Shown: positions 1-64,000 of the stretch, piece by piece | Layout of the letters: the number at the start of each line of letters is the position of its first letter | Position numbering within the stretch: position 1 is the first letter of the stretch | Sequence record: HM035025 | Origin: Shigella phage Shfl2 | Strand: one strand, 5' to 3' | Length of the DNA stretch: 64,000 nucleotides | Made by a program: the position numbers and the translations under genes | Notes under the pieces: model-generated | The model's input: the letters and a program-made list of their open reading frames with translations, nothing else | What the model was told of the DNA's origin: nothing | The model's database searches: none

Positions 1-1281
1 AATGTACTTTTTAATAATAGCACCTTTAATACCAGAATCTTTGAGCATATCAGTCAAAATTCCTCGGTGGTATTTTTCCATTACTAAATTAGTTTTTGTC
101 TTAACAATTTTATCAAGTTCTTCTTGAAGCAGTGCTATTTCATCAGCATGGTCAATAAACTCAGAAGATGCTTTTTCTATAGCCGCTTTAACCTTTTTAG
201 CTTTATCTACCGTCGTGATTAGAGATTGCTTTTTATTGCGAATATCATTTGCCAACGACTGCTGGGTTTTAATATTATCTCGGTATTCATCAACAAGAAC
301 TTTTAAATTATCACGATGTGTTGAAAGCTGTTCAAACGAATGCGTGCATTCAGAAACTTTATCTTTAATTTTAGAAACAACTTTATCACCGGAACTTAAT
401 TGTGACAAGCAGGTTGGACATAATCCACCTTCGTGATACATATTAATGACTTTATTATACGAGTCAATTTTTGATTTAATTAAAACTGCTTCTTGACCGA
501 TTTTATTAAATGCATCAGTCGGGTCTTCGTCTAAAACAATATTAACTAATCTTTCATTAGCTTCTTCTATTTCCGATTTTAGCGTTCTAGCTTCTTTTGC
601 CAAATCATCATACATATTTTGAAGACGAGTAAGGTTGTCACCCGTTAATTTTTTCTGGCGTTCAACGTTATCATTATATATTTTAATTTGTTGGATAATA
701 CTATCTTTTTTAACATCAAGCACTTGGTTTTGTGAATTTAATTCACGTATTAGTGCTTTATTAAGCTTATCCATTTCAGCTAATGTTCCTACCTCAAGCA
801 GGTCTTCCACAAGCTTTCTTCGTGCAGGGGTCGACAAACCCATGAAAGGGGTATACCCTGCTGTACCAAGGACAACAATCTGCTTGAAACTGGCATATGA
901 CATTCCGATAAGCTGTTCAAATTCTGCTTGGAAATCTTTACTGCTGGCAGATTCATTAAGACGTGTACCGTTAACGGTGATTTCGAAAACGTTTGGTTTT
1001 TGTCCTCTTTTGATATAGTACTTTTTCTCATCATATTCCATCCACAGTTCAACTAAAAGTTCTTTCTTATTTGTGCTGTTTATTAATTGACCTTTCTTTA
1101 CATCACGAAATGGCTTGCCAAAAAGCCCAAATGTGATGGCTTCTAACATAGTAGACTTACCACCGCCATTTCGTCCAGTAATAAGAGTTTTTTGAACCTT
1201 ATCTAGTTGAATGTCAATAGGATTTCCACCTACTGACATTATATTTTGATACCTAACTCGGTTTAGTTTAAAATTCTTCAC
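1..1281 (-). CDS. 46: Recombination endonuclease subunit gp46 (Rad50/SbcC-like ATPase), 3' end beyond window start
   Basis: Minus-strand ORF starting GTG at 1281 (MKNFKLNRV..., SD AAGGA upstream, GTGA overlap with upstream stop); Walker A GRNGGGKST near N-terminus; position upstream-adjacent to gene 47 as in T4. Confidence 0.85.
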   Translation of the reverse strand, partial: MKNFKLNRVRYQNIMSVGGNPIDIQLDKVQKTLITGRNGGGKSTMLEAITFGLFGKPFRDVKKGQLINSTNKKELLVELWMEYDEKKYYIKRGQKPNVFEITVNGTRLNESASSKDFQAEFEQLIGMSYASFKQIVVLGTAGYTPFMGLSTPARRKLVEDLLEVGTLAEMDKLNKALIRELNSQNQVLDVKKDSIIQQIKIYNDNVERQKKLTGDNLTRLQNMYDDLAKEARTLKSEIEEANERLVNIVLDEDPTDAFNKIGQEAVLIKSKIDSYNKVINMYHEGGLCPTCLSQLSSGDKVVSKIKDKVSECTHSFEQLSTHRDNLKVLVDEYRDNIKTQQSLANDIRNKKQSLITTVDKAKKVKAAIEKASSEFIDHADEIALLQEELDKIVKTKTNLVMEKYHRGILTDMLKDSGIKGAIIKKYI

Positions 1282-1541
1282 AAAAGATTCCTTTTAATGT
1301 ATCTTTTAGACCATTCTATCATATCATCATAATCTAAAAAGTATTCATCAAATTCAGCCATGCAAACAACACCTTGTGCTGCTTTTGATGTGATATAAAT
1401 TATTCCAACATATCTAGAATCTTCTTCGGTGTAATCAATATTTGCTATGAATTCATCATTAATGTCAAATGTCGAAAACTTCACAGTATGCATCCTTAAT
1501 ACAAGATACAGCCATATCTTGTAATGATTTAGGTGTGTCAT
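1278..1541 (-). CDS. Hypothetical small protein (87 aa as given; true start may be internal Met at 1493)
   Basis: ORF track; stop overlaps gp46 start; overlaps the next ORF by 77 nt in another frame. Confidence 0.4.
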   Translation of the reverse strand: MTHLNHYKIWLYLVLRMHTVKFSTFDINDEFIANIDYTEEDSRYVGIIYITSKAAQGVVCMAEFDEYFLDYDDMIEWSKRYIKRNLL

Positions 1542-1728
1542 TATCTAAAATGTTGAAGTTAAAAGATACAGCCCAATCTGTACAGACCGTAACCTTTTTA
1601 ATACAATTATCTTCAACCTCTAACGGTTCAAACCAATATTCAATAATTTCTTTATGACCAATATCATCTTTTACTTCGCATTCAAAATGCTTACTCATCA
1701 TAACATTTTTAAATTCATCAAAAGTCAT
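1465..1728 (-). CDS. Hypothetical small protein (87 aa)
   Basis: ORF track; start overlaps stop of gene 47 (translational coupling). Confidence 0.5.
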   Translation of the reverse strand: MTFDEFKNVMMSKHFECEVKDDIGHKEIIEYWFEPLEVEDNCIKKVTVCTDWAVSFNFNILDNDTPKSLQDMAVSCIKDAYCEVFDI

Positions 1729-2744
1729 TGTGCTGCCTCTACATATAGCTGGTTTGCATATTGAATAAGTGCTTCACGGTCAGAATCAGTGATGTCTGGA
1801 ATTGCATTAATGTATTCTTCCATCAACGTCTGAAGAGATTGAACTTCAACTTCTTCACTGTCATCTGACTCGACAGAGTTATCAATCTTTGACACAACTC
1901 GTAATGAATGCACAACTTTTTCTAGTTCAGATTCGAACTTCGTTAGATTTTTGTCTACTTCAGTTACTATAACACGTACTGATAGATTTGTAAAATCTTT
2001 ATAGTCAATTTTTCCTTTAAATGGATAATGAATTCTACGATGCCAGGTAGTATTGTTTGGAATAAATTCCATTCGTTCTGTTTCTGTATCAAACATCCAG
2101 AACCCGCGAGGGTCATTCTCGTCACCTGCAGTTAGTGTCCATGGTGTCCCAATATATCTGACGTTAGCAGCCTCAGAGATAGTATGGAAGTGACCAGACC
2201 ACACTTCTTTATAAGTCTTAAGGAAATCAGGTTCAAGACCATGAGATTTCATTCCTTTATAAAAATAAAATCCATTCAGTTCCCAGTGACCAACACAAAA
2301 AGAAGCAGATGAAGTTTTGATGTGCTCAAGAATTTCACCAGTATTTTCTTCACACATCCAAGGAATTAAATCAATTAAACATCCGTCAAAATCTACTGTT
2401 GTAGGCTTATCATACACTTTAACATTGGGATATTTAGCCAAAAGCTCAGTAGAGGCATTTGGAGTTAAAGTATTTTTAAAGTGCATATCATGGTTTCCTA
2501 CAACAGTATGTAGGGTAATACCAGCATCATCAAGCATTTGAACTATTTCACGGGCGAACTCCATAGTTTTATGCGTGATTGCTTTTCGCACATCAAAAAT
2601 ATCGCCGTATTGAATCCATGTAGTAATTCCATTTTTCTTAGAATATTCTATTGCTTGTTTAATTCCATCCAACTGAATAGATTGAACCCACTCATCATCA
2701 GCTTTAACGCCTAAATGCCAATCACCTAAATTTAAAATTTTCAT
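1725..2744 (-). CDS. 47: Recombination endonuclease subunit gp47 (Mre11/SbcD-like phosphoesterase)
   Basis: 339 aa; calcineurin-like phosphoesterase motifs (GDWH, GNHD, GHWE); matches T4 gp47 length and N-terminus as recalled. Confidence 0.93.
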   Translation of the reverse strand: MKILNLGDWHLGVKADDEWVQSIQLDGIKQAIEYSKKNGITTWIQYGDIFDVRKAITHKTMEFAREIVQMLDDAGITLHTVVGNHDMHFKNTLTPNASTELLAKYPNVKVYDKPTTVDFDGCLIDLIPWMCEENTGEILEHIKTSSASFCVGHWELNGFYFYKGMKSHGLEPDFLKTYKEVWSGHFHTISEAANVRYIGTPWTLTAGDENDPRGFWMFDTETERMEFIPNNTTWHRRIHYPFKGKIDYKDFTNLSVRVIVTEVDKNLTKFESELEKVVHSLRVVSKIDNSVESDDSEEVEVQSLQTLMEEYINAIPDITDSDREALIQYANQLYVEAAQ

Positions 2745-2905
2745 ATATCAAGAACCGTCATTGAAATGCAAAATAAAATTATTGAAATAAACCCATCTGG
2801 CGTGCTAAAGAACCCAATCCAACATGCTCTAGTGAATAGATAAAATGCAAGAAAAAGTATCACATATCCAAGAAATATCATTATATCAAACTCCGTATAA
2901 AGCTA

Positions 2906-2922
2906 AAGGGCCGAAGCCCTTT
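2906..2922 (-). terminator. Stem-loop (GGGC-UUCG-GCCC) immediately 3' of a-gt, followed by a U-rich tract
   Basis: Inverted repeat aagggccgaagcccttt right after the a-gt stop on the minus strand. Confidence 0.45.
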
Positions 2923-4123
2923 ATTTTGTAATAATGTCAAACTGTTCTTTAAAGCAGAAGCTTGAATCTTGATGCTGATACAAAAATTCATAAGCTTTTT
3001 CGCGTTCACGGTCATAAAGAGCTCGGTCAGATGACAGTTCTTTAATACGTTCAAATGTTGATTCCATGTCATTTTCATCAAACCAAACGATACCGCTATC
3101 ATGTGAAATTAACGGAGTATTATCAACACGGAATTTTAAATTTTCGCCAGTAGATTTCCAAAATACTGGAATTGTTCCACATGCACCGAGCTCGAGATGA
3201 GTATATTCTAAAGAACGTTGTAGATATTTTTTGTCCAACTTACTCAGCTGATAACCAAATCCGGATTTACTCATGCGTTCAAGCATTTCGCTATTTACAT
3301 AACGGTCAAGAATTTGCGTTGGCAAATTAGGAGCAATTTTAATTTGGTCTACTTGATGAAGACGATAATACTCGTATGGAATTCCTTTTTCTTTAATAGG
3401 AATGAACGCTGGAGAACGTTCCAGACCTTCCATAATAGTACTTAGTCCTGCGGGTTTAAGATGTTTTTCATGAAAATCAAACATCTGATAAAAACCTTTC
3501 CATGTAGTCGTACGACCAATCCAACGATTGATATTCATGTTAATTTCAGAAACATCTTTCCAGTAGGTTGACCGAACCTTCGCAATATCCATAGGAGGCT
3601 GAAAGTTATATACGGTCGGTGCTTCTTCAATGTCATCAAACAGAGAAACAGTTTCTGGATACCATTCTTTCATCAGAACTTTATTAAAATCACCATTATC
3701 AGAATGGCTAAAAATAACATCAGCTCGACGAACAGTTTCTTCTAATCCCAAATTTCGGCGCAAAGAAAGAGAAGAATGGTCATGTTGATAAACTACAACA
3801 CGAACAGAAGGTTTAATGTTATCAATAATTTTTTTATAGTTATTAATAGTGTCTTCTTCAACCGAAGTAGCAGGAACTGAATTGATAATTAGAATATCAC
3901 AATCATTTACCAGCTTAAGTGTTTTATCATATTCTTTTGCCAATAAAACCGGAATTGAAAATGATTTATAATCATGCGCACAATTACGAGTAAATGATTT
4001 ATCTTTAGCATAAACCAAAGTTACTTCATGACCATTTTTAATAAACCAATCACGTTGCTCGAGTGAGAATTTTGTTACACCACAACCTTCAAGACCTCGA
4101 GCCATAAAAATACATACTTTCAT
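2921..4123 (-). CDS. a-gt: DNA alpha-glucosyltransferase
   Basis: 400 aa ORF; near-identical to T4 alpha-glucosyltransferase sequence as recalled; position between 47 and 55. Confidence 0.9.
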   Translation of the reverse strand: MKVCIFMARGLEGCGVTKFSLEQRDWFIKNGHEVTLVYAKDKSFTRNCAHDYKSFSIPVLLAKEYDKTLKLVNDCDILIINSVPATSVEEDTINNYKKIIDNIKPSVRVVVYQHDHSSLSLRRNLGLEETVRRADVIFSHSDNGDFNKVLMKEWYPETVSLFDDIEEAPTVYNFQPPMDIAKVRSTYWKDVSEINMNINRWIGRTTTWKGFYQMFDFHEKHLKPAGLSTIMEGLERSPAFIPIKEKGIPYEYYRLHQVDQIKIAPNLPTQILDRYVNSEMLERMSKSGFGYQLSKLDKKYLQRSLEYTHLELGACGTIPVFWKSTGENLKFRVDNTPLISHDSGIVWFDENDMESTFERIKELSSDRALYDREREKAYEFLYQHQDSSFCFKEQFDIITK

Positions 4124-4189
4124 TTAATATCCTCTTTGTTTTGGTTTATTTTACCAAAAATTTATAAAGCAATATAGGAGCCGAAGCTC

Positions 4190-4363
4190 CTATCCGCATA
4201 ATACGCCATACAGAGGCTCATTAGAACTTTTAAATTTTATGCGCTTATATGTTATAGTTCCTTCTGCTTTAGCTTTATCATGAGACTCTTTAAAGCGTCT
4301 CATCATTTCCTCTTTAGAGGAACGAATTTTATTATAATCTATTTCAGAAGTCTGGGTGTTCAT
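4190..4363 (-). CDS. Small hypothetical protein (~57 aa, below ORF-track threshold)
   Basis: ATG at 4363 three nt after upstream stop; uninterrupted frame to TAG near 4190; coordinates approximate. Confidence 0.3.
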   Translation of the reverse strand: MNTQTSEIDYNKIRSSKEEMMRRFKESHDKAKAEGTITYKRIKFKSSNEPLYGVLCG

Positions 4364-4366
4364 CTT

Positions 4367-4573
4367 TCATAACTGCCACCATTTTTTGACTTGATAAGAA
4401 TCAACCCACACTTTCATATTAGGGTCTGCTCTTACAATAGGAGGATTAACTTCTTTAATTGAACTATCATGGTATTCTTTTTCAGAAATTTTCACACAAA
4501 GATGACCATTCAAAGATTCAGTAAATCCTGCATTAATTTTAAGACGCTTGAATTTTACGTGTGTAAGCATCAA
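4367..4573 (-). CDS. Hypothetical protein (68 aa)
   Basis: ORF track; part of a tightly packed operon. Confidence 0.45.
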   Translation of the reverse strand: MMLTHVKFKRLKINAGFTESLNGHLCVKISEKEYHDSSIKEVNPPIVRADPNMKVWVDSYQVKKWWQL

Positions 4574-4856
4574 TCATATCCTCAATTTGCGATCTAGTAG
4601 TCTTCCAAAGAATACTGATGAGTTCATCGTTATATGGCTGTTTTAGAATATCCCGACTTTTCTTGATAGCATATTCGTATTGAGCAAAATTATTATTTTC
4701 AGCTGCGATCTGAGCGTGCTTATAAAGACGATTCAGTTCGCGTTTGTTTTTAGACAATAACTTATTTGCTTTTCTTTCTGCTTCAAGACGGTTCTTTTCT
4801 TCAATAGAAGAAATAAGCTTTTCCACTTCATCATTAATTTCGGGTTTATCAGTCAT
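4539..4856 (-). CDS. Hypothetical protein (105 aa, charged/helical)
   Basis: ORF track. Confidence 0.55.
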   Translation of the reverse strand: MTDKPEINDEVEKLISSIEEKNRLEAERKANKLLSKNKRELNRLYKHAQIAAENNNFAQYEYAIKKSRDILKQPYNDELISILWKTTRSQIEDMIDAYTRKIQAS

Positions 4857-4857
4857 A

Positions 4858-5076
4858 TTATTTCTCTAATATAAAATAAAAATCATCATCTGTTAAATGA
4901 TACCGATAGTTTAATTCTACACCATTAGATTTAAAAGCGGTATCATACGGATTTTCTGGATCAATATCAATGTCAAGAGCTAAAACTTCCCTGAGATACA
5001 TTTTAAGTAAATAGGGAATAGCTTCAACTTCAGGTATTTCTTCCAAGAATCCGGAGAGGTTAATCGTTAGCCTCAT
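4858..5076 (-). CDS. Hypothetical protein (72 aa)
   Basis: ORF track. Confidence 0.5.
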
Positions 5077-5617
5077 ATAAAAAATCCAAACTAGGAGAAT
5101 CGTCTACAACACTTTTCTTTTCAGCCCCCGGTGTTCTATAGGTTGATTCTTCGTAATGCGTCATTTTATCATAGATGTCTTGAATAAAAGTTTCATCTAC
5201 TAACGCAACCATATCGTCGTCACGGCTGTCATAGACATTGTGAACGAAGTAACTATATTTCTTTGCAACTTCCTTACGTTCTTTTTTAATACGTTGGACG
5301 AATGCATTAAAACAAGCTTGAGTTATATATGCATGTGGGTTTTTATATTTCGTTTCATCAAAATTGTGAAGCCCCTTAATAGAAGCTTCTATACCATCTG
5401 CAATCATTTCTTGTTTCCAAGACTGGGTGTATCCTGAAAAGTTGAAACGTTTAGATAAGCCTTCTGCAATAAGCATAATGGCTAATCCGATAGTATCATT
5501 TTGACGAACTACTTTATTTGGGTCTTTATTATTTGCTAATTCTGTTTTCCAATCAATAATAGCTTGTAAAAGCTCTTTATTGTTTACGTAATTATATTTA
5601 GGCTTAGTTTCTGACAT
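5060..5617 (-). CDS. 55: Late-transcription sigma factor gp55
   Basis: ORF track gives 187 aa from a GTG; ATG two codons in ([10 protein letters not shown]...) with SD AGAGGTG gives 185 aa, matching T4 gp55 as recalled. Confidence 0.9.
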
Positions 5618-5695
5618 TTTCACCTCTTAGCTCAATTCATAGATCTATTATATCATAATATTTGAAGATCTATCTTAAAGCATAGAGGATATCAG

Positions 5696-5965
5696 TTATC
5701 TAAGTAAACAGTATGCTTGGAACACTTTCTCCATCATCTTTTTAAATTCATGAATATCTATATAATGACTAGTTAGATCAGCATGATATAAAAAGTCTAA
5801 AAACTTTTCATGTGTACTAACATATTCGCTTTCATTTAATTCAGAAACATGGCTTTCCCAATATCCAACACCAGTCTTATTTGGGAAAAATGAAATTTTC
5901 ATGTATTGGTCAACATAGAAAATGCCATAATTTTCAATAGTAATAGAAATATTAATAAATTTCAT
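5696..5965 (-). CDS. Hypothetical protein (89 aa)
   Basis: ORF track. Confidence 0.5.
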   Translation of the reverse strand: MKFINISITIENYGIFYVDQYMKISFFPNKTGVGYWESHVSELNESEYVSTHEKFLDFLYHADLTSHYIDIHEFKKMMEKVFQAYCLLR

Positions 5966-6177
5966 ACATTCATCAACTTAGCCGCTTCAAGAGCTGCATC
6001 TAGTGAATCAAATTGGTCAACATATTCAATCAATTCGCCGTAATTAGCGTATAACCACCATTGACTGAATTCATATTCAAGGATAAATCCATTTCCCTCA
6101 ATTTGAGTTAAACCAATGCCATTTGTATTTACTTCATATCCGGCAAGACGCAAATCATTAATAAGAGCTTCGTTCAT
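5962..6177 (-). CDS. Hypothetical protein (71 aa, acidic)
   Basis: ORF track; start/stop overlaps with neighbours. Confidence 0.5.
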   Translation of the reverse strand: MNEALINDLRLAGYEVNTNGIGLTQIEGNGFILEYEFSQWWLYANYGELIEYVDQFDSLDAALEAAKLMNV

Positions 6178-6179
6178 AA

Positions 6180-6506
6180 TTATGCCTTAGTAATTTTCAG
6201 GTCAGCAAATTTTTTCTTGCGTTGATTTTTCATGCGACGAATAGTTTTATCGGAAATTTCATGCTTTTGATAAGCTTTAGATTCTACACCAAAAGCTTTA
6301 ACATCAAATTCTGACAAGATATATTGAACCAACAATTCACGGACAGTATTGCGTCCAATCTTCTGATCATTCTGTTTCATCGTTTGATGAAGCTCTTTTT
6401 CCCATTTATCCAAAATTTGAGGAGTTACAATATCGCCTTTTTCTAACAAAGAAACTACTTTATCATATGCGTAAGAATTGATGGCGTTTTTAATTTGAAT
6501 AGTCAT
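6180..6506 (-). CDS. Hypothetical protein (108 aa)
   Basis: ORF track. Confidence 0.55.
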   Translation of the reverse strand: MTIQIKNAINSYAYDKVVSLLEKGDIVTPQILDKWEKELHQTMKQNDQKIGRNTVRELLVQYILSEFDVKAFGVESKAYQKHEISDKTIRRMKNQRKKKFADLKITKA

Positions 6507-6540
6507 ACATTATCCTCAATTGCGTTAAAATTTTATTATC

Positions 6541-6558
6541 CAAAAAGGGCCGAAGCCC
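6541..6558 (-). terminator. Rho-independent terminator (GGGC-UUCG-GCCC + U5)
   Basis: Plus strand aaaaagggccgaagccc directly 3' of the 6559..6759 ORF. Confidence 0.6.
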
Positions 6559-6759
6559 TTAGCTAAACTGTTTGGCACCCTTCCAGCCTTCGTACATCAT
6601 TGCGGCTGATATTAATATTGCTCCTGCGCATTTTGAATATTTGTGATTCCAAAACCAGTTCAGAAAAACTTCGTCATCAATACCCTGGGCTATCATATTT
6701 TCAAAGAACTGGCGACGAGCTTCAGCAATTCGTTGCGATAATTTAGATTCAGGATTCAT
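6559..6759 (-). CDS. Hypothetical protein (66 aa)
   Basis: ORF track. Confidence 0.5.
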   Translation of the reverse strand: MNPESKLSQRIAEARRQFFENMIAQGIDDEVFLNWFWNHKYSKCAGAILISAAMMYEGWKGAKQFS

Positions 6760-6891
6760 TTAAATTTTCCAGTTACCATTTTCATCAATAAATTTAATCC
6801 AGTCATTTACTGACCACTTGGTCGTATCGCCTTTTGGAGCAACATTTAAAGTATATAATCCCTGCTTAAAAAGCATTCGTTTGATATTCAT
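6760..6891 (-). CDS. Hypothetical small protein (43 aa from internal ATG; ORF track extends to 6975)
   Basis: Internal ATG at 6891 with SD GAGGAAA; the longer version would overlap the upstream gene by 77 nt. Confidence 0.35.
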   Translation of the reverse strand: MNIKRMLFKQGLYTLNVAPKGDTTKWSVNDWIKFIDENGNWKI

Positions 6892-6898
6892 ATTTTCC

Positions 6899-7192
6899 TC
6901 AGCTGTAACGATAACACTCGTTTGATTTACGTTTAGCAACTCGTTGAGAAGTATTATAATCAAAATCATCGTCAATGTAAACTGATTTTTTCAACTTTCT
7001 TACTTCACCGCGTAATTGACGATTTAGCTCATCTTTAACTTCTGAATCAATACCTTTCATTCTACGCCATTTATCTGAGCGAAAAATGTTTTCAACCATA
7101 TCTTTATGACTTACACCATCAGGAGCTTTACGCTTTCCGAAATAGTCATAATCACGCACTTTTAAGTCTTTACGACGATACGTTTTACCCAT
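6899..7192 (-). CDS. Hypothetical basic protein (~97 aa; ORF track extends to 7237)
   Basis: ATG at 7192 (MGKTYRRKDLK...) overlaps stop of the upstream small ORF; lysine/arginine rich. Confidence 0.5.
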   Translation of the reverse strand: MGKTYRRKDLKVRDYDYFGKRKAPDGVSHKDMVENIFRSDKWRRMKGIDSEVKDELNRQLRGEVRKLKKSVYIDDDFDYNTSQRVAKRKSNECYRYS

Positions 7193-7361
7193 GGAGTTTA
7201 ATTTCCTTAGCAACTGAACTAAATACAGCACGATCACAAATCATACGTTTGTTCCATTTAATCACAGTATAATGAACATCTAAATCATCGACTGCTGTAA
7301 CAATAACGATATGTCCGTTAACACGATAGTACTGGTCAATTTTAATCTCTTTATCAACCAT
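7185..7361 (-). CDS. Small hypothetical protein (58 aa, below ORF-track threshold)
   Basis: ATG at 7361 with SD AGGA; MVDKEIKIDQYYRVNGHIVIVTAVDD...; first gene after the early promoter at 7392-7421. Confidence 0.4.
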   Translation of the reverse strand: MVDKEIKIDQYYRVNGHIVIVTAVDDLDVHYTVIKWNKRMICDRAVFSSVAKEIKLHG

Positions 7362-7391
7362 ATCAATTCCTCAAAGGTAATTCATATGTTA

Positions 7392-7421
7392 ATAATACCA
7401 CGGTTTGAACTTGTTGTAAAC
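7392..7421 (-). promoter_or_regulatory. Sigma70-type early promoter (-35 GTTTAC, 18-nt spacer, -10 TATTAT) with conserved upstream TTCACAAAGTTG motif
   Basis: Reverse complement of plus-strand ataata ... gtaaac; member of a repeated promoter family in this window. Confidence 0.55.
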
Positions 7422-7493
7422 AACTTTGTGAAAAATATTTTAGGGAATGATAAGAAAGGAACGATAGCTTAGAATGGTAATATACAGAATGTG

Positions 7494-7516
7494 AGAAAGA
7501 AAGGCCCAGAGGGCCC
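7494..7516 (-). terminator. Rho-independent terminator after nrdH
   Basis: Hairpin GGCCC-UCU-GGGCC followed by UUUCUUUC on the minus strand. Confidence 0.55.
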
Positions 7517-7519
7517 GTC

Positions 7520-7828
7520 TTAATCTTCTATGATATCTCTATCATATCCAAGTGAAATGAGAGTTTCTTTGAAGTGTTTAATGTTCTTTTGTCTAGAATC
7601 ATTGATGAAAATGACTGGATAACGAATGTTAAGAGATGTGAATCCAGCGCGTTTAGCAAGAGATACAATCAGTGGACGATCATACTCAATCTTACCATTA
7701 TTTGTAAGAACTTTATAGAAAGTAAAAGGAGCATTGAGCTCCTTTAGAAGTTTTGTAACTGATTGACATCCAGGACAACGACCTACTTCATCTGGAATTC
7801 CATAGACTTCAATCTTGTTTTGTTTCAC
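7520..7828 (-). CDS. nrdH: Glutaredoxin-like protein NrdH
   Basis: 102 aa; CPGC redox motif; position adjacent to nrdG/nrdD. Confidence 0.75.
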   Translation of the reverse strand: MKQNKIEVYGIPDEVGRCPGCQSVTKLLKELNAPFTFYKVLTNNGKIEYDRPLIVSLAKRAGFTSLNIRYPVIFINDSRQKNIKHFKETLISLGYDRDIIED

Positions 7829-7830
7829 AA

Positions 7831-8043
7831 CTATTCCTTACTAAGAGCAGCATTCAGCTTATTAGTAATTTTATCCAGACGCTCATTGAACTCACTAGAA
7901 GATAGTCCTTTTTCTGGAGAAATCAAACTAATCACGAAAAATATAGCAATAAAAGGAATAAGGAAAATAGCTCCAACTGCCATAAACAGAAAGAATGTTA
8001 CAGTTGTAAGAAAATCAGCTAAACCTTTACGAAATTTATACAT
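7831..8043 (-). CDS. Small membrane protein (70 aa, one predicted TM helix)
   Basis: ORF track; hydrophobic stretch VTFFLFMAVGAIFLIPFIAIFFVISLI. Confidence 0.5.
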   Translation of the reverse strand: MYKFRKGLADFLTTVTFFLFMAVGAIFLIPFIAIFFVISLISPEKGLSSSEFNERLDKITNKLNAALSKE

Positions 8044-8161
8044 TTACCTTTACCTTTAATTGATTAACCAAGCATTGATAAGTACTAAACTATATTGTGA
8101 ATAAAATTCTGGACCAAAATGAAAAATCATATCATTTATAGTATCCATAATGTAATTCAAT

Positions 8162-8632
8162 TTAATCATGTTTCCACACCCCATCGGTATTTGACCAAAG
8201 TCGCTGATTATCTGATCCTCGCCACAGCTTTTTAGTCGGAAGATTTTTCTCATACTTCCCATCAATAATAACATCAACATATTTAAGCATTTCTAGTTGT
8301 TTAATATCTTCAAACTTATATCCTGTCCACAACCAAATGCTTTTATTGGGATAAAGATTTTTTACTGTTTGAACAATACAATGAATAACATCGCGGTTAT
8401 CAGGATAAAGAGGGTCACCTCCAGTTATAGTTAATCCTTCTATATAATCATTATTCAAACATTCAATTAATTGTTTTAGTGTTTCACCAGTGAATGGAAC
8501 GCCATTTCTAGCATTCCATGTTGATTTATTATAACACCCTTCGCATTTATGCAAACAACCTGTAACGAAAAGAACGACCCTGCAACCAGGGCCATTCACA
8601 AAATCGCAAGGATAAAATCTATCATAATTCAT
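8162..8632 (-). CDS. nrdG: Anaerobic ribonucleotide reductase activating protein (radical SAM)
   Basis: 156 aa; CxxxCxxC cluster (CLHKCEGC); overlaps nrdD stop. Confidence 0.85.
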   Translation of the reverse strand: MNYDRFYPCDFVNGPGCRVVLFVTGCLHKCEGCYNKSTWNARNGVPFTGETLKQLIECLNNDYIEGLTITGGDPLYPDNRDVIHCIVQTVKNLYPNKSIWLWTGYKFEDIKQLEMLKYVDVIIDGKYEKNLPTKKLWRGSDNQRLWSNTDGVWKHD

Positions 8633-10446
8633 TGGTGTTTAACCCTATGCATGATTTCTTTATTTTTGCCAAGATTAAATCCGCGCTCGTTCGGATTTCC
8701 CAAATAACCACATGTTCTTCTTATTGTGTTCATCTTTTTAGGATCAGTTTCTCCACAGATAGAACAAACAAATCCGTTTTCAGTAGGAGTCATTTCATGG
8801 GTACTTCCGCATGTAAAACACTTATCTACTGGCATATTAACACCAAAATAATCTAAATGCTGTGCAGCATAATCCCACACGGCCTCAAGACCTTTTAAGT
8901 TATTTTTCATATCAGGAAGTTCAACATAAGAAATGTGACCACCTGTCGCAATGAAATGATATGGCGCTTCACGAGAAATCTTTTCAAACGGAGTAATATT
9001 TTCTTCTACTGAAACGTGGAAACTGTTAGTGTACCAGCCTTTATCGGTAACATCTTTTACACTTCCATATTTTTCTGTATCAAGTTTACAGAAGCGGTAA
9101 CAAAGGTTTTCAGCAGGAGTCGAATATAAACTAAAAGCAAATCCGGTTCTTTCAGTCCACTGCTTAAGACGAGCATTCATTTTAGTTAAAATTTCTTGTC
9201 CAATATCACGACCGACAAGAATATTCAATTCGTGAATACCAATGTATCCCAAAGACACTGAACTTCTGCCGTTTTTAAATAACTCAATTATATCGTCATC
9301 AGGTTTAAGACGAACCCCGAATGCACCTTCTTGGTAAAGAATAGGAGCAACAGTCGCTTTAACTCCTTTTAAGGAACTAATTCTACACATCAATGCTTCA
9401 AAACATAAATCCATTCGCTCATTGAATAATTCAGTAAATTTCTGTTCATTGAACTGTGTTCCAATATAAGAATCTAACGCGATGCGAGGAAGATTCAGTG
9501 TTACAACACCAAGATTATTACGTCCATCAAGAATTTCATTACCAGTCGAATCTTTCCATACGCTCAAGAAACTACGGCAACCCATTGGAGAAACAGGAAC
9601 AGATGAACCAGTGATAGCTTTATTGTTCTTAGCCGAAATGATGTCAGGATACATTCTTTTGCTTGCGCATTCTAAAGCAAGCTGCTTAATATCATAGTTC
9701 GGATCGTCTTTATAAAGATTAACACCTTCTTCAACGAACATAACAAGTTTAGGGAAAATAGGAGTTATCCCGTCACGACCAAGACCTTTAATACGATTTT
9801 TCAGAATTGCTTTCTGAATCATTCGTTCAGTCCAGTCAGTTCCCGTACCAAATGTAATTGTTACAAAAGGCGTTTGCCCGTTTGAACTAAAAAGAGTATT
9901 TACTTCATATTCATAAGCTTGAAATGCATCGTATACGTCTTTTTCTGTTTTAGATTGAGCATAATTCAACGCATCAGCGATTTGCCATTTTTCTGCATCT
10001 TCAATATGTTTTGCATAGGTGCGTTTAACATAAGGAGAAAGTACTTTATCTACATTCGCAAAAGTCGTTCCGCCGTATTGATGGGAAGCAACCTGTGCAG
10101 TAATTTGTGCCATAATTGCAGTAGCAACACCGATTGATTTAGGAGTTTCAATCTGTGCATTACCGAGCTTAAATCCGTTCTCAAGCATTCCTTTTAAATC
10201 TACTAAACAGCAATTAGTAAATGGAAGAGCAGGGGAATAATCAATATCATGGAAATGGATAATTCCGCTTTCATGTGCTTTCATAATAAAAGACGGGACC
10301 ATATTTTTGGCAATGTGCTTAGACACAATACCAGCCATAAGGTCCCGTTGAGTTGGAAAAACACGAGAATCTTTATTAGCATTCTCGTTTAAAAGGTCTT
10401 TATTAGTTTTATGAATCAATCCTTCAATTTCTTTTTCAATTGTCAT
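8629..10446 (-). CDS. nrdD: Anaerobic ribonucleoside-triphosphate reductase (glycyl radical enzyme), uninterrupted
   Basis: 605 aa continuous ORF; C-terminal glycyl-radical motif RRTCGYLG and Zn-ribbon CFTCG...CSICG; no intron. Confidence 0.93.
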   Translation of the reverse strand: MTIEKEIEGLIHKTNKDLLNENANKDSRVFPTQRDLMAGIVSKHIAKNMVPSFIMKAHESGIIHFHDIDYSPALPFTNCCLVDLKGMLENGFKLGNAQIETPKSIGVATAIMAQITAQVASHQYGGTTFANVDKVLSPYVKRTYAKHIEDAEKWQIADALNYAQSKTEKDVYDAFQAYEYEVNTLFSSNGQTPFVTITFGTGTDWTERMIQKAILKNRIKGLGRDGITPIFPKLVMFVEEGVNLYKDDPNYDIKQLALECASKRMYPDIISAKNNKAITGSSVPVSPMGCRSFLSVWKDSTGNEILDGRNNLGVVTLNLPRIALDSYIGTQFNEQKFTELFNERMDLCFEALMCRISSLKGVKATVAPILYQEGAFGVRLKPDDDIIELFKNGRSSVSLGYIGIHELNILVGRDIGQEILTKMNARLKQWTERTGFAFSLYSTPAENLCYRFCKLDTEKYGSVKDVTDKGWYTNSFHVSVEENITPFEKISREAPYHFIATGGHISYVELPDMKNNLKGLEAVWDYAAQHLDYFGVNMPVDKCFTCGSTHEMTPTENGFVCSICGETDPKKMNTIRRTCGYLGNPNERGFNLGKNKEIMHRVKHQ

Positions 10447-10916
10447 TTTAAACTCTTTCTAAGCTGCTTCTTGAATGAAGCTATTAACTGTGTTTTTGTG
10501 TCAGATTCATTATATTCAAATCCTCTTTGAAGCATCTCGGCCATCATTTCCTCTTTTCCTAAACGAGAAAATTCCTTTGATTTATCTCCAACGAAGTTAG
10601 GGTGAATATTATTTTGGGTGTAATCGGATTTTAAATAAGTAAGTAAATTTTCTAACCATTCAAGATAATCAACACCTTGTCCCTTTAAGCCAGAACGATT
10701 AAATTTGTGCTTCATTTGACCTTCTGCGGCATTACAGAGATTACAAAGCAATCCACGTACCTTTCCTGCTTTTGGTCCATTTAATTCATGGTCATGGTCG
10801 AGGTGATTAGCTTGAACATCAGGATTTAGTTCTCGTTGGCAAATTAAGCATTTACCGTTTTGTGCATCATAAAATTTCTGTTTTTCTTCTTTATATAATT
10901 TGCCAGTCAATAACAT
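10443..10916 (-). CDS. 49: Endonuclease VII (Holliday junction resolvase)
   Basis: 157 aa; matches T4 gp49 sequence as recalled (CLICQ...HLDHDH, CNLCN zinc site). Confidence 0.9.
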   Translation of the reverse strand: MLLTGKLYKEEKQKFYDAQNGKCLICQRELNPDVQANHLDHDHELNGPKAGKVRGLLCNLCNAAEGQMKHKFNRSGLKGQGVDYLEWLENLLTYLKSDYTQNNIHPNFVGDKSKEFSRLGKEEMMAEMLQRGFEYNESDTKTQLIASFKKQLRKSLK

Positions 10917-10957
10917 AATAAACCCTTACCTTAAATAGATAAGGGTATTTATTATTT

Positions 10958-11443
10958 TCAAGTATTGTAAAACATTTGATTCAATCGCTTATATTGCCGA
11001 ATCTTTTGGTCAGAAAAAGAAATTTGGGTTTCAAGCCATTCAATATATTCTGCCGCAGCTTGCATCAAATTTCCTTCATAGCCATCGTTATTTTCTTGTG
11101 CAGCTAATTTAGCTAATGCGTATGGAATACGTTCACCTTGAAAATCGGCTTTAGGCTTCTGAACAACTTGATTAGTTCTCTCTACAACTTCTTCAATTTC
11201 ACCATTTTCTACTGATTCAGTATTCCACAAGCACCAATACGTAGTTGGCTTATCGTAGATGTTAATAATCTTTCCATCAGAAAGTTCAATTTCAATAATT
11301 CCAGTATCAGGTTCTATATCATCTTCACATTCTTTTGCAAGTTCACGAACTTTAAAGACAGTACCTGCACTAAGTTCCGGCCAGTAATTACATAGCTCTT
11401 TATCAGCACGATTAATTCTAAACCACTTATCTACTGTAATCAT
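10958..11443 (-). CDS. pin: Probable Pin protein (inhibitor of host Lon protease), 161 aa from the ATG
   Basis: ORF track starts at a TTG (11461); ATG six codons in has SD GGAG; 161 aa and position next to gene 49 fit T4 pin; identity by position and size only. Confidence 0.45.
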   Translation of the reverse strand: MITVDKWFRINRADKELCNYWPELSAGTVFKVRELAKECEDDIEPDTGIIEIELSDGKIINIYDKPTTYWCLWNTESVENGEIEEVVERTNQVVQKPKADFQGERIPYALAKLAAQENNDGYEGNLMQAAAEYIEWLETQISFSDQKIRQYKRLNQMFYNT

Positions 11444-11565
11444 GTCCCATCTCCATATCAATTAAGTCATTTATTGTAGGTTCATTATATACTGTTTCTT
11501 CATCAGTGTAAACCGGTTCTTCCGGCTCTGGCTCTACAGTTTCCCATCTAGCCGCCCACCAAGGT

Positions 11566-11775
11566 TTAACCCCGAAGCTTATTAAGTTCTTCATAATCAA
11601 TCCAGGATTCTAGTCCTGATGGCAAATCAGATTCAATTTCCCAAAGAAGTTCTTCAATTTTCTGAAGACGATCTAGTTCTTCGGCTGGAATAGTAACCAT
11701 TGACGGAGCTCGTGATACATTAATATCGTAAATCATATTTACCCCAGTTTGACCATGCAATCGCCGTATTTCCAC
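11566..11775 (-). CDS. Hypothetical protein (69 aa)
   Basis: ORF track. Confidence 0.45.
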   Translation of the reverse strand: MEIRRLHGQTGVNMIYDINVSRAPSMVTIPAEELDRLQKIEELLWEIESDLPSGLESWIDYEELNKLRG

Positions 11776-11954
11776 TTAGAAATAGACTTTTCACCGTTAG
11801 AATAATAAACTTCGAGTTTAGCACGATTATTTTTAATTTGAATAACCTTTGCTGTCATCAAAGTTCCATACCCATAGTAAACTGCAACTTCATCACCTAC
11901 ATATACCGCGCTTCCGCGGTAATCGTGAATATAGTCAGTTCCTTCGAGCATCAT
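11739..11954 (-). CDS. Hypothetical protein (71 aa)
   Basis: ORF track; start overlaps nrdC stop. Confidence 0.45.
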   Translation of the reverse strand: MMLEGTDYIHDYRGSAVYVGDEVAVYYGYGTLMTAKVIQIKNNRAKLEVYYSNGEKSISKWKYGDCMVKLG

Positions 11955-12214
11955 TTAAAATATTCTCGCAGTTGGTCAAATCCACCAATATGACTTCCAT
12001 CAGGAGCAAATACCTGAGGCATTGTCAAGCCGATTTGAGTATCACGACCTAGTTTCGTTAGAAGCTCAGCGATTTTCTCATCATCAAAAACACCTTTTTC
12101 CGGCATAATGTTGATAAATTCAAATGGCTGTTTCTTCACGGTCAAAAGACGTTTTGCATTATCGCAATACACACATTTGTGGATGTTGCTATCATAGCCA
12201 TATACTTTAAACAT
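11951..12214 (-). CDS. nrdC: Phage thioredoxin/glutaredoxin
   Basis: 87 aa; CVYC active site; matches T4 NrdC as recalled. Confidence 0.88.
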   Translation of the reverse strand: MFKVYGYDSNIHKCVYCDNAKRLLTVKKQPFEFINIMPEKGVFDDEKIAELLTKLGRDTQIGLTMPQVFAPDGSHIGGFDQLREYFK

Positions 12215-12215
12215 A

Positions 12216-12458
12216 TTATTCCTTAATTCCTAGTACTTGTTTAAAAGTCTCGTCGTAATCAAGACTTTGGCCCGTTTGTTCTTTATGTTTGTATATAATA
12301 TCACTTACTTCTGATAGCATATTTTTATATGAACGAGTTAAAGCAGATTTAAGCACGCTGTATCTATCAGGAAATTTACCATGTTCATTATAATAAGCTA
12401 TTGCTAATTCACGGACTGCCTTTTCAGCAGCCTCCATATATTCTTTACGCTTGGTCAT
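12216..12458 (-). CDS. Hypothetical protein (~80 aa from internal ATG; ORF track extends to 12617)
   Basis: ATG at 12458 overlaps the upstream stop (ATGACCAAGCGTAA); the longer version would overlap the upstream gene by 173 nt. Confidence 0.4.
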
Positions 12459-12762
12459 TTTCTTCTCGGTCAAATCGGTGTTTACAATGGCGGCATTTAT
12501 AACGAAGATTACTAGTCTGCCAATGGACCAATTGCACCTGTTCAGTTCCACATTCAGGGCAATTAGGAACGTTTTTAGAAGCCCTTTCGCGACGTTTAAC
12601 CATAGCCATAATGGCATCCCATGCTGGAGGTTTAAAATCTAAATCGTCACAACCATGAATCTTTCCACGCATTTCCATATCATCTTCCTCACCAGCCATA
12701 ATAATTTTAATTAAACTGGAATTACTTGAAGCTGCAATGTCTTCTAATAGACGCTTTTTCAT
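12445..12762 (-). CDS. Zinc-ribbon protein (105 aa)
   Basis: CPECG ... CRHCKH paired CxxC motifs. Confidence 0.55.
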
Positions 12763-13688
12763 TTCAATACCTCAATAGCATTACGTAAACCATTTGCTTT
12801 TGCATTAAGAGCTTTTAACAATTTGGTGTGTTCTGCAATTTGGGCTTCAACTTCAATCAAACGAGCATTGAGATATTCGCGTTCTTCACTCAGATTATCA
12901 ACCTTTTCTACTTTAGGCTCTTTTACAACTGTCTTATATGTATTAGGGTTCTTCAGTTTAATTAGAATGCGTGAACTGTATAACATTGAACCATTATCTT
13001 CGGTTTCGTCATACATTTCTACTACATCCATAATTTTTAACATCATGCGGAGTTTATAAGACAACGAACGAATAGTTTTGTTGTGCTTATTAATTTCTTT
13101 AGCTGTCATGGTGCCGAGATTACGTGAGTAATAATAAGGAACCTGGATATTAATTAATACTGATGAACCACCTGGCTTGTGTGTTACTTCATCAGCAATA
13201 ACCCAATCCTTAACATGAACTGTATTTGTACGGTCATCGCCCGCGGTAAATAGTTTGCGAGCATGCTTAAAAAGCATATTCACTTGGTCATTGAATTGAC
13301 AAGCAAATTTATCAGCAAATTTAGTTTCAGGAATGGTAGATAACCAATCAGCCAAATGGGTCTTTTTAACATCGTTAACAATAGTAAATTCAACCAAATC
13401 AGTTATAGATGTCTCAGATTTAATAAAGCTCGGCTTCATAAAGTTTTTAATGTTATCGCGAGCTACAGTAGAAGATAACATACGAGAACGTTTAAACCAT
13501 TGAAGCAAATTGCCCAACGAATGAGAATAAGCGTTTTGAGTATCTTTACAGATATGATTTTCCTGGCCAACATATTGAAGGAAATCACGAAGAATATTAT
13601 TGATTACTGCTCTGTGTCCGATCTGATAATTACGGTGTTTAGTAATAAGACTGTCAAAATAATCAATATAATGTTTACGAGTTTTCAT
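12759..13688 (-). CDS. Hypothetical protein, paralog family member A (309 aa) with C-terminal coiled coil
   Basis: ORF track; C-terminal heptad-like segment [42 protein letters not shown]. Confidence 0.6.
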   Translation of the reverse strand: MKTRKHYIDYFDSLITKHRNYQIGHRAVINNILRDFLQYVGQENHICKDTQNAYSHSLGNLLQWFKRSRMLSSTVARDNIKNFMKPSFIKSETSITDLVEFTIVNDVKKTHLADWLSTIPETKFADKFACQFNDQVNMLFKHARKLFTAGDDRTNTVHVKDWVIADEVTHKPGGSSVLINIQVPYYYSRNLGTMTAKEINKHNKTIRSLSYKLRMMLKIMDVVEMYDETEDNGSMLYSSRILIKLKNPNTYKTVVKEPKVEKVDNLSEEREYLNARLIEVEAQIAEHTKLLKALNAKANGLRNAIEVLK

Positions 13689-13740
13689 ATTCTTCTCACT
13701 TGGTTAATGATTTATACTCCGAGCCATCCCTGGCTTTAAA

Positions 13741-14742
13741 TTACTTAATTAACTGTAAAGCTTGTTCAAGACGATCAAGACGATTAACGGATTCTTCCCA
13801 AATCTTTTTAGCCTGCTCATATTCTTTCTGCGCTTTATTAGAAATTTCTAGAACTTCTTTATAAGCTTTTTCTAGTGCAATAACTTCTGGACGAATTTCT
13901 ACCGGTTCAGGAGAATCATCAAGATTATCCATTAGTTCCTCAAGGGTAGTTTCTTCTTTAGGAGTATTCACAATTTCATCACATTTTTGTTGGTAAATTT
14001 CTTTATCAGTCGGTGAGTACGCACACTTTACTTCACGAAGACTAACTACAATTTTATATCCTTCCCAACCGCATATATTCTTAAAAGGATATGTATGAAT
14101 ATTTTCTACTGTTTCCATACAAAGTAATGCAGTCTCTAACTGACGAGTTATAGTGCTAGCAATTGAGAAAAATTTATTAATATTCTTTTGGTTAGCGTTT
14201 GGTGTAAAAAATCCATAATTCACAAAAATAGCTACTTTATTTTCATCAAGCTCATATTCTTTTACGATAATCATATCAGAAGCCAAAGGATGAATTTGAC
14301 GATAATCACCATAACATAATTTAGAAGCTGATTTTAGAATTTGCTTCTTAAAAAGTCTGAAATTACTAATCCAACGACGAGTAAAAATATTCTCAGGGTC
14401 TTCTTTATTATTAAGATGATAAGAATTAACATCACCGAACCAATTATATCCTACTACATCTTTGGTTCGTTTAATTTCTTTCCCAAAATTACCAAGAATA
14501 TCCCGATTAACCAAATATGAAAGAAGACGAGACTCTTTAAAGGTTTTCTTGATAACATCTTTATCTACACGACTAGAAATTTTACGAATTTCATGAATAA
14601 ATTTAGTAGAAGAAACAATACTTGCATCAACACTATTGAGCCATTGATTGATAATAGAAAGAACGATATTTTGACCAAACATCGGTATAGCTTTATCATC
14701 AATAACGCTATTGAATGATTTGATATATTCGTTACGAGTCAT
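13741..14742 (-). CDS. Hypothetical protein, paralog family member B (~333 aa) with C-terminal coiled coil
   Basis: ORF track start (14772) lies at the promoter -10; ATG at 14742 has SD GAGGAG; internal block RRWISNFRLFKKQILKSASKL resembles member C. Confidence 0.6.
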   Translation of the reverse strand: MTRNEYIKSFNSVIDDKAIPMFGQNIVLSIINQWLNSVDASIVSSTKFIHEIRKISSRVDKDVIKKTFKESRLLSYLVNRDILGNFGKEIKRTKDVVGYNWFGDVNSYHLNNKEDPENIFTRRWISNFRLFKKQILKSASKLCYGDYRQIHPLASDMIIVKEYELDENKVAIFVNYGFFTPNANQKNINKFFSIASTITRQLETALLCMETVENIHTYPFKNICGWEGYKIVVSLREVKCAYSPTDKEIYQQKCDEIVNTPKEETTLEELMDNLDDSPEPVEIRPEVIALEKAYKEVLEISNKAQKEYEQAKKIWEESVNRLDRLEQALQLIK

Positions 14743-14770
14743 ATTAATCTCCTCATTAGAAAGTAAGAAC

Positions 14771-14800
14771 ATTATACCACATCCTTGTGGCGAAGTAAAC
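14771..14800 (-). promoter_or_regulatory. Sigma70-type early promoter (-35 GTTTAC, -10 TATAAT, adjacent CCACA..TGTGG hairpin)
   Basis: Plus-strand attatacca ... gtaaac between two paralog genes. Confidence 0.6.
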
Positions 14801-15825
14801 TAGTTTAGTGCATTTAGTGCATTGTTCAGTTTAGAACGTTGCTTTGTCAGATTTTGAACCCTTGACTGAGCTTGTTCTAACACCTTTTCAGCTTCTAGCA
14901 CTTCATTGGTCGCTTTAAAGAGTTCATCATCTACTGCCTTAAGAGACTTCTCAATCGCGTCAGCGTGCCATTTTTCTACAGGTTTAAGACTCGGATTTTC
15001 AACAGGAAGAAAATTCACTTTATTGAATTTCCATGCATCATTATTACCTGAACTATACATCCAAAATTTAGAATCGTTTGATGAGCAATTGGATAAATTT
15101 AAATTTAAGTTATCTTGCACTTCTTGCTTTTTCTCTTGCGGGACTTCGTCCTTTCTCAAAAAATCGTATTTAAATGAAACAATCATATCAAGTTCATATG
15201 TTGTCGTATCTAACTTAAATCGTTCAAAACGAGGTAAAATCTTAGATTGAACAGCAGCAACAACATCCATATACTTAAATGCTTCTGTCAACTGTGATTT
15301 AAGGCATTCACAAATTGAAAGAGAATTTTTTGTATTAGGTTTAAAGCTAATTCGTGCAGTTCTATTATTTTCTTTTAATGGTCTTACTTCCATCTGAAGA
15401 GTATAACCATCAAATTTCAGATTCTTTAAGTTAATATCAGAACCTTTTAATCGACTCGCAGTTGATAAAATTTGCTTTAATTGTCTACGGAACAGAGCAA
15501 TAAATCTCCATTCAATACGATAATGATTTGGATTGAAAAATCCAGATGATAAATCGACCTTACTTTGACCAACGCCTTGAACAAATAGAGGATTTTTATA
15601 ATCAATAGTTTTACAGAAATCGGTGAGCTGCTCACGAGCAGTCATTTGTGTAATATACCCCGCTTTACTAAAATGACGTAACCATTCACTGCTATTCATA
15701 TATTTAAAGTGAATATCACGATTAACTTTATCAGGGTCTAAATTATTTTGGCACAAAAATGTCATAACATCACGAGTATAGCTGGCATTACGAATCATAT
15801 CTTCAATTTGAGAACGAGTTTTCAT
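14800..15825 (-). CDS. Hypothetical protein, paralog family member C (341 aa) with C-terminal coiled coil
   Basis: ORF track; block WRFIALFRRQLKQILSTASRL shared with member B; C-terminal coiled coil. Confidence 0.6.
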   Translation of the reverse strand: MKTRSQIEDMIRNASYTRDVMTFLCQNNLDPDKVNRDIHFKYMNSSEWLRHFSKAGYITQMTAREQLTDFCKTIDYKNPLFVQGVGQSKVDLSSGFFNPNHYRIEWRFIALFRRQLKQILSTASRLKGSDINLKNLKFDGYTLQMEVRPLKENNRTARISFKPNTKNSLSICECLKSQLTEAFKYMDVVAAVQSKILPRFERFKLDTTTYELDMIVSFKYDFLRKDEVPQEKKQEVQDNLNLNLSNCSSNDSKFWMYSSGNNDAWKFNKVNFLPVENPSLKPVEKWHADAIEKSLKAVDDELFKATNEVLEAEKVLEQAQSRVQNLTKQRSKLNNALNALN

Positions 15826-15833
15826 GGTGTTCC

Positions 15834-16724
15834 TTAAGATTTAAGTAAATCAACAATTTTAATTAACTTTTCACGCTCAGATTTAGCTTTACTACTCAAT
15901 CCAGATAGTCTAAAAATTTCATCATCATATTGTTGAATAGAAATATTCAGCTCTTCAATCTGTTTATTAAAATAATCAATTTGTTCAGAATGTTTTTCGT
16001 TACTACGAACTGGTACAGGTTTTGTAGGCAATGTAGTTGAACTGGATTCATTCGGGCGATAAATTAAAATACAACTTGAACCAATAGGGCATTTTGCACC
16101 AGATGAATATTCTAATGTTCCAGCTTCTTTTAAAACTTCAAAAGCTAAACAGAGATGATGCCCCATATTAACATAATCTGTAGAGTGAGCTCTGATGTAA
16201 TAATCATCGCCACGAATACTAAATTTAAAGCATTTAAGGTCTTCTGTATTATTGGTCTTAAAAATCATTTGTTTATCTAGACCTTTAGCTAATCGAGCGC
16301 CTAATGCTAATAATCGGCGTTGATTTTCCCACAAATCCGCAATCATTTGATCGAATGATAATTTTGGCATCAGTCGACCATAAAGGTCATATCCTTTATT
16401 ATAATTACGAAGAATTTCACTCGCATTAATACGAGACAACGCTCCAATTTTATTAAGGGCTTTCATAATGCGATTAGATAAACTCATTCCAGACCCGTTT
16501 GTTCGCTGCAAATGTTTTTCTAATCCAAATCCAATATCAACTTTAAATTTATCTAAAATTTCGGCATGAACATCTCTGTCAATAACATTCAAATCCAAAG
16601 TTGAGTTAAATCTATGAAAAAATTTATCTGGCTCTGCACTGCGAAATACAGTCCATTCATTCATCATTTTTTTATTAACTAAAGATTTAATTACTGCATT
16701 GACATTATTAATTACTACTGACAT
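15834..16724 (-). CDS. Hypothetical protein, paralog family member D (~296 aa) with C-terminal coiled coil
   Basis: ATG at 16724 with SD GAGG (ORF track start 16760 overlaps upstream gene); C-terminal coiled coil. Confidence 0.55.
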   Translation of the reverse strand: MSVVINNVNAVIKSLVNKKMMNEWTVFRSAEPDKFFHRFNSTLDLNVIDRDVHAEILDKFKVDIGFGLEKHLQRTNGSGMSLSNRIMKALNKIGALSRINASEILRNYNKGYDLYGRLMPKLSFDQMIADLWENQRRLLALGARLAKGLDKQMIFKTNNTEDLKCFKFSIRGDDYYIRAHSTDYVNMGHHLCLAFEVLKEAGTLEYSSGAKCPIGSSCILIYRPNESSSTTLPTKPVPVRSNEKHSEQIDYFNKQIEELNISIQQYDDEIFRLSGLSSKAKSEREKLIKIVDLLKS

Positions 16725-16731
16725 ATTTTCC

Positions 16732-17139
16732 TCACTCAATTTCAATTTTACTAAATACACAGAATATGATTGAACAGACTACATAAGCACCACACACAGA
16801 TTGAACTAATACCATCCCAAAGAACCAAACAATATTATCAAACAGTGTCTGTTTTACGTCGAAAGGACGTAAACTTACAGTAATATTATCACCTTTTTCT
16901 ATTGAAGAATACATCTCTGGGGAAATATATTCACTAAATCTATAACCGTCTTTAAGTTCATATACGGCAATAAACGATAAACTAGACCCTTTTCCTTGTG
17001 TTCCTGTAATGGTATTAACTACAGTAACATCATAATCTTTATAATGCATATAATCATTAATTGCGTAATAACCGTATGCAACTACTACACATAAACAACA
17101 TATCAATAAATTCAATCTTTTAATTATCAACTGTTTCAT
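16732..17139 (-). CDS. Membrane protein (135 aa, TM helices at both ends)
   Basis: ORF track; hydrophobic N- and C-terminal segments. Confidence 0.5.
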   Translation of the reverse strand: MKQLIIKRLNLLICCLCVVVAYGYYAINDYMHYKDYDVTVVNTITGTQGKGSSLSFIAVYELKDGYRFSEYISPEMYSSIEKGDNITVSLRPFDVKQTLFDNIVWFFGMVLVQSVCGAYVVCSIIFCVFSKIEIE

Positions 17140-17194
17140 AATAATCTCAATTAAAAGGGCTTAGAACCATTATACCATCCTTGGTATAAAGCGG

Positions 17195-17722
17195 TTATGC
17201 GAGTACCGTCTTTAACCGTTCTTCAAACTTCCGAAGAGTATTTTGGCGTTCAGCTCTTTGCTTTTTGTAAGTTTCAATACGCTCTGAAATGAGAGTGTAT
17301 CGTTCATTTACTGATTCTTTCATAAAATCAGGAATTTCACGAGAAGCTTTAATCTCATCAAATTTATCAATAACAGCTTGCTCTTCAGCAATTAAGTTAT
17401 CATACATTAAAATATCTTTCTTGATGAACTCAATATCTTCTTGAGTTACACGAGATAATTTAGATGCTTTATCCTTTTTGTACTGTTCGTTAGTATCACG
17501 AGACCAGTGTAATGTACGATTTTTATTCGTATTTTTGTAAATTTCTACAATACCAATTTCATCAATAATAACGATCCAATTCCAACGGGATTTGTAAATT
17601 TGTCCTCCATCAACAGTGATTTCACCTCCGATTGAGATGTCATTAAAGAACTTACTCTGTGCTTCAGATTTAAATTTACCATCGTTGTAATTTACTAAGT
17701 TGAAAATATCTTTAGCGTTCAT
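17195..17722 (-). CDS. Hypothetical protein (~175 aa) with C-terminal coiled coil
   Basis: ORF track N-terminus (..CGTIQLSTTEEQK) is read-through of the promoter repeat; ATG at 17722 with SD GGAGGAA. Confidence 0.55.
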   Translation of the reverse strand: MNAKDIFNLVNYNDGKFKSEAQSKFFNDISIGGEITVDGGQIYKSRWNWIVIIDEIGIVEIYKNTNKNRTLHWSRDTNEQYKKDKASKLSRVTQEDIEFIKKDILMYDNLIAEEQAVIDKFDEIKASREIPDFMKESVNERYTLISERIETYKKQRAERQNTLRKFEERLKTVLA

Positions 17723-17747
17723 TTTCTGTTCCTCCGTAGTTGATAGT

Positions 17748-17777
17748 TGTATAGTACCACAGAGGAACAGTCTTGTA
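17748..17777 (-). promoter_or_regulatory. Early promoter cassette (-35 GTTTAC, -10 TACTAT, conserved TGGTACTATACAACTATCAAC initial region, flanking hairpin)
   Basis: Member of repeated promoter/stem-loop family. Confidence 0.55.
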
Positions 17778-17782
17778 AACAA

Positions 17783-18097
17783 CTAAAAGAAACTTCTTTC
17801 ACAATTTTTTCCACTGAACCAAGCACTTACCGCTTTCTTAGTCTCAGGAGCAGTGTTATCCATAAACCATTCAAAGGCAGCCTTTTTATGATTCTGGAGG
17901 GCTTCTCGGGCTTTAATCTGCTCACGGTCTATTAACACTAACATATGAGCCTTTCTTGTCACAATGGGCTTCTTATGATTTTTTGAATACTCCCAATCAT
18001 TTGTCCATCGCATTGTCGTTGCGAACTGAAATACTGCTTCTTTAATTTTAGTTTCGTAAATTTCACGAGCCTTTGAGTATAACATCACTACCTCCAT
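17783..18097 (-). CDS. Hypothetical protein (104 aa)
   Basis: ORF track. Confidence 0.5.
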   Translation of the reverse strand: MEVVMLYSKAREIYETKIKEAVFQFATTMRWTNDWEYSKNHKKPIVTRKAHMLVLIDREQIKAREALQNHKKAAFEWFMDNTAPETKKAVSAWFSGKNCERSFF

Positions 18098-18186
18098 TCA
18101 CCAGTTTAATTCTAGTCATCTTTTTGATGGCAGTCCATATAATCTATTTCTGAACTGCCTTTTTGTCATAGAAGTCCTCTTATGAA

Positions 18187-19155
18187 TTATTTCAGAAGAG
18201 TAACTTCAGCGATTTCTTCCCAACCGTTTTTGTCGGTCATAATAAAGTCAGCAAGATAAAGAGCAGTACGCAGTGAAACATTGCGTAAACGATTAACATT
18301 AACTTTCATCCATGATAATGCTTTATAAGTTTCTTCATCAGAAAGACCGCGCTTTTGCATCATGTCAGTTGAAAGAATAACATCTTCAACCCTGACCATA
18401 ATTTCTTCATTAGTGTGAACACCCAAATCTAAATAAACTGAGCGGGACACTAATGCTTGTAAGTGTGGAGCAAGTTTAGTACCACGGTCTAATTCGCGGT
18501 CAATGTCAACGTTTGTGATAAAAACAATCGTTCCTTTAAATTCAAACTCACGGTCAATGCCTTTTTCTTCTAAGTAAGAAGATGCAGTGCTCCAGCAGAC
18601 TTTACGGGTCTCTCCGGTGTCCAGAGCGGCTTTTAGAAGATTAAGAATGTCCATATCAGAGAAAACATCCACATCATCAATCAAAAGGACAGAATTCTCT
18701 TCACGATTATTCCAAAGCTGCTCATAAAGACCAATACCAGAGATTTTACCATTAATGCTTTTATATTCAATGTATCCAATATCATTTGCTTTATTTAAAG
18801 CTTTATCTAAAGAATACGTTTTACCAATACCTGCTGCGCCAGAGATAATCAATGAACGAATATTTCCGTTAATAATACCATTCGTCATCATTCCCATAAC
18901 ATTAAATCTTTTATTAATGCGGGTTTTCATATCTTCATACGATTCTTTAACTTCTTCAACTTTTACACCATCATATGAAATATCTGATTTGTAAACCCAA
19001 ACACCGCGACGTTTACCGTCAATTTCAACAAAAACTTTACCATCTCCTTGTGCATCTACCGGAGCATTATCTGGGAACCATTCGCCTAAGAGCTCAAAAG
19101 TTCCAGAGATTTCTTTACCGAAGTAGATACCCTTATTGATAGTTACAGTTTTCAT
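18187..19155 (-). CDS. P-loop ATPase (AAA-like), ~322 aa
   Basis: Walker A GAAGIGKT and Walker B VLLIDDVD; ORF track N-terminus is promoter read-through, ATG at 19155 with SD GGAG. Confidence 0.6.
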   Translation of the reverse strand: MKTVTINKGIYFGKEISGTFELLGEWFPDNAPVDAQGDGKVFVEIDGKRRGVWVYKSDISYDGVKVEEVKESYEDMKTRINKRFNVMGMMTNGIINGNIRSLIISGAAGIGKTYSLDKALNKANDIGYIEYKSINGKISGIGLYEQLWNNREENSVLLIDDVDVFSDMDILNLLKAALDTGETRKVCWSTASSYLEEKGIDREFEFKGTIVFITNVDIDRELDRGTKLAPHLQALVSRSVYLDLGVHTNEEIMVRVEDVILSTDMMQKRGLSDEETYKALSWMKVNVNRLRNVSLRTALYLADFIMTDKNGWEEIAEVTLLK

Positions 19156-19163
19156 TTTATTCT

Positions 19164-19235
19164 CCAAATCCGTATCAGTTGATAGTTGTATAGTACCATC
19201 CAAATCCGTATCAGTTGATAGTTGTATAGTACCAT
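19164..19235. repeat. Perfect tandem duplication of a 36-bp unit (2 x ccaaatccgtatcagttgatagttgtatagtaccat)
   Basis: Copies at 19164-19199 and 19200-19235 are identical; unit contains the promoter -10/initial transcribed motif. Confidence 0.9.
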
Positions 19236-19255
19236 AAAGCTTTATGCCTGTAAAC
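19226..19255 (-). promoter_or_regulatory. Early promoter cassette (-35 GTTTAC, -10 TACTAT) driving the ATPase gene
   Basis: Only the distal repeat copy has a -35 at correct spacing. Confidence 0.55.
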
Positions 19256-19278
19256 CGTTTTGTGAAAAATTTTTAAAA

Positions 19279-19302
19279 TAAAAAGGGAGCCCGAAGGCTC
19301 CC
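19279..19302 (-). terminator. Rho-independent terminator (GGGAGCC-UUCG-GGCUCCC + U-run)
   Basis: Perfect 7-bp stem with UUCG tetraloop right after the stop of the 19305..20318 gene. Confidence 0.7.
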
Positions 19303-19304
19303 TA

Positions 19305-20318
19305 TCATTTATAATAACTTCGGTGGTTTTCAAGATAAACCCTCTCAAGGAAGTCATCCCAGAAACCCATGTCTACTTTTTGCTGCATACCGTTCTTAGA
19401 AGCTTCAATAGATGCTGCTTCTACTTGATCGACCACATCTTCCAAAAACTCTTGAACAGTTTTAAATGGGTGTTTACCCAGCTTCACGTCGAGAATAAAT
19501 GGAGCGTCTTGAAGTGGATAGACTAAGTCACCAGTTTTGTAAATTTCCAATAGTTGGAGTCCACCACGACAAGCATGGCTCAGAGCTTTCCAGTCAATAC
19601 CTTCATTCGCTTCAGCCTTACGAGCACGTTCACCATATTCAGCATCTAATTTGTTCAGTGACTGCTTAAGCTCAATAAGAGAAAGCGTTGTCTGATATTT
19701 ACGACCCAATACAGTGTAGAACGTTTGTGGACCTGTTTTCTCATGATTATGGAACACCCATTCACAGAATTCGTTTTCTGGAAGACGATTCTTAATATCT
19801 TCAACTTTAGTGCGACGCTGCTTAATAGAACCATCTTCTTGGTAATCAACCCATTGCTCAGGGATTTGATTAACTACTTTCAATACATCGCGTAATGCAG
19901 CCAAACGAGAACCCTTGACACCGTATTTAGAAGCTTGCTTGCGGACATATCCTAAATAGGATTTCATGTTAGTCGTATAAAAACGAGAACGGTTGTCTTG
20001 AATAAACTTCCACACATCAGGCAAATCAGATTTAACCACTAGTTCAGGCGGAGTGTGAAGCATATCCAATGCTACAGTTTCACCATCTGCTGCTAATTTA
20101 AAGAAATACTTAAGACTGTATAGTTCATGGTCAATATCATCTTTAGTGTTTTTAGATGATGTGTTGTTAGTGTTTTTACTCATGTGCTCTTTAACATTTC
20201 CGATAAGAATATCGCGAGCAGGAGGAACAAAAATTTCTTTAAAATCTACATCAGATTCTGGGGTAGAAGTTCCATAAAGATGACTACCAAAATAGCTTTT
20301 CATTACTGTTTTCATCAT
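19305..20318 (-). CDS. Predicted nucleotidyltransferase (Pol-beta-like NTase fold), 337 aa
   Basis: N-terminal motif YFGSHLYGTSTPESDVDF fits hG[GS]x9-13Dh[DE]h; rest has no recognisable motif by eye. Confidence 0.5.
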   Translation of the reverse strand: MMKTVMKSYFGSHLYGTSTPESDVDFKEIFVPPARDILIGNVKEHMSKNTNNTSSKNTKDDIDHELYSLKYFFKLAADGETVALDMLHTPPELVVKSDLPDVWKFIQDNRSRFYTTNMKSYLGYVRKQASKYGVKGSRLAALRDVLKVVNQIPEQWVDYQEDGSIKQRRTKVEDIKNRLPENEFCEWVFHNHEKTGPQTFYTVLGRKYQTTLSLIELKQSLNKLDAEYGERARKAEANEGIDWKALSHACRGGLQLLEIYKTGDLVYPLQDAPFILDVKLGKHPFKTVQEFLEDVVDQVEAASIEASKNGMQQKVDMGFWDDFLERVYLENHRSYYK

Positions 20319-20776
20319 TCAGCCTTATATTCAATAACAGGACATACTTTAGCTTTACGAGCTTTTAAAAATTCGACGATAATAGATTTCTTGGGTTGAA
20401 TAGGAGGTAAACCTTTATACGCCCTATCAATATTTTCTACGTGTAAAGCATAATCCTTTTTCCATTTATAATCTTTATATTTTTCACGCAAATGTGCAGG
20501 AATAACAAATGAACCGATAATAAGTAAAACAACCAAAAGCGCAAGTATAAATGCCGATGGAAGAAGAGTCCATAAACTACCGAAAATAATCCAACGCTGT
20601 AGGCTTTCTGCACAAATAATTGTTAACCCTACGAGTATAGCACACCCAAAAATAGAAACGAAAAATGTAGGTATGGCAATAGACCAAAAATATGCGCATA
20701 GTGTCTTAGGTCGTTGCCATTCATCGTTAAACAATTTGAATAATTTATAGTGCCAAGAGTTTTCATTAATAATCAT
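20315..20776 (-). CDS. Integral membrane protein (153 aa, about 3 TM helices)
   Basis: ORF track; hydrophobic segments. Confidence 0.55.
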   Translation of the reverse strand: MIINENSWHYKLFKLFNDEWQRPKTLCAYFWSIAIPTFFVSIFGCAILVGLTIICAESLQRWIIFGSLWTLLPSAFILALLVVLLIIGSFVIPAHLREKYKDYKWKKDYALHVENIDRAYKGLPPIQPKKSIIVEFLKARKAKVCPVIEYKAE

Positions 20777-20778
20777 AA

Positions 20779-21300
20779 TTATCCTTTCATTGAAGGCGTA
20801 ACAGTTGTTAAATACTTAATCATAGCTTCAGCTTCTGATTTTGATAATGAAATTTCTCCATTGTTTTGACGAATAGAAATAAAATCCGGATGACGGTCAC
20901 CACCAGCTTTTAAAATACACATATAAGTATCAGTTTCATCTTCAATATCTGAAATGATTGAAGCAGTTCCGCATGAATGTGGTTTTTGATAAATCAATGC
21001 AGCTTTTCTTCCACCGTTTGACTGTTCATAAACTTTTAACACATCAAACAAATCACTTCTTTTATCAATAGCTAAAATGTTATTTTCATCTTCAATGTTA
21101 AATCCTTCGGATACTTCATAAAGTGTTACCCATAAATCACCAATGTCAATAACAGCATTTACGTTTCCACGGCTTTCAAGAGTATGACAAATTTTCTTGA
21201 TTTCATCATAACTCATTTTAATAATATCATCTCCTTGAATAAGGAAGATGTCATTTTTAAATTCAACGCGAATTAAACCGCTTCCACTTGAAATAAACAT
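20779..21300 (-). CDS. Hypothetical protein (173 aa), paralog of the next gene at its C-terminus
   Basis: C-terminal KSEAEAMIKYLTTVTPSM resembles KDEAIALKTYLDSVIPTM of the 21307..21864 product. Confidence 0.55.
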   Translation of the reverse strand: MFISSGSGLIRVEFKNDIFLIQGDDIIKMSYDEIKKICHTLESRGNVNAVIDIGDLWVTLYEVSEGFNIEDENNILAIDKRSDLFDVLKVYEQSNGGRKAALIYQKPHSCGTASIISDIEDETDTYMCILKAGGDRHPDFISIRQNNGEISLSKSEAEAMIKYLTTVTPSMKG

Positions 21301-21306
21301 ATTTCC

Positions 21307-21864
21307 TCACTTTGAAATCATAGTTGGAATAACAGAATCAAGATAAGTCTTTAGTGCAATAGCTTCGTCTTTGTTTAATGTAATGATATGTGATCGAAAA
21401 TCGTCAATTTGACGAATAGATACTACATCTCCCTCTTCATAGCATTTTGACACATTTAAAATAGTTTCATCATTCTGATTACAGGAGTTAGTAATAATAG
21501 CATTACATTTTTTAAACCATTTTAAATTATGTTTTCTTTTAGTAGAATCATAAAAATATTTAATGTTAGTTATAAAATTATCCCAATTATTAATTGATAA
21601 GCACATTGACTCGCTTTTAATATTAAATCCTGGGCATGAAGAATAAAAATGAATTTTATGCTCATCATTAATGTTTACAATTTTATCAGTGTAAGCATAT
21701 TCAATTTGGGTTAAACGAACAATTTCACTAGGCGTAAAATATAACATATCATCTTCTTGCGTCAAACGATACATGTTATTTACTTTTTCGATCGCTAATT
21801 CACCAAAAAGCACACTATCTTCTAATACTAATCGTTTCATATTGATTCTCTTCGACTCACTCAC
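21307..21864 (-). CDS. Hypothetical protein (185 aa, GTG start)
   Basis: ORF track; SD AAGGAG upstream of GTG. Confidence 0.55.
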   Translation of the reverse strand: MSESKRINMKRLVLEDSVLFGELAIEKVNNMYRLTQEDDMLYFTPSEIVRLTQIEYAYTDKIVNINDEHKIHFYSSCPGFNIKSESMCLSINNWDNFITNIKYFYDSTKRKHNLKWFKKCNAIITNSCNQNDETILNVSKCYEEGDVVSIRQIDDFRSHIITLNKDEAIALKTYLDSVIPTMISK

Positions 21865-21999
21865 AATTACATACTCCTTTGAATAATATCAATAATGTTG
21901 TTCACCAGATTATAAGTAAACATCGGGTGATAATATTGAATCATCACATACACAACAAACAAAATTTTCATTCTCTTCTCCTTGGCAGTTGACAAGATT

Positions 22000-22029
22000 A
22001 CTATACCATAACCTTGCCAACTTGTAAAC
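22000..22029 (-). promoter_or_regulatory. Sigma70-type early promoter (-35 GTTTAC, -10 TATAGT; TTGACA-like hexamer also present)
   Basis: Plus-strand actatacca ... gtaaac. Confidence 0.5.
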
Positions 22030-22202
22030 CATTAAATGACGTTTTCAATAAAATTCTGAAGCTTTGTGTGAGCATCAACCATGATTTTCATTTCTTCCTT
22101 TGCGAAAGCTGTACCTCTTTCTCGAGCAGAATACTCATAGTCAGAAACTGCATTAGCATATTCTTCAATTAGCTTCATTAAAAACATCTGCTTTTCAGTT
22201 TT
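22029..22202 (-). CDS. Small hypothetical protein (~57 aa, below ORF-track threshold)
   Basis: ATG overlapping the upstream stop; MKTEKQMFLMKLIEEYANAV...; coordinates approximate. Confidence 0.3.
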
Positions 22203-22389
22203 CATTATTCCACCTAATCATTTCAAGATATTGAACTAACTTAGCTTTGGATTTATCCAAATCCTTTTTAGCTGCTTCTATACCATCGTACGAATATCCT
22301 TCACAATGCTCAACTGCCAATTGGTATGAATCTATTTCAATATCACGTGCTAATTTAATGATCTTTTCAAACTGTTCACGTGTTAGCAT
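22195..22389 (-). CDS. Hypothetical protein (64 aa)
   Basis: ORF track. Confidence 0.45.
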   Translation of the reverse strand: MLTREQFEKIIKLARDIEIDSYQLAVEHCEGYSYDGIEAAKKDLDKSKAKLVQYLEMIRWNNEN

Positions 22390-22391
22390 AC

Positions 22392-22631
22392 TTAAACTCT
22401 CGTATTATGATCGATAATTTCATCAAGAAACATATCTAAAGCTTCTACAGCATTATCAACTTTAGCTTCAAGTTCTTCAGCGCCTTTATTTGCAATGCCT
22501 GCCGAAAACCAAGCAAAGTCACTAAGTTCCTCGTCTGCTTTGCGAATTAAAGCTACCAATTCTTTAATTTTATCTGCTTGTTCGATACTAATCATTATTC
22601 CACCACATATGAAAGAGAGAATATTGCACAC
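22392..22631 (-). CDS. Hypothetical protein (79 aa)
   Basis: ORF track. Confidence 0.45.
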
Positions 22632-22783
22632 GCCATGTGAGTTGCAACTTCATCACACATATTATAACGTTTCTTAAGAAGTTCTACAAGTTCTTCACTA
22701 GTAACTTCATCCATGTCGACGAAAAAATCACCATTAATGATGACGTAGATATTTCCTTCTTGATTGAGTGCTTCAATTTTCAT
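22595..22783 (-). CDS. Hypothetical protein (~62 aa from internal ATG)
   Basis: ORF track N-terminus (MSCGTIQLS...) is promoter read-through; Met at 22783. Confidence 0.4.
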
Positions 22784-22811
22784 GATGTTCTCCTCTTTAT
22801 CCGATAGTTGT

Positions 22812-22841
22812 ATAGTACCACAGCTCAAACGGAAAGTAAAC
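22812..22841 (-). promoter_or_regulatory. Early promoter cassette (-35 GTTTAC, -10 TACTAT)
   Basis: Member of repeated promoter family. Confidence 0.55.
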
Positions 22842-22851
22842 CGGTAAAATG

Positions 22852-22873
22852 AAAAAAGTCTCCCGAAGGAGAC
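22852..22873 (-). terminator. Rho-independent terminator (GUCUCC-UUCG-GGAGAC + U6)
   Basis: Perfect hairpin followed by T-run on the minus strand, 3' of the 22879..23265 gene. Confidence 0.7.
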
Positions 22874-22878
22874 TAATG

Positions 22879-23265
22879 TTATTCGAGGGAAAGAAGATAT
22901 TTACTCTGGTAAAACATTCCAGTAATATCATCTATCGTGCTTTGAATGGCTGGAGGCATTTCTTTATAAATGCTGTTAGATTGGTCTAGTATACGATCAA
23001 TCATTTTAATTGTGTCGGTAGGAAGTTTACTAGCATCTGGAATTGAAGGTGTGTATTTTCTACCAGAATACCCCAAATATTGCTCACCAAATTTATCAAT
23101 CAAATCTGGCAACTCAGAGAAAATAAAATCGTATGCTTTGTGTCTAGCATAACTTTTAGTTTCAAAATGTGCAGAATGAAAATAAGCTTGTGCAGCCATT
23201 AATAAACCTAAGTATTCATCTGCCTTTGAAGGTTTTCCACTTTGTGAAAAGTCGCTGAATTTCAT
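22879..23265 (-). CDS. Hypothetical protein (128 aa)
   Basis: ORF track; immediately downstream of rI. Confidence 0.5.
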
Positions 23266-23555
23266 TCAGTCTCCAATTTAATGTTCATAATTCTAGCGTA
23301 TGATTGTGCCATCTCCGCGCCTCGCTCTATACATTCAAAATCAGAAGAGCACGGGTCATTTTTATAGGTCGTTCTCATAAAACTATAGAATTGTTCAGAC
23401 GATTCTACGCTTTTATTTTCAAAAAGTGTATAAACGTGCCTAATACCAGATTCCATAAATTTATCAAAATGAGGATCGACATTCGCTTCAATCGGTGGAG
23501 ATAAAGCAAATGCTAATCCTAGCATGGCAAATAGTGCCGTTGCTTTTAAGGCCAT
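23262..23555 (-). CDS. rI: Lysis-inhibition regulator rI (membrane-anchored periplasmic protein)
   Basis: 97 aa; N-terminal signal-anchor; near-identical to T4 RI as recalled. Confidence 0.8.
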   Translation of the reverse strand: MALKATALFAMLGLAFALSPPIEANVDPHFDKFMESGIRHVYTLFENKSVESSEQFYSFMRTTYKNDPCSSDFECIERGAEMAQSYARIMNIKLETE

Positions 23556-23567
23556 AAAGGCCTCCTA

Positions 23568-23780
23568 TCATTTTTGTCCTGTATTTACTTTATGCCGATG
23601 CACGGCCTTAACTTTATCAAGGTATTTTTCAAAATTTCGCAATCTAGTATAGTCTGCCGGAGATTGGTTGAGTGATACTTCTCGACGCAAAGCTGAAATG
23701 ATATTTCCAACTTCCCTACGAATTTCATCTAATTGAAGCACAGTAAGATTGCGAAGTTGCTTTTCAGTTAATTGTAGCAT
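23568..23780 (-). CDS. Hypothetical protein (70 aa)
   Basis: ORF track; between rI and tk. Confidence 0.5.
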
Positions 23781-23822
23781 ATATACCCCTTTAGTTAGAT
23801 AAATCTATTTATAACTTTTGCA

Positions 23823-24404
23823 CTAACCGAGCTTTTTAGTTAATTCATTCCAATGTTTTCTACACAAAGAAACATAAATTTCATCACCAATACAGATTTG
23901 ATTACCTTCTTTAACTGGTGTTCCATCTTCCATTAATCGAGCTGTCATAATCGCTTTTTTACCGCAATGACAAACTGCCTTCAGTTCAATAAGTTTATCT
24001 GCAATCGCCAAAAGTTCTTTAGAACCTTCAAACAATTTTCCAGCGAAATCAGTCCTTAATCCATAAGCCATAACAGGAACATTATATGTATCAACAATTC
24101 GACTCAATTGATGCACCTGTTCAGTTTTTAAAAATTGGGCTTCATCTACAAATACGCAATGAATATCTTTTTGTGCTTCAGCCCATTTATAGAACTCGAA
24201 AATATCCATATCATCTGTAATAATATTCGCTTCCTGTTTAATTCCAATGCGAGAAACGACTTCACAGACAGAATCGCGAGTATCAATAGCAGGCTTAAGA
24301 ACTAATACACTCATTCCACGTTCTTTATAATTATGCGCAGCAGTTAAAAGAGAAGCAGATTTTCCAGCATTCATTGCTGCATAAGTAAAAATTAAACTCG
24401 CCAT
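23823..24404 (-). CDS. tk: Thymidine kinase
   Basis: 193 aa; P-loop AAMNAGKS; C-terminal zinc-binding cysteines; matches T4 Tk. Confidence 0.92.
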   Translation of the reverse strand: MASLIFTYAAMNAGKSASLLTAAHNYKERGMSVLVLKPAIDTRDSVCEVVSRIGIKQEANIITDDMDIFEFYKWAEAQKDIHCVFVDEAQFLKTEQVHQLSRIVDTYNVPVMAYGLRTDFAGKLFEGSKELLAIADKLIELKAVCHCGKKAIMTARLMEDGTPVKEGNQICIGDEIYVSLCRKHWNELTKKLG

Positions 24405-24413
24405 ATCACCTTC

Positions 24414-24599
24414 TTAAAGCGTATTCACATAAGCTATTAATTCGTTTTCTTTCTTATCAAACCGATCAGCAAATTCTTCTTGCTGTTCGGGAGATAGCGG
24501 GCCGTATTCATCATAAAAGGTGTTTGCTTCTGTATGCTCATCTAGAAGTTCATGGATAAGCTCAAACAATTTATCTTTTTGTTCTTTACTCAGACTCAT
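24414..24599 (-). CDS. Hypothetical acidic protein (61 aa)
   Basis: ORF track. Confidence 0.45.
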   Translation of the reverse strand: MSLSKEQKDKLFELIHELLDEHTEANTFYDEYGPLSPEQQEEFADRFDKKENELIAYVNTL

Positions 24600-24769
24600 A
24601 TATTAATTTCCAGGAGTTTTAAAATAATTCGCTTTTGCTTAAATATTTCCATAGTTAAATGACCAGTATCTTTTTGACCGATTCCAATGGCAAAACCTTT
24701 ATTAACAGCGAGTTCAATTAAATTATCAAGCTCACGTAACACTTCGTATTGTAACTCAAAACTATTCAT
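24596..24769 (-). CDS. Small hypothetical protein (~57 aa, below ORF-track threshold)
   Basis: ATGA overlaps at both ends with neighbouring genes; MNSFELQYEVLRELDNLIEL... Confidence 0.35.
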   Translation of the reverse strand: MNSFELQYEVLRELDNLIELAVNKGFAIGIGQKDTGHLTMEIFKQKRIILKLLEINI

Positions 24770-24993
24770 TTTGGTTTACCTTCTTTAACGAAATCAGGAT
24801 AAGGATAAAATCCTGAATAAAATCCTTCACCTTTATGATTGATGCATCCTTTATTAGAACAATAGCACCAATAATCGAAATCACAAGCCATTTCATCGTT
24901 GCATAAAGCAAAAACAACCGGCCACTTACACTTTTCACAATGAGCATTTTTAAGAATACTAGTTTGGCTCATAACCATGTAACCTTTAAACAA
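24766..24993 (-). CDS. Cysteine-rich small protein (75 aa)
   Basis: Several CxxC/CxC motifs suggesting metal binding. Confidence 0.5.
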   Translation of the reverse strand: MFKGYMVMSQTSILKNAHCEKCKWPVVFALCNDEMACDFDYWCYCSNKGCINHKGEGFYSGFYPYPDFVKEGKPK

Positions 24994-25181
24994 TATTCTT
25001 CTACGTGCTGTTTACGACCTTTCTTATCAATAAAGGTATATTCAACGAATGTTCCAATATAGTCTTTATCTACATCATGAGGACTATTAATTGGGCATTT
25101 AGTACGGCAAATGCGTTCCCATTGACGAATAATTTCTGCTTTGTTTTTAGGATCAAACGGATGTGGGTAATGTACTTTCAT
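24969..25181 (-). CDS. Hypothetical protein (70 aa)
   Basis: ORF track. Confidence 0.45.
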   Translation of the reverse strand: MKVHYPHPFDPKNKAEIIRQWERICRTKCPINSPHDVDKDYIGTFVEYTFIDKKGRKQHVEEYCLKVTWL

Positions 25182-25632
25182 AATCCACCACTATTAAATC
25201 AATATCAGGAGTAAACATGTCGATTAATTTAGAAACCTTATCCCAATCACCGCCAGCAATACCACAACCTATGCGTGGAATGTAAATTACTGGTTTAAAC
25301 AAAAGGGTCTCTGCCTGTAGATTTAATTCTATCATGCAGTTTACTAAAGCACCATAATCAAGATTAGGACCCGGTTCGTATTGCGTATACAGGTTATAGC
25401 ACATACTAAATCCTGTAGGATTATGTTTAAAAACAATAGACATATCGCCTAATTTATCACGAGAACCATATTCAGTAGTGGTTTTATCTATTTCTAAAAT
25501 TTTAGGATAGGCCCTTGCTAATTGACCCGCTACACCTGAACCCATAGTATGAAAACAATTGCACCCGTGCGCAATAATATTACCTTGAAGAAATAGGGCG
25601 ACAATATCGCCCTTGATATATTTTACAATCAT
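25153..25632 (-). CDS. Macrodomain protein (predicted ADP-ribose binding / hydrolase), 159 aa
   Basis: N-terminal GDIVALFLQGNIIAHGCNCFHTMGSGVAGQLA and C-terminal IYIPRIGCGIAGGDW resemble macro-domain signature blocks. Confidence 0.55.
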   Translation of the reverse strand: MIVKYIKGDIVALFLQGNIIAHGCNCFHTMGSGVAGQLARAYPKILEIDKTTTEYGSRDKLGDMSIVFKHNPTGFSMCYNLYTQYEPGPNLDYGALVNCMIELNLQAETLLFKPVIYIPRIGCGIAGGDWDKVSKLIDMFTPDIDLIVVDYESTLPTSV

Positions 25633-25976
25633 CTAGTACTCAATCCTCGATTATAAGAATCTACTAAACGGTCAACCATTGAATGACAAGCGGCTTTATC
25701 TTTCTCCTCCGCAACTGAACATTCTAAGGTATTCCACTTTTTAGCATATCGTTTTAACAATGTATCATTTTTATATCTACTTGATTTATCTCTTTCTCCG
25801 TCTTTATATGCATATATTAATTTCTGCGCAAATTCAGCTTGGCATGCTTTATTTTTCCCACAATAATCTGCCGCAGTGCGGTTTACATATTCTCTAATTT
25901 CAGTATATGATGTATCTGCTGACGCATAAGCAGAAAATGAAATTAATCCTATACATAAAACCAAAATTTTAGTCAT
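25629..25976 (-). CDS. Small secreted protein with N-terminal signal peptide (115 aa); occupies the position of T4 vs
   Basis: Signal peptide MTKILVLCIGLISFSAYASA; four Cys; identity with T4 vs not verifiable here. Confidence 0.5.
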   Translation of the reverse strand: MTKILVLCIGLISFSAYASADTSYTEIREYVNRTAADYCGKNKACQAEFAQKLIYAYKDGERDKSSRYKNDTLLKRYAKKWNTLECSVAEEKDKAACHSMVDRLVDSYNRGLSTR

Positions 25977-26514
25977 TTACTATTTCCAAAAGTTTATTAT
26001 TTTTAAGGTAGTTAGCCTTTTCTAGGACTTCAGAAGCATATTTAGAACCTGCTTTAACATTCCATCCCGAATTATAAGAGGATATTGCTTTTCTTATATC
26101 GCCCTTATGTATATTTAACCAATAAGAAAGTTCAATGTACGCCCAGGAAGCTGAATTGGATCGTTTATTCAACATTCTTTTTATTTCAGCATCGGTCATA
26201 TTATAACCAAGTTCCTTAACTCTTGCTCGCATAGTAGGCAAATAATTTTGGAACATTCCATAAGCGTGATGCTTTGGTTTAGATTTTAAATTAACTCCGC
26301 CAGAGCTTTCTTGCCATAAAATAGCAGCCATTATATGACCTAATCCGCTCTTGTGGATATTTTTATGTGTTTTATATTTTCCATCCTTAGAAAATTGTTC
26401 CCCGAATTGATACGCGTAACGCATGTTATCGAGTTGGACATTACTGAAAGTATGCTCGGAGCTATGTGCCATCATTGAAATGGCCAATAGACCAGCGAGT
26501 AGTGCTTTTCTCAT
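25969..26514 (-). CDS. Secreted lytic transglycosylase-like protein (SLT domain), 181 aa
   Basis: Signal peptide; SLT-like motifs QESSG, GMFQ, SYNSGWN. Confidence 0.55.
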   Translation of the reverse strand: MRKALLAGLLAISMMAHSSEHTFSNVQLDNMRYAYQFGEQFSKDGKYKTHKNIHKSGLGHIMAAILWQESSGGVNLKSKPKHHAYGMFQNYLPTMRARVKELGYNMTDAEIKRMLNKRSNSASWAYIELSYWLNIHKGDIRKAISSYNSGWNVKAGSKYASEVLEKANYLKNNKLLEIVND

Positions 26515-26521
26515 GCTTACC

Positions 26522-26983
26522 TCATTGAGTTTTAATTACTGCTTTAGAAGCCTTTCCTGGTAAACGACGACTATTGATAATTGCCATCCTGCACTGAAGT
26601 GACGGGTCTTTGAACTTCGCATTAGGTTTACAAACTGTAAATCCAAGCCAAAGATTTCCATCTGTGATTTCTAAACGTCCAGGACGATATTCAACCCCAT
26701 CAATAAAATCCTCGTCAATGTCAGGACGCGGAGGCATACTTAGGAATTCATTAACTTCTAAAACATGGTCTTTTATTTTATGGAATAATTCAAAAACGTA
26801 TGTCTCATCAATCTCCCGTTGAATTGCGCGATCAAGAAGATGTTGAGAATATTTTAGATGAAACGATGAGACTCCTGCTGCTTTTGATGCCTCACGAATC
26901 TCATTGTTGATTTGACGAAACTCCGACTCAAAGTGACGACGAAGCTTATTTCGACGGATAAAAACTTCTGTGTTGATAGTCAT
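26522..26983 (-). CDS. regB: RegB site-specific endoribonuclease
   Basis: 153 aa; matches T4 RegB as recalled; preceded by an early promoter. Confidence 0.8.
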   Translation of the reverse strand: MTINTEVFIRRNKLRRHFESEFRQINNEIREASKAAGVSSFHLKYSQHLLDRAIQREIDETYVFELFHKIKDHVLEVNEFLSMPPRPDIDEDFIDGVEYRPGRLEITDGNLWLGFTVCKPNAKFKDPSLQCRMAIINSRRLPGKASKAVIKTQ

Positions 26984-27010
26984 GTTATTCTCCTCTTAAC
27001 TGATAGAAAA

Positions 27011-27040
27011 ATTATACCACAGTCAAGAGGAAAAGTAAAC
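27011..27040 (-). promoter_or_regulatory. Sigma70-type early promoter (-35 GTTTAC, extended -10 TGTGGTATAAT) upstream of regB
   Basis: Plus-strand attataccaca ... gtaaac. Confidence 0.6.
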
Positions 27041-27042
27041 AA

Positions 27043-27321
27043 TTATTCTTTAAATCTAATCAATTTATTCATAGACTTTGAAACTTCTGCACGAACCTCA
27101 TGTAGGTTTTTGAGTTGCTCAAGACGCTGCTCATAGTAAGCAATTTCATCTTCTTCGAGACAGTCCTGTGAATCTTCTTTAAGATAGCGTGCATAATCCT
27201 GGAAAGCGTTACGGACTACTTCCTGGAAGTCATCAAGACTTTGAATTTTCTTAGGAGCAACAGATACACGACGAGGGGCAGTATAATACTCATAACCAAA
27301 CCCTGCGCTTAATTGAGCCAT
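27043..27321 (-). CDS. Hypothetical protein (~92 aa from the ATG overlapping upstream stop; ORF track extends to 27363)
   Basis: ORF track; position of T4 vs.3. Confidence 0.45.
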
Positions 27322-27587
27322 TAATATTTTTCCTCTGGTTGGAACACAGCACGACAAGCCCACATACTGGCTTCTTTGAGTTTCGTTTTAGCAATAGTTA
27401 ACTGATCGAGGCTTTCAGCATAATTCTTCGCGAATTCACAGTCTTCACAATTATCTAGTGCTTCCCAAAATTCATCGTATAAAGCATCAAAGATAAGTCC
27501 TAAACGAACTTCAGCATCTTTAATAGCATTCACTTTACCGATTTTCTCTTCAGTATGTGGCTTATAACCCTTAATATCTTCAATCAT
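27321..27587 (-). CDS. Hypothetical protein (88 aa) in the position of T4 vs.4; candidate Acb2-type cyclic-oligonucleotide sponge
   Basis: Third ORF upstream of regB; size similar to vs.4; assignment by synteny only. Confidence 0.45.
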
Positions 27588-27801
27588 ATTTTACTTCCTC
27601 ACCAGTACCTAAATCATATTCAACTAAACGAATAGGCTCATGAATTCCATATCCTTGAACAGAAATTTCTGTCGTAGGATAAATTCCGTTAATATCGCCC
27701 ATGTTCCACGCTTCATTAAATTGCTGTTCGCCTGAATTACTAAACCATTCAGCGAAAGCATTTAGCACATCTTCAGAACCTTCAATAATTATCTTTGCCA
27801 T
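27580..27801 (-). CDS. Hypothetical protein (73 aa)
   Basis: ORF track. Confidence 0.45.
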   Translation of the reverse strand: MAKIIIEGSEDVLNAFAEWFSNSGEQQFNEAWNMGDINGIYPTTEISVQGYGIHEPIRLVEYDLGTGEEVKYD

Positions 27802-28163
27802 TACAGGCTCTCAGTAAAGGTACGAGCGATAACGTCGCGCTGCTGTTCCGGAGTCAGAGAGTTAAAGCGAACTGCATAACCGGATACACGGATGGTCAGC
27901 TGCGGATATTTTTCCGGATGCTTAACTGCATCTTCCAGAGTTTCACGACGCAGAACGTTTACGTTCAGGTGTTGACCACCTTCAATTTTAACCGTAGGTT
28001 GTGTTTCAATTTCAATTTCACGGGCATACAAACCATAGAAAATTTCTGGGTCTACAAAAGAGTCCTCTTTAAAAGTTTTAGAGACAATAATTCTTACTTG
28101 AATACCGTCTTCAAAATAAATAGTACCTTTATGCGTGCCTTCAAGAATTTGATATGCTTTCAT
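27801..28163 (-). CDS. Autonomous glycyl-radical cofactor (GrcA/YfiD-like)
   Basis: C-terminal 75 residues near-identical to E. coli GrcA as recalled ([61 protein letters not shown]) including the glycyl-radical RVSGY site. Confidence 0.85.
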
Positions 28164-28170
28164 ATAAACC

Positions 28171-28500
28171 TCAATTAGAAAATAAATTTATCCAAGATTG
28201 TTCTTTAATTAAAAATGGCTCAGAATCATATGCCATTAAACTTTGTGTAATTAGTCCTTTAAAAGGCCCATCAATAAATTCCATGGTAAAATATGGAATT
28301 TTATTCATTAGCCGTGCATTAGGAGCCGTGCACAAAACTCTGCATCCTTTGAATACGCCTTTTTGTAATTTGTATTGCTTAAGATAAAATTCGCTCAAAA
28401 TGTTATTTTTTGCCAAAATTTCAAAATGATTCACCAATTTATTTTTAATAGTTTTTGGCGAAAAATAAAGATATTCGAAAAGTTGCGAATCTGTCATCAT
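28171..28500 (-). CDS. Hypothetical protein (~109 aa; ORF track extends to 28551)
   Basis: Tandem ATGs at 28500/28497 overlap the stop of the upstream gene. Confidence 0.45.
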
Positions 28501-29084
28501 TGCATTCCAATCACAAAAAATTGAGGACGAGTAATACCACCAATGCAACATTTACTATTGCAGCAGTACTGTACAGTGTCAATATGAGCATCATAAATCT
28601 TATCCATATCAGGAGATTTGACAGGCTCATCAATTATATACAAAATTCGCGAAAGCGATAAACCTCTGAACTTGCTTCCTTTATTACCAATAAAACTGCG
28701 CACAGAATCAGTAAATAAGCGGAATCGAATATCATCATTAGAATAACGCGAAAATTCCTTTTTAATGTTATTTGCAGAAATTTTAGCGTAAGCTGAAGTA
28801 TTAGAAAGAACAATAACTGTTCCGCCATCATACAACCAATTAGCAGCAAAGTTAGTCACAGCAATTGATTTACCGGATTGACGTCCACCATCTAGTCGAA
28901 GTGTACAATACTGTTTAAGTAAGTCTTCAAATGATAGGATATAATCGTTTTTACAAATTTCTTCTACTCTAGCATCAGAATGGTGTGTAAAAGCATTCAT
29001 CAGGATAGATAAGGACCAGTTAAAAATGTTCTCATTTCTTCTCTCTCTAAGTTTGGGCCATTCCATGGCGCATGAATTGTCCAT
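28497..29084 (-). CDS. Small P-loop NTPase (up to 195 aa; true start uncertain, possibly Met at 29000)
   Basis: Walker A GGRQSGKS and Walker B ILYIIDEP; ORF 5' end overlaps an 80-bp repeat and no clear SD at any candidate start. Confidence 0.45.
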   Translation of the reverse strand: MDNSCAMEWPKLRERRNENIFNWSLSILMNAFTHHSDARVEEICKNDYILSFEDLLKQYCTLRLDGGRQSGKSIAVTNFAANWLYDGGTVIVLSNTSAYAKISANNIKKEFSRYSNDDIRFRLFTDSVRSFIGNKGSKFRGLSLSRILYIIDEPVKSPDMDKIYDAHIDTVQYCCNSKCCIGGITRPQFFVIGMQ

Positions 29085-29127
29085 TTCTGTATTTACCCAT
29101 TACCGCACTTGGGCTCGACCTTATTAC
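29048..29127. repeat. ~80-bp direct repeat, copy A (degenerate hairpin), 3' of the ipII-locus gene
   Basis: About 75% identical by eye to copy B at 29697-29776. Confidence 0.6.
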
Positions 29128-29189
29128 AGGTTGGCGGGAATCCCTCACAAAATCATGAGGTCCAGGTTGTTCCCATATTTCTTATTTGC

Positions 29190-29663
29190 TTATTTGAACG
29201 ATTTAACGTACTGAATAGAACCTTTACTATTCACGAAAGCGATTTTACCATTTTTATTATACATGGTAGCAGTACGCTGATAGCCGTAAGTTTGCTTACC
29301 AGATTGATAACCAACTAATGCAAAATTATCTTCACCCATTTTATTCTGTTTAGCGCGAATGCGTTCATGACCATGTGCCATAAGAACCTTAGCATCACCA
29401 GTTGCAATGGATCGACGAGTTTTTTCATCTTCAACTGTATTAACAAAGTCGTCAAATGAATCAAATTTAGCGTGAGATTTATTATACAGTTTTCCATCTA
29501 CTGCATAATTATATCCCTGTACATCCATCTCAACTTCTGTACCATCATCCAATACAGCAGTGATTTTCTGTCCTTTTTTAAATTTCAAAAGATCAGTAAA
29601 AGATTCAGCAATAATTTGAGAATTAATAGCTGCTTCAGTAATAAATTCTTGATATGTTTTCAT
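29190..29663 (-). CDS. Internal protein with capsid-targeting sequence (ipII locus; 157 aa)
   Basis: N-terminus MKTYQEFITE|AA with the (L/I)xE prohead-protease site; directly downstream of ipIII. Confidence 0.65.
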   Translation of the reverse strand: MKTYQEFITEAAINSQIIAESFTDLLKFKKGQKITAVLDDGTEVEMDVQGYNYAVDGKLYNKSHAKFDSFDDFVNTVEDEKTRRSIATGDAKVLMAHGHERIRAKQNKMGEDNFALVGYQSGKQTYGYQRTATMYNKNGKIAFVNSKGSIQYVKSFK

Positions 29664-29696
29664 GTGTTTCCTTTAAATGTAAATAGTTTTATTCTT

Positions 29697-29776
29697 TAAG
29701 TTTGGGACAATTCGCACGCATGAATTGTCCGTTTCTATATTTATCTATTACCGGGTTCGAACTCGGCTTTATTAAG
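29697..29776. repeat. ~80-bp direct repeat, copy B, with perfect 9-bp hairpin GGACAATTC..GAATTGTCC, between ipIII and the ipII-locus gene
   Basis: Overlaps ipIII stop codon. Confidence 0.6.
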
Positions 29777-30350
29777 AATTACCACGGGCTGCATTAGCAA
29801 CGGCATACGCGTACTGAACATTAGCGTCTTTAAACGTACCTTTAGAGGTATCTATTTCTGCCTTAAAGCCGCCTTTAGTCATAACATCGGCAAATTCTTT
29901 ACGGAAAGCCATTGCATCAAGACCTTTCCATGATGATTTATGCTTGGCGAATTCAAGACCAGCGTAGTTGACAGCCTTAGCTAATTTATTATCAATAACC
30001 CATTTACCAGCTTTAGGCACAAACTTCGGGCCTTTCTGTTTAGAGAACAGTTTTAAATTCCAGCGGCGAAGGTCACTGTCGGCTTTAACAAAAGCTGCGT
30101 CTAAGTTACTAGCAACAACATCTTCAATATGAGCAAATTTAAGTCCGTCAACTTCAATATTTAGATCGGTACGCCAGCGAAGTCCTTCCCAAGCGAAGGC
30201 TTTAAAATCGGAAGCTTTTGTAGCTAAGTATCGTTCAATAGGGGCTGTTTTAGGGTCAAAGCCGTTTCCTCGGTAAGTCCACTCGTCTTTATTAATGCCT
30301 TTGGCCTTTTCAACAGAAGCTTCAGCGATAAATTCTTTATACGTTTTCAT
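29772..30350 (-). CDS. ipIII: Internal protein III
   Basis: 192 aa; N-terminal CTS MKTYKEFIAE; near-identical to T4 IPIII as recalled. Confidence 0.85.
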   Translation of the reverse strand: MKTYKEFIAEASVEKAKGINKDEWTYRGNGFDPKTAPIERYLATKASDFKAFAWEGLRWRTDLNIEVDGLKFAHIEDVVASNLDAAFVKADSDLRRWNLKLFSKQKGPKFVPKAGKWVIDNKLAKAVNYAGLEFAKHKSSWKGLDAMAFRKEFADVMTKGGFKAEIDTSKGTFKDANVQYAYAVANAARGNS

Positions 30351-30387
30351 GTGTTTCCTTTAAATATTTTAATTAGTAACTGTGAAT

Positions 30388-30417
30388 ATACTATCACAGT
30401 TCCAAGAGAAAGTAAAC
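30388..30417 (-). promoter_or_regulatory. Early promoter cassette (-35 GTTTAC, -10 TAGTAT) with AACTGTGA..TCACAGTT stem-loop, upstream of ipIII
   Basis: Between e and ipIII. Confidence 0.55.
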
Positions 30418-30421
30418 AACT

Positions 30422-31390
<969 letters not shown>

Positions 31391-31409
<19 letters not shown>

Positions 31410-31879
31410 TCAGTGATAAAGTTATTTAAATTTTGAGCATATTTCTTTTCATCAAAAATCTTTTGTTGTCTGCGTAACCGCCATGGCATTTCAATGAACA
31501 TGCGCCATATTCCTGATAATACTGCTACTGTAAAAATATTAACAAGTATAGTTAAAAGAACCCAATCTCCTATTCTGTCCATTGGATTTTTTATAAAAAA
31601 GTAAAATACGAACGATGATATAGGAAGACTAATGATATACCACAGAAGAACCTTCTTATCTGTGAACCAATCAGCATTCGTTAACTTAGCGCGACCATTT
31701 TGAATACACACGAATTTATCATCTGTTACAGTAAATGGCTTAGCTGCTTGATATCCCATTCTAAACTCCCTAATTAATCGTTTCTTTGTATCTTCGGAAC
31801 AACCATTCCAGTCAACTCTATCAACTGGAATGCCATCATCCCCATCATCTAAATCGTACCAGCGAGTTTTTAAAATCAT
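31391..31879 (-). CDS. Membrane protein (162 aa) with C-terminal F-I-T-E-C-R-K motif
   Basis: Two TM helices; C-terminal NFITECRKLK shared with the next three genes. Confidence 0.5.
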
Positions 31880-32238
31880 TTAATTTTCCTGCAATCGCTC
31901 ACAAACTCTTTCATTGATTCATTTTCAATATAAGACATGTAGCTATTATATTCTTTTAATTGTATTTTGTAATCTTTTTTTCTTTGCCAATTTATTTTAA
32001 AGTTATCATAATGAAAATATAACATTGTACCAAAGAATGAAAATAATGAAATCGCTATAGTAAAACGAAGTTCACTCCAAACTTCTATTATATTTACTGT
32101 GCCGTCAATGTTTAAAATAAGACAGTCAATTAACAATCCAAAAAGACTACCCGCAAGAGCTGCAGCCAACGCCACAGCAAAAATCAAAAATGACTCAGGA
32201 AGCGAATATTTGACTTTATTTAGTTTTGGCTTTTGCAT
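31876..32238 (-). CDS. Membrane protein (120 aa) with C-terminal F-V-S-D-C-R-K motif
   Basis: TM helices; C-terminal EFVSDCRKIK. Confidence 0.5.
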   Translation of the reverse strand: MQKPKLNKVKYSLPESFLIFAVALAAALAGSLFGLLIDCLILNIDGTVNIIEVWSELRFTIAISLFSFFGTMLYFHYDNFKINWQRKKDYKIQLKEYNSYMSYIENESMKEFVSDCRKIK

Positions 32239-32633
32239 CGTGATTCCTTAACAAATTTCATAATTTCATTAAATTCATACATATCAAGTTTAAGCTGATG
32301 TTCCTTTTTAATCTTTTTACACTGTGCTTTCCAATCACGTACGCGTTTACGATAATGTCTTCCTTGATACCAGTATCCTACCCAATTTACGGGTACTAAT
32401 AAAAGTGGAACTACCAATGGAAGAATTAGCATTAACACAAGTATTTCGCCAGAATCAATATCAGTCATAACATCTAAAACACCTCCAATAATCAATAGAA
32501 TTACAAATGATATAAGTATAACAGGACCTATTAATACATCAGTAGAAATTATCTGACGCTTTAATTCATACTTCAAAGGTTTACTTGGAAGGTATAGTGA
32601 TGGTTTTGACATATTCTCTGCATTCCTTAACAA
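32220..32633 (-). CDS. Membrane protein (137 aa) with C-terminal F-V-K-E-S-R-C-K motif
   Basis: TM helices; C-terminal KFVKESRCKSQN. Confidence 0.5.
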   Translation of the reverse strand: MLRNAENMSKPSLYLPSKPLKYELKRQIISTDVLIGPVILISFVILLIIGGVLDVMTDIDSGEILVLMLILPLVVPLLLVPVNWVGYWYQGRHYRKRVRDWKAQCKKIKKEHQLKLDMYEFNEIMKFVKESRCKSQN

Positions 32634-33189
32634 ATTTTTCTAATAATAAATCGCTTTCAAAATTGGGATTTTCTACGAATTTATCAAAAAGATCATCAAC
32701 AATATTCAAGATATTCCTTTTACTAAGAATACGTTTATTTTCATGCTTCGTTTCAGAGTCAACTATAAGAGTAAAGAAATATTTCTTTCCCTGAAATTTT
32801 ACCGTAGTATCAATATAAAATAAATTTGACTTTTGTAAATTACGTTTAAACCATGCGTCGCTTAAACTATAAACACCGAGATAATCAAAATCGTCGTTTA
32901 AATAACAAACTGACCATTCAGGAGAAACAAAATCAGTAAATTCAACGTCAAAATCACATGTTAATAAATGAATTGATTCAATACTGTTAATAAGTATTCC
33001 AGGACGTATTAAAGACTTTTTACCTCTAGAAAATCTTCCAGAAAGACTTTCATCAGTTTCATATGAAGAACCCCAATAATAATTACGTCCTTCTGCCATA
33101 CGTTTAAGAGCATTTAATAATTGATCTGGAACATCAACCTGTCTTTGGAACTCTTCAAACATTGAATTAAAATCACTTTGCATTTTCAT
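32581..33189 (-). CDS. Hypothetical protein (202 aa) with F-V-K-E-C-R motif near C-terminus
   Basis: EKFVKECREYVK near C-terminus. Confidence 0.5.
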   Translation of the reverse strand: MKMQSDFNSMFEEFQRQVDVPDQLLNALKRMAEGRNYYWGSSYETDESLSGRFSRGKKSLIRPGILINSIESIHLLTCDFDVEFTDFVSPEWSVCYLNDDFDYLGVYSLSDAWFKRNLQKSNLFYIDTTVKFQGKKYFFTLIVDSETKHENKRILSKRNILNIVDDLFDKFVENPNFESDLLLEKFVKECREYVKTITIPSK

Positions 33190-33200
33190 TCCTATTTACT

Positions 33201-33224
33201 CTAAGTAATAGGGGCCGAAGCCCC
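33201..33224 (-). terminator. Stem-loop (GGGGC-UUCG-GCCCC), weak terminator or RNA-stability element
   Basis: Perfect hairpin 3' of the 33231..33824 gene; no strong U-run. Confidence 0.4.
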
Positions 33225-33230
33225 TTATCA

Positions 33231-33824
33231 TTATTTCAGAGAATTAATATATTCCTGAACATCGGCAGAGGTAGTTTCAACCCCAGAAATATTACCATTA
33301 AAGGTTTCAACTCGAGCAAGTGTGTCTTCAATATCAACCTTAGTCAGTGCTGCAATTTCAACTACATCATCGGCAGTACTAATTCCGAGAGCATTTGCTG
33401 CACGAGTTTCACGGATATATTCCAATTTAATTGCAAGTTCTTGGCGAGCATCATCTAACTCAACTACTTTCTTGGCGATTTCAATTCGCATTTCAGCATA
33501 ACCATCAGCTTTAGTAGTCAACTGTTCAGCTGTTCGACGATATAGCAAACCGAGTTTAGCATGCATTGTTACATCTTGACCTTCGGAAAGAAGCTTGCGA
33601 ATTTCACGCTCTTTTGATTCGGCCTGCTTATTCTTTTCGACAATAAGTTCACGAATGCGTTTTTCTTCGTTAATAGATTTAACGGAAGCAGTTTTTAGGT
33701 CTTTAATCTTATCAAGTAGTTTTGCTGCCGCAGCAGTATACTGCTCTTCAACAGATAGATTTTTAGCCATAGCAGAACCAAGTTTAGTGCGAATAAACTC
33801 AACAATTTTCTTCAGTGTGTTCAT
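33231..33824 (-). CDS. Coiled-coil protein (197 aa), possibly PspA/IM30-like
   Basis: Charged heptad-rich sequence throughout; family assignment tentative. Confidence 0.5.
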
Positions 33825-34113
33825 AGTATTTCCTTAGGTTAATTAAGATTTAAAATCCACGAGAGTATTATACTCCGGATAGTTTGTAAACTATTTCAAC
33901 ATCGCCTTTTGCTGCTTTATAACCTTCAGCCCAAGATACAACCGAGTTTTTATCCGAAGATTCAAATTCTGGCATTGGGCTTTCGCCAATGTTCACACAA
34001 TATGTTTCTTCATTTTCGTCAAACCAAATAATTAAAGTAGTCATTTATTTCTCCGTTTTCTGTATTTGTTTTGATAAGTCTATAATAACACCGTCCTTGG
34101 TGTTTGTACACAA

Positions 34114-34389
34114 TTATTTCATATTATTGAAATATTCTTCTGCGATTTCATCGTTATCATGGTAAACTTTAGAAGACAGTTTAACATAACCTTCAGCAGT
34201 GAACATGTTAATCACAACCTTTACAGTATACCACTGACCGTCTTCATTACCCATTACTGCGTAAGTTTCAAACATCGGATGATCAGGACCGATAACTTTA
34301 ATATCATTCACCGTACGACCGAAATCTTCTGAAACACATTTCATAAAGAAGTTGAACAGTTCGCCGTAATTATCCATTTCATTCTCCAA
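34114..34389 (-). CDS. Hypothetical protein (91 aa)
   Basis: ORF track; preceded by an early promoter. Confidence 0.5.
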   Translation of the reverse strand: MENEMDNYGELFNFFMKCVSEDFGRTVNDIKVIGPDHPMFETYAVMGNEDGQWYTVKVVINMFTAEGYVKLSSKVYHDNDEIAEEYFNNMK

Positions 34390-34420
34390 GTTGTTTTCTG
34401 TATCAGTAGTTGATAGTTGT

Positions 34421-34450
34421 ATAATACCATGGAAGAACAGGGATGTAAAC
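34421..34450 (-). promoter_or_regulatory. Early promoter cassette (-35 GTTTAC, -10 TATTAT)
   Basis: Member of repeated promoter family. Confidence 0.55.
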
Positions 34451-34582
34451 AGTTTTGTGAAAAAAAATTTTAAAGGTTTTGGGGAATTCTAGGGCAGAGA
34501 GGGGAAATCAAAGGATAGGATAATATATTATAAAGGGTAGAAACTAAATGATGTCTAGAGAGGCCTGGAAAGGCCTAGATAC

Positions 34583-34610
34583 CAAAAATCCCTATCATTT
34601 AGATAGGGAT
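34583..34610 (-). terminator. Rho-independent terminator (AUCCCUAUC-UAAAU-GAUAGGGAU + U-run)
   Basis: Perfect 9-bp stem followed by T-run, 3' of the 34617..35183 gene. Confidence 0.65.
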
Positions 34611-34616
34611 TTAAAA

Positions 34617-35183
34617 TTATTTACCCAGTTTAGTTATTATAGCTTCGGCAGCAGCTTTTAGCTTAGATGCAGTGTTAATACGATTTTTAATTTCAGTATA
34701 CGCATCGCCAAGAACATCAAGGCTATCTGAATAAACACTTACACTATTGCGTTCACTATTTGAAATAGAACCTTTAGTTTTACGATCAAAATCGGTGTAC
34801 ACGTCTTGAAGATCGCGGGCTGCCTTCTTTGCATCATCCAATGCATCAAGAGCTTTATTCAAAGCATTAACATATTTTTTAGTGTCAAACATATTCTTAG
34901 AAATTTTGACGGGTGCGCGTTCAGGAGTAGCTAAGGCAGATTTAGGAAGAACCTGTTTGCCAGATGCCAGTTTCTTAGAAATTTTAAAAAACGCTTTATT
35001 GAAATTATTTTCTTGACTCATCGTAAAAGAACTATTATCAATGTTATACATTTCAATAGCTTTAGCTTTCCACTTAAGAAAATCGCCCCGGTCTTTTGGG
35101 TCCAAGTGGAAGAATACTTTAGTAAGTTCTGCTTCAGATGGTAATTTTGCTGCTTCGGTTAAAAATTCGGCATAGGTTTTCAT
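34617..35183 (-). CDS. Capsid-targeted internal-protein-like protein (188 aa)
   Basis: N-terminus MKTYAEFLTE|AAK with the same CTS/protease-site pattern as ipII/ipIII. Confidence 0.6.
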   Translation of the reverse strand: MKTYAEFLTEAAKLPSEAELTKVFFHLDPKDRGDFLKWKAKAIEMYNIDNSSFTMSQENNFNKAFFKISKKLASGKQVLPKSALATPERAPVKISKNMFDTKKYVNALNKALDALDDAKKAARDLQDVYTDFDRKTKGSISNSERNSVSVYSDSLDVLGDAYTEIKNRINTASKLKAAAEAIITKLGK

Positions 35184-35275
35184 TTAAAATCCTTGAAATA
35201 ATTTATCGGTCGGTTATTAATTATTTATTTATTACTTTGTTATTATCCGTAACAGCATTCTCTATGTGATTCAAA

Positions 35276-35305
35276 CTAAAAAGCCCCAACCTTTCGGTCG
35301 GGGCT
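35276..35305 (-). terminator. Rho-independent terminator (GCCCCGACC-GAAA-GGUUGGGGC + U-run) ending the small-RNA region
   Basis: Strong hairpin with GAAA loop followed by TTTTT on the minus strand. Confidence 0.7.
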
Positions 35306-35610
35306 AAGCCTTGCGGCAACCTTGTCGGGGTTCCACCTGCTAAGGCAAGTGTTTGTACGAAACGCCGGGATTCGAACCCGGTTATTAAGCAGTTGACGCT
35401 ACTCAATATTTTTAAAAGGCCATATCTCGACCATATCCGAACGTTCCGTCAAAAACGCTACTCGGCTTATGGCAAAGATATTTCCTCGAATCGATAATTC
35501 GGTGCGCCGTTTCTGCTGTGATAGTAAAGAATCAGAACACAGTAAAACTGTGGGAGAAACTATACTCCAGGGAACATCAGTCCGACGACTTACCGGTAGC
35601 GACCCGGCTT
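35306..35610 (-). ncRNA. Probable stable small RNA(s) with tRNA-like T-arm and acceptor pairing (resembles the T4 RNA C/D region)
   Basis: No coherent ORF; perfect T-arm CCGGG-TTCGAAT-CCCGG; 8-bp acceptor-like pairing ACGGAACG/CGTTTCGT; GC-rich. Confidence 0.4.
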
Positions 35611-35611
35611 C

Positions 35612-35962
35612 TTAATATTCTTTTAAAGCATCAATATGTTCACGGCGTTTACGCCATAAATCAATTGCTTCATACGCGGATTCAACATTTCGAATTGGAC
35701 GGCATTTATATAAAGATTTGTGATTTTGATATTGTGTAGATAACGGAATTTTATCTAAAAGGTCTTTACGTTCAAAATATTCGTAACCATCTAAACCAAA
35801 TGAACGATTTTTGAGAAATTGCCAATGACCATATTCATTTTCAACATAAATATAATCTGCGTGCTGATAAAGCAAATTAATTATACGTTCAGAAATAACA
35901 GTATCATTATGATTAAAATAGAATGTTAAATCATGAACTACTAAATAAACATTACCTTTCAT
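35612..35962 (-). CDS. Hypothetical protein (~116 aa; ORF track start at 36010 lies inside tRNA-Arg)
   Basis: ATG at 35962 with SD GTGAGGAAAA, just 3' of tRNA-Arg. Confidence 0.5.
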   Translation of the reverse strand: MKGNVYLVVHDLTFYFNHNDTVISERIINLLYQHADYIYVENEYGHWQFLKNRSFGLDGYEYFERKDLLDKIPLSTQYQNHKSLYKCRPIRNVESAYEAIDLWRKRREHIDALKEY

Positions 35963-35980
35963 ATTTTCCTCACTTATAAT

Positions 35981-36057
35981 TGGTCGAGACAGAAGGATTC
36001 TAACCTTCAACCCACGGATTAGAAGTCCGTTGCTCTATACAATTGAGCTATGCCTCG
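35981..36057 (-). tRNA. tRNA-Arg (anticodon UCU), CCA encoded
   Basis: Manual fold: acceptor CGAGGCA/TGTCTCG, anticodon loop CTTCTAA, T-loop GGTTAGAATCC. Confidence 0.8.
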
Positions 36058-36061
36058 TATT

Positions 36062-36136
36062 TGGCGGACGTGATAGGATTCGAACCTATAACCAATCGCT
36101 TAACAGGCGATCGCTCTGCCATTGAGCTACACATCC
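36062..36136 (-). tRNA. tRNA-Asn (anticodon GUU), CCA encoded
   Basis: Manual fold: acceptor GGATGTG/CACGTCC, anticodon stem ATCGC/GCGAT, loop CTGTTAA, T-loop TTCGAAT. Confidence 0.7.
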
Positions 36137-36140
36137 AAAT

Positions 36141-36227
36141 TGGTGGGGAGTGATGGAGTCGAACCACCCGAGTCGCAATGACAATGGATTTACAGTCCAC
36201 ACCGCTACCTCTACGGGATAACTCCCC
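36141..36227 (-). tRNA. tRNA-Tyr (anticodon GUA), class II with long variable arm, CCA encoded
   Basis: Manual fold: acceptor GGGGAGT/ACTCCCC, anticodon loop CTGTAAA, long variable arm resembling bacterial tRNA-Tyr. Confidence 0.65.
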
Positions 36228-36236
36228 AAATTAATT

Positions 36237-36311
36237 TGGTGGCCCTGGGTGGAATTGAACCACCATCTGGCGATTATGAGTCGCTTGCTTGAACCTTCCA
36301 GCTACAGGGCC
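36237..36311 (-). tRNA. tRNA-Ile/Met (anticodon CAU), CCA encoded
   Basis: Manual fold: acceptor GGCCCTG/CAGGGCC, anticodon loop CTCATAA. Confidence 0.75.
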
Positions 36312-36312
36312 T

Positions 36313-36388
36313 TGGTGCTGATTGACGGAATCGAACCGCCGACGTCCTCATTACAAGTGAGGTGCTCTACCTACTGAGCTAAATCAGC
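36313..36388 (-). tRNA. tRNA-Thr (anticodon UGU), CCA encoded
   Basis: Manual fold: acceptor GCTGATT/AATCAGC, anticodon loop CTTGTAA, T-loop GGTTCGATTCC. Confidence 0.8.
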
Positions 36389-36390
36389 AA

Positions 36391-36477
36391 CGGAGGCGAT
36401 AGGATTTGAACCTATGAGTCGCCGGAGCGACTGCCGGTTTTCAAGACCGGTGCATTAAACCACTCTGCCACGCCTCC
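36391..36477 (-). tRNA. tRNA-Ser (anticodon UGA), class II, CCA not encoded
   Basis: Manual fold: acceptor GGAGGCG/CGCCTCC, anticodon loop CTTGAAA, long variable arm. Confidence 0.8.
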
Positions 36478-36479
36478 AG

Positions 36480-36553
36480 TCTCCGTGGCAGGATTTGAAC
36501 CTACGACATTCTGCTCCCAAAGCAGACGCTCTACCAAACTGAGCTACACGGAG
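36480..36553 (-). tRNA. tRNA-Pro (anticodon UGG), CCA not encoded
   Basis: Manual fold: acceptor CTCCGTG/CACGGAG, anticodon loop TTTGGGA. Confidence 0.8.
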
Positions 36554-36563
36554 TAAATTAAAT

Positions 36564-36637
<74 letters not shown>

Positions 36638-36642
36638 AAATT

Positions 36643-36729
36643 TGGTGCGAGAAGTGGGACTCGAACCCACAAGGAAATCATTCCGCAGCATTTTAAGTGC
36701 TGTGCCTTTACCAATTTGGCCATTCTCGC
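36643..36729 (-). tRNA. tRNA-Leu (anticodon UAA), class II, CCA encoded
   Basis: Manual fold: acceptor GCGAGAA/TTCTCGC, anticodon loop CTTAAAA, long variable arm. Confidence 0.8.
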
Positions 36730-36730
36730 G

Positions 36731-36803
36731 CTGGGAATAAAGGACTCGAACCTTTGCATCCTGGAATCAAAATCCAGTGCCTTACCAACTTGGCTAATTC
36801 CCA
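36731..36803 (-). tRNA. tRNA-Gln (anticodon UUG)
   Basis: Manual fold: acceptor TGGGAAT/ATTCCCA, anticodon loop TTTTGAT; first tRNA of the transcript. Confidence 0.8.
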
Positions 36804-36900
36804 ATTATTAACAAAGGCTCTCTAACAAGAACCCTTGATGATAGAGGGTATTAATCAGTGCGGTATGAGTTAATAATAACAAATAATTCTTAAAGCATAT

Positions 36901-37188
36901 TTACCATTTATGATGATACATACTTACGATGCATTCAAGACCCAAAGGATTCTTGAAAATATCATATTCAAGAGGACCTTTTTCTGTTTCAATAAAGAAA
37001 TCAAAATTTACTGTATTAAATTTACGGTCTTCCTTTACTAATTTAACTTGAGAAGATGAACGGTCAATGTAAACCTTTTCAACTTCAAAACATGTTAAAA
37101 TGCCATAATCATCGATCAAGGCTTTAGCTGCTTCTTGATCATATTTATATCCATTTTCAATGGATGATACTTTCGCATAAAGAATCAT
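36901..37188 (-). CDS. Hypothetical protein (95 aa)
   Basis: ORF track; between ipI locus and tRNA cluster. Confidence 0.5.
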   Translation of the reverse strand: MILYAKVSSIENGYKYDQEAAKALIDDYGILTCFEVEKVYIDRSSSQVKLVKEDRKFNTVNFDFFIETEKGPLEYDIFKNPLGLECIVSMYHHKW

Positions 37189-37190
37189 TA

Positions 37191-37601
37191 TCAGCCTCTA
37201 TCAACGATAGTATGAGTATGGGCATTTACGATTTGCCACCAGTCGAAACGATTGGAACCATAATCTGGTTTATTTTCATTTTCTTTAATGATATCACGCA
37301 GCTTATCTTCTGTTTCAGCATACGCAATTAAATCATCATACCCACCGCAAGGATAATAATTATCACCTGCGAATAAAAGAAAATTTACCTTAGATGGATT
37401 TACGTAATAATGGTCTTTAGGATATTTAGTTCCTCTCCAATCAGTTACTTCAACATAACGGTAAGAAAATCCATTTTTACTTTCAATCCAACTCCACGCT
37501 TCAAAAGGAGTATTAAAAACTCTATCAGGTATTAAATTACCTTCAAAATGAGAAGGATTTGCATAATCCCCGGCATAAACATAATATTCGTTAATACTCA
37601 T
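37191..37601 (-). CDS. Hypothetical protein (136 aa, Tyr/Trp-rich)
   Basis: ORF track. Confidence 0.5.
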   Translation of the reverse strand: MSINEYYVYAGDYANPSHFEGNLIPDRVFNTPFEAWSWIESKNGFSYRYVEVTDWRGTKYPKDHYYVNPSKVNFLLFAGDNYYPCGGYDDLIAYAETEDKLRDIIKENENKPDYGSNRFDWWQIVNAHTHTIVDRG

Positions 37602-37787
37602 TTATTCACCTTTAGAAATTTTATCCATAACGATAGCGATTAAACCAATTAAAAATGCTACTACAAGTGAAAACACATTTTCTGTTGTAGTTAATAATCC
37701 GCATATAAATCCAGCAAACATTGAAAAACTAAAAGCGGAAGCAGAAATTGCAATAGCAACATTTCGAATTAATTCACAACGTTTCAT
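37602..37787 (-). CDS. Small membrane protein (61 aa, 2 TM helices)
   Basis: ORF track; hydrophobic throughout. Confidence 0.5.
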   Translation of the reverse strand: MKRCELIRNVAIAISASAFSFSMFAGFICGLLTTTENVFSLVVAFLIGLIAIVMDKISKGE

Positions 37788-37815
37788 TTTATTCTCCTCA
37801 GTAGTTGATAGGGTA

Positions 37816-37845
37816 ATAGTATCACAACTAAAACCCTATGTAAAC
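37816..37845 (-). promoter_or_regulatory. Early promoter cassette (-35 GTTTAC, -10 TACTAT) with ATAGGGT..ACCCTAT stem-loop
   Basis: Member of repeated promoter family; upstream flank nearly identical to the 38146-38175 copy. Confidence 0.55.
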
Positions 37846-37857
37846 AACTTTGTGAAA

Positions 37858-38115
37858 TTATTTTAAATCTTCTAATCGTTTCTTCATCTTAGAACCGTTC
37901 TTAGCGATTTCGCCTGCATCAGAGCATAATGCTAAAAGCGCTTTAACTTTAGTTTGGTCTCCTTTAAAAGATGAAGGATCGACTGCAGCAGCAAGTTCTT
38001 TAATACGAGAAAAAAGACGCTCAGCTTCAGCTAAAGCCATTCCAAGTTTTACTTCCATACCGTGGGAAGATTCAGTGATAGTAGTTTTTGTAGCAAACTC
38101 TTTGAAAGTTTTCAT
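37858..38115 (-). CDS. Internal-protein-like protein with capsid-targeting sequence (ipI locus; 85 aa)
   Basis: N-terminus MKTFKEFATKTTITE|S; adjacent to 57B as ipI is in T4. Confidence 0.6.
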   Translation of the reverse strand: MKTFKEFATKTTITESSHGMEVKLGMALAEAERLFSRIKELAAAVDPSSFKGDQTKVKALLALCSDAGEIAKNGSKMKKRLEDLK

Positions 38116-38145
38116 TTTATTTTCCTAATTAATTTTGATGAGGTA

Positions 38146-38175
38146 ATAGTATCACTACCTCATCAGCATGTAAAC
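38146..38175 (-). promoter_or_regulatory. Early promoter cassette (-35 GTTTAC, -10 TACTAT) with TGATGAGGTA..TACCTCATCA stem-loop
   Basis: Member of repeated promoter family. Confidence 0.55.
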
Positions 38176-38187
38176 AACTTTGTGAAA

Positions 38188-38884
<697 letters not shown>

Positions 38885-38885
<1 letters not shown>

Positions 38886-39610
38886 TATAGTACCTTTAGT
38901 GTATTTTTAATTTTAGAAAAAAGTTCTTCAAGAGAACCATCGTTTGTAATTACTAAATCGCCATCACGAATTGGCAATCCAGCTTCTGTAATATGTGTAT
39001 CATTGGATTTTTGACCAGGACGAACTACATGAATTACTGTAGCACCCATCGCCCTAGCCGCATCCATTTCATGATCTTGACGGGTATCAGGAACGATATA
39101 ATAATCATAACCTGAGTTAAATTTATCAAGATAATCTAAAGCAAATAATTTTACCCAATACATGCGGTCGAAGTTATTAACAATCAAATCCGTACCTAGG
39201 GCTTGCATCAGACGACGGACTGACCATTGATCTTCAATATTATTTATAACGTCAATAATCTTGTTAAATGCTACGGAATTAACTGATTCTTGTCCTTCGT
39301 CATCAAAAACAAACACACCCTTAATTGGGCTTTTACCATTAAGATAGCAAAATGCTTGTTCCATAATCGTGATTACTTCTGATTTAGTCAGATTTAAATT
39401 AGTCTCACGATCATAGTCAATTCCTTCAAACTCTTTACGAGTTAAGCAAGGATAGTCAGTGTTTTCTGCAAATACTCCCCATGCATAAGCCAATGCATCC
39501 TTAATAGGACCAGCAAGTTGGTATTTAACTGCAGAATAATTGCTCATGATAAAATCAGCAGTAGTATCTTTTCCACTACGCTTTACACCACTTAAAAAGA
39601 TTAGTTTCAT
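38885..39610 (-). CDS. 1: Deoxynucleoside monophosphate kinase
   Basis: 241 aa; P-loop GVKRSGKDT; matches T4 gp1. Confidence 0.92.
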
Positions 39611-39659
39611 ATGTTTCTCCTCAAATTTAGTTAAGATTATAACACATGAAACTGAAGCA

Positions 39660-40190
39660 TTAAACTTCTGCTATAATTTTGCCATCTTTTTCTACTTGAA
39701 AATACGTATAAGGAATCGTTGCTGTGCATACTAAGGCTGGGTCTGAATCTTCCGTGTAGCTAAATTCTACTTCAGACAGGTCAGAAACCCAAGGCTTATA
39801 AAAATTTATTGACATCACGATTTCAGTTTTACTATTATCTAAAATGTAAAGCGTAATGTATTCAGGACCTGTTTTTTGGGCAGTATTTTCGCCTGTAAGA
39901 TAGTTACTAGTTCCTAGCATCCATTCATACATTCCTATCCACGACTTAAGCTCTTCATCAACTATAAATCTCACGATGAGTGGGTCGTACTCAAATGTAA
40001 CACCTGGACGTTGTGCTCGGCCTAGTCCAAACGGCCCAGTCACGGTATCAATAACAGGTATCCTAATTCCCGGAATAGGAACTGACTGAGCATTTAAAGT
40101 AAAAGCGGATGTAGTATTACTATGCGGTATTGATACTACAAAGTTAGTTGTATTTGCTTGGTTAAAAATTTGTTGTAGTGCTTGCGACAT
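39660..40190 (-). CDS. 3: Tail tube terminator / sheath stabiliser gp3 (176 aa from ATG with SD)
   Basis: ORF track extends to 40271; ATG at 40190 (MSQALQQIF...) with SD GAGGAA gives the T4 gp3 length. Confidence 0.8.
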   Translation of the reverse strand: MSQALQQIFNQANTTNFVVSIPHSNTTSAFTLNAQSVPIPGIRIPVIDTVTGPFGLGRAQRPGVTFEYDPLIVRFIVDEELKSWIGMYEWMLGTSNYLTGENTAQKTGPEYITLYILDNSKTEIVMSINFYKPWVSDLSEVEFSYTEDSDPALVCTATIPYTYFQVEKDGKIIAEV

Positions 40191-40296
40191 ATATTCCTCA
40201 TAATGCTTCATAAATGTTGGTGGTATAATGGGTCTAAGTCCCTTCCATTCAATTCCAATTAGAACAAACAATAGAAAAGAATGGAAGATAATAGAA

Positions 40297-41121
40297 TTAG
40301 ATATTTGACCAGACTTTGTTTGCAGAGAAACGTTTTCCTTTTGAAACGAACTGCTGAAGTGGCATCAACACAACGTTCGCCCAGTCTTTCGGGGCGATTT
40401 CAACAAGGCTACCCATAATATTACCGGGTATATATGCCTTAATCATTTGGTCTGCACCCCTAAATCCTTTCACTTGACTCCAATCAATTTTTAATTTCGT
40501 TTTATTAGTAATAGTAGGTGTATTTGCATATTGCTTTAAAAGCTCTTCTAGGAATTGCTGACGAGCTTTAGGTGGAATATAGTGCAAGTTTAATCCGTAC
40601 ATTAAATTATGCTTACCTAAACCAAGGTAAATTATCAAAGGAAATTTATCCCAATAAGGAAGAGTTTCCTTGTGTTTAGCATCATAAGCAAAAGCATATA
40701 TTCGTCCCGGCTGCGGGCGAACAACTTTATGTCCTTTTACTTGCTTAATAGTTTCAGCAAACCACTTTCTGGTTTTATTATTAATTGCTGCACCTTCATT
40801 ACGAATTTTATCATGCAACGTTTGCCTGAATGAATTTATCATAAGCAGTTGTCTTTCTTGCTTATTGAGCTTATTCATTGGTTTTGATTCAAGCTTTTGA
40901 ATCTTTTCAGCCGTTTTAATTCCCGAAGCATATTTTGACATTGCCGAAGTAAACGTAGAGTATTTGATTCCTCTTTCTTCAGCAAATTGCTTTCCTGTCA
41001 TTCCTTTTGCTTTGGCCTTTTTATATTCAAGACCTATCTGAATCCATTTCTTTTCGTTTAATGATTGCTTAACCTTTGGAACTTGGGGAGTGCTTTCATT
41101 AATTATTTGAAAAATAGCCAT
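40297..41121 (-). CDS. 2: DNA end-protector protein gp2
   Basis: 274 aa; synteny between genes 3 and 4. Confidence 0.85.
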
Positions 41122-41573
41122 TATGCCCCCTTAAAGCCAAGAGCTCGTAATCCATCTTCTGTTAGAATTCTAAATTTTATTCCACGCTTTTCAGCTAAAG
41201 ATTGCGCTGCTTTCCATTTGTCAGTGTTCACAGACCAGGTATAAATTTCATTCATAAATCTTTTCTTCGCTGCGGTTGTTAGATGTGCTGGTTTAACTGG
41301 TGGTTGTGTTTCTTTTTTAGGTTTTATTTCAATAAAAAATTCTTGTCCAGAAGAATCTTTCATCCAAATATCCATGAAGTATCTACGTTTTTTCCCTTCT
41401 GCATTACAAAAATAAGGAATTACTGCTGTTTCACTACCCCATGCAATAATTTCTGGATTTTTATCTAACCATTCAAAAAAGAATTTTTCCCAATTTGATC
41501 TATACGTAATTTTTTTAGGGTCACCTCTATACTTTGATATATTTTTAGGAACCCATTTTCCAGAATATGCCAT
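41121..41573 (-). CDS. 4: Head completion protein gp4
   Basis: 150 aa; synteny; preceded by a late promoter. Confidence 0.85.
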
Positions 41574-41583
41574 TGGATTCTCC

Positions 41584-41606
41584 TTATAAATAGATAATAT
41601 ATTTAT
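41584..41606. promoter_or_regulatory. Divergent late promoters: TATAAATA (plus, for gene 53) and TATAAATA on the minus strand (for gene 4)
   Basis: Plus tataaata at 41584-41591; reverse complement of tatttata at 41599-41606. Confidence 0.65.
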
Positions 41607-41620
41607 AAACAGGAGGGCCC

Positions 41621-42211
41621 ATGCTCTTTACATTTTTTGATCCGATTGAATATGCGGCCAAAACGGTGAATAAAAACGCGCCGACTATTCCTATGACAGA
41701 TATTTTTAGAAACTATAAAGACTATTTTAAACGCGCTCTTGCGGGATACCGCTTACGTACTTATTATATTAAAGGTTCACCACGCCCGGAAGAATTAGCA
41801 AATACTATATATGGAAATCCACAGTTGTATTGGGTTTTATTGATGTGTAATGATAATTATGACCCGTATTATGGATGGATTACTTCGCAAGAAGCTGCTT
41901 ATCAAGCATCTATACAAAAATACAAAAATGTAGGTGGAGACCAAATAGTATATCATGTAAATGAGAACGGTGAAAAATTTTATAATTTAATATCATACGA
42001 TGATAATCCATATGTTTGGTATGACAAAGGCGATAAAGCTAGAAAATATCCTCAATATGAAGGAGCACTTGCTGCGGTCGATACGTATGAAGCGGCTGTT
42101 CTTGAAAATGAAAAACTTCGTCAAATAAAAATAATAGCAAAATCAGACATCAATTCATTTATGAACGACCTTATACGTATAATGGAGAAATCTTATGGAA
42201 ATGATAAGTAA
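41621..42211 (+). CDS. 53: Baseplate wedge protein gp53
   Basis: 196 aa; SD AGGAGGG; synteny. Confidence 0.88.
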   Translation: MLFTFFDPIEYAAKTVNKNAPTIPMTDIFRNYKDYFKRALAGYRLRTYYIKGSPRPEELANTIYGNPQLYWVLLMCNDNYDPYYGWITSQEAAYQASIQKYKNVGGDQIVYHVNENGEKFYNLISYDDNPYVWYDKGDKARKYPQYEGALAAVDTYEAAVLENEKLRQIKIIAKSDINSFMNDLIRIMEKSYGNDK

Positions 42212-43922
42212 TAACCTTAATTGGTTTGTTGGTGTTGTTGAAGATAGAATGGACCCGTTAAAATTAGGTCGTGTTCGTGTTCGTGTGGTTGGTTTGCATC
42301 CACCTCAAAGAGCACAAGGTGATGTAATGGGTATTCCAACTGAAAAATTACCATGGATGTCAGTTATTCAACCTATAACTTCTGCAGCAATGTCAGGAAT
42401 TGGAGGTTCTGTTACTGGACCGGTAGAAGGAACTAGAGTTTATGGTCATTTTTTGGACAAATGGAAAACTAACGGAATTGTCCTTGGCACGTATGGTGGA
42501 ATAGTTCGCGAAAAACCGAATAGACTTGAAGGATTTTCTGACCCAACTGGGCAGTATCCTAGACGTTTAGGAAATGATACTAACGTACTAAACCAAGGCG
42601 GAGAAGTAGGATATGATTCGTCTTCTAACGTTATCCAAGATAGTAACTTAGACACCGCAATAAATCCCGATGATAGACCACTATCAGAGATTCCAACTGA
42701 TGATAATCCAAATATGTCAATGGCTGAAATGCTTCGCCGTGATGAAGGATTAAGACTAAAAGTTTATTGGGATACTGAAGGATATCCGACAATTGGCATT
42801 GGTCATCTTATCATGAAGCAGCCAGTTCGTGATATGGCTCAAATTAATAAAGTTTTATCGAAACAAGTTGGTCGTGAAATTACTGGAAACCCAGGTTCTA
42901 TTACAATGGAAGAAGCGACGACTTTATTTGAGCGTGATTTGGCTGATATGCAACGTGATATTAAATCACATTCTAAAGTAGGACCAGTCTGGCAAGCTGT
43001 CAACCGTTCTCGCCAAATGGCATTAGAAAATATGGCATTTCAGATGGGTGTTGGCGGTGTAGCTAAATTTAACACAATGTTAACTGCTATGTTAGCAGGA
43101 GATTGGGAAAAAGCATATAAAGCCGGTCGTGATTCATTGTGGTATCAACAAACAAAAGGCCGTGCATCTCGTGTTACCATGATTATTCTTACAGGGAATT
43201 TGGAATCATACGGTATTGAAGTGAAAACGCCGGCTAGGTCTTTGTCTGCAATGGCTGCTACTGTAGCAAAGTCTTCTGATCCAGCTGACCCTCCTATTCC
43301 GAATGATTCGAGAATTTTATTTAAAGAACCTGTTTCTTCATATAAAGGTGAATATCCGTATGTTCACACAATGGAAACTGAAAGCGGTCATATTCAGGAA
43401 TTTGACGATACCCCGGGACAAGAACGATACAGATTAGTTCATCCGACTGGAACATATGAGGAAGTATCACCGTCAGGAAGAAGAACAAGAAAAACTGTTG
43501 ATAATTTGTATGATATAACAAATGCTGATGGTAATTTTTTGGTAGCTGGCGATAAAAAGACTAACGTCGGTGGGTCAGAAATTTATTACAACATGGATAA
43601 TCGTCTCCACCAAATAGATGGAAGCAATACAATATTTGTACGTGGCGATGAAACTAAGACAGTTGAAGGTAATGGAACTATCCTAGTCAAAGGTAATGTT
43701 ACTATTGTAGTTGAAGGTAATGCTGACATTACAGTTAAAGGAGATGCTACCACTTTAGTTGAAGGTAATCAAACTAACACAGTAAATGGAAATCTTTCTT
43801 GGAAAGTTGCTGGGACAGTTGATTGGGACGTTGGTGGTGATTGGACAGAAAAAATGGCATCTATGAGTTCTATTTCATCTGGTCAATACACAATTGATGG
43901 ATCGAGGATTGACATTGGCTAA
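42195..43922 (+). CDS. 5: Baseplate hub / cell-puncturing protein with lysozyme domain gp5
   Basis: 575 aa; internal lysozyme domain paralogous to e; C-terminal VxGxxxxx beta-helix repeats. Confidence 0.93.
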   Translation: MEMISNNLNWFVGVVEDRMDPLKLGRVRVRVVGLHPPQRAQGDVMGIPTEKLPWMSVIQPITSAAMSGIGGSVTGPVEGTRVYGHFLDKWKTNGIVLGTYGGIVREKPNRLEGFSDPTGQYPRRLGNDTNVLNQGGEVGYDSSSNVIQDSNLDTAINPDDRPLSEIPTDDNPNMSMAEMLRRDEGLRLKVYWDTEGYPTIGIGHLIMKQPVRDMAQINKVLSKQVGREITGNPGSITMEEATTLFERDLADMQRDIKSHSKVGPVWQAVNRSRQMALENMAFQMGVGGVAKFNTMLTAMLAGDWEKAYKAGRDSLWYQQTKGRASRVTMIILTGNLESYGIEVKTPARSLSAMAATVAKSSDPADPPIPNDSRILFKEPVSSYKGEYPYVHTMETESGHIQEFDDTPGQERYRLVHPTGTYEEVSPSGRRTRKTVDNLYDITNADGNFLVAGDKKTNVGGSEIYYNMDNRLHQIDGSNTIFVRGDETKTVEGNGTILVKGNVTIVVEGNADITVKGDATTLVEGNQTNTVNGNLSWKVAGTVDWDVGGDWTEKMASMSSISSGQYTIDGSRIDIG

Positions 43923-44451
43923 TATACTTCCAATGAGCGCTGATTTAGGAGAATCCATGGAAGGTTCTTCTATCGACGTCACCTTTACCGCTCAATTAGA
44001 AACAGGTGAAACGTTAGTATCTATAAATATAACTAGTTACGAAGAAACTCCTGGGGTTTTAGTAGAAGAAAATCGCTTATATGGAACATATGAATCTGTA
44101 TTTGGTTTCGGAAATGACGCGTTGAAATATCGTTTAGGCGATGAATTTAAAACTGCTGCTTCATGGGAAGAACTTCCTACTGATTCTGATACTCAGTTGT
44201 ATTTGTGGAAAGCTCCTCAGAACCTCCAGAAGACATTCACTTACGAAGTAACATTGATATATGACTACCAAGAACAAGGTGAATCTGGAGGTTCTGGCAG
44301 TAATTCTAGGTCATCTTCTGATACTACTGAACCAACTGATCCTCCTGCTCCAATAAGAAAAACTCTTGTTAAAAATTATACAAAAACTATAGTTGGAAAT
44401 TGGAGTCGTTGGGCTAATAAATTGAGAAGCTATGTATATGAGAGGCCATAA
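43894..44451 (+). CDS. 5.1: Hypothetical protein gp5.1
   Basis: 185 aa; between genes 5 and 5.4. Confidence 0.65.
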
Positions 44452-44745
44452 ATGTCAGGATTAAGCTATGATAAGTGTGTTACTGCTGGTCATGAAGCAT
44501 GGCCTCCAACAGTTGTGAATGCCACACAAAGTAAAGTATTCACTGGAGGAATTGCTGTTCTCGTAGCAGGTGATCCAATTACAGAACATACAGAAATTAA
44601 AAAGCCATATGAAACACATGGCGGAGTGACACAACCTAGAACTTCTAAGGTATATGTCACTGGAAAGAAAGCTGTTCAAATGGCTGATCCAATATCATGC
44701 GGTGATACTGTGGCTCAGGCATCATCTAAAGTATTCATTAAATAG
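44452..44745 (+). CDS. 5.4: PAAR-repeat spike tip protein gp5.4
   Basis: 97 aa; PAAR-like repeats; position. Confidence 0.8.
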
Positions 44746-44753
44746 GATTTAAA

Positions 44754-46736
44754 ATGGCAAATACCCCTGTAAATTATCAATTAACAAGAACAGCAAATGC
44801 TATTCCCGAGATATTCGTCGGGGGTACATTTGCTGAAATAAAACAAAACCTCATTGAATGGCTTAATGGTCAAAATGAATTTTTGGATTATGATTTTGAA
44901 GGCTCGAGATTAAACGTTCTGTGCGACCTTTTGGCTTATAATACATTATACATTCAGCAGTTTGGTAATGCTGCCTTGTATGAAAGCTTTATGCGTACTG
45001 CTAACTTACGTAGTTCAGTAGTTCAAGCGGCACAAGATAATGGATATTTACCTACTTCAAAATCAGCTGCTCAAACTGAAATTATGCTAACTTGTACAGA
45101 CGCATTGAATAGAAATTACATTACTATTCCTCGTGGTACTCGCTTTTTAGCATATGCAAAGGATACTTCCGTTAATCCTTACAACTTTGTATCTACCGAA
45201 GATGTTATTGCTATTCGTGATAAAAATAACCAATATTTTCCACGTTTAAAGTTGGCTCAGGGACGTATAGTAAGAACTGAAATCATTTATGATAAATTAA
45301 CACCTATTATCATTTATGACAAAAATATAGATAGAAACCAAGTTAAACTATACGTTGATGGAGCAGAATGGATTAACTGGACAAGAAAGTCAATGGTTCA
45401 TGCTGGTTCTACATCAACAATTTACTACATGCGTGAAACTATTGATGGAAATACTGAGTTTTATTTTGGTGAAGGTGAGATTTCTGTTAACGCGGCAGAA
45501 GGAGCATTGACCGCTAATTATATTGGAGGTCTTAAACCTACTCAGAACTCTACGATTGTTATTGAGTACATCAGTACTAACGGTGCAGATGCGAATGGCG
45601 CAGTCGGATTTTCATATGCAGATACATTAACAAATATAACTGTCATCAACATTAATGAAAATCCAAACGACGACCCAGATTTTGTCGGAGCAGATGGCGG
45701 CGGTGATCCAGAAGATATTGAGCGTATTCGCGAATTGGGTACTATTAAACGTGAAACTCAGCAACGATGCGTAACTGCGACTGACTACGATACATTCGTT
45801 TCAGAGAGATTTGGTTCTATTATTCAAGCTGTTCAGACTTTCACTGATTCTACTAAACCTGGGTATGCATTTATTGCTGCTAAACCTAAATCAGGTCTGT
45901 ATTTAACTACCGTACAGCGTGAAGATATTAAAAATTATCTCAAAGACTATAATTTAGCTCCTATCACACCATCAATTATTTCTCCTAATTATCTTTTTAT
46001 TAAGACTAATTTAAAAGTCACATACGCTTTAAATAAGCTGCAAGAATCCGAACAGTGGCTCGAAGGTCAAATAATTGATAAAATTGATCGTTATTATACC
46101 GAAGATGTAGAAATTTTTAACTCGTCTTTCGCTAAATCTAAGATGTTAACTTATGTAGATGATGCAGATCATTCTATCATTGGTTCATCAGCGACAATTC
46201 AAATTGTTCGTGAAGTACAAAATTTCTATAAAACTCCTGAAGCGGGTATTAAATACAATAATCAAATAAAAGACCGTTCTATGGAATCTAATACGTTTTC
46301 ATTTAATTCTGGACGAAAAGTTGTAAATCCTGATACTGGTTTAGAAGAAGATGTATTATACGATGTTCGCATAGTATCAACAGACCGAGATTCTAAAGGA
46401 ATTGGTAAAGTTATTATTGGTCCATTTGCTTCTGGCGATGTTACAGAAAATGAAAACATTCAGCCGTATACAGGCAACGATTTTAACAAATTAGCAAATT
46501 CTGATGGACGCGACAAATACTATGTTATCGGTGAAATAAATTATCCAGCTGACATGATTTATTGGAATATCGCTAAAATTAATTTAACATCTGAAAAATT
46601 TGAAGTTCAGACTATTGAATTATATTCTGACCCAACCGATGATGTTATCTTTACTCGCGATGGTTCACTGATTGTATTTGAAAATGACTTACGTCCACAA
46701 TACTTAACTATCGATTTGGAGCCTATATCACAATGA
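44754..46736 (+). CDS. 6: Baseplate wedge protein gp6
   Basis: 660 aa; synteny. Confidence 0.92.
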   Translation: MANTPVNYQLTRTANAIPEIFVGGTFAEIKQNLIEWLNGQNEFLDYDFEGSRLNVLCDLLAYNTLYIQQFGNAALYESFMRTANLRSSVVQAAQDNGYLPTSKSAAQTEIMLTCTDALNRNYITIPRGTRFLAYAKDTSVNPYNFVSTEDVIAIRDKNNQYFPRLKLAQGRIVRTEIIYDKLTPIIIYDKNIDRNQVKLYVDGAEWINWTRKSMVHAGSTSTIYYMRETIDGNTEFYFGEGEISVNAAEGALTANYIGGLKPTQNSTIVIEYISTNGADANGAVGFSYADTLTNITVININENPNDDPDFVGADGGGDPEDIERIRELGTIKRETQQRCVTATDYDTFVSERFGSIIQAVQTFTDSTKPGYAFIAAKPKSGLYLTTVQREDIKNYLKDYNLAPITPSIISPNYLFIKTNLKVTYALNKLQESEQWLEGQIIDKIDRYYTEDVEIFNSSFAKSKMLTYVDDADHSIIGSSATIQIVREVQNFYKTPEAGIKYNNQIKDRSMESNTFSFNSGRKVVNPDTGLEEDVLYDVRIVSTDRDSKGIGKVIIGPFASGDVTENENIQPYTGNDFNKLANSDGRDKYYVIGEINYPADMIYWNIAKINLTSEKFEVQTIELYSDPTDDVIFTRDGSLIVFENDLRPQYLTIDLEPISQ

Positions 46737-49700
46737 CAGTAAAAGCACCTTCAGTCACTAGTCTCAGAATTTCCAAGTTATCCGCAAATCAGGTGCAAGT
46801 ACGCTGGGATGACGTTGGTGCTAATTTCTACTATTTTGTAGAAATCGCTGAGACAAAAACAGACTCGGGGGAAAAACTCCCGAGTAATCAATACAGATGG
46901 ATTAATTTAGGATATACAGCAAATAATAGTTTCTTTTTTGATGATGCTGATCCATTAACAACATACATTATTAGAGTAGCTACAGCTGCGCAAGATTTTG
47001 AGCAGTCTGATTGGATTTATACAGAAGAGTTTGAAACTTTTGCTACAAATGCTTATACATTTCAAAACATGATTGAAATGCAATTAGCCAATAAATTCAT
47101 TCAGGAAAAATTTACTCTTAATAATTCTGATTATGTTAATTTTAATAATGACACCATAATGGCTGCATTGATGAATGAATCGTTCCAGTTCAGCCCATCG
47201 TATGTTGATGTCTCATCAATAAGTAATTTTATTATTGGTGAAAATGAATATCATGAAATACAAGGTTCTATTCAGCAAGTATGTAAGGATATTAACCGAG
47301 TTTATTTGATGGAATCAGAAGGGATTCTATATCTTTTTGAGCGCTATCAACCCGTAGTTAAAGTATCTAATGATAAAGGACAAACCTGGAAAGCTGTAAA
47401 GCTCTTCAATGACCGCGTAGGATATCCTTTATCTAAGACAGTATATTACCAATCTGCAAACACAACATACGTTCTAGGATACGACAAGATTTTCTATGGC
47501 CGTAAATCGACTGACGTTAGATGGTCAGCAGATGATGTCAGATTCAGTTCTCAGGATATAACATTTGCTAAACTTGGCGACCAGTTACATTTAGGATTCG
47601 ATGTTGAAATCTTCGCTACTTATGCTACTTTACCAGCGAATGTATACCGTATAGCTGAGGCTATTACTTGCACGGATGATTATATCTATGTTGTTGCCAG
47701 AGACAAAGTTAGATACATAAAAACGAGTAATGCACCTATAGATTCTGACCCATTATCTCCAACATATTCGGAAAGACTTTTTGAACCTGACACAATGACT
47801 ATAACCGGAAATCCTAAAGCAGTATGCTATAAAATGGATTCTGTTGGTGATAAAGTTTTTGCTCTTATTATTGGTGAAGTTGAAACATTAAATGCTAATC
47901 CGAGGACTTCAAAAATAATTGATTCCGCTGATAAAGGAATATATGTTTTAAACCATGATACGAAAACATGGAAAAGAGTTTTTGGCAATACTGAAGAAGA
48001 AAGAAGACGTATTCAACCTGGATATGCGAATATGTCAACTGATGGTAAATTAGTTTCTCTGTCTTCGAGTAATTTTAAATTTTTAAGTGATAATGTTGTT
48101 AATGACCATGAAACTGCAGCAAAATATCAGTTAATTGGTGCCGTCAAATATGAATTTCCTCGTGAATGGTTAGCTGATAAGCATTATCATATGATGGCAT
48201 TTATAGCGGATGAAAAATCTGATTGGGAGACTTTTACTCCTCAACCAATGAAATACTACGCAGAACCGTTCTTTAACTGGTCTAAAAAATCTAACACGCG
48301 TTGTTGGATAAACAACTCTGATAGAGCTGTAGTAGTTTATGCTGATTTAAAATACACCAAAGTTATAGAAAATATTCCGGAAACATCACCAGATAGATTA
48401 GTTCATGAATACTGGGATGATGGCGATTGCACTATAGTAATGCCAAATGTTAAATTCACTGGATTTAAAAAATACGCATCAGGAATGCTTTTCTACAAAG
48501 CCTCCGGTGAAATAATTTCTTACTATGATTTTAGCTATCGTGTGAGAGATACAGTAGAAATTATTTGGAAGCCAACTGAAGTATTTTTAAAAGCATTTTT
48601 ACAAAACCAAGAGCATGAGACTCCTTGGTCACCAGAAGAAGAGCGTGGACTAGCTGACCCCGATTTAAGACCATTAATTGGCACAATGATGCCTGATTCT
48701 TATTTGCTACAGGATTCGAATTTTGAAGCATTTTGCGAAGCATATATTCAGTATCTTTCTGATGGATATGGAACTCAGTATAACAATTTACGAAATTTAA
48801 TTCGTAACAAATATCCACGAGAAGAGCATGCATGGGAATATTTGTGGTCAGAGATATATAAAAGAAACATTTATTTAAATGCTGACAAACGTGATGCTGT
48901 TGCAAGATTTTTCGAATCACGTAGCTATGATTTTTATTCTACTAAAGGAATTGAAGCATCATACAAATTTCTTTTTAAAGTTCTTTATAATGAAGAGGTT
49001 GAAATTGAAATTGAATCTGGGGCTGGTACTGAATATGATATAATCGTTCAATCTGATTCTTTGACTGAAGACTTAGTAGGACAAACGATTTATACAGCTA
49101 CAGGAAGATGTAATGTTACTTATATAGAAAGAAGCTATTCTAATGGTAAATTGCAATGGACCGTAACTATTCATAATCTTTTGGGACGATTAATTGCTGG
49201 TCAAGAAGTTAAAGCAGAAAGACTTCCTAGTTTTGAAGGCGAAATTATTCGTGGGGTTAAAGGAAAGGATTTGCTTCAAAATAATATAGACTATATTAAT
49301 AGAAGTCGATCATATTATGTAATGAAAATTAAATCCAATTTACCTTCTTCTCGTTGGAAATCTGACGTTATTCGTTTTGTTCATCCAGTAGGATTTGGAT
49401 TTATAGCAATTACCCTTTTAACGATGTTTATTAATGTTGGTTTAACTCTTAAACATACAGAGACTATAATTAATAAATACAAAAACTATAAATGGGATTC
49501 TGGATTGCCTACTGAATATGCCGATAGAGTAGCTAAATTGACTCCAACTGGTGAAATTGAGCATGATTCAGTAACAGGCGAAGCAATTTATGAGCCTGGC
49601 CCAATGGCTGGCGTAAAATATCCTCTTCCTGATGACTATAATGCTGAAAATAATAATTCAATATTTCAAGGTCAATTGCCGTCTGAACGACGTAAATTAA

Positions 49701-49831
49701 TGAGTCCTTTATTTGATGCATCTGGAACAACATTTGCTCAATTTAGAGATTTAGTTAATAAACGTCTAAAAGACAATATAGGAAATCCAAGAGACCCTGA
49801 AAATCCAACACAGGTTAAAATAGATGAATGA
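46733..49831 (+). CDS. 7: Baseplate wedge protein gp7
   Basis: 1032 aa; synteny. Confidence 0.92.
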   Translation: MTVKAPSVTSLRISKLSANQVQVRWDDVGANFYYFVEIAETKTDSGEKLPSNQYRWINLGYTANNSFFFDDADPLTTYIIRVATAAQDFEQSDWIYTEEFETFATNAYTFQNMIEMQLANKFIQEKFTLNNSDYVNFNNDTIMAALMNESFQFSPSYVDVSSISNFIIGENEYHEIQGSIQQVCKDINRVYLMESEGILYLFERYQPVVKVSNDKGQTWKAVKLFNDRVGYPLSKTVYYQSANTTYVLGYDKIFYGRKSTDVRWSADDVRFSSQDITFAKLGDQLHLGFDVEIFATYATLPANVYRIAEAITCTDDYIYVVARDKVRYIKTSNAPIDSDPLSPTYSERLFEPDTMTITGNPKAVCYKMDSVGDKVFALIIGEVETLNANPRTSKIIDSADKGIYVLNHDTKTWKRVFGNTEEERRRIQPGYANMSTDGKLVSLSSSNFKFLSDNVVNDHETAAKYQLIGAVKYEFPREWLADKHYHMMAFIADEKSDWETFTPQPMKYYAEPFFNWSKKSNTRCWINNSDRAVVVYADLKYTKVIENIPETSPDRLVHEYWDDGDCTIVMPNVKFTGFKKYASGMLFYKASGEIISYYDFSYRVRDTVEIIWKPTEVFLKAFLQNQEHETPWSPEEERGLADPDLRPLIGTMMPDSYLLQDSNFEAFCEAYIQYLSDGYGTQYNNLRNLIRNKYPREEHAWEYLWSEIYKRNIYLNADKRDAVARFFESRSYDFYSTKGIEASYKFLFKVLYNEEVEIEIESGAGTEYDIIVQSDSLTEDLVGQTIYTATGRCNVTYIERSYSNGKLQWTVTIHNLLGRLIAGQEVKAERLPSFEGEIIRGVKGKDLLQNNIDYINRSRSYYVMKIKSNLPSSRWKSDVIRFVHPVGFGFIAITLLTMFINVGLTLKHTETIINKYKNYKWDSGLPTEYADRVAKLTPTGEIEHDSVTGEAIYEPGPMAGVKYPLPDDYNAENNNSIFQGQLPSERRKLMSPLFDASGTTFAQFRDLVNKRLKDNIGNPRDPENPTQVKIDE

Positions 49832-50828
49832 TTCAAGTGTTATCTATCGTGCGATAGTTACTTCAAAATTTAGAACAGAAAAAATGTTGAATTTTTATAA
49901 TTCAATTGGAAGTGGTCCGGATAAAAACACTATCTTTATCACATTTGGAAGATCAGAACCGTGGTCATCAAATGAAAATGAGGCGGGCTTTGCCCCGCCT
50001 TATCCAACCGATTCTGTATTAGGTGTAACTGACATGTGGACTCATATGATGGGAACAGTAAAAGTTCTTCCATCAATGCTTGATGCTGTTATTCCTCGCA
50101 GAGATTGGGGAGATACTAGATATCCGGATCCATACACATTTAGAATTAATGATATTGTAGTGTGTAACTCAGCTCCTTACAACGCTACTGAATCAGGCGC
50201 AGGCTGGTTAGTATATCGTTGTTTAGATGTTCCTGATACCGGAATGTGTTCAATCTCATCTTTAACTGATAAGGATGAATGCCTTAAGTTAGGTGGAAAA
50301 TGGACTCCTTCTGCTAGGTCAATGACTCCTCCTGAAGGTCGAGGAGATGCTGAAGGAACAATTGAGCCCGGAGACGGGTATGTGTGGGAATATCTATTTG
50401 AGATTCCGCCTGATGTATCTATAAATAGATGCACGAATGAATATATCGTAGTTCCTTGGCCTGAGGAATTAAAAGAAGACCCGACTAGATGGGGATATGA
50501 AGATAATCTCACTTGGCAACAAGATGATTTTGGATTAATTTACCGTGTTAAGGCAAATACTATCCGTTTTAAAGCATATTTAGATTCAGTTTATTTTCCT
50601 GAAGCTGCACTGCCGGGAAATAAAGGATTTAGGCAAATATCAATAATCACGAATCCTCTTGAAGCTAAAGCTAATCCAAATGACCCAAACGTTAAAGCTG
50701 AAAAGGATTATTATGATCCGGAAGATTTAATGAGGCATTCGGGCGAAATGATTTATATGGAAAATAGGCCACCTATTATCATGGCAATGGATCAAACAGA
50801 AGAAATCAATATTCTGTTTACATTTTAA
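49824..50828 (+). CDS. 8: Baseplate wedge protein gp8
   Basis: 334 aa; synteny. Confidence 0.9.
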   Translation: MNDSSVIYRAIVTSKFRTEKMLNFYNSIGSGPDKNTIFITFGRSEPWSSNENEAGFAPPYPTDSVLGVTDMWTHMMGTVKVLPSMLDAVIPRRDWGDTRYPDPYTFRINDIVVCNSAPYNATESGAGWLVYRCLDVPDTGMCSISSLTDKDECLKLGGKWTPSARSMTPPEGRGDAEGTIEPGDGYVWEYLFEIPPDVSINRCTNEYIVVPWPEELKEDPTRWGYEDNLTWQQDDFGLIYRVKANTIRFKAYLDSVYFPEAALPGNKGFRQISIITNPLEAKANPNDPNVKAEKDYYDPEDLMRHSGEMIYMENRPPIIMAMDQTEEINILFTF

Positions 50829-50833
50829 CTTAA

Positions 50834-50860
50834 GGGAGCCCATGGGCTCCCTTTTTCTTT
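50834..50860 (+). terminator. Rho-independent terminator after gene 8 (GGGAGCCC-AUG-GGCUCCC + U-run)
   Basis: Perfect hairpin followed by tttttcttt. Confidence 0.75.
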
Positions 50861-50867
50861 ATAAATA
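50860..50867 (+). promoter_or_regulatory. Late promoter TATAAATA for gene 9
   Basis: Exact TATAAATA 25 nt upstream of the gene 9 ATG. Confidence 0.65.
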
Positions 50868-50891
50868 CTATAAACTCATAAGGAAACCGCT

Positions 50892-51758
50892 ATGTTCATT
50901 CAAGAACCAAAGAAATTGATTGATACCGGCGAAATTGGTAACGCTTCTACTGGTGATATCTTATTCGACGGTGGTAATAAAATTAATAGTGATTTTAACG
51001 CAATTTATAATGCGTTTGGCGATCAACGTAAAATGGCAGTAGCAAATGGCACTGGAGCAGATGGCCAAATTATCCATGCTACTGGATATTATCAAAAACA
51101 CTCTATTGCAGAGTACGCAACTCCAGTAAAAGTTGGCACTAGGCATGATATTGATACCTCTACTGTAGGTGTTAAAGTTATCATTGAAAGAGGCGAACTT
51201 GGCGACTGCGTTGAATTTATTAACTCAAATGGATCTATATCAGTTACTAATCCTTTAACAATTCAAGCCATTGATTCAATTAAAGGTGTTTCGGGTAATT
51301 TAGTAGTAACTAGCCCATATAGTAAAGTAACATTACGTTGTATTTCATCTGATAATTCTACATCGGTTTGGAATTATTCTATTGAAAGTATGTTTGGCCA
51401 AAAGGAATCACCAGCTGAAGGTACATGGAATATTTCTACATCCGGATCAGTTGATATTCCACTATTTCATCGCACTGAATACAATATGGCTAAATTGCTA
51501 GTTACATGCCAATCAGTAGATGGAAGAAAAATTAAAACAGCAGAAATAAATATTCTTGTGGATACTGTTAATTCAGAGGTCATTTCTTCTGAATATGCTG
51601 TCATGCGGGTTGGGAATGAAACCGAAGAAGACGAAATCGCTAACATTGCATTTAGTATTAAAGAAAATTATGTAACGGCGACTATAAGTTCTCCAACTGT
51701 CGGTATGAGAGCAGCAGTTAAAGTTATCGCTACGCAGAAAATCGGGGTGGCTCAATAA
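50892..51758 (+). CDS. 9: Baseplate wedge / long-tail-fibre socket protein gp9
   Basis: 288 aa; synteny. Confidence 0.9.
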   Translation: MFIQEPKKLIDTGEIGNASTGDILFDGGNKINSDFNAIYNAFGDQRKMAVANGTGADGQIIHATGYYQKHSIAEYATPVKVGTRHDIDTSTVGVKVIIERGELGDCVEFINSNGSISVTNPLTIQAIDSIKGVSGNLVVTSPYSKVTLRCISSDNSTSVWNYSIESMFGQKESPAEGTWNISTSGSVDIPLFHRTEYNMAKLLVTCQSVDGRKIKTAEINILVDTVNSEVISSEYAVMRVGNETEEDEIANIAFSIKENYVTATISSPTVGMRAAVKVIATQKIGVAQ

Positions 51759-53566
51759 TGAAACAAAATATTAATATCGGTAATGTTGTTGATGATGGTA
51801 CCGGTGACTACCTGCGTAAAGGTGGTATAAAAATAAATGAAAACTTTGATGAGCTTTATTACGAGCTTGGTGATGGAGATGTTCCATATTCAGCCGGTGC
51901 CTGGAAAACTTATGATGCTTCATCTGGTCAAACACTAAAAGCCGAATGGGGAAAATCATACGCTATTAATACCTCTTCTGGAAGAGTGACTATAAATCTT
52001 CCAAAAGGAACTGTCAATGATTACAACAAGGTAATTAGAGCTAGAGACGTATTTGCTACATGGAACGTCAACCCAGTTACATTAGTAGCTGCTTCCGGCG
52101 ATACAATTAAAGGGTCTGCGGTACCAGTTGAAATTAATGTTCAATTCAGCGATTTGGAATTAGTGTATTGCGCCCCAGGACGTTGGGAATATGTCAAAAA
52201 TAAGCAAATTGACAAAATTACCAGTTCAGACATTAGTAATGTAGCTCGTAAAGAATTTTTAGTCGAAGTCCAAGGACAAACAGACTTTTTAGATGTTTTC
52301 CGTGGAACTAGTTATAATGTAAATAACATCAGAGTAAAACATCGTGGTAACGAATTGTATTACGGCGATGTATTTAGTGAAAACAGCGATTTTGGCTCTC
52401 CGGGCGAAAGCGAAGGTGAATTAGTTCCTCTTGATGGATTTAATATTCGATTAAGACAGCCTTGTAATATTGGTGATACTGTTCAAATTGAAACATTTAT
52501 GGATGGCGTATCACAGTGGAGAAGTTCATATACAAGACGTCAAATTAGAGTGTTAGATTCAAAATTAACGTCAAAGACTTCTTTAGAAGGAAGCATTTAC
52601 GTTACTGATTTATCAACAATGAAATCAATTCCATTTTCAGCTTTTGGATTAATTCCAGGTGAACCTATTAATCCTAATTCTCTTGAGGTTCGTTTTAATG
52701 GAATTTTACAAGAATTGGCTGGAACAGTTGGAATGCCATTATTTCATTGTGTTGGTGCTGATTCAGACGACGAAGTAGAATGCTCTGTTTTAGGTGGAAC
52801 TTGGGAACAGTCTCACACAGACTATTCAGTTGAAACTGATGAAAACGGCATACCAGAAATTTTACATTTCGATAGAGTATTTGAGCATGGCGACATTATC
52901 AATATCACCTGGTTTAATAATGATTTAGGCACATTATTAACAAAAGATGAGATTATTGATGAAACTGATAATCTCTATGTATCGCAAGGACCAGGAGTAG
53001 ATATTTCCGGTGATGTAAATTTAACAGACTTCGATAAAATTGGTTGGCCAAATGTAGAAGCAGTTCAATCTTATCAACGCGAATTTAACGCTGTTTCAAA
53101 TATCTTTGATACGATTTATCCTATTGGAACTATATATGAAAACGCTGTTAATCCAAATAACCCTGTTACATATATGGGATTCGGCTCATGGAAATTATTT
53201 GGGCAAGGAAAAGTTTTAGTTGGATGGAACGAAGATATTTCGGACCCTAACTTTGCTCTAAATAACAACGATTTAGATTCGGGTGGAAATCCTTCACATA
53301 CTGCGGGTGGAACAGGCGGTTCTACTTCTGTTACATTGGAAAATGCTAATCTTCCTGCAACTGAGACAGATGAAGAAGTTCTAATAGTTGATGAAAATGG
53401 ATCAGTCATTGTTGGTGGATGTCAATACGATCCAGATGAATCCGGTCCAGTTTACACGAAATACCGTGAAGCTAAAGCATCTACTAACTCTACTCACACT
53501 CCGCCAACATCAATAACTAACATTCAACCATATATTACAGTTTATCGTTGGATAAGGATTGCATAA
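51758..53566 (+). CDS. 10: Baseplate wedge protein gp10
   Basis: 602 aa; synteny. Confidence 0.9.
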
Positions 53567-54225
53567 TGAGTTTACTTAATAATAAAGCGGGAGTCATTTC
53601 CCGCTTAGCCGATTTTCTTGGTTTTAGACCTAAAGCTGGTAATATAGATGTAATGAATCGTCAATCAGTTGGGTCAGTGACAATTTCTCAATTAGCGAAA
53701 GGATTTTATGAACCAAACGTAGAATCAGCTATTAATGACGTTCATAATTTTTCTATAAAAGACGTTGGTACAATTATTACTAATAAAACTGGTGTTTCTC
53801 CTGAGGGTGTTTCTCAAACTGATTATTGGGCATTTTCTGGAACTGTAACAGACGATTCTCTTCCTCCGGGTTCTCCTGTTACGGTATTAGTATTCGGTCT
53901 TCCAGTTTCAGCAACAACCGGAATGACAGCTATTGAGTTTGTCGCCAAAGTTCGTGTTGCTCTACAAGAAGCTATTGCGTCATTTACTGCTATCAATTCA
54001 TATAAAGACCATCCAACCGATGGTAGTAAATTAGAAGTTACTTATTTAGATAATCAGAAACATGTATTAAGCACATATTCCACATATGGAATAACTATTT
54101 CCCAAGAAATTATTTCAGAATCTAAGCCTGGATATGGCACATGGAATTTGCTTGGTGCACAAACTGTAACTTTAGATAATCAGCAAACTCCAATAGTACT
54201 TTATCATTTTGAGAGAACAGCATGA
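53566..54225 (+). CDS. 11: Baseplate wedge protein gp11 (219 aa from ATG overlapping gene 10 stop)
   Basis: ORF track gives 225 aa from an upstream alternative start; TAATG coupling at 53564-53568. Confidence 0.85.
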
Positions 54226-55805
54226 GTAATAATACATATCAACACGTTTCTAATGAATCTCGCTATGTAAAATTTGATCCAACTGGTACAAATTTTCCGG
54301 CAGAGATTACTGATGTTCAGGCTGCTATAGCAGCCATTTCTCCTGCTGGTGTAAATGGAGTTCCTGATGCATCATCAACAACAAAAGGAATTTTATTTCT
54401 TGCCACTGAACAGGAAGTTATCGACGGAACTGATAATACCAAAGCAGTTACACCCGCAACGTTGGCAACAAGATTATCTTATCCAAACGCAACTGAAACT
54501 GTTTACGGATTAACAAGATATTCAACAGATGATGAAGCGATTGCTGGAGTTAATAATGAATCTTCTATAACTCCTGCTAAATTTACTGTTGCCCTTAATA
54601 ATGCATTTGAAACACGAGTTTCAACTGAATCATCAAATGGAGTTATTAAAATTTCATCTCTACCGCAAGCATTAGCTGGCGCAGATGATACTACTGCGAT
54701 GACTCCGTTAAAAACGCAGCAGTTAGCTATTAAACTAATTGCGCAAATCGCTCCTTCTGAAACCACAGCTACCGAATCGGACCAAGGTGTTGTTCAATTA
54801 GCGACAGTAGCTCAAGTTCGTCAAGGAACCTTAAGAGAAGGCTATGCAATTTCTCCTTATACGCTAATGAATTCTACTGCTACTGAAGAATATAAAGGCG
54901 TAATTAAATTAGGAACACAATCAGAAGTTAACTCGAATAATGCTTCTGTTGCGGTTACTGGCGCAACTCTTAATGGTCGTGGTTCTACAACGTCAATGAG
55001 AGGCGTAGTTAAATTAACTACAACCGCCGGCTCACAGAGTGGAGGTGATGCTTCATCAGCACTAGCTTGGAATGCTGACGTTATCCATCAAAGAGGTGGT
55101 CAAACGATTAATGGAACACTTCGCATTAATAATACGCTCACAATAGCTTCAGGCGGAGCAAATATTACCGGAACAGTTAACATGACCGGTGGTTATATTC
55201 AGGGTAAGCGTGTTGTAACGCAGAATGAAATAGATAGAACTATTCCTGTCGGAGCTATTATGATGTGGGCGGCTGATAGCCTTCCTAGTGATGCTTGGCG
55301 CTTCTGTCATGGCGGAACTGTTTCAGCATCAGATTGTCCATTATATGCTTCTAGAATTGGAACAAGATACGGCGGAAGCTCATCAAATCCTGGATTACCT
55401 GATATGCGTGGTCTTTTTGTTCGTGGCTCTGGTCGTGGCTCTCACTTAACAAATCCAAATGTTAATGGTAATGACCAATTTGGTAAGCCTAGATTAGGTG
55501 TAGGTTGTACTGGTGGATATGTTGGCGAAGTGCAAAAACAGCAGATGTCTTATCATAAACATGCTGGCGGATTTGGTGAGCATGATGATTCTGGAGCATT
55601 CGGTAATACCCGTAGATCAAATTTTGTTGGTACACGTAAAGGACTTGACTGGGATAACCGTTCATACTTCACCAATGACGGATATGAAATTGACCCAGCA
55701 TCACAACGAAATTCCAAATATACATTAAATCGTCCCGAATTAATTGGAAATGAAACACGTCCATGGAACATTTCTTTAAACTACATTATTAAGGTAAAAG
55801 AATGA
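54222..55805 (+). CDS. 12: Short tail fibre protein gp12
   Basis: 527 aa; C-terminal receptor-binding domain with HxH/cysteine cluster. Confidence 0.92.
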
Positions 55806-57265
55806 CAGATATTGTACTGAATGACTTACCATTCGTTGACGGCCCTCCTGCAGAGGGCCAGAGCCGCATTTCCTGGATTAAAAACGGCGAAGAAATTTTA
55901 GGAGCTGATACACAGTATGGAAGTGAAGGTTCAATGAATAGACCTACAGTTTCCGTACTAAGAAATGTTGAAGTTCTCGATAAAAACATTGGAATACTTA
56001 AAACATCTTTAGAAACCGCAAATAGTGATATTAAAACAATTCAGGGCATCTTAGATGTATCTGGTGATATTGAAGCTTTGGCCCAAATAGGTATCAATAA
56101 AAAGGATATTTCTGATCTCAAAACGCTAACCAGTGAACACACAGAAATATTAAATGGAACTAATAGTACGGTTGACAGCATTCTTGCTGATATTGGTCCA
56201 TTTAACTCTGAGGCCAACTCTGTATATAGAACGATCAGAAATGATTTACTGTGGATTAAACGTGAATTAGGTCAATATACAGGTCAAGATATTAATGGTC
56301 TTCCTGTTGTAGGAAATCCTAGTACTGGAATGAAGCATCGTATTATTAATAATACTGATGCCATTACTTCACAGGGAATACGTTTAAGCGAATTAGAAAC
56401 AAAATTTATTGAATCTGATGTAGGTTCTTTGACTATTGAAGTTGGCAATCTTCGTGAAGAGCTTGGACCGAAACCGCCGTCATTTTCCCAAACTGTTTAT
56501 AGTCGTTTAAATGAAATTGACACTAAACAGACAACAGTTGAGTCTGACATTAGTGCTATTAAGACCTCAATAGGATATCCTGGAAATAATTCGATTATTA
56601 CGAGTGTTAATACAAACACTGATAATATTGCATCTATTAATTTAGAGCTAAATCAAAGTGGAGGTATTAAACAGCGTTTAACCGCTATAGAAACTTCTAT
56701 CGGTTCAGATGATATTCCTTCGAGTATTAAAGGACAAATTAAAGATAATACAACTTCAATCGAAGCTCTAAACGGAATTGTAGGCGAAAACACTTCATCT
56801 GGTTTAAGAGCGAATGTTTCATGGTTAAACCAAATTGTTGGAACTGATTCTAGTGGTGGACAACCGTCTCCTCCTGGGTCTCTTTTAAACCGAGTTTCTA
56901 CAATTGAAACTTCTGTTTCAGGCTTGAATAACGATGTTCAAAACCTACAAGTAGAGATTGGTAATAACAGCACAGGAATTAAAGGGCAAGTTGTAGCGTT
57001 AAATACTTTAGTAAATGGAACTAACCCAAATGGTTCAACTGTTGAAGAACGCGGATTAACCAATTCAATAAAAGCTAACGAAACCAACATTGCATCAGTT
57101 ACACAAGAAGTGAATACAGCTAAAGGCAATATATCTTCTTTACAAGGCGATGTTCAAGCTCTCCAAGAAGCAGGTTATATTCCTGAAGCTCCAAAAGATG
57201 GCCAAGCTTACGTTCGTAAAGACGGCGAATGGGTATTGCTTTCTACCTTTTTATCACCAGCATAA
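55802..57265 (+). CDS. wac: Fibritin (whisker antigen control)
   Basis: 487 aa coiled-coil; C-terminal foldon [27 protein letters not shown]. Confidence 0.95.
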
Positions 57266-57268
57266 CAT

Positions 57269-57284
57269 GGGGCCGCAAGGCCCC
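57269..57284 (+). terminator. Stem-loop (GGGGCC-GCAA-GGCCCC) after wac; weak terminator or RNA-stability element
   Basis: Perfect 6-bp GC stem with GNRA loop; U-tract displaced. Confidence 0.4.
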
Positions 57285-57296
57285 AAAGGATTTTAA

Positions 57297-58998
<1,702 letters not shown>

Positions 58999-59039
58999 TA
59001 AATATTATAAACTAATTAAAGCCCAGATTAGGAGAAATC

Positions 59040-62180
<3,141 letters not shown>

Positions 62181-62208
62181 TATTAAAGCATATTAAAGAG
62201 GATTAAAA

Positions 62209-64000
62209 ATGACTTTATTATCTCCGGGCATTGAGCTCAAAGAAACTACGGTTCAAAGCACCGTGGTTAATAACTCTACTGGTACAGCAGCTCTGGCCGG
62301 TAAATTCCAGTGGGGTCCTGCTTTTCAAATTAAACAGGTTACAAATGAAGTAGATTTAGTTAATACTTTTGGTCAACCTACAGCTGAAACTGCTGACTAT
62401 TTTATGTCTGCAATGAATTTCTTACAATACGGAAATGATTTGCGAGTTGTGCGTGCTGTCGATAGAGATACCGCTAAAAACTCATCTCCGATTGCCGGTA
62501 ATATTGAATACACTATTTCTACCCCAGGTAGTAACTACGCGGTTGGAGATAAAATCACGGTTAAGTATGTTTCAGAAGACATTGAAACAGAATGTAAAGT
62601 TACCGAAGTAGATGCTGATGGAAAAATTAAGAAAATTAATATTCCTACCGCAAAAATTATCGCTAAAGCGAAAGAAGTAGGCGAATATCCAGCATTAGGT
62701 TCTAACTGGACCGCGGAAATTTCTTCGTCTTCCTCTGGTTTAGCTGCAGTAATAACTCTTGGAAAAATTATTACTGATTCTGGTATTTTATTAGCTGAAA
62801 TTGAAAATGCTGAAGCTGCCATGACAGCTGTTGACTTTCAAGCAAATCTCGAAAAATATGGAATTCCAGGAGTAGTAGCTCTTTATCCAGGCGAGTTGGG
62901 CGATAAAATCGAAATTGAAATCGTATCTAAAGCTGACTACGCAAAAGGTGCTTCTGCATTACTTCCAATTTATCCAGGCGGCGGCACACGCGCATCTACT
63001 GCCAAAGCAGTGTTTGGATACGGACCACAAACTGATTCACAATACGCTATTATAGTTCGTCGCAATGATGCTATTGTTCAAAGCGTTGTTCTTTCAACGA
63101 AGCGTGGCGAAAAAGATATTTACGATAGTAACATCTATATTGATGACTTTTTCGCAAAAGGTGGTTCAGAATATATTTTCGCAACTGCCCAAAACTGGCC
63201 AGAAGGCTTCTCTGGAATTTTAACTCTGTCTGGTGGATTATCGTCAAATGCTGAAGTAACAGCAGGAGATTTGATGGAAGCTTGGGACTTCTTTGCTGAC
63301 CGCGAATCTGTTGATGTTCAGTTGTTTATTGCGGGTTCTTGCGCCGGCGAATCTTTAGAAACAGCATCTACTGTCCAAAAACACGTCGTTTCAATTGGTG
63401 ATGCTCGCCAAGATTGCTTAGTACTGTGCTCACCACCGCGTGAAACTGTAGTTGGAATTCCTGTAACTCGTGCTGTTGATAACTTAGTCAATTGGAGAAC
63501 TGCAGCAGGTTCATACACTGATAACAACTTTAATATCAGTTCAACCTATGCAGCAATCGATGGTAACTACAAGTATCAGTATGACAAATATAATGATGTG
63601 AATCGTTGGGTTCCATTAGCAGCTGATATTGCTGGTTTATGCGCAAGAACTGATAACGTTTCTCAGACTTGGATGTCTCCAGCTGGTTATAATCGTGGCC
63701 AGATTCTTAACGTTATTAAACTTGCTATTGAAACTCGCCAGGCGCAGCGCGACCGTTTATACCAAGAAGCTATCAACCCGGTAACCGGTACAGGTGGTGA
63801 TGGTTACGTATTGTATGGTGATAAAACAGCTACTTCTGTTCCTTCTCCATTTGATCGTATTAACGTTCGTCGTCTGTTTAATATGTTGAAAACGAATATC
63901 GGACGTAGTTCAAAATATCGTTTGTTCGAATTAAACAACGCGTTTACTCGTTCATCGTTCCGCACAGAAACTTCCCAGTACTTGCAGGGAATTAAAGCTC
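62209..64000 (+). CDS. 18: Tail sheath protein gp18, 3' end beyond window
   Basis: ATG at 62209 with SD AAGAGG; open frame to window end (MTLLSPGIELKETTVQ...); not in ORF track because no stop in window. Confidence 0.92.
   Translation, partial: MTLLSPGIELKETTVQSTVVNNSTGTAALAGKFQWGPAFQIKQVTNEVDLVNTFGQPTAETADYFMSAMNFLQYGNDLRVVRAVDRDTAKNSSPIAGNIEYTISTPGSNYAVGDKITVKYVSEDIETECKVTEVDADGKIKKINIPTAKIIAKAKEVGEYPALGSNWTAEISSSSSGLAAVITLGKIITDSGILLAEIENAEAAMTAVDFQANLEKYGIPGVVALYPGELGDKIEIEIVSKADYAKGASALLPIYPGGGTRASTAKAVFGYGPQTDSQYAIIVRRNDAIVQSVVLSTKRGEKDIYDSNIYIDDFFAKGGSEYIFATAQNWPEGFSGILTLSGGLSSNAEVTAGDLMEAWDFFADRESVDVQLFIAGSCAGESLETASTVQKHVVSIGDARQDCLVLCSPPRETVVGIPVTRAVDNLVNWRTAAGSYTDNNFNISSTYAAIDGNYKYQYDKYNDVNRWVPLAADIAGLCARTDNVSQTWMSPAGYNRGQILNVIKLAIETRQAQRDRLYQEAINPVTGTGGDGYVLYGDKTATSVPSPFDRINVRRLFNMLKTNIGRSSKYRLFELNNAFTRSSFRTETSQYLQGIKA

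Follow-up and report, generated by a model that had tools for sequence, protein, structure and literature searches.

The window analysed here is a stretch of 64,000 nucleotides from Shigella phage Shfl2 (sequence record HM035025), a Tequatrovirus that is about 97% identical to T2. The minus strand, which codes for the genes, carries a repeated promoter element. A preliminary description, made from the letters alone, had listed eleven copies of it, and all eleven are there. Nine of these are exactly where they were said to be (7392, 14771, 19226, 22812, 27011, 30388, 34421, 37816 and 38146), and the copy placed at 17748 is in fact found at 17751-17780. The element at 22000-22029 is also real, but its -10 is TATAGT and not the TAnnAT that was claimed for it, which is why a search for TAnnAT misses it. 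Two further good copies lie at 34082-34111 and 39636-39665, each with one mismatch in the -35 and with a TGn. With the original eleven, these make up the accepted set of 13 copies, numbered P1 to P13 below.

The same description had proposed a motif search. The pattern GTTTAC-N17-19-TANNAT is indeed enriched in the window: it matches 13 times where shuffled sequences give 0.79 ± 0.89, and none of the shuffles reaches 13. Twelve of the matches are on the minus strand and one is on the plus strand. The plus-strand match, at 25881, was treated as chance. The matches at 6953 and 11484 are doubtful and were not counted as promoters; they are inside coding sequence and have neither a TGn nor a hairpin. 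Both are nonetheless conserved in T4, Mosigvirus and Dhakavirus.

Among the 13 accepted copies, the -35 GTTTAC is exact in 11 and has one mismatch in the other two. The extended -10 (TGn, with TG at -15/-14) is present in all of them, and so is a spacer of 17 bp, as counted in the standard register (TTTACA-17-TAnnAT). Alignment of the copies gives the consensus aaTttca.aaA.tt directly 5' of GTTTAC, which is A/T-rich and UP-element-like.

Two conserved sub-motifs that had been reported are both real, but narrower than implied, with each occurring in only about 5 of the 13 copies. The upstream motif ATTTCACAAAGTTG is exact in two copies and has one mismatch in a third, adjoining the -35 in every case. 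Looser forms sit against the -35 at 34421 (three mismatches) and at 19226 (TTTTCACAAAACG). Over the window as a whole, this motif is not enriched at up to three mismatches (14 found, 17.6 expected). The initial transcribed sequence TGGTACTATACAACTATCAAC, again at up to three mismatches, occurs 5 times with 0 expected, and two of the five are the halves of a 36-bp tandem duplication. To speak of one conserved cassette therefore overstates the uniformity.

All features described in the following are on the minus strand. P1 (7392-7421; -35 GTTTAC, TGG, -10 TATTAT, upstream motif TTTTCACAAAGTT) lies 5' of the 55.6 homolog, and the same sequence is found at the orthologous T4 site (T4 41677-41706). 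It does not fold into a promoter-spanning hairpin (z +0.5). Some 80 bp upstream of it there is a terminator-like hairpin, GGGCCCTCTGGGCCT, and after it a T-rich stretch (7502-7516). P2 (14771-14800; z -1.9) is 5' of the nrdC.4 homolog, and is orthologous in T4, ESh24, EcNP1, phiD1 and AR1. It has a small spacer palindrome, CCACAAGGATGTGG; such palindromes are also found in P4 and P9.

P4 (19226-19255), 5' of the nrdC.10 homolog, is orthologous in T4. Its -10 and initial transcribed sequence are duplicated in tandem, as two copies of the 36-bp sequence TGGTACTATACAACTATCAACTGATACGGATTTGGA at 19178-19249. At 28 bp upstream of its -35 lies an intrinsic-terminator-like hairpin, AGGGAGCCTTCGGGCTCCCT, then TTTTTATTTT (19284-19303), which is kept in T4, EcNP1, phiD1, ESh24 and AR1. 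A similar hairpin, AGTCTCCTTCGGGAGACT followed by TTTTTTCATTT (22857-22874), is located immediately 5' of P6 (22812-22841), the promoter in front of the mobD.5 homolog, which itself has only a weak hairpin (z -0.9).

P9 (34082-34111; -35 GTGTAC, TGT, -10 TATTAT) precedes a 58-aa ORF that replaces T4 e.7. P10 (34421-34450) is 5' of the e.8 homolog, at the orthologous T4 site. P13 (39636-39665; -35 GTTTAA, TGT, -10 TATAAT, z -1.6) is a probable early promoter 5' of gene 1, which encodes dNMP kinase.

The remaining six promoters come with a predicted hairpin of their own. P3 (17751-17780; 17726-17780 with its hairpin) is 5' of the nrdC.8 homolog, and has a 15-bp stem at 17726-17770 (-23.2 kcal/mol, z -6.4) with the -10 in the loop. 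Its spacer CTGTTCCTCTGTGG is predicted to pair with CTACGGAGGAACAG, which contains the Shine-Dalgarno sequence. P5 (22000-22029; 21987-22029 with its hairpin) precedes the mobD.2 homolog, and its -10 is likewise predicted to be in the loop of a hairpin at 21987-22022 (-19.0 kcal/mol, z -4.2). At stem positions here, T4 has A-U, the window G.U and EcNP1 G-C.

P7, the early promoter of regB (27011-27040; 26988-27040 with its hairpin), is identical in T4. The predicted hairpin spans 26988-27034 (-22.4 kcal/mol, z -5.8), again with the -10 in the loop, and the spacer TTTTCCTCTTGACTG would pair with CAGTTAAGAGGAGAA, the regB Shine-Dalgarno region. At P8, the early promoter of ipIII (30388-30417, -10 TAGTAT; 30373-30417 with its hairpin), the -10 is in the loop of a predicted hairpin at 30373-30405 (z -3.2). 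P11 (37816-37845; 37808-37845 with its hairpin) is 5' of the trna.4 homolog and has the predicted arms ATAGGGT/ACCCTAT at 37808-37839 (z -2.3). P12 (38146-38175; 38136-38175 with its hairpin) precedes the gene for an 85-aa internal protein, which stands in place of T4 ipI; the hairpin arms are predicted to be TGATGAGGTAGTG/TATTACCTCATCA, at 38136-38165 (-17.4 kcal/mol, z -4.4).

T4 early promoters depend on sigma-70 and have an A-rich upstream or UP region, a -35 GTTTAC, a TGn and a -10 (Hinton 2010 review; Nolan et al. 2006). In the early consensus, GTTTAC is at -36..-31 (Nolan et al. 2006). [quoted passage not shown] The elements in the window fit this consensus, and the eleven first listed as early promoters are all at orthologous intergenic sites in T4, in front of 55.6, nrdC.4, nrdC.8, nrdC.10, mobD.2, mobD.5, regB, ipIII, e.8, trna.4 and ipI. 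The same promoter architecture is found 5' of orthologous genes in a Mosigvirus and in a Dhakavirus.

Compared with T4 early promoters, the hexamers, spacing, extended -10, A-rich upstream region and genomic positions are all equal here. Nothing essential differs; there are a few lineage-specific gains and losses in Shfl2. The window has no denV promoter and no e.6 promoter. It gains one before the ORF that replaces e.7, as well as the 36-bp partial duplication at the nrdC.10 promoter.

A generic sigma-70 consensus scan shows no enrichment in this AT-rich DNA (76 found, 73 expected). It is therefore not discriminating, and the case relies on the T4-specific pattern and on orthology. That such a scan counts as many sites in shuffled sequence would suit the idea that the elements match a loose AT-rich consensus by chance. 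This idea is refuted by the statistics of the specific pattern, including its strand bias of 12 to 1, by T4 orthology and by the shared architecture in other genera; the accepted copies are moreover intergenic and oriented like the genes. Its probability is close to nil.

The main reading, held with a probability of roughly 0.93, is that the elements are canonical Tequatrovirus early promoters, with recombination between copies as in the PeSL model. Host sigma-70 RNA polymerase would use them right after infection. Each unit would consist of an A/T-rich UP-like region (often AAAATAATTTCACAAAGTT), the -35 GTTTAC, a 17-bp spacer, the TGn and the -10 TAnnAT. Often a YTATCAA initial transcribed sequence would come next. 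In every unit a small early gene would follow, with its Shine-Dalgarno sequence and start codon some 20-25 nt on. The copies probably resemble each other mainly because of shared polymerase-contact constraints, and partly because some of them were duplicated. Where transcription actually starts, and what the hairpins do, is deduced here from sequence. A genome-wide T4 transcription-start data set was not found in the searchable literature, and the T4 records NC_000866 and AF158101 have no promoter features.

None of this is new in itself. T4-like phages are well known for this strong early promoter, which frequently comes with a stem-loop and has already been described as the PeSL (promoter-early stem-loop), in phi1/RB49 (Arbiol et al. 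2010) and in T4/PST and KVP40/nt-1 (Comeau, Arbiol and Krisch 2014). The consensus for T4/PST is TTTACW-N17-TAYWAT (Comeau 2014). The idea that promoter plus stem-loop mediates shuffling has been published as well (Arbiol 2010, Comeau 2014). As reported, the preliminary description is a rediscovery from raw sequence of T4 early promoters and of the PeSL idea, and adds nothing to these.

The window shares with PeSLs an early promoter, a stem-loop and a Shine-Dalgarno/ATG between small early ORFs, with indels or swaps at some copies. In T4/PST, however, the stem-loops are just upstream of the promoter (Comeau 2014), whereas in 6 of 13 cases here they enclose the -10, a position reported to be the commonest in RB49/phi1. 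The association with variable genes is also modest in the window (p=0.07). The morons of lambdoid phages are similar: each is one accessory gene inserted between conserved genes, with a promoter of its own and in some cases a terminator. What flanks a moron, however, is no conserved repeat, and it is not thought to serve as recombination homology (Arbiol 2010).

Calling the copies 'stem-loop cassettes', as had been done, is correct for most of them, but the stem-loops are of several kinds. One kind would be an ordinary intrinsic terminator immediately 5' of the promoter; canonical hairpin-plus-T-run terminators precede P1, P4 and P6. In another kind, the -35/-10 spacer would pair with sequence just 3' of the -10. 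About half of the promoters have such complementarity directly 3' of the -10, and in 6 of 13 the result is a hairpin with the -10 in its loop (z -2.3 to -6.4). Promoter arms pair better with their own partner than with those of other promoters (p=5e-5). A hairpin that uses the spacer could form only in read-through RNA from upstream or in extruded DNA, and not in the promoter's own transcript.

At regB and nrdC.8 in the window, the predicted spacer pairing covers the Shine-Dalgarno sequence. For regB, 11 close loci were sampled by a single-protein locus search and 39 by an alignment query. The hairpin is formed on folding by 25 of 28 unique variants. It covaries across 16 lineages: in a permutation test on duplex energies, arms reach -15.7 kcal/mol with their own partner and -9.6 with cross partners (p=2e-5). 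Column-wise covariation on a MAFFT alignment of the regB leaders was dropped because the 3' arms are out of register.

In T4, opening the initiation region is predicted to cost 18.1 kcal/mol in read-through RNA and 3.6 in promoter-initiated RNA for regB, and 17.1 and 3.6 kcal/mol for nrdC.8. The corresponding values are 13.2 and 4.2 kcal/mol for gene 1, and 11.6 and 2.6 for e.8, where the spacer is predicted to pair with the Shine-Dalgarno sequence weakly and over a long range. The calculation recovers the positive controls e and 49, and regB, nrdC.8, denV, e.8 and gene 1 have similar values. In these structure predictions, T4 genes with and without a promoter differ (p=0.007). The pairing over the Shine-Dalgarno sequence at regB and nrdC.8, with its covariation at regB, suggests that translation may be limited to promoter-initiated transcripts.

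A tentative proposal, at somewhat less than even odds, is that a subset of the early-promoter stem-loops are conserved RNA switches, and not terminators or recombination sites. With the same reserve, regB and nrdC.8 in the window, and denV, e.8, gene 1 and 55.6 in T4 or related genera, could belong to this subset. The promoter's own -35/-10 spacer would have evolved into an anti-Shine-Dalgarno arm, and in read-through transcripts a hairpin would therefore lock away the ribosome-binding site along with its GGAG RegB target. RNAs that begin at the embedded promoter, which lack the 5' arm, would be translated. This would couple translation to the brief firing of the gene's own early promoter.

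It has also been proposed for PeSL stem-loops that they end or attenuate transcripts coming from upstream, and the hairpins around the -10 could be read in this way. Terminator activity was found for one G/C-rich stem-loop of RB49, where stem-loops overlapping the -10 are common (Arbiol 2010), and the window has its canonical terminators at three promoters, though these are located upstream of the promoter. Those three match the intrinsic-terminator form in predictions. No T-run, however, follows any of the six hairpins that enclose the -10, and none of these appears in a minus-strand terminator scan. For a terminator it would also be pointless for the conserved partner of the spacer to be the Shine-Dalgarno region, as it is at regB, nrdC.8 and others. 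Termination is thus an improbable role for them.

Less probable again, and by a good deal, is that the inverted repeats are sites at the DNA level, such as operators for a dimeric repressor that turns early promoters off, or cruciform targets of recombination enzymes, for example endonuclease VII. The shut-off of early promoters is incompletely understood, according to the review, and in a comparison meant to tell RNA-level from DNA-level selection apart, the two strands give stems of much the same stability (mean difference, sense minus antisense, -1.0 kcal/mol, p=0.42), which is compatible with a DNA-level structure. On the other hand, the A-U / G.U / G-C series at P5 suits RNA better, and the same holds for the G.U pairs of the T4-type stem at regB (sense -22.4, antisense -12.5 kcal/mol). 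Sequence-specific operators were rejected, because the arms vary between promoters and lineages while the pairing persists.

The T4 genes e, soc, 49 and I-TevI have hairpins that occlude the initiation region, with a late promoter nested inside. These nested (gp55) promoters delay translation to late times. The switch proposed for the early promoters is alike in that the Shine-Dalgarno sequence would be paired in upstream transcripts and the promoter lies inside the hairpin; the gene's own transcript lacks the 5' arm and would therefore be translatable. The nested promoter is late there (gp55, TATAAATA), whereas here it is an early sigma-70 promoter. This would confine translation to the first minutes, as a mirror image of the late hairpins. 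The early-promoter hairpins would thus work like these cases, yet are not one of them. The four late cases were not found listed in the Hinton 2010 review. No description of an early-promoter anti-Shine-Dalgarno switch was found in the searchable literature, although older T4 papers may mention one. If real at the RNA level, the switch would be a simple and testable way to keep translation of the regB RNase, and of further early genes, within the first minutes of infection. The covarying spacer/Shine-Dalgarno pairing is the only part of these findings with some forward value.

The genes around the promoters were compared between the window and T4, ESh24, EcNP1, phiD1 and AR1. Five of the 13 promoters (19226, 30388, 34082, 37816 and 38146) have a breakpoint of an indel or replacement no more than about 70 bp away. 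At the nrdC.11/nrdC.10 junction, where the window has its 36-bp duplication, EcNP1 has a 476-bp cassette with two ORFs and phiD1 a 275-bp cassette with one. Each lies between two promoter copies, which also share the ATGAAAACT start.

Around P8, with breakpoints at 30319-30433, EcNP1 has a 1073-bp insertion, ipIII is replaced in phiD1 and it is absent from AR1. The deletion in AR1 used a 62-bp repeat, consisting of the Shine-Dalgarno region and internal-protein leader codons, and not the promoter. The window has no e.7 homolog, and the breakpoint of this replacement, at 34114, adjoins the -35 of P9. Between the e.7/e.6 region of T4 and the window, cassette swaps are accompanied by gain or loss of the cassette's own promoter. 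There is no ipI homolog in the window either; the variable internal-protein slot has P11 as its lower boundary (breakpoints at 37797 and 37863) and P12 as its upper one (breakpoint at 38081/38082).

The preliminary description had taken the elements for mobile regulatory cassettes that flank variable gene blocks. In the strong PeSL sense, they would mark such blocks preferentially and matter chiefly because they excise, insert or exchange the ORFs between them, for example as mini-circles. Part of this stands. There are the five promoters at breakpoints, the EcNP1 and phiD1 cassettes with a promoter on either side, at the site of the tandem half-promoter in the window, the promoters gained or lost with a cassette, and published experimental support in RB49/phi1. 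Most copies are fixed, however. T4 has all eleven of the original copies at matching positions, and the regB, nrdC.8, trna.4 and 55.6 promoters are conserved across genera.

Over the five relatives, 7 of 12 promoter junctions have a breakpoint, against 20 of 64 others (odds ratio 3.1, one-sided Fisher p=0.07), so the excess over other gene junctions falls short of significance. About a third of the indels are homing-endonuclease genes (mobB, mobC, mobD, I-TevII, segB/D/E) whose boundaries have no promoter, and the AR1 deletion used a repeat outside the promoter. The strong sense is unlikely, if not by as much as a role in termination. Under the main reading the copies look like passive homology patches and not like mobile elements. 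Since the copies repeat not only the promoter but also the leader and initial codons, all in the same direction, homologous recombination between them could occasionally insert, delete or swap the gene that they enclose. Comparative footprints consistent with this are found at the nrdC.11/nrdC.10 junction and in the slot between P11 and P12.

What this leaves are clean, small-scale examples of promoter-to-promoter recombination, namely the 36-bp half-promoter duplication and the internal-protein and e.7 slots with their promoter boundaries. The majority of copies are regulatory sites at fixed positions, and homing endonucleases make up a large share of the indels.

An Rfam search over 6000-41000 found only 10 tRNAs and no family at the promoters. 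The promoter sequence does have a use in annotation, where it marks 13 early transcription units. It also explains three spurious ORF extensions, as had been suggested: GTIQLS(T/D) is encoded at four places, and extends the N-termini of three six-frame ORFs that start with TTG (17195-17782, 18187-19203 and 22595-22828).

The pattern GTTTAC-N17-19-TANNAT occurs 13 times in the window, where dinucleotide shuffles give 0.79 +/- 0.89. Twelve of the 13 matches are on the minus strand, as are the window's genes. This confirms the repeated early-promoter motif of the preliminary description, with small corrections. Nine of its coordinates are exact. The copy listed at 17748 is present, but its true position is 17751, and the one at 22000-22029 is real but has TATAGT as its -10. 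A relaxed scan yields extra copies at 34082-34111 (GTGTAC) and 39636-39665 (GTTTAA), each with a TGn and a gene directly downstream, for 13 accepted promoters.

The matches at 6953-6982 and 11484-11513 (both GTTTAC-N18-TATAAT) were not counted, since they lie within coding sequence, inside 55.5-like and pin/49.1-like genes, and have neither TGn nor hairpin. Both are positionally conserved in T4, a Mosigvirus and a Dhakavirus, and may be either internal promoters or no more than conserved codons. The sole plus-strand match (25881-25911, GTTTAC-N19-TATGAT) lacks TGn and is antisense to vs/vs.1. T4 has it too; it is probably chance.

Aligning the 13 copies gives the consensus aaTttca.aaA.tt GTTTAC at.....t....ctGTGg TAttAT a..c.TATcAacTa. 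The A/T-rich upstream motif had been called conserved. This holds for three copies, with the 14-mer ATTTCACAAAGTTG exact in two and one mismatch away in the third, always abutting the -35, but at 3 mismatches the 14-mer is not enriched in the window. Such a 3-mismatch version adjoins the -35 at 34421, and the looser TTTTCACAAAACG does so at 19226. The initial transcribed sequence is indeed often conserved: a 21-mer of -10 plus initial transcribed sequence occurs five times, with 0 expected. The reported spurious ORF extensions are also there, as four places encode GTIQLS(T/D), which lengthens three TTG-started six-frame ORFs.

The window is Tequatrovirus sequence. By megablast, positions 17000-23000 match hundreds of Tequatrovirus genomes, the best being T2, 96.9% identical across the entire length. 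Roughly 450 Tequatrovirus genomes span the region. Positions 5000-40200 align opposite T4 39.5-76 kb, spanning gene 55, nrdC, mobD, tk, regB, ipIII, e, tRNA genes, ipI and gene 1. All eleven originally listed copies are at orthologous intergenic positions in T4, upstream of 55.6, nrdC.4, nrdC.8, nrdC.10, mobD.2, mobD.5, regB, ipIII, e.8, trna.4 and ipI; the regB promoter, which a review presents as typical of the early class, has the identical sequence in both phages. The published T4 early consensus places GTTTAC at -36 to -31 (Nolan 2006, PMC1524935), and T4 early promoters have been described as 'uber' UP/-35/TGn/-10 promoters (Hinton 2010, PMC2988021). Mosigvirus Shf125875 and Dhakavirus IME08 have equal architecture before orthologous as well as lineage-specific genes. 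Given the T4 orthology, the literature consensus and the shared architecture in other genera, the repeated elements are T4-type early promoters, as had been claimed.

A stem-loop in or beside the promoter had also been described. This is true of many copies, but there are several kinds. Folding from -35 to +30 of each promoter finds strong hairpins at six: 17751 (z -6.4), 22000 (z -4.2), 27011 (z -5.8), 30388 (z -3.2), 37816 (z -2.3) and 38146 (z -4.4). In all six the -10 hexamer sits in the loop, the spacer pairs with the segment directly 3' of the -10, and no T-run follows downstream. The same folding finds no -10-enclosing hairpin at 7392, 19226 and 22812, which have a canonical G/C hairpin with a T-run upstream. 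Rfam has no family at the promoter sites.

The spacer pairing is specific to each promoter. In the window, pairing with the promoter's own downstream segment comes to -8.5 kcal/mol, versus -5.2 with segments of other promoters (permutation p=5e-5), and the preference for the own partner is also found in T4, Shf125875 and IME08. One stem position at promoter 22000 is A-U in T4, G.U in the window and G-C in EcNP1. There is no overall asymmetry between sense and antisense folding (p=0.42), so a structure at the DNA level is formally possible. Near-identical -10-enclosing hairpins (ATAGGACTATGTTATAGTAGTCCTAT, AGGTCTATAGGCATGATACTATAGACCT) are seen at several early promoters of Shf125875 (16216, 26344, 27636, 34813) and IME08 (26057, 34270). 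These look like recently duplicated modules before unrelated small ORFs.

Repeated early promoters with stem-loops are already known. Promoter and terminator activity of such PeSL (promoter-early stem-loop) cassettes was demonstrated in phi1/RB49, where the stem-loop most often lies between -35 and -10 or overlaps the -10 (Arbiol et al. 2010, PMC2839356). The model was extended to T4/PST, with consensus TTTACW-N17-TAYWAT, in work that also refers to an observation made earlier at the internal-protein locus of T4 (Comeau, Arbiol and Krisch 2014, PMC4122927). [quoted passage not shown] The interpretation in the preliminary description is a restatement of the PeSL idea. It is partly supported, and on promoters it is correct.

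The Shine-Dalgarno region forms the 3' arm of the hairpin at both regB and nrdC.8. Among 28 unique regB leaders gathered from IMG/VR loci and folded from -35 to ATG, 25 form a single long hairpin (-14.5 to -22.6 kcal/mol), in which the spacer pairs with the Shine-Dalgarno region. The arms vary by lineage, for example CCTCTTGACTG/CAGTTAAGAGG, CCTCTAGTTG/CAACTAGAGG and CCTGTAAG/CTTACAGG, with CCTTTTAGT/ACTAAAAGG and CCTCATTTG/CAAATGAGG in others. Own partners pair at -15.7 kcal/mol, cross partners at -9.6 (p=2e-5).

Accessibility was computed from curated T4 gene starts, as the energy cost of opening the segment from -14 to +3 at the start codon. For 14 T4 early-promoter genes the cost is 7.7 kcal/mol in read-through RNA versus 2.8 in promoter-initiated RNA, a difference of 4.9. 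In 67 T4 genes without a promoter, which were given a dummy leader of 22 nt, the two costs differ by 1.6 (Mann-Whitney p=0.007). The main contributors are regB, nrdC.8, denV, e.8, gene 1 and 55.6. The measure is validated by two control genes already known to be occluded, e and 49, both of which come out high. Strong computed occlusion in long T4 transcripts (10.7-16.4 kcal/mol), similar to that of e and 49, is also seen for segB (start at 71918), gene 55 (40157), I-TevII (45612) and rI (59495).

The covariation and these accessibility predictions support a tentative reading, to which we give roughly one chance in three: the spacer-to-Shine-Dalgarno hairpins may gate translation, such that promoter-initiated transcripts alone would be translated. 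The occluded genes named in a 2010 review are just e, soc, 49 and I-TevI, and there every nested promoter is late, whereas the regB and nrdC.8 hairpins embed an early one. The searchable literature, which leaves out older papers, yielded no early-promoter equivalent.

The copies had further been seen as mobile cassettes flanking variable blocks. Breakpoints were taken from alignments to T4, ESh24, EcNP1, phiD1 and AR1, chained along the window. One is at the promoter in the nrdC.11/nrdC.10 junction (19165-19215), where EcNP1 carries two ORFs in a 476-bp cassette and phiD1 a single ORF in a cassette of 275 bp. Each cassette lies between two promoter copies that also have the ATGAAAACT start in common. 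At this insertion site the window has a perfect 36-bp tandem duplication (19178-19249) of the -10 and initial transcribed sequence of the nrdC.10 promoter, accounting for two of the five 21-mers; T4, ESh24 and AR1 have one copy of the unit. At the ipIII promoter (30319-30433) there are breakpoints against three relatives: EcNP1 carries an insertion, phiD1 a replacement and AR1 a deletion. A 62-bp direct repeat at 29632-29693 and 30319-30380 carries the Shine-Dalgarno region and initial codons (MKTY.EFI..) of two genes for internal proteins, and the absence of ipIII from AR1 is consistent with recombination between such repeats. In the e.7 slot breakpoint 34114 adjoins the -35, and promoters 37816 and 38146 form the two boundaries of the ipI slot.

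The remaining eight promoters have no breakpoint at the element itself in these five relatives. Homing-endonuclease genes make up a large share of the region's indels, many of which are such genes or an intron (mobB, mobC, I-TevII, mobD, segB/D/E). Breakpoints are found at 7 of 12 promoter junctions versus 20 of 64 others (odds ratio 3.1, one-sided p=0.07). Mobility fits a minority of copies, and the association is not statistically established. On these three grounds, promoter copies look like occasional homology patches, and most are fixed regulatory sites.

Other differences from T4 were also seen. No homolog of denV, ipI or e.7 exists across the whole 64-kb window. The window has neither mobC nor mobB, it lacks the nrdD intron that carries I-TevII, and other sequence replaces the mobD and segB regions. 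Endonuclease-related differences are at 4114-4139, 8612-8632, 9908-9911, 20319-21282 and 35612-36292. Rfam finds ten consecutive tRNA genes at 35984-36803 (minus strand), versus eight in T4; several insertions set this block apart from T4, AR1 and phiD1, and those in the relatives include seg-type endonuclease genes. Where T4 has denV and ipII, window 29178-29763 holds a single 157-aa Ip4-like ORF (29190-29663) without an early promoter, preceded by the hairpin GGACAATTCATGCGTGCGAATTGTCC at 29705-29730.

Follow-up and report, generated by a model that had tools for sequence, protein, structure and literature searches.

Candidate counter-defence paralogues of nrdC.5 in the early region of Shigella phage Shfl2

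The nrdC region of Shigella phage Shfl2 contains a row of minus-strand genes whose products appear similarly built, raising the question of whether they descend from a common ancestor and, if so, what purpose such a set might serve. The window analysed here is a stretch of 64,000 nucleotides (sequence record HM035025), with 98% DNA identity to Tequatrovirus (T4-like) genomes, and T4 gene names can be transferred to it. A sequence-only reading had described four of its genes as tandem, diverging paralogues and a fifth, smaller gene as having the same kind of tail. All five open reading frames were found on the minus strand at the positions and sizes it had given, and correspond to nrdC.3, nrdC.4, nrdC.5, nrdC.6 and nrdC.8, encoding 309, 333, 341, 296 and 175 aa.

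Gene identities and paralogy

Two of the genes share a curated family. nrdC.3 (12759-13688, minus strand) matches phrog_1435 end to end (E 1e-116); its product consists of a head and a linker that leads into a heptad tail of 42 aa, and at 60.3% identity to T4 NrdC.3 it represents a highly divergent allele. nrdC.4 (13741-14742, minus strand) matches phrog_1435 over its full extent as well (E 4e-169), with a product 96.4% identical to its T4 counterpart, and PF26897 (Phage_T4_Y04OP) is present in 64 of 64 nrdC.4 homologues. When the whole library was searched by HMMER with the joint nrdC.3 and nrdC.4 profile, 10 representative clusters were recovered and no more. nrdC.5 (14800-15825, minus strand) encodes a DUF7235 protein (PF23882; E 1.5e-119; 399.4 bits against a gathering cut-off of 30), which covers model positions 1-307 of 307 and is 94.4% identical to T4 NrdC.5 over 342 aligned positions, the full length. 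Judged by sequence and by its place at the same locus, with nrdC.4 and nrdC.6 flanking, it is the orthologue of the T4 anti-Dsr1 gene. nrdC.6 (15834-16724, minus strand) has a family of its own, phrog_2257 (E 1.8e-151), with PF26899 (Phage_T4_Y05B) in 105 of 105 homologues. In the databases the four genes fall into three separate families of unknown function.

Many GenBank records label these genes as thioredoxins or glutaredoxins. We rejected that identity, which would call for a thioredoxin fold with a CxxC active site: nrdC.3 to nrdC.6 and nrdC.8 have no such Pfam match, and the AlphaFold models of NrdC.4 and NrdC.6 show another fold. The label is inherited from nrdC.x, names given by position. 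PADLOC defence models gave only marginal matches of coiled-coil type (BrxC, E 0.0027; BrxF, E 0.034) and no match to a defence system.

Pairwise and profile comparisons connect three of these proteins. NrdC.3 and NrdC.4 align by blastp at 25% identity over 226 aa (E 7e-7) and by HHalign with a probability of 97.5% (E 8.6e-12, 211 columns), or 97.6% without the tails. The joint nrdC.3 and nrdC.4 profile aligns in turn with NrdC.5 at 93.5% (E 2.2e-7, 254 columns), or 91.1% for the bodies only. A metagenomic protein, P0234, even joins an nrdC.3/nrdC.4-like head to an nrdC.5-like tail. Segments rich in E, K, Q and L, such as these tails, align readily, and in an AT-rich genome one might suspect that the resemblance is due to chance or to low-complexity composition. 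We regard this as extremely improbable: it is already refuted by the head-only profiles, which match at E 3e-12 and 1e-6, the heptad pattern described below survives shuffle controls, and the nrdC.3 to nrdC.6 families are conserved across hundreds of phage genomes. Sequence comparison thus argues solidly that nrdC.3, nrdC.4 and nrdC.5 are true remote paralogues, tails or no tails. In the databases and literature that we searched, neither the link from nrdC.3 and nrdC.4 to nrdC.5 (and probably also to nrdC.6) nor the common tail register is recorded.

Heads, tails and the place of nrdC.6 and nrdC.8

The architecture of these proteins is best explained as an alpha/beta head of some 230-270 aa followed by a disordered linker and, at the C-terminus, an amphipathic heptad helix of 42-49 aa. 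For instance, the AlphaFold model of NrdC.4 (pLDDT 82.8) comprises an alpha/beta head at residues 1-260, a disordered linker at 261-283 and a single helix at 285-332, while in the NrdC.6 model (pLDDT 78) a helix-kink-helix tail follows the disordered linker. The order within the head is best described as an N-terminal helical bundle, then a beta-meander, followed by a conserved helix pair and lastly a long helix set between two beta-hairpins. The helix pair carries the motif hh..[IL][LF]..[AG][AS][RK]L..G[DS]. In nrdC.4 this core motif, RRWISNFRLFKKQILKSASKLCYGDYRQ (14296-14379, minus strand), is aligned by HHalign with that of NrdC.5; the counterparts lie on the same strand at 13227-13307 in nrdC.3, 15427-15510 in nrdC.5 and 16269-16346 in nrdC.6, and in the NrdC.4 and NrdC.6 models the motif occupies equivalent helix pairs. 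An internal block common to NrdC.4 and NrdC.5 had been noticed from sequence alone; HHalign indeed pairs residues 122-142 of the former with 106-126 of the latter, and the block has counterparts in NrdC.3 and NrdC.6 also. The heads of the paralogues share only 12-25% identity, so their targets probably differ.

The tails of about 45 residues proposed for the four large proteins are borne out as uninterrupted heptads over the last 42-49 residues, all in one register relative to the C-terminus. We scored the hydrophobic contrast between a/d and other positions against 2000 composition-preserving shuffles per protein. The a/d occupancy is 0.83 against 0.33 elsewhere for NrdC.3 (42 aa; 12762-12887), a contrast reached by 51 of 2000 shuffles; 0.86 against 0.26 for NrdC.4 (49 aa; 13744-13890; 3 of 2000); 0.93 against 0.17 for NrdC.5 (49 aa; 14803-14949; 0 of 2000); and 0.86 against 0.20 for NrdC.6 (49 aa; 15837-15983; 1 of 2000), all on the minus strand. 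Taking a coiled coil to require at least four heptads in unbroken succession, hydrophobic residues at a/d, predicted helix and the absence of Pro and Gly, NrdC.3 to NrdC.6 have 6-7 heptads with a/d occupancies of 0.83-0.93, and long helices are present in the NrdC.4 and NrdC.6 models; the NrdC.6 tail has one kink, at RLSGLSS, between model helices 243-272 and 278-295. A cruder 28-residue scan places the best segment of all five proteins within the C-terminal ~50 residues, and ranks all five ninth or better among 67 window ORFs, beside the known coiled coil of fibritin. A C-terminal motif, L-x-x-[AI]-[LIV]-x-x-[LI]-[KN], occurs only in NrdC.3 to NrdC.6 among 165 window ORFs (0.025 expected, for a motif defined post hoc).

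Membership of nrdC.6 is probable, as a remote branch of the same superfamily. Its model arranges the secondary-structure elements in the same order as that of NrdC.4, with the motif in the same position, and 7 of its 8 significant Foldseek matches outside its own family are also significant for NrdC.4. These seven shared BFVD matches (E 1e-7 to 8e-4; TM 0.31-0.49) align over 309-389 columns, far more than a 50-residue helix yields. The direct HHalign match between NrdC.4 and NrdC.6 is weak (E 0.006) but colinear across 163 columns. With tails included, a chain of sequence runs from NrdC.6 to PG7 gp082 (HHalign 72.6%, E 3e-5), from there to Mexia_081 (blastp E 3.7e-6), and on to the nrdC.3 and nrdC.4 profile (87.8%, E 3e-6). 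Synteny, size and tail register are also the same. The competing view is that paralogy stops at nrdC.3, nrdC.4 and nrdC.5, and that nrdC.6 is an early protein of unrelated origin, as nrdC.8 would be, with an independently acquired C-terminal coiled coil; a "four-member family" would then arise in part from similar tail composition. Without the tails, NrdC.6 indeed has no significant HHalign similarity to nrdC.3 and nrdC.4 (1.9%, E 0.026), NrdC.5 (0.4%) or PG7 gp082 (6.5%, E 0.0056), the score against PG7 gp082 being owed largely to tail and linker. Foldseek matches neither model directly to the other's family, and 3Di matches are inflated by long helices. Given the common order of secondary-structure elements and the motif position, we nevertheless consider an unrelated nrdC.6 rather unlikely.

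The case of nrdC.8 (17195-17722, minus strand; 175 aa; phrog_2274) is different. Its product has a charged helical C-terminus, and a homologue carries PF26901. HHalign gives a probability of at most 1% against the nrdC.3 and nrdC.4, nrdC.5, nrdC.6, K and M profiles; the heptad pattern is weaker (a/d occupancy 0.64, reached by 62 of 2000 shuffles) and the segment contains a Pro. The suggestion of a fifth gene with the same kind of tail is not confirmed, and nrdC.8 is a probable co-transcribed neighbour, not demonstrably a member. Tandem divergent paralogy stands for nrdC.3, nrdC.4 and nrdC.5, is probable for nrdC.6 and is unsupported for nrdC.8. Between nrdC.6 and nrdC.8 lies an nrdC.7-like gene (16732-17139, minus strand) for a predicted membrane protein of 135 aa; it is not a family member, and is located elsewhere in RB69 and PG7.

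Counter-defence and its alternatives

The genes are read from T4-type early promoters. The pattern GTTTAC-N15-TGnTAnnnT occurs at 11 sites in the window, 11 of 11 on the minus strand, where 0.05 would be expected by chance. The copies previously seen directly upstream of nrdC.4 and nrdC.8 lie at 14771-14800 (GTTTACTTCGCCACAAGGATGTGGTATAAT, also serving nrdC.3 and nrdC.2) and at 17751-17780, both on the minus strand. As no terminator is predicted in between, the latter probably serves nrdC.7, nrdC.6 and nrdC.5 too.

Function can be approached from nrdC.5. In T4, nrdC.5 counteracts Dsr1, an NAD-depleting defence protein, and allows the phage to grow again on cells that carry the ECOR17 Dsr1 (Srikant, Guegler & Laub, eLife 2022, PMC9391042). 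The verdict that no function could be assigned from sequence is therefore out of date for this gene, and the guess of an anti-defence role gains support for nrdC.5 through its near-identity to the T4 protein; for nrdC.3, nrdC.4 and nrdC.6 such a role remains inferential, although kinship with a gene published as overcoming Dsr1 makes them good candidate inhibitors of other defences, and this is their most likely reading. On balance we lean towards nrdC.3, nrdC.4, nrdC.5 and probably nrdC.6 being old tandem duplicates of one Straboviridae-specific gene that form a modular counter-defence set. The divergent head of each paralogue would bind a different host immune protein, and the conserved tail would make the protein a homo- or hetero-oligomer, an arrangement that could provide avidity for oligomeric defence enzymes. 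Copy number and allele content would then vary among T4-like genera with the defences of their hosts.

Comparison of the locus across genomes, a check that had been proposed, does reveal such variation. Copy number ranges from 1 to 4 across the syntenic loci of T4-like genera, and deletion or fusion variants, including nrdC.5/nrdC.3 fusions, occur naturally. nrdC.3 falls into discrete allele classes, whose identity to the window copy is 94-100%, 75-79% or 59-61%, while its flanks remain 94-99% identical; the N-terminal 60 residues and the tail are conserved among alleles, and the middle has diverged. These classes are the only hint of the diversifying selection once suggested: for nrdC.3 to nrdC.6, comparing the window with T4 gives pairwise dN/dS values of 0.15-0.30, indicating net purifying selection and no sign of an arms race at the whole-gene level. 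Also counting against a counter-defence set, these genes had no fitness effect in one HIDEN-SEQ comparison, made under a single condition.

It is conceivable, if somewhat unlikely, that there is no general counter-defence family: the effect of nrdC.5 on Dsr1 may be special or indirect, and the other genes may serve host take-over or phage physiology, for instance by acting on transcription, the nucleoid or the membrane in particular growth conditions. Several lines of evidence speak against this. The genes are dispensable on laboratory hosts: nrdC.1-6 can be removed from T4 (PMC9825161), and nrdC.3-.9 are listed as non-essential by transposon mapping in a supplement (bioRxiv 10.1101/2025.11.20.689424). 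Three genes of this region, nrdC.5 among them, have an experimentally shown anti-defence role; nearby, gp49.2 inhibits OLD (PMC13096335) and nrdC.1 acts against Septu (bioRxiv 10.1101/2025.11.20.689424). Taken with the differing copy number between genera, the natural deletions and fusions and the deep nrdC.3 allele classes, this is the picture typically given by accessory genes for host range.

A separate question is what the tail does. Its heptad pattern and the monomer models suggest that it oligomerises. Alternatively, the tail might be a docking signal and not a means of self-association, bringing the four heads to one host or phage hub protein or to each other as a hetero-oligomer. In each family conservation is highest in the tail, where nearly all positions are conserved and not a and d alone (for example, WEESTNRLDxLEQALELLK in the nrdC.4 family); NrdC.3 to NrdC.6 share one register and one terminal motif, and the nrdC.3 alleles keep tail and N-terminus as the middle diverges. 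Yet no partner is known. Moreover, the tails of different families are not significantly similar on their own, and leave-one-family-out tail HMMs miss the omitted family, which argues against a single shared receptor; docking thus appears unlikely to us. More speculative still, and distinctly improbable, is a multi-headed particle in which NrdC.3 to NrdC.6 co-assemble through the common tail, or dock on one hub, with each head blocking a different host immune sensor. Were this so, Dsr1 would be its first known target, and host range could be retuned by exchanging heads, or duplicating them, while the stalk stays constant, a notion suggested by the nrdC.3 alleles of 60% identity and by the nrdC.5/nrdC.3 fusions found in nature. 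Overall, these findings represent a modest advance on known biology.

Comparison with known systems

The closest point of reference is T4 NrdC.5 itself. Here nrdC.5 is likewise an early gene in the same position, and NrdC.3, NrdC.4 and probably NrdC.6 share the three-part architecture; the difference is that Dsr1 activity is known for T4 NrdC.5 alone, not for the window allele or the paralogues. A second parallel is DSAD1 of Bacillus phage SPbeta (PMC10973363, PMC10981675 and PMC11087589), a phage product that likewise disarms a sirtuin of bacterial defence, in its case by binding. The target of DSAD1 is DSR2, which senses the tail tube, in another phage group, whereas NrdC.5 is known from growth rescue.

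The T4 internal proteins IPI, IPII and IPIII offer a likeness of design: a T-even accessory set in which variable bodies are combined with a short conserved element for targeting, and of which at least two members overcome host defences (IPIII, PMC9391042; IPI, against GmrSD). They are, however, late packaged proteins with an N-terminal capsid-targeting sequence, unlike the early cytoplasmic nrdC.3-.6 products with their C-terminal coiled coil, and no homology is implied. NAD+ reconstitution genes of the NARP2 type also let phages counter defences that deplete NAD, DSR1 among them, but encode enzymes that rebuild NAD+, with no head-and-tail design and no similarity to nrdC.3-.6. Nampt and NMNAT/Nudix genes are found in the syntenic nrdC.11-nrdC region of Aeromonas phage Aes508 and Klebsiella phage Miro.

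Relationships among the nrdC.3–nrdC.8 proteins

The sequence-only reading described five minus-strand genes as tandem paralogues, with ORF coordinates and lengths that are correct. By the names used in a well-annotated relative and in T4, these are nrdC.3 (A; 12759-13688; 60% identity to the T4 protein), nrdC.4 (B; 13741-14742; 96%), nrdC.5 (C; 14800-15825; 94%), nrdC.6 (D; 15834-16724; 97%) and nrdC.8 (E; 17195-17722; 99%), with a minus-strand gene for an nrdC.7-like membrane protein (16732-17139) between the last two. The observation proved largely correct: A, B and C are paralogous, nrdC.6 is kept as a probable relative, and nrdC.8 has to be dropped.

A and B are recognizable by blastp (25% identity across 226 aa, E 7e-7) and are already merged in PHROGs and in the recent Pfam family Phage_T4_Y04OP; HHalign with family alignments gives 97.5% for the pair (E 8.6e-12). 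The joint A+B profile in turn matches the C family at 93.5% (E 2.2e-7) over 254 columns, out to the last residue, and HHalign also aligns the internal block that had been noticed in B and C. When the tails are removed, the matches persist (97.6% for A-B, 91.1% for A+B against C), placing the homology in the heads and arguing against an effect of coiled-coil composition. The metagenomic protein P0234 combines an A/B-type head with a C-type tail.

D is probably a member of this family. The HHalign signals between B and D are weak (E 0.006, colinear across 163 columns; E 0.026 for the heads only). Their AlphaFold models (pLDDT 82.8 and 78, respectively) support membership by presenting an identical order of elements, starting from an N-terminal helical bundle and small beta-meander, continuing through a helix pair with a short helix and then a long helix flanked by two beta-hairpins, and ending with a disordered linker and the terminal helix. 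The conserved motif, RRWISNFRLFKKQILKSASKL in B and DLWENQRRLLALGARLAKG in D, lies on the equivalent helix pair of both models. Setting aside its own family, D has eight significant BFVD matches, and B shares seven of them as significant matches (TM 0.31-0.49); these seven are proteins of 304-374 aa from T4-like phages of Enterobacter, Pectobacterium, Acinetobacter, Erwinia, Klebsiella and Yersinia. A sequence chain further supports membership, running from D to gp082 of Karamvirus PG7 (72.6%, resting largely on the tail), thence to Mexia_081 of Klebsiella phage Mexia (blastp E 3.7e-6) and on to A+B (87.8%). IMG/VR contributed few further sequences to these bridging families, and the Mexia-family score fell because of one frameshifted copy. 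E, by comparison, is half the size of A-D, lacks the conserved motif and reaches an HHalign probability of at most 1% against every profile; with no similarity of any sort, it was rejected as a fifth member.

Informative fold matches or solved structures were found for none of the nrdC.3-.6 and nrdC.8 proteins. PDB sequence searches with the B and D profiles returned nothing or only designed helical-repeat proteins, which were judged spurious, and a PADLOC scan of defence-system models gave no meaningful match.

The C-terminal heptad tails

The coiled-coil-like tails proposed for A-D are borne out: the last 42-49 residues of each form uninterrupted heptads, with 83-93% hydrophobic residues at a/d positions versus 17-33% at the remaining positions. 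Shuffles of the same residues matched this contrast in 51 of 2000 cases for A, 3 for B, none for C and 1 for D. Counted from the C-terminus, the heptad register is identical in A, B and C, and in D as well once one extra terminal residue is discounted. All four share the terminal pattern L-x-x-[AI]-[LIV]-x-x-[LI]-[KN], a pattern defined post hoc; among the 165 window ORFs of 50 aa or more, only these four carry it (0.025 expected after shuffling). In a cruder 28-residue scan, the best window of each of A-E fell within the C-terminal ~50 residues, and all five ranked among the top 9 of 67 ORFs, alongside fibritin, a known coiled coil. The tail of E, which had been taken to be of the same kind, is weaker, with an a/d occupancy of 0.64, a proline in the segment and 62 of 2000 shuffles matching.

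In every family, conservation is highest in the tail. Conservation in the B family is 0.79 for the tail versus 0.65 for the head, with 0.87 in the last block and almost all tail positions invariant, beyond a/d; the D family gives 0.80 versus 0.72, and the last block of the C family 0.75 versus 0.4-0.6 elsewhere. Between families, tail comparisons gave no significant likeness, and tail-only HMMs built with one family left out each time missed both the omitted family and E; taken by themselves, the tails do not allow a claim of homology.

The locus and its variation among T4-like phages

The 5.8-kb stretch is 96-98% identical to many Tequatrovirus genomes. Beyond nrdC.8 lie nrdC.9 and then, within 18187-20318, nrdC.10, encoding a P-loop (AAA/STAND-like) ATPase, and nrdC.11, encoding an RlaP-type (RNA-repair-associated) nucleotidyltransferase; nrdC.11 is conserved in 1508 records of phages whose hosts range from Escherichia to Vibrio, Acinetobacter and Aeromonas, a spread far wider than that of the neighbouring nrdC.3-.6 family. 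At the other end, nrdC.2 (12445-12762) encodes 105 aa with a C-terminal four-cysteine zinc ribbon (CPEC…CRHC), and its start overlaps the nrdC.3 stop by 4 nt (ATGA), suggesting translational coupling.

Early-promoter copies had been reported before B and E, and matches to GTTTAC-N15-TGnTAnnnT do lie directly upstream of both, with a third upstream of nrdC.10 (19226-19255). The window holds 11 exact matches (7392-38175), all on the minus strand, where chance predicts 0.05; they form a dense set of T4 early promoters that identifies all of the first 40 kb as an early region. Among terminator-like sites in the 12-20.5 kb stretch, one alone is strong: a perfect GC-rich hairpin of 8 bp (AGGGAGCC-TTCG-GGCTCCCT, with a T-run) between nrdC.11 and nrdC.10 (19284-19303), which the nrdC.10 promoter directly follows. 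Together, these positions make nrdC.10-.9, nrdC.8-.7-.6-.5 and nrdC.4-.3-.2 the likely transcription units.

All relatives seen belong to Straboviridae and occupy the syntenic nrdC.10-to-nrdC interval. A HMMER search of 1.84 billion proteins with the A+B profile recovered only 10 representative clusters, C and D not among them, and no bacterial or non-Straboviridae relatives at the sequence level. Copy number varies from four in Tequatrovirus to three (one A/B-type, one C-type and one D-type) in RB69 (Mosigvirus), Dhakavirus, Gaprivervirus and a divergent metagenomic phage, two in Acinetobacter phage Acj61 (adjacent accessions) and one each in PG7, Mexia and Acinetobacter phage fHyAci03; none was detected at this locus in Aes508 and Miro. 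HMM profile searches of the syntenic loci in PG7, Mexia, fHyAci03, Aes508 and Miro found no match; single-sequence HHalign there connected D with PG7 gp082 and A+B with Mexia_081. By the same method, the 260-300-aa neighbours PG7 gp085, Mexia_082, fHyAci03 gp125, Aes508 gp056 and Miro133 are unrelated. A 71-aa ORF is conserved between the nrdC.6-type and nrdC.5-type genes of Dhakavirus, Gaprivervirus and the divergent metagenomic phage (around 8700-8950 in comparison loci L002-L005; 5777-5992 in L023) and is absent from Tequatrovirus.

Alleles vary too. Sorted by identity to the window copy, nrdC.3 records form discrete classes: 94-100% (356 records), 75-79% (Mosigvirus) and 59-61% (T4 type). 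The window copy is thus nearer its Mosigvirus orthologue than the T4 type; in the genes on either side, identity to T4 is 94-99%, and the deep classes lie inside Tequatrovirus. Window-type and T4-type proteins are 80-95% identical in the first 60 residues, 25-65% mid-protein and 75-100% in the tail. The diversifying selection first suggested is not seen as gene-wide positive selection: pairwise dN/dS against T4 is 0.30, 0.18, 0.15 and 0.17 for nrdC.3 to nrdC.6, versus 0-0.03 for nrdC, nrdC.8 and nrdC.9, and nrdC.3-.6 are under relaxed constraint and purifying selection. The dS of nrdC.3, at ~1, suggests an allele of long standing that recombination has moved. Natural deletion variants carry in-frame fusions: P0120 has lost B and retains the C-terminal portion of the C head, fused to the rear of A, and in ACG-C40 (NC_019399.1, 47512-47923) C residues 1-68 are joined to A residues 238-309.

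Two deposited sequences deserve mention. The T4 reference (NC_000866; locus L012, 7497-7660) has one A fewer in nrdC.6 than the window (15834-15990) and phage NR1, a frameshift that costs the protein its last three heptads (275 aa versus 296 aa) in otherwise identical downstream DNA; since the T4 annotation of the HIDEN-SEQ supplement carries a full 891-nt gene, the reference probably reflects a sequencing error or strain-specific mutation. The annotated RB69 nrdC.5 (AY303349; locus L006, 14348-15372) has 300 aa and a non-helical end, and an intact C-type coiled-coil tail (…LQLQYSKLFNAMNALKS) lies in another frame, indicating a frameshift in the deposited gene, real or an error.

Candidate counter-defence proteins

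The anti-defence role proposed from sequence is partly supported, in that nrdC.5 is a published anti-Dsr1 gene. A T4 clone without nrdC.5 fails to grow on ECOR17 or on MG1655 carrying ECOR17 dsr1, and growth is regained with nrdC.5 on a plasmid (PMC9391042); the sensor of Dsr1, a SIR2 NADase, recognizes phage major capsid proteins (PMC13581612). T4 nrdC.1-6 are deletable (PMC9825161) and nrdC.3-.9 non-essential by transposon mapping (supplement, bioRxiv 10.1101/2025.11.20.689424), while among close neighbours gp49.2 inhibits OLD (PMC13096335) and nrdC.1 inhibits Septu (bioRxiv 10.1101/2025.11.20.689424). From this published function, dispensability and company, we infer an array of modular counter-defence proteins, in which variable heads would bind targets and set specificity and the conserved tail would drive oligomerization or assembly.

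In Aes508 (locus L011, 7630-8688 and 13205-14677) and Miro (L010, 7100-8161), the syntenic nrdC.11 neighbourhood carries NAD+-rebuilding genes, for nicotinamide phosphoribosyltransferase and/or NMN adenylyltransferase-Nudix (NARP2-like). Family members were not detected there, so NAD-depleting defences may be countered from this one locus by different means in different T4-like genera.

The 'thioredoxin' label that many GenBank records attach to nrdC.3-nrdC.11 is wrong: no thioredoxin or reductase domain is present, and the names are purely positional, downstream of nrdC. A 2026 paper (PMC13275509) treats nrdC.8 as a nucleotide reductase; the protein has no reductase domain. Flagging this widespread error is one use of the present analysis.

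T4 is the reference phage, with ~100 dispensable early genes, most without an assigned function. Through the link to nrdC.5, the products of nrdC.3, nrdC.4 and nrdC.6 pass from 'hypothetical proteins' to specific candidate inhibitors of other bacterial defences. The link also accounts for the copy-number and allele variation of the block between T4-like genera, and it suggests targets for mutation: the variable head for specificity, the conserved tail for assembly. In the databases and papers searched, three points appear to be new: that C, and probably D, is related to A+B; that the proteins have one three-part architecture; and that tail register and terminal motif are common to them. Literature searches by Pfam and protein accession returned nothing relevant. 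The genes, their early expression and dispensability, the function of nrdC.5 and the A/B relationship were already known. The advance over published knowledge is therefore incremental, and nrdC.3, nrdC.4 and nrdC.6 stand as candidates within a known kind of protein, not as a new kind of system.

What the first reader, a model, noticed from the sequence alone, without database searches (positions are those of the whole stretch)
25153..25632. Macrodomain-like protein among early genes
The 159-aa product has signature blocks resembling macro domains (GDIVALFLQGNIIAHGCNCFHTMGSGVAGQLA and IYIPRIGCGIAGGDW). T4-type phages encode ADP-ribosyltransferases, and hosts deploy ADP-ribosylating or NAD-derived-signal defences, so a phage macrodomain could reverse ADP-ribosylation or degrade ADP-ribose-derived signals.
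Basis: partly seen in the sequence, partly recalled or inferred. Interest (0 to 1): 0.5.

Follow-up and report, generated by a model that had tools for sequence, protein, structure and literature searches.

The report
T4-type phage macrodomain Tk.4 (AdfM)
This gene is a real macrodomain: it is the counterpart, in a T4-like phage, of T4 gene tk.4 (adfM), which was recently shown to protect T4 from the bacterial DarTG2 defence that ADP-ribosylates phage DNA, so the finding is correct but already known.

Summary

The window comes from a T4-like phage (Tequatrovirus). The gene sits between vs and tk.3, so it is the positional ortholog of T4 tk.4, at 58% amino-acid identity. A 2025 preprint showed that deleting T4 tk.4 makes T4 sensitive to DarTG2, and renamed the gene adfM.

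Two things are added here:
- **Active site.** The family lacks the catalytic lysine of DarG and TARG1. It has an invariant Gln84 instead (259 of 259 relatives), with Asn25 and a PRIGCGIAGGxW loop. This matches the active site of SCO6735, a lysine-independent thymidine-ADP-ribose DNA hydrolase, but without SCO6735's long mobile loop.
- **Divergent allele.** tk.4 is only 42-82% identical to T4 at the DNA level, while its flanks are 95-100% identical.

Most likely function: removal of DarT2's ADP-ribose from thymidines in phage single-stranded DNA. The biochemistry of this family has not been tested.

The parts
25153..25632 (-). tk.4 / adfM ortholog: 159-aa single-domain macrodomain protein (17.6 kDa, pI about 5.0)
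25525..25569 (-). Residues 22-36, HGCNCFHTMGSGVAG: first ADP-ribose-binding loop, with invariant His22, Asn25 and Gly33
   Evidence: Invariant in A1 and in 252-259 of 259 relatives. Asn25 aligns with DarG N22 and PhiKZ AdfM N23, and by residue numbering and motif with SCO6735 N27. His22 aligns with TARG1 and BT1257 His, and by numbering with SCO6735 H24.
25381..25395 (-). Residues 80-84, NLYTQ: strand ending in invariant Gln84, at the position of the catalytic Lys of TARG1 (K84), DarG (K80) and PhiKZ AdfM (K78)
   Evidence: HMMER profile alignment to TARG1, MAFFT alignment A2 and hmmalign. Gln in 259 of 259 relatives. SCO6735 has an essential Gln85 at this position (PMC9411070).
25243..25278 (-). 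Residues 119-130, PRIGCGIAGGDW: second (phosphate-binding) loop. Ala126 replaces TARG1 Asp125.
   Evidence: Same motif in BT1257 (PRIGCGLAGGKW) and SCO6735 (PRIGCGLAGGTW). TARG1 has PRIGCGLDRLQW and DarG has PPLGxGNGGLxW.
25131..25592 (-). Divergent allele segment: 42-82% DNA identity to T4, inside flanks that are 93-100% identical
   Evidence: 60-nt identity profile of the window against T4 AF158101. By segment, protein identity is 84% for residues 1-43 and 21% for residues 132-155.
25629..25632 (-). ATGA overlap: the vs stop codon (TGA) overlaps the tk.4 start codon (ATG), so translational coupling is likely
   Evidence: Sequence read directly. The predicted RNA structure pairs the ribosome-binding site and AUG with the end of vs, z = -2.7.
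25153..25181 (-). 29-nt overlap between the 3' end of tk.4 and the start of tk.3 (24969..25181)
   Evidence: ORF coordinates. In T4 the overlap is 4 nt.
27011..27039 (-). Promoter-like site (TTTACT-17-TATAAT, with TG) in front of regB. Candidate promoter for the regB-vs.1-vs-tk.4 run.
   Evidence: Consensus scan only. Promoter-like sites in the region are not more frequent than in shuffles, so this is weak.

Best explanation
The gene is the ortholog of T4 tk.4/adfM in a T4-like phage. It encodes a stand-alone, antitoxin-like macrodomain made early in infection, which protects replicating phage DNA from the host DarTG2 toxin-antitoxin defence. DarT2 attaches ADP-ribose to thymidine N3 in single-stranded TNTC-type motifs and so blocks replication. 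The inferred mechanism is that the macrodomain binds the ADP-ribose between its two glycine-rich loops (residues 30-36 and 122-128) and hydrolyses the ribose-thymine bond, restoring normal DNA. It cannot use the lysine chemistry of DarG or TARG1, because that lysine is an invariant glutamine (Gln84). The most likely chemistry is that proposed for SCO6735: Gln84, held by Asn25, positions the substrate, and a bound water starts the cleavage. What is shown: macrodomain identity, orthology and active-site composition (shown here), and the DarTG2 phenotype of the T4 allele (published genetics). What is inferred: enzymatic removal of thymidine-ADP-ribose by this family, and the equivalence of this 58%-identical allele.
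For: Macrodomain by sequence and fold. Same locus as T4 tk.4, 58% identity, E 8e-71. T4 tk.4 was the single hit of a transposon screen on a DarTG2 host, and a clean knockout is DarTG2-sensitive (10.1101/2025.11.20.689424). Tevenvirinae are reported to be DarTG2-resistant by an unknown factor other than AdfA or AdfN (PMC11257639). Every invariant family residue is present in the window allele. The nearest solved relatives belong to the ALC1-like class, whose unifying activity is thymidine-ADP-ribose removal (PMC9411070). SCO6735 has the same Gln and Asn and the same PRIGCGxAGGxW loop. It cleaves DarT-made thymidine-ADP-ribose and rescues E. coli from DarT, and its Q85A/E mutants are inactive. 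An unrelated phage macrodomain, PhiKZ gp104, removes DarT2 marks in vitro, so this strategy exists in phages (PMC13309987).
Against: No biochemical data exist for any member of the Tk.4 family. The preprint offers hydrolysis only as 'likely'. The window allele has not been tested itself and is 42% different from T4's. The catalytic Lys of DarG and TARG1 is absent. So is the long lysine-bearing mobile loop credited with SCO6735's high DNA activity. The protein is acidic overall (pI about 5), which is not typical of a DNA-binding enzyme. SCO6735 also blocks DarT by direct interaction, so protection need not be catalytic.
Confidence: 0.72

Rival explanations
1. The protein counters DarT2 mainly by binding and blocking the toxin (interaction-inhibition) rather than by erasing the DNA mark. 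The divergent allele classes would then track different DarT2 variants.
For: A catalytically dead SCO6735 (Q85A) still inhibits DarT in vitro, more strongly than DarG or TARG1 (PMC9411070). tk.4 is a divergent allele inside near-identical flanks, and most divergence lies outside the active-site loops: residues 132-155 are 21% identical and residues 44-79 are 44% identical. That pattern is what one expects of a surface engaged in a protein-protein arms race.
Against: All ADP-ribose-binding and active-site residues are invariant across 259 relatives, which argues for catalysis or at least ligand binding. The protein has no counterpart of DarG's C-terminal DarT-binding domain (159 aa, one domain). 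The DNA divergence is near saturation, so it looks like old alleles exchanged by recombination rather than recent positive selection.
Confidence: 0.12
2. The protein is a Poa1p-like small-molecule enzyme (ADP-ribose-1''-phosphate phosphatase or O-acetyl-ADP-ribose deacetylase) that clears NAD-derived by-products. This is what the database labels 'phosphatase' and 'Poa1p-like' imply.
For: PHROG 335 is labelled 'phosphatase', and several GenBank records use 'phosphatase' or 'Poa1p-like family protein'. Yeast Poa1p is among the best sequence and structure hits. The Poa1p structures include H23A and S30A mutants. His22 is invariant in the Tk.4 family. From my recollection of the Poa1p sequence, it corresponds to Poa1p H23.
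Against: The single-sequence match to Poa1p covers only residues 3-78. The residue aligned by recollection with Poa1p S30 (Thr29) varies within the family. The T4 knockout phenotype is specific to DarTG2. The labels come from homology transfer, not from assays.
Confidence: 0.07
3. The protein erases ADP-ribose from other targets: uracil-ADP-ribose on RNA, protein Asp/Glu-ADP-ribose, or marks made by the phage's own Alt, ModA and ModB enzymes.
For: SCO6735 and TARG1 also remove uracil-linked ADP-ribose from RNA (PMC13036486), and SCO6735 removes it from PARP1. T4-type phages encode ADP-ribosyltransferases (established knowledge).
Against: Alt, ModA and ModB modify arginine, a linkage that ALC1-like macrodomains are not known to cleave (established knowledge, not tested here). 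No uracil-ADP-ribosylating defence is known in E. coli. SCO6735 is inactive on 2'-OH RNA ADP-ribosylation and on guanine-linked ADP-ribose. Any such activity would probably be secondary to the anti-DarT2 role.
Confidence: 0.06
4. The protein degrades or sequesters ADP-ribose-derived immune signals such as those of Thoeris.
Against: The closest relatives are all hydrolases of macromolecule-linked ADP-ribose. The literature retrieved here gave no genetic or biochemical hint of this role.
Confidence: 0.02

Closest known systems
T4 Tk.4 = AdfM (anti-DarT factor Macrodomain; AAD42667; bioRxiv 10.1101/2025.11.20.689424)
   Same: Same locus (vs - tk.4 - tk.3), same size and single-domain architecture, and all invariant residues shared, including His22, Asn25 and Gln84.
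   Different: Only 58% amino-acid identity, and 42-82% DNA identity inside flanks that are 95-100% identical. The phosphate loop reads GCGIAGGDW here and GAGIGKGNW in T4. The C-terminus is four residues longer. The window allele has not been tested itself.
SCO6735 (Streptomyces coelicolor; PDB 5E3B) and BT1257 (PDB 2FG1/2AFC)
   Different: About 25-29% identity. The 'mobile loop' after the Gln is short, as in DarG and TARG1. It lacks the five extra residues and the Lys89 and Lys93/94 that define the SCO6735 subclass. The protein is acidic rather than basic, and is phage-encoded.
DarG macrodomain (antitoxin of DarTG2; PDB 5M3I, 5M31/5M3E, 7OMU)
   Different: Gln replaces the catalytic Lys80. 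There is no C-terminal DarT-binding domain and no neighbouring darT gene. About 20% identity. The NCBIfam DarG model scores 28.9 bits against a cut-off of 250.
PhiKZ gp104 'AdfM' (chimallivirus; PMC13309987)
   Same: A phage-encoded stand-alone macrodomain that counters DarTG2. The Asn is conserved (N23).
   Different: PhiKZ gp104 is a true DarG-like, Lys-type enzyme (K78), matching DarG at E 9e-25. It is only about 20% identical to the window protein and is imported into a phage nucleus. The two proteins share a name but belong to different subclasses, so they look like independent acquisitions.
Human TARG1/OARD1 (PDB 4J5R/4J5S)
   Same: Top Foldseek hit. The profile match is E 6e-18 over the whole domain. 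Shares the PRIGCG motif and the His of loop 1.
   Different: The Lys84/Asp125 catalytic dyad is replaced by Gln84/Ala126, and TARG1 has Ser where this family has Asn25.
Yeast Poa1p (ADP-ribose-1''-phosphate phosphatase; PDB 6LFQ-6LFU)
   Different: The C-terminal half diverges, so the single-sequence match covers only residues 3-78. Poa1p acts on a small-molecule substrate from tRNA splicing. This similarity is the source of the probably misleading 'phosphatase' labels.

Membership tests
Macro domain superfamily (Pfam PF01661) | Profile match above the curated gathering score | tested here: met
   33.8 bits against a cut-off of 22, residues 22-136 on profile positions 2-117 of 118.
Macro domain superfamily (Pfam PF01661) | Three-layer alpha/beta/alpha fold with a mixed central sheet | tested here: met
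Macro domain superfamily (Pfam PF01661) | Binds ADP-ribose | not testable with these tools
   Both glycine-rich loops are intact and invariant. Binding itself needs ITC, thermal shift or a co-crystal.
ALC1-like (TARG1/DarG/SCO6735/Poa1p) macrodomain class | Closest relatives by sequence and structure belong to this class rather than to the MacroD, PARG or viral-Mac1 classes | tested here: met
T4 Tk.4 / AdfM orthologous group | Same genomic position (between vs and tk.3) in a Tequatrovirus genome | tested here: met
   Order is tk ... tk.3 - tk.4 - vs - vs.1 - regB in both. The flanks are 95-100% identical to T4.
T4 Tk.4 / AdfM orthologous group | Full-length sequence homology to T4 Tk.4 | tested here: met
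   58% identity over 155 aa with no gaps, E 8e-71.
T4 Tk.4 / AdfM orthologous group | Required for phage growth on DarTG2-expressing hosts | not testable with these tools
   Shown only for the T4 allele. Testing the window allele needs an allele swap or knockout.
DarG antitoxin (DarTG2) | Catalytic lysine (K80) | tested here: not met
   Gln84 occupies this position, in all 259 relatives examined.
DarG antitoxin (DarTG2) | C-terminal DarT-binding domain, and full-length match to the DarG equivalog model | tested here: not met
   159 aa with a single domain. NCBIfam NF048014 scores 28.9 bits against a cut-off of 250 and covers only positions 2-142 of 338. The PADLOC DarG model matches positions 3-144 of 329.
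DarG antitoxin (DarTG2) | Encoded next to a darT toxin gene | tested here: not met
   The neighbours are vs and tk.3. A bacterial relative is also an orphan.
TARG1 | Lys84/Asp125 catalytic dyad | tested here: not met
   Gln84 and Ala126 at the aligned positions.
SCO6735/BT1257 subclass | Gln at the Lys position, stabilised by a conserved Asn | tested here: met
   Gln84 and Asn25 are invariant. BT1257 Gln aligns directly. SCO6735 Gln85 and Asn27 are taken from PMC9411070.
SCO6735/BT1257 subclass | Mobile loop five residues longer than in DarG or TARG1, carrying Lys89 and Lys93/94 | tested here: not met
   In alignment A2, BT1257 has a six-residue insertion after the Gln that the Tk.4 family, TARG1 and DarG all lack. 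The loop here is QYEPGPN, with no lysine. The definition comes from PMC9411070.
SCO6735/BT1257 subclass | Hydrolysis of thymidine-linked ADP-ribose on single-stranded DNA | not testable with these tools
   Needs a gel-shift or AMP-Glo assay on DarT2-modified oligonucleotides.
Poa1p (ADP-ribose-1''-phosphate phosphatase) | Residues mutated in the Poa1p structures (H23, S30) are conserved, and homology is full-length | tested here: inconclusive

The most novel reading that the evidence does not exclude
The Tk.4 family may be a third, so far undescribed, catalytic subtype of ALC1-like macrodomain. It would combine the SCO6735-type Gln/Asn active site with a short DarG/TARG1-type mobile loop and an acidic surface, and would have been recruited by phages independently of the Lys-type PhiKZ AdfM. 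Its anciently diverged alleles, which recombine into otherwise near-identical T4-like genomes, might differ in which DarT2 variants (or which ADP-ribosylated bases, T versus U) they neutralise. That difference could arise partly through direct contact with the toxin.
Probability: 0.25. Interest if true: 0.5.

Novelty: already known. Interest (0 to 1): 0.25.

Why it matters
The gene illustrates how T-even phages carry 'orphan antitoxins' against DNA-ADP-ribosylating defences: AdfN against DarT1 and AdfM/Tk.4 against DarT2. That function is now published for T4, so this finding mainly confirms a correct reading from raw sequence.

The remaining value is mechanistic and evolutionary. The T4-type AdfM is not a DarG copy, because it lacks DarG's catalytic lysine. 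It therefore bears on the open question of how lysine-less ALC1-like macrodomains cleave base-linked ADP-ribose. Its allele-cassette behaviour offers a natural panel of variants for testing specificity against different DarT2 toxins. The analysis also flags two practical points. The common database labels 'phosphatase' and 'Poa1p-like' are probably misleading. The name AdfM now covers two non-orthologous proteins.

Tried and rejected
- **Plus-strand reading of the interval.** Rejected because it is full of stop codons.
- **Filing the protein as DarG.** Rejected. The NCBIfam and PADLOC DarG models match only weakly and only over the macro half. The catalytic Lys, the C-terminal domain and the toxin neighbour are all missing.
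- **hhalign and hmmalign against PhiKZ gp104.** Both placed the FPTK motif two residues out of register, in a low-confidence stretch. I relied instead on the high-confidence HMMER alignment to TARG1, on hmmalign, which puts TARG1 K84 and Mtb DarG K80 on Gln84, and on the MAFFT alignment A2.
- **Attempt to obtain the SCO6735 alignment around Gln85 from the PDB search.** Only the C-terminal loop was returned. The Gln85/Asn27 equivalence with SCO6735 therefore rests on the paper's structure-based statement plus BT1257, which the paper reports as 54% identical to SCO6735 and which aligns directly.
- **Genomic context of bacterial and metagenomic relatives**. No DarT or other toxin was found nearby, so context does not add a function.
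- **Promoter and terminator scan**. Promoter-like sites are no more frequent than in shuffled sequence. It is used only as weak context.
- **Net charge as a proxy for DNA binding**. The protein is acidic, which is uninformative or mildly contrary.
- **Thoeris or signal degradation, and reversal of Alt/Mod marks.** Nothing in the retrieved data supports either.
- **Rfam and tRNA scans of the window**. They found only the tRNA cluster, which is unrelated to this gene.

Full report
**Observation.** The interval 25153-25632 holds an ATG-started ORF of 159 codons on the minus strand. The plus strand of the same interval is full of stop codons. The vs stop codon overlaps the tk.4 start codon (ATGA at 25629-25632). 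The last 29 nt of the ORF overlap the start of the next gene.

**Where the window comes from.** Megablast of 24400-26600 finds 745 phage records, almost all Escherichia or Shigella T4-like phages, with the best about 98% identical. In the T4 record AF158101 the same gene order is annotated as tk, tk.1, tk.2, tk.3, tk.4, vs, vs.1, regB. The ORF is therefore the positional ortholog of T4 tk.4 (155 aa, 'conserved hypothetical protein'). The two proteins align end to end without gaps, but at only 58% identity (E 8e-71).

**Is it a macrodomain?** Yes.
- Pfam Macro (PF01661) scores 33.8 bits against a gathering score of 22 and covers almost the whole profile.
- PHROG 335 matches at 3e-71.
- By single sequence, the best solved relatives are BT1257 (1e-10), yeast Poa1p, SCO6735, M. 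tuberculosis DarG (2.6e-5) and human TARG1.
- A profile of 40 relatives raises these to 3e-19 (BT1257), 6e-18 (TARG1), 1e-15 (SCO6735) and 1e-11 (DarG).
- An AlphaFold2 model built on that alignment has mean pLDDT 94 and pTM 0.88.

The protein therefore belongs to the ALC1-like (TARG1/DarG/SCO6735/Poa1p) class of macrodomains.

**What is already known.** A bioRxiv preprint of November 2025 (HIDEN-SEQ, 10.1101/2025.11.20.689424) screened a T4 transposon library on a DarTG2-expressing host.
- tk.4 was the single significant hit.
- A clean knockout was DarTG2-sensitive.
- The authors noted the similarity to DarG and renamed the gene adfM, for anti-DarT factor Macrodomain.
- They stated that enzymatic removal of ADP-ribose from DNA 'seems likely'.

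This filled a gap flagged earlier. T-even phages were reported to be DarTG2-resistant even without AdfA and AdfN, so another factor had to exist (PMC11257639). I found nothing supporting the Thoeris or signal-degradation alternative.

**Active-site anatomy (added here).** In TARG1 the catalytic residues are Lys84 and Asp125. In DarG the catalytic residue is Lys80 (PMC9411070).
- The HMMER profile alignment places TARG1 Lys84 opposite the family's 'q' in NLYTQ, and TARG1 Asp125 opposite Ala126.
- A MAFFT alignment with T4 Tk.4, seven other relatives, BT1257, TARG1, both DarG macrodomains and PhiKZ gp104 gives the same register: NLYTQ / NMIGQ / YLITK / NFPTK / MFPTK.
- hmmalign of all 259 family members retrieved shows Gln at this position in 259 of 259. 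Asn25 is present in all members aligned at that column, and His22 in 252.

SCO6735 has exactly this arrangement. Its Gln85 replaces the lysine, and Q85A and Q85E mutants are inactive. Asn27 locks Gln85, and N27S is nearly inactive. The enzyme efficiently removes DarT-made thymidine-ADP-ribose and rescues E. coli from DarT. A water-initiated mechanism has been proposed for it. The phosphate loop PRIGCG[IL]AGGxW is shared by the window protein, BT1257 and SCO6735. TARG1 has PRIGCGLDRLQW and DarG has PPLGxGNGGLxW.

One defining feature of the SCO6735 subclass is absent. The 'mobile loop' after the Gln is as short as in DarG and TARG1, and carries no lysine. The protein is also acidic overall (pI about 5.0). 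The T4-type AdfM is therefore neither a DarG copy nor a typical SCO6735-like enzyme. It combines the Gln-type active site with a short loop.

By contrast, the chimallivirus protein also named AdfM (PhiKZ gp104) is a true DarG-like, Lys-type enzyme. It has N23 and K78, matches DarG at E 9e-25, and has demonstrated activity on DarT2-modified DNA (PMC13309987). It is only about 20% identical to the window protein. The two 'AdfM' proteins look like independent recruitments from different subclasses.

**Allele structure (added here).** A 60-nt identity profile against T4 gives:

| Region (window coordinates) | DNA identity to T4 |
|---|---|
| tk (23819-24358) | 95-100% |
| most of tk.3 (25011-25130) | 93-98% |
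| vs, vs.1 and regB (25593-26972) | 95-100% |
| inside tk.4 (25131-25592) | 42-82% |
| tk.1/tk.2 region (24419-24950) | 16-55%, essentially unalignable |

At protein level the N-terminal 43 residues are 84% identical. Residues 44-79 are 44% identical and residues 132-155 are only 21% identical, while the active-site segments are conserved.

In the phage collection the window-type allele (90% identity or more) occurs in 317 records. The T4-type allele (90% or more) occurs in 224, and a further 159 records sit at 80-90% to T4. The window allele is thus common, and it is usually annotated as 'hypothetical', 'macro domain protein' or 'phosphatase'. The pattern indicates old, diverged alleles exchanged by recombination between otherwise nearly identical genomes. 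That is typical of counter-defence loci, but it does not by itself demonstrate functional divergence.

**Wider family and context.**
- The exhaustive profile search finds 18,296 cluster representatives at E<=1e-3 and 1,098 at E<=1e-30.
- Homologs occur in 2,863 phage records across Escherichia, Klebsiella, Salmonella, Pseudomonas, Vibrio and other phages.
- A chromosomal bacterial relative (Pelagimonas) is an orphan with no toxin nearby.
- A metagenomic relative lies on a phage contig about 4 kb from an Acb5 anti-CBASS gene.

**Mechanism and rivals.** The best-supported explanation (confidence about 0.7) is an orphan antitoxin-like enzyme that removes DarT2's ADP-ribose from thymidines in phage single-stranded DNA, using Gln84/Asn25-dependent, lysine-independent chemistry.
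- **Shown here:** macrodomain identity, class, orthology and active-site composition.
- **Shown in the literature:** the DarTG2 phenotype of the T4 allele, and the activity of the Gln-type relative SCO6735.
- **Inferred:** catalysis by this family, and the equivalence of this allele.

The rivals are:
- toxin blockade by direct binding, since SCO6735 Q85A still inhibits DarT;
- a Poa1p-like small-molecule role, which is the source of the 'phosphatase' labels;
- erasure of other linkages, for example the uracil-ADP-ribose that SCO6735 and TARG1 cleave;
- degradation of immune signals.

**Verdict.** The gene is the tk.4/adfM ortholog of a T4-like phage, so its kind and function are already known. 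Interest is low to moderate (0.25). What remains open is the biochemistry of a lysine-less, short-loop ALC1-like macrodomain, and the meaning of its divergent alleles.

Noticed in passing
window 24419-24950 (minus strand): The tk.1/tk.2 region is essentially unalignable with T4 (16-55% identity with many gaps), although tk and tk.3 on either side are 93-100% identical. It holds three small ORFs, including a Cys-rich 75-aa ORF at 24766-24993 (phrog_2306, unknown function). That ORF has no counterpart in T4's tk.1-tk.2-tk.3 layout.
   Followed up: partly
window 25595-25613 (minus strand): A perfect 8-bp hairpin, AGGGCGATATTGTCGCCCT, lies inside codons 7-13 of tk.4, followed by a weak T-rich tail. 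The identical sequence is present in T4 tk.4. It could be a processing or attenuation element, or just a by-product of the conserved KGDIVAL codons.
   Followed up: partly
window 25570-25670 (minus strand): The predicted RNA structure pairs the tk.4 ribosome-binding site and AUG with the 3' end of the vs coding region (MFE -26.1 kcal/mol, z = -2.7 against shuffles). Together with the ATGA stop/start overlap, this suggests that tk.4 translation is coupled to vs translation.
   Followed up: partly
window 35981-36803 (minus strand): A cluster of 10 tRNA genes (Arg, Asn, Tyr, Met/Ile-CAT, Thr, Ser, Pro, Gly, Leu, Gln). From my own knowledge T4 has eight, so Asn and Tyr appear to be extra in this phage.
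   Followed up: no
window 25969-26514 (minus strand), vs.1: The 181-aa Vs.1 protein has a signal-peptide-like N-terminus and weak matches to lytic tail protein and endolysin PHROGs over residues 56-158. This hints at a lytic transglycosylase-like domain in a gene annotated only as a conserved hypothetical.
   Followed up: no
window 25629-25976 (minus strand), vs: In the HIDEN-SEQ preprint, the neighbouring vs gene (valyl-tRNA synthetase modifier) was the most strongly depleted T4 gene in minimal M9 glucose medium compared with LB. The gene translationally coupled to tk.4 is therefore itself conditionally important.
   Followed up: no
literature: bioRxiv 10.1101/2025.11.20.689424 and PMC13309987: The name AdfM has been given independently to two non-orthologous phage macrodomains. 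T4 Tk.4 is Gln-type, and PhiKZ gp104 is Lys-type and DarG-like. They are about 20% identical to each other.
   Followed up: yes
L004 541-888 and 5001-5447: On a 110-kb metagenomic phage contig, a Tk.4-family macrodomain lies about 4 kb from an Acb5 (anti-CBASS) gene and near a PolyA_pol-family nucleotidyltransferase. This may be an anti-defence gene neighbourhood.
   Followed up: no

Follow-up and report, generated by a model that had tools for sequence, protein, structure and literature searches.

The two imperfect direct repeats that flank the internal-protein (IP) gene ip4 in the window, the 64-kb stretch of a T4-like phage (Tequatrovirus) analysed here, probably differ in their history. 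Copy A forms the core of the vs.8 leader. Copy B appears to have arisen when about 75 nt of this leader, by now diverged, were pasted into the spacer that follows ipIII, in place of an early-promoter/stem-loop cassette (PeSL). All genes concerned lie on the minus strand in the order e, ipIII, ip4 and vs.8, so that the element reads as the reverse complement of the version quoted in the preliminary description of this DNA. The gene ipIII (29772–30350) encodes an internal virion protein of 192 aa that matches T4 ipIII (phrog_5341, E 6e-117), and ip4 (29190–29663), named ipIV in phage PST, encodes one of 157 aa (phrog_3155, ‘internal virion protein’, E 6e-102). From its universally in-frame ATG, vs.8 (28497–29000) encodes 167 aa (phrog_1488, E 2.8e-74, profile positions 12–177). 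The spacer between e and ipIII (30351–30421, minus strand) holds a cassette of the PeSL type, in which a T4-type early promoter (GTTTAC...TAGTAT) overlaps a stem-loop. At this site a T4 early promoter and terminator are annotated in SA21RB, and a stem-loop with -10 boxes in the T4 record X04567. In the following spacer, it is a cassette of this type whose place B takes.

The relation between A and B was established by gapped blastn searches of the 64-kb window with either copy. A (29044–29126) and B (29693–29774), both read on the minus strand, are 77.6% identical over 85 columns with an E value of 1.6e-12, which rules out chance similarity and confirms two imperfect direct repeats that had been put by eye at ~80 bp and ~75% identity. 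The self-comparison of the region that the preliminary description had proposed was run as a blastn and repeat search, and each copy matched only the other; there is no third copy in the 64-kb window, where the remaining blastn matches all have E > 0.08. Without gaps, the similarity consists of 58 nt at 79% (29069–29126 and 29717–29774) and, at an offset of 1 nt, 17 nt at 88% (29044–29060 and 29693–29709). The longest identical runs are of 14 nt (GGACAATTCATGCG) and 10 nt (CCCAAACTTA). The homology is confined to ~85 nt and goes no further on either side. The differences are clustered at two places, and at each of them they render a palindrome of B perfect or near-perfect. In 379 records, there are at most two places of the A/B type per complete genome. 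Judged by their sequences, A and B are true paralogues within the variable IP locus, forming direct repeats around ip4.

Copy A belongs to a block of ~150 nt that precedes vs.8 in T4 and all relatives. This leader starts with a conserved hairpin, GGGAAC...CCUCAUGAUUUUGUGAGG...UUCCC (29136–29174, minus strand), which is found in both MFE and centroid folds, is kept in 21 relatives and is annotated as a rho-independent terminator in SA21RB. The hairpin lies between the ip4 stop codon and A, outside the repeat. The two copies had been placed immediately 3' of ipIII and immediately 3' of the gene at the ipII locus. The first placement holds, as B adjoins ipIII and starts on its TAATAA stop codons, but A starts 63 nt past the stop codon of the other gene, behind the conserved hairpin. 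The sequence of A is also found in T4 (AF158101), where it follows denV. Its upstream neighbour is denV in T4 and JE01, ip4 in the window, F1 and PST, an ipII/denV remnant in W143, and ipIII in Shinka and IME340, while the distance from A to vs.8 stays constant.

The longest open reading frame of vs.8 extends to 29084, within copy A. A is nevertheless counted as non-coding because its reading frame differs among phages (T4 uses another frame, a stop codon interrupts it in F1 and phiC600P9, and two frameshifts offset each other in the window) and because the PHROG profile of vs.8 begins downstream of it; a protein-coding N-terminal extension of vs.8 is ruled out on the same grounds. On the opposite strand, an open reading frame at 29026–29214 (+) is open in all relatives and has no conserved start codon, and its substitutions are too few to judge.

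The nucleotide diversity of A (pi = 0.017) is about 10 times lower than that at the third codon positions of vs.8 (0.177). Promoter and terminator scans, Rfam and folds gave no recognised signal that explains this conservation. As the preliminary description had it, A carries a degenerate version of the hairpin of B: the counterpart at 29056–29082 (minus strand) is quasi-palindromic, though not stable, its fold being on par with shuffled sequences (z = 0.06). The fold of the whole A leader as a single sequence is not better than shuffles either (z = 0.71), and its variation is too low for covariation. Either A is under strong constraint, or it is homogenised as the right-hand homology arm in swaps of IP/denV cassettes between co-infecting phages. 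Since its conservation is unexplained by recognised signals, A may have a function common to B. We consider it rather unlikely, though conceivable, that A is an unrecognised and strongly constrained cis-element of T4, of which B would be a paralogue being re-used. Such an element could act as a leader RNA or as a protein-binding DNA site controlling vs.8 and the genes downstream, or it could be a dedicated recombination anchor that keeps the IP/denV anti-defence cassettes exchangeable.

The distribution of B is quite different. A search for the element in other T4-like phages, as had been proposed, was successful for A, which is matched in >360 phage records, but much less so for B, which was matched at ≥80% coverage by just 14 of 50,697 phage records and in each of them lies immediately behind ipIII. 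Besides the phage analysed here, ECML-134 and JE01 carry B. Exact-pattern scans found no B in IMG/VR or metagenome contigs, and the five matching IMG/VR contigs contain A only. With the same flanks, the spacer after ipIII exists as three alleles, one of 41 nt (PST, SA21RB), the T4 PeSL of 115 nt, and B of 108 nt; in the window, B fills the spacer between ipIII and ip4 from the TAATAA stops. B has a diversity of 0.080 compared with 0.10 at the third positions of ipIII, a near-neutral rate. Its edges are short homologies to A, namely TAATAA(A/G)G(C/T)CGA on the left and AGAATAAAA on the right.

We suggest that, in a minority lineage, B would have replaced the early-promoter/stem-loop cassette that in T4 separates ipIII from the following IP gene. 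As short homologies to A mark both ends of the patch, it was most likely copied in by UvsX-dependent minihomology recombination, although these edge microhomologies are short and AT-rich and could be fortuitous. The direction of copying, presumably from A to B, is taken from abundance and conservation and not from a rooted tree. The 22% divergence between the copies would mean that the donor is old, or that it was a diverged relative absent from databases. Identities of 6–12 nt are found at the edges of deletions and patches of this locus (G2133, B), and G2133 has a microhomology deletion at GGTAAA in the same locus. For the vs.8 leader, G2133 shows that loss of the left half and of the upstream hairpin is tolerated. 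Similarly, Cas12a cuts in T4 ipIII were healed with minihomologies of 6–7 nt, TATATT and CACAATT (PMC8262927). In our own reading of the T4 sequence, which is not a statement of that paper, these two motifs appear to be located in the intergenic hairpins flanking ipIII. The end joining described for T4 (Wu et al. 2021, PMC8262927) thus resembles the present case in that 6–12-nt identities bound deletions and patches, but the paper covers deletions after CRISPR cuts, whereas the insertion of B would need a templated, copy-paste version of the process.

The arrangement of the repeats had been read as a recombination substrate for cassette exchange. On this reading, ip4 would be excised or inserted as a unit, and a crossover between A and B would delete ~648 bp and leave one hybrid element. 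The direct repeats do bracket exactly one variable anti-defence-type gene, their identical runs of 14 and 10 nt exceed the 6–7-nt minihomologies that heal cuts in T4 ipIII (PMC8262927), and PeSL repeats around ORFs form mini-circles in RB49 and phi1 (PMC2839356). A and B are in this sense a possible substrate for deletion of ip4, as T4 deletes between far shorter repeats. The predicted product was, however, absent: a 414-nt query of the A × B deletion junction (ipIII-B/A-vs.8) gave 769 matching records among 50,697 phage records, all with two-piece matches only. In phages without ip4 or ipII, among them Shinka, IME340 and many more, the joints lie at other places. Moreover, ip4 occurs without B in PST, SA21RB, F1 and phiC600P9, and B precedes ipII instead of ip4 in W143, JE01 and VIPECOOM01. 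The identity of 78% with a longest run of 14 nt is also far short of the roughly 50 nt that ordinary homologous recombination of T4 needs (a figure quoted in PMC8262927). An exchange cassette is therefore an unlikely account of the pair.

Where exchange did take place is better documented at two other points. A repeat made of the IP leader, the RBS and the capsid-targeting sequence precedes both ip4 (29625–29678) and ipIII (30312–30365) on the minus strand, with 87% identity between the two over 54 nt. Phage F1 corresponds exactly to the product of a deletion between these two leaders, with the crossover within a 22-nt identical run of the repeat. The other documented exchange point is the start of the vs.8 leader. 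The earlier reading of A and B as repeats in a known variable IP locus is thus right in that they are true paralogues flanking ip4, but the documented exchange points lie elsewhere.

Copy B contains a perfect hairpin with a 9-bp stem (29705–29730, minus strand), supported by the fold and by allele comparison. The preliminary description had the stem right, but the loop is of 8 nt instead of nine. The hairpin reads GGACAATTC-GCACGCAT-GAATTGTCC on the plus strand and GGACAAUUC-AUGCGUGC-GAAUUGUCC in the sense RNA, and has a predicted stability of -12.4 kcal/mol (z = -4.2), with none of 200 shuffles folding as well. Its stem is intact in all seven distinct alleles, with one compensatory double change from A-U to G-C, a covariation of a single pair that is statistically weak, as 131 of 500 shuffles reach the same support. 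A palindrome kept at the DNA level would yield the same allele pattern. The loop occurs in both orientations and was flipped twice independently. A second, 16-nt near-palindrome in B (CCGAGTTCGAACCCGG on the sense strand; 29751–29766, minus strand) is without counterpart in A and folds weakly, its pairing being mostly kept across the alleles. With the covariance models of Rfam 15, the only matches were chance-level ones to snoRNA and thermometer families (E > 1), none of them on A or B. A tRNA-like or other known RNA was also considered and rejected, as B's GGTTCGAA-like motif does not qualify as a T-arm and the Rfam search was negative.

How the imperfect palindrome of A would have become the perfect 9-bp hairpin of B is suggested by the pattern of changes. 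Loop inversion is a signature of intrastrand switching at inverted repeats, and quasi-palindrome mutation by template switching was reportedly described by Ripley and co-workers in T4 rIIB. B likewise has clustered differences that perfect palindromes and a loop inverted twice. Switching of this kind may be the source of the changes in B, but an RNA hairpin favoured by selection would end up in the same state.

In the sense direction, the scan found no terminator within 28800–30500, and the RNA after the stem of B reads CAAACUUAAAG with no direct U-tract. We argue that, as B has neither a promoter nor a U-tract, ip4 would be transcribed by read-through from promoters upstream of ipIII and e. 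In the mRNA, the hairpin of B is most likely an intercistronic stability or pause element that would guard the 3' end of ipIII or a processed 5' end of ip4. Such a role is dispensable, since the 41-nt spacer of PST and SA21RB has no hairpin. Comparable hairpins are known from T4, where the inverted repeats A/A', B/B' and C/C' (X04567; Valerie et al. 1986) occupy the same intercistronic positions in the e-ipIII-ipII-denV spacers, are also without a clear U-tract and are annotated as putative terminators, of uncertain activity. They differ in sequence and enclose the -10 box of an early promoter, whereas the hairpin of B originates in the vs.8 leader and has nothing recognisable inside it.

Read on the plus strand, B could be taken for a pair of antisense terminators that would keep late antisense transcripts out of the IP genes. 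Two sites with a hairpin and a T-run lie on this strand inside B (29705–29730 and 29751–29766), where 0.9 ± 1.0 are expected; the second is called terminator-like on the plus strand only, the plus-strand fold of B has z = -2.6, and no stretch is better conserved between A and B than the T-rich tail beside the hairpin. Yet there is no plus-strand gene and no plus-strand TATAAATA upstream within positions 1–41,584. A retains the T-rich tail without a stable hairpin, five of the seven B alleles (the CCTGG variant) carry an A.C mismatch in the plus-strand form of the second hairpin, and the element is missing from most relatives. We regard this reading as improbable.

Promoter searches point in the same direction as the read-through of ip4. 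The PeSL-type early promoter TTTACW-N16-18-TAYWAT has 12 matches in the window, with ~1 expected, and none in A or B; the consensus used for the test was TTTACW-N17-TAYWAT, as in PST and T4. A sigma70 scan found nothing within A or B, and a search by eye for a middle promoter (MotA box TGCTT) found none in either copy. The similarity between the copies could have been limited to a short promoter-like motif, the outcome that the preliminary description had named as its refutation, but it spans ~85 nt with no promoter in A or B. Inside vs.8, TGCTTTTA was rejected as a promoter because it has no correctly spaced -10.

There is also a small chance that B supplies a weak late promoter of the gp55 type, whose transcript would start shortly ahead of the hairpin, with the latter as a 5' stabiliser of the late ip4 mRNA. 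Head assembly requires internal proteins late in infection, and there is no exact late box TATAAATA between e and vs.8, nor indeed anywhere in 23814–30929; the nearest exact ones are two upstream of e at 30930–30950. On the sense strand ~85 nt before the start of ip4, B has a GATAAATA box that matches TATAAATA at seven of eight positions in the window and in ESh24. However, four of the seven B alleles and all copies of A read GGTAAATA here, a match at six of eight with the second position changed, and phages with the short spacer allele still carry ip4 without any such box.

The preliminary description had further suggested a duplicated module from the arrangement IP gene/element/IP gene/element, which did not hold up, as A is part of the vs.8 leader independently of the upstream gene; a tandem duplication of an ancestral unit of IP gene and 3' element, with A and B as its remnants, would suit the order ipIII/B/ip4/A and the duplicated 5' leader common to the IP genes, but is very improbable because the 63 nt with a hairpin between ip4 and A belong to vs.8 just as A does, the T4 block follows denV and not an IP gene, A is tied at a fixed distance to vs.8 and not to what lies upstream, and the homology ends so soon.

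With B read as a pasted copy of the vs.8 leader core, the locus can be compared with the PeSLs, short stem-loop intergenic cassettes of hyperplastic regions (Arbiol et al. 2010, PMC2839356; Comeau et al. 2014, PMC4122927). Like a PeSL, B is located between a stop codon, that of ipIII, and the Shine-Dalgarno sequence and ATG of the next small variable gene, here with the leader of ip4, while A precedes vs.8 next to a variable cassette. The flanking genes differ between close relatives, and B sits in the same slot as the T4 cassette, with its hairpin 41 nt before the start codon of ip4, compared with 37 nt for the T4 PeSL hairpin before ipII. In contrast to PeSLs, A and B are without the defining sigma70-like early promoter, they are two copies per genome instead of a dispersed family, and no chimeric A/B junction occurs in the phage records. 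A stable stem-loop, another feature of PeSLs, is present in B (z = -4.2) but not in A (z = 0.06).

Internal proteins act as anti-defence factors that the phage injects: GmrSD is blocked by IPI, and E. coli ECOR17 can be infected only with IPIII (PMC9391042). How IP genes are shuffled therefore matters for the host range of phages and for engineering therapeutic T4-like phages. Our analysis places the exchange points of the ipIII/ipII locus at the vs.8 leader and at the repeat of IP leader and capsid-targeting sequence. It shows that the place of a promoter cassette can be taken by a hairpin that has no promoter and is copied from a leader nearby, and it flags a very conserved, unannotated block of 150 nt in T4 itself. 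We would like to point out that current views are not overturned by these observations. The stray copy B is most likely an ordinary by-product of short-homology recombination in a region known to be hypervariable. The locus shows a variant of the known behaviour of T4 hyperplastic regions and provides a worked example of their dynamics.

Copies A (29044-29126) and B (29693-29774) are a true pair of direct repeats, as the preliminary description had proposed. A gapped search aligns them at 77.6% identity over 85 columns (E 1.6e-12) and, run with each copy against the whole window, matches only the other copy. An ungapped repeat search recovers the pair as two pieces with a one-base offset, one of 58 nt (79%) and one of 17 nt (88%). 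The host of the repeats is a T4-like phage (Tequatrovirus), and over the 2 kb around them its identity is 94.7% with phage ECML-134 and 91% with T4. Every gene from position 1 to ~41.5 kb is carried on the minus strand, along which e (lysozyme, 30422-30916) is followed by ipIII (29772-30350), ip4 (a 157-aa internal-protein gene at 29190-29663, named ipIV/Ip4 in PST and RB14) and vs.8 (28497-29000, longest ORF to 29084). T4 has the order e-ipIII-ipII-denV-vs.8, and denV is absent from the window phage. Just upstream of e, on the same strand, are two tandem exact TATAAATA boxes (30930-30937 and 30943-30950), which presumably correspond to the known T4 lysozyme late promoters; no late promoter lies closer on the upstream side of ipIII and ip4. 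The early-promoter consensus of PST and T4, TTTACW-N16-18-TAYWAT, is found 12 times in the window against ~1 expected, 11 of them on the minus strand (e.g. 27011-27039, 22812-22840 and 34421-34449), and marks the region's early transcription units.

That both repeats lie directly 3' of internal-protein (IP) genes is true of B, whose start coincides with the ipIII stop codons TAATAA, but not of A, which begins 63 nt past the ip4 stop codon, with a separate conserved hairpin in between. Nor do the copies form a module with an IP gene, since A stays with vs.8 whatever gene is upstream, and B goes with ipII or ip4. A is ahead of vs.8 at a fixed distance in every one of 17 GenBank loci and 5 IMG/VR contigs, while its upstream neighbour is denV (T4, JE01, VIPECOOM01), ip4 (the window, F1, PST, SA21RB, phiC600P9), a gutted denV (W143) or ipIII (Shinka, IME340, GRNsp7). 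T4 carries the same block downstream of denV (GGGAACAACCTGGACCTCATGATT...TGTAATAAGGTCGAGCCCAAG.GCGGTAATGGGTAAATACAGAAATGGACAATTCATG...GGCCCAAACTTA), and in all but 14 of the 379 phage records matched by copy B as query, what is hit is the A-type sequence. In the ipII-vs.8 spacer of W143 (locus L007), denV is reduced to its first and last few codons.

We rejected A as coding sequence because its reading frames disagree among phages and the PHROG vs.8 profile starts downstream of it: T4 has one frame across A, most relatives have another over the last 40 nt only, a stop codon interrupts the region in F1 and phiC600P9, and the window has two compensating frameshifts. The latter, +1 and -1 and ~40 nt apart at 29000-29084 relative to most relatives (GAGAGAGAAG; CTATCCTG for CTATCCCTG), replace the usual MRTFLTGPYLSL start peptide of vs.8, and a short ORF terminates in TGATG, which overlaps the ATG that follows; they could be genuine or a homopolymer sequencing error. 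Opposite A and the leader hairpin, a 62-codon antisense frame (29026-29214, plus strand) is open in all relatives examined, among which it has no conserved start codon and varies too little to be judged. Nucleotide diversity in 21 sequences is 0.017 in the A core, against 0.177 at third and 0.030 at second codon positions of vs.8, and searches of A for promoters, terminators, Rfam families and significant folds turned up nothing to account for it. The ~215-nt block 28951-29164, comprising the leader hairpin, A and the first ~90 nt of vs.8, is likewise far more conserved than the vs.8 body (0.005-0.04 vs 0.18 at third codon positions in 21 relatives), again with no accounting signal found in it. 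In phage G2133 (locus L024, 800-915), a deletion at a GGTAAA microhomology has taken out denV and the leader hairpin together with the left half of A, so half of A is dispensable.

Copy B is one of three forms of the post-ipIII spacer, which share the ends TAATAAAGC... (left) and ...TATTTACATTTAAAGGAAACAYATG (right): 41 nt without a hairpin (PST, SA21RB), 115 nt with an early promoter within a 12-bp hairpin (T4; annotated in GenBank X04567 as B/B', an inverted repeat and putative terminator that holds a -10 box), and the 108-nt B form. B is rare, with at least 80% query coverage in only 14 phage records, and exact-pattern scans did not find it in IMG/VR or metagenome contigs. The gene behind it is ipII in W143, JE01 and VIPECOOM01, whose B matches the window copy at 99-100% identity, and ip4 in the window, ECML-134, G4498, ECO07P2, ESh24 and VEc74. 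Since ip4 is also found without B (after the short spacer in PST and SA21RB, directly after the e spacer in F1, after another IP gene in phiC600P9), B is not tied to ip4. Its diversity (pi = 0.080, vs 0.10 at ipIII third positions) shows a roughly neutral rate of evolution.

The perfect 9-bp stem described in B is present (29705-29730, -12.4 kcal/mol, z = -4.2), though its loop is 8 nt rather than 9, and the version in A is indeed degenerate, its fold being on a par with that of shuffled sequence. Where A and B differ, the changes fall in two patches, each of which makes a palindrome in B, as quasi-palindrome template switching, a mechanism from the T4 rIIB literature, would produce. The stem survives in each of the seven distinct B alleles. 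In ESh24 one of its pairs has gone from A-U to G-C by a double change and another from G-C to G-U; with this single compensatory pair, covariation statistics are weak (131/500 shuffles). The loop is found in both orientations on two allele backgrounds, GCACGCAT in TB004 (locus L012) vs ATGCGTGC of the window type, and ACACGCAT in VEc74 (locus L016) vs ATGCGTGT of the G4498 type (hairpin at ~1650-1680 in either locus). This indicates that the spacer between the 9-bp inverted repeats has flipped twice independently; it is therefore the stem that is retained and not the loop sequence. A classical terminator is ruled out on the sense strand by the lack of a U-tract after the stem; on the plus strand a simple scan calls both B palindromes terminator-like, and nothing is transcribed towards them within the window. 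The hairpin is 41 nt before the ip4 ATG, and the promoter-bearing T4 hairpin 37 nt before that of ipII. B is best read as a putative promoter-less intercistronic RNA hairpin that would act on mRNA stability or on pausing, ip4 sharing a transcript with ipIII; the hairpin is dispensable, since the short spacer allele lacks one.

The repeats had also been proposed as a recombination substrate. This could be mechanistically possible, as their identical runs of 14 and 10 nt exceed laboratory minihomologies, but the predicted junction was not found: a 414-nt query of the A x B product (ipIII 3' end, B left part, A right part, vs.8 5' end) had no single-piece match, its top matches all being in two pieces, and the many natural ipIII-vs.8 fusions of the Shinka type are joined elsewhere. 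A real, documented crossover site is instead the region's second repeat, of IP leader, ribosome-binding site and capsid-targeting sequence (29625-29678 and 30312-30365; 87% identity across 54 nt, 22 of them in an unbroken identical run). In F1 (locus L004, 633-800, gene-sense strand), which has neither ipIII nor B, the e spacer and an ipIII-type leader are joined directly to the coding part of ip4, the changeover falling within TTTAAAGGAAACACATGAAAAC in this repeat, and the ipII and ip4 alternatives behind identical B also switch there. On the other side, genomes with ip4, denV or remnants become homologous again at ATGGGAAC, where the vs.8 leader starts. The exchangeable unit thus extends between the leader/capsid-targeting repeat and the vs.8 leader, the latter including copy A.

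How B may have arisen is suggested by its edges. The A/B homology begins at TAATAA(A/G)G(C/T)CGA, native to both the ipIII tail (TAATAAGGCCGA in IME340) and A (TAATAAGGTCGA), and ends at AGAATAAAA, which the IP leader shares with A, at whose right end it stands in most relatives (GAGAATAAAATG). Experimentally, T4 joins breaks at 3-13-nt minihomologies in a UvsX-dependent manner, and the deletions seen most often when Cas12a had cut ipIII were joined at TATATT and CACAATT (PMC8262927), which by our own reading sit in the T4 spacer hairpins on either side of ipIII. Taken together, the homology edges and the short-homology joints at this locus lead us to infer that short-homology joining brought B in as a patch from a vs.8 leader, which would have displaced the promoter cassette.

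Among described systems, B comes closest to PeSL, a composite cassette of early promoter and stem-loop for which a role in the modular shuffling of T4-like phages, PST and T4 among them, has been proposed (PMC2839356, PMC4122927). B resembles it in position, hairpin and association with a variable gene. However, the defining early promoter was not found in B by consensus pattern or promoter scan, A and B are not a dispersed family, and the 414-nt junction query found no chimeric A/B derivatives; B is therefore a PeSL-like variant and not a member. The original reading is thus partly supported, in that A and B are real paralogues in a shuffling-prone locus, though neither an IP-gene module nor a demonstrated exchange site. 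What is new here, modestly, is a promoter-less hairpin cassette that would derive from the neighbouring leader.
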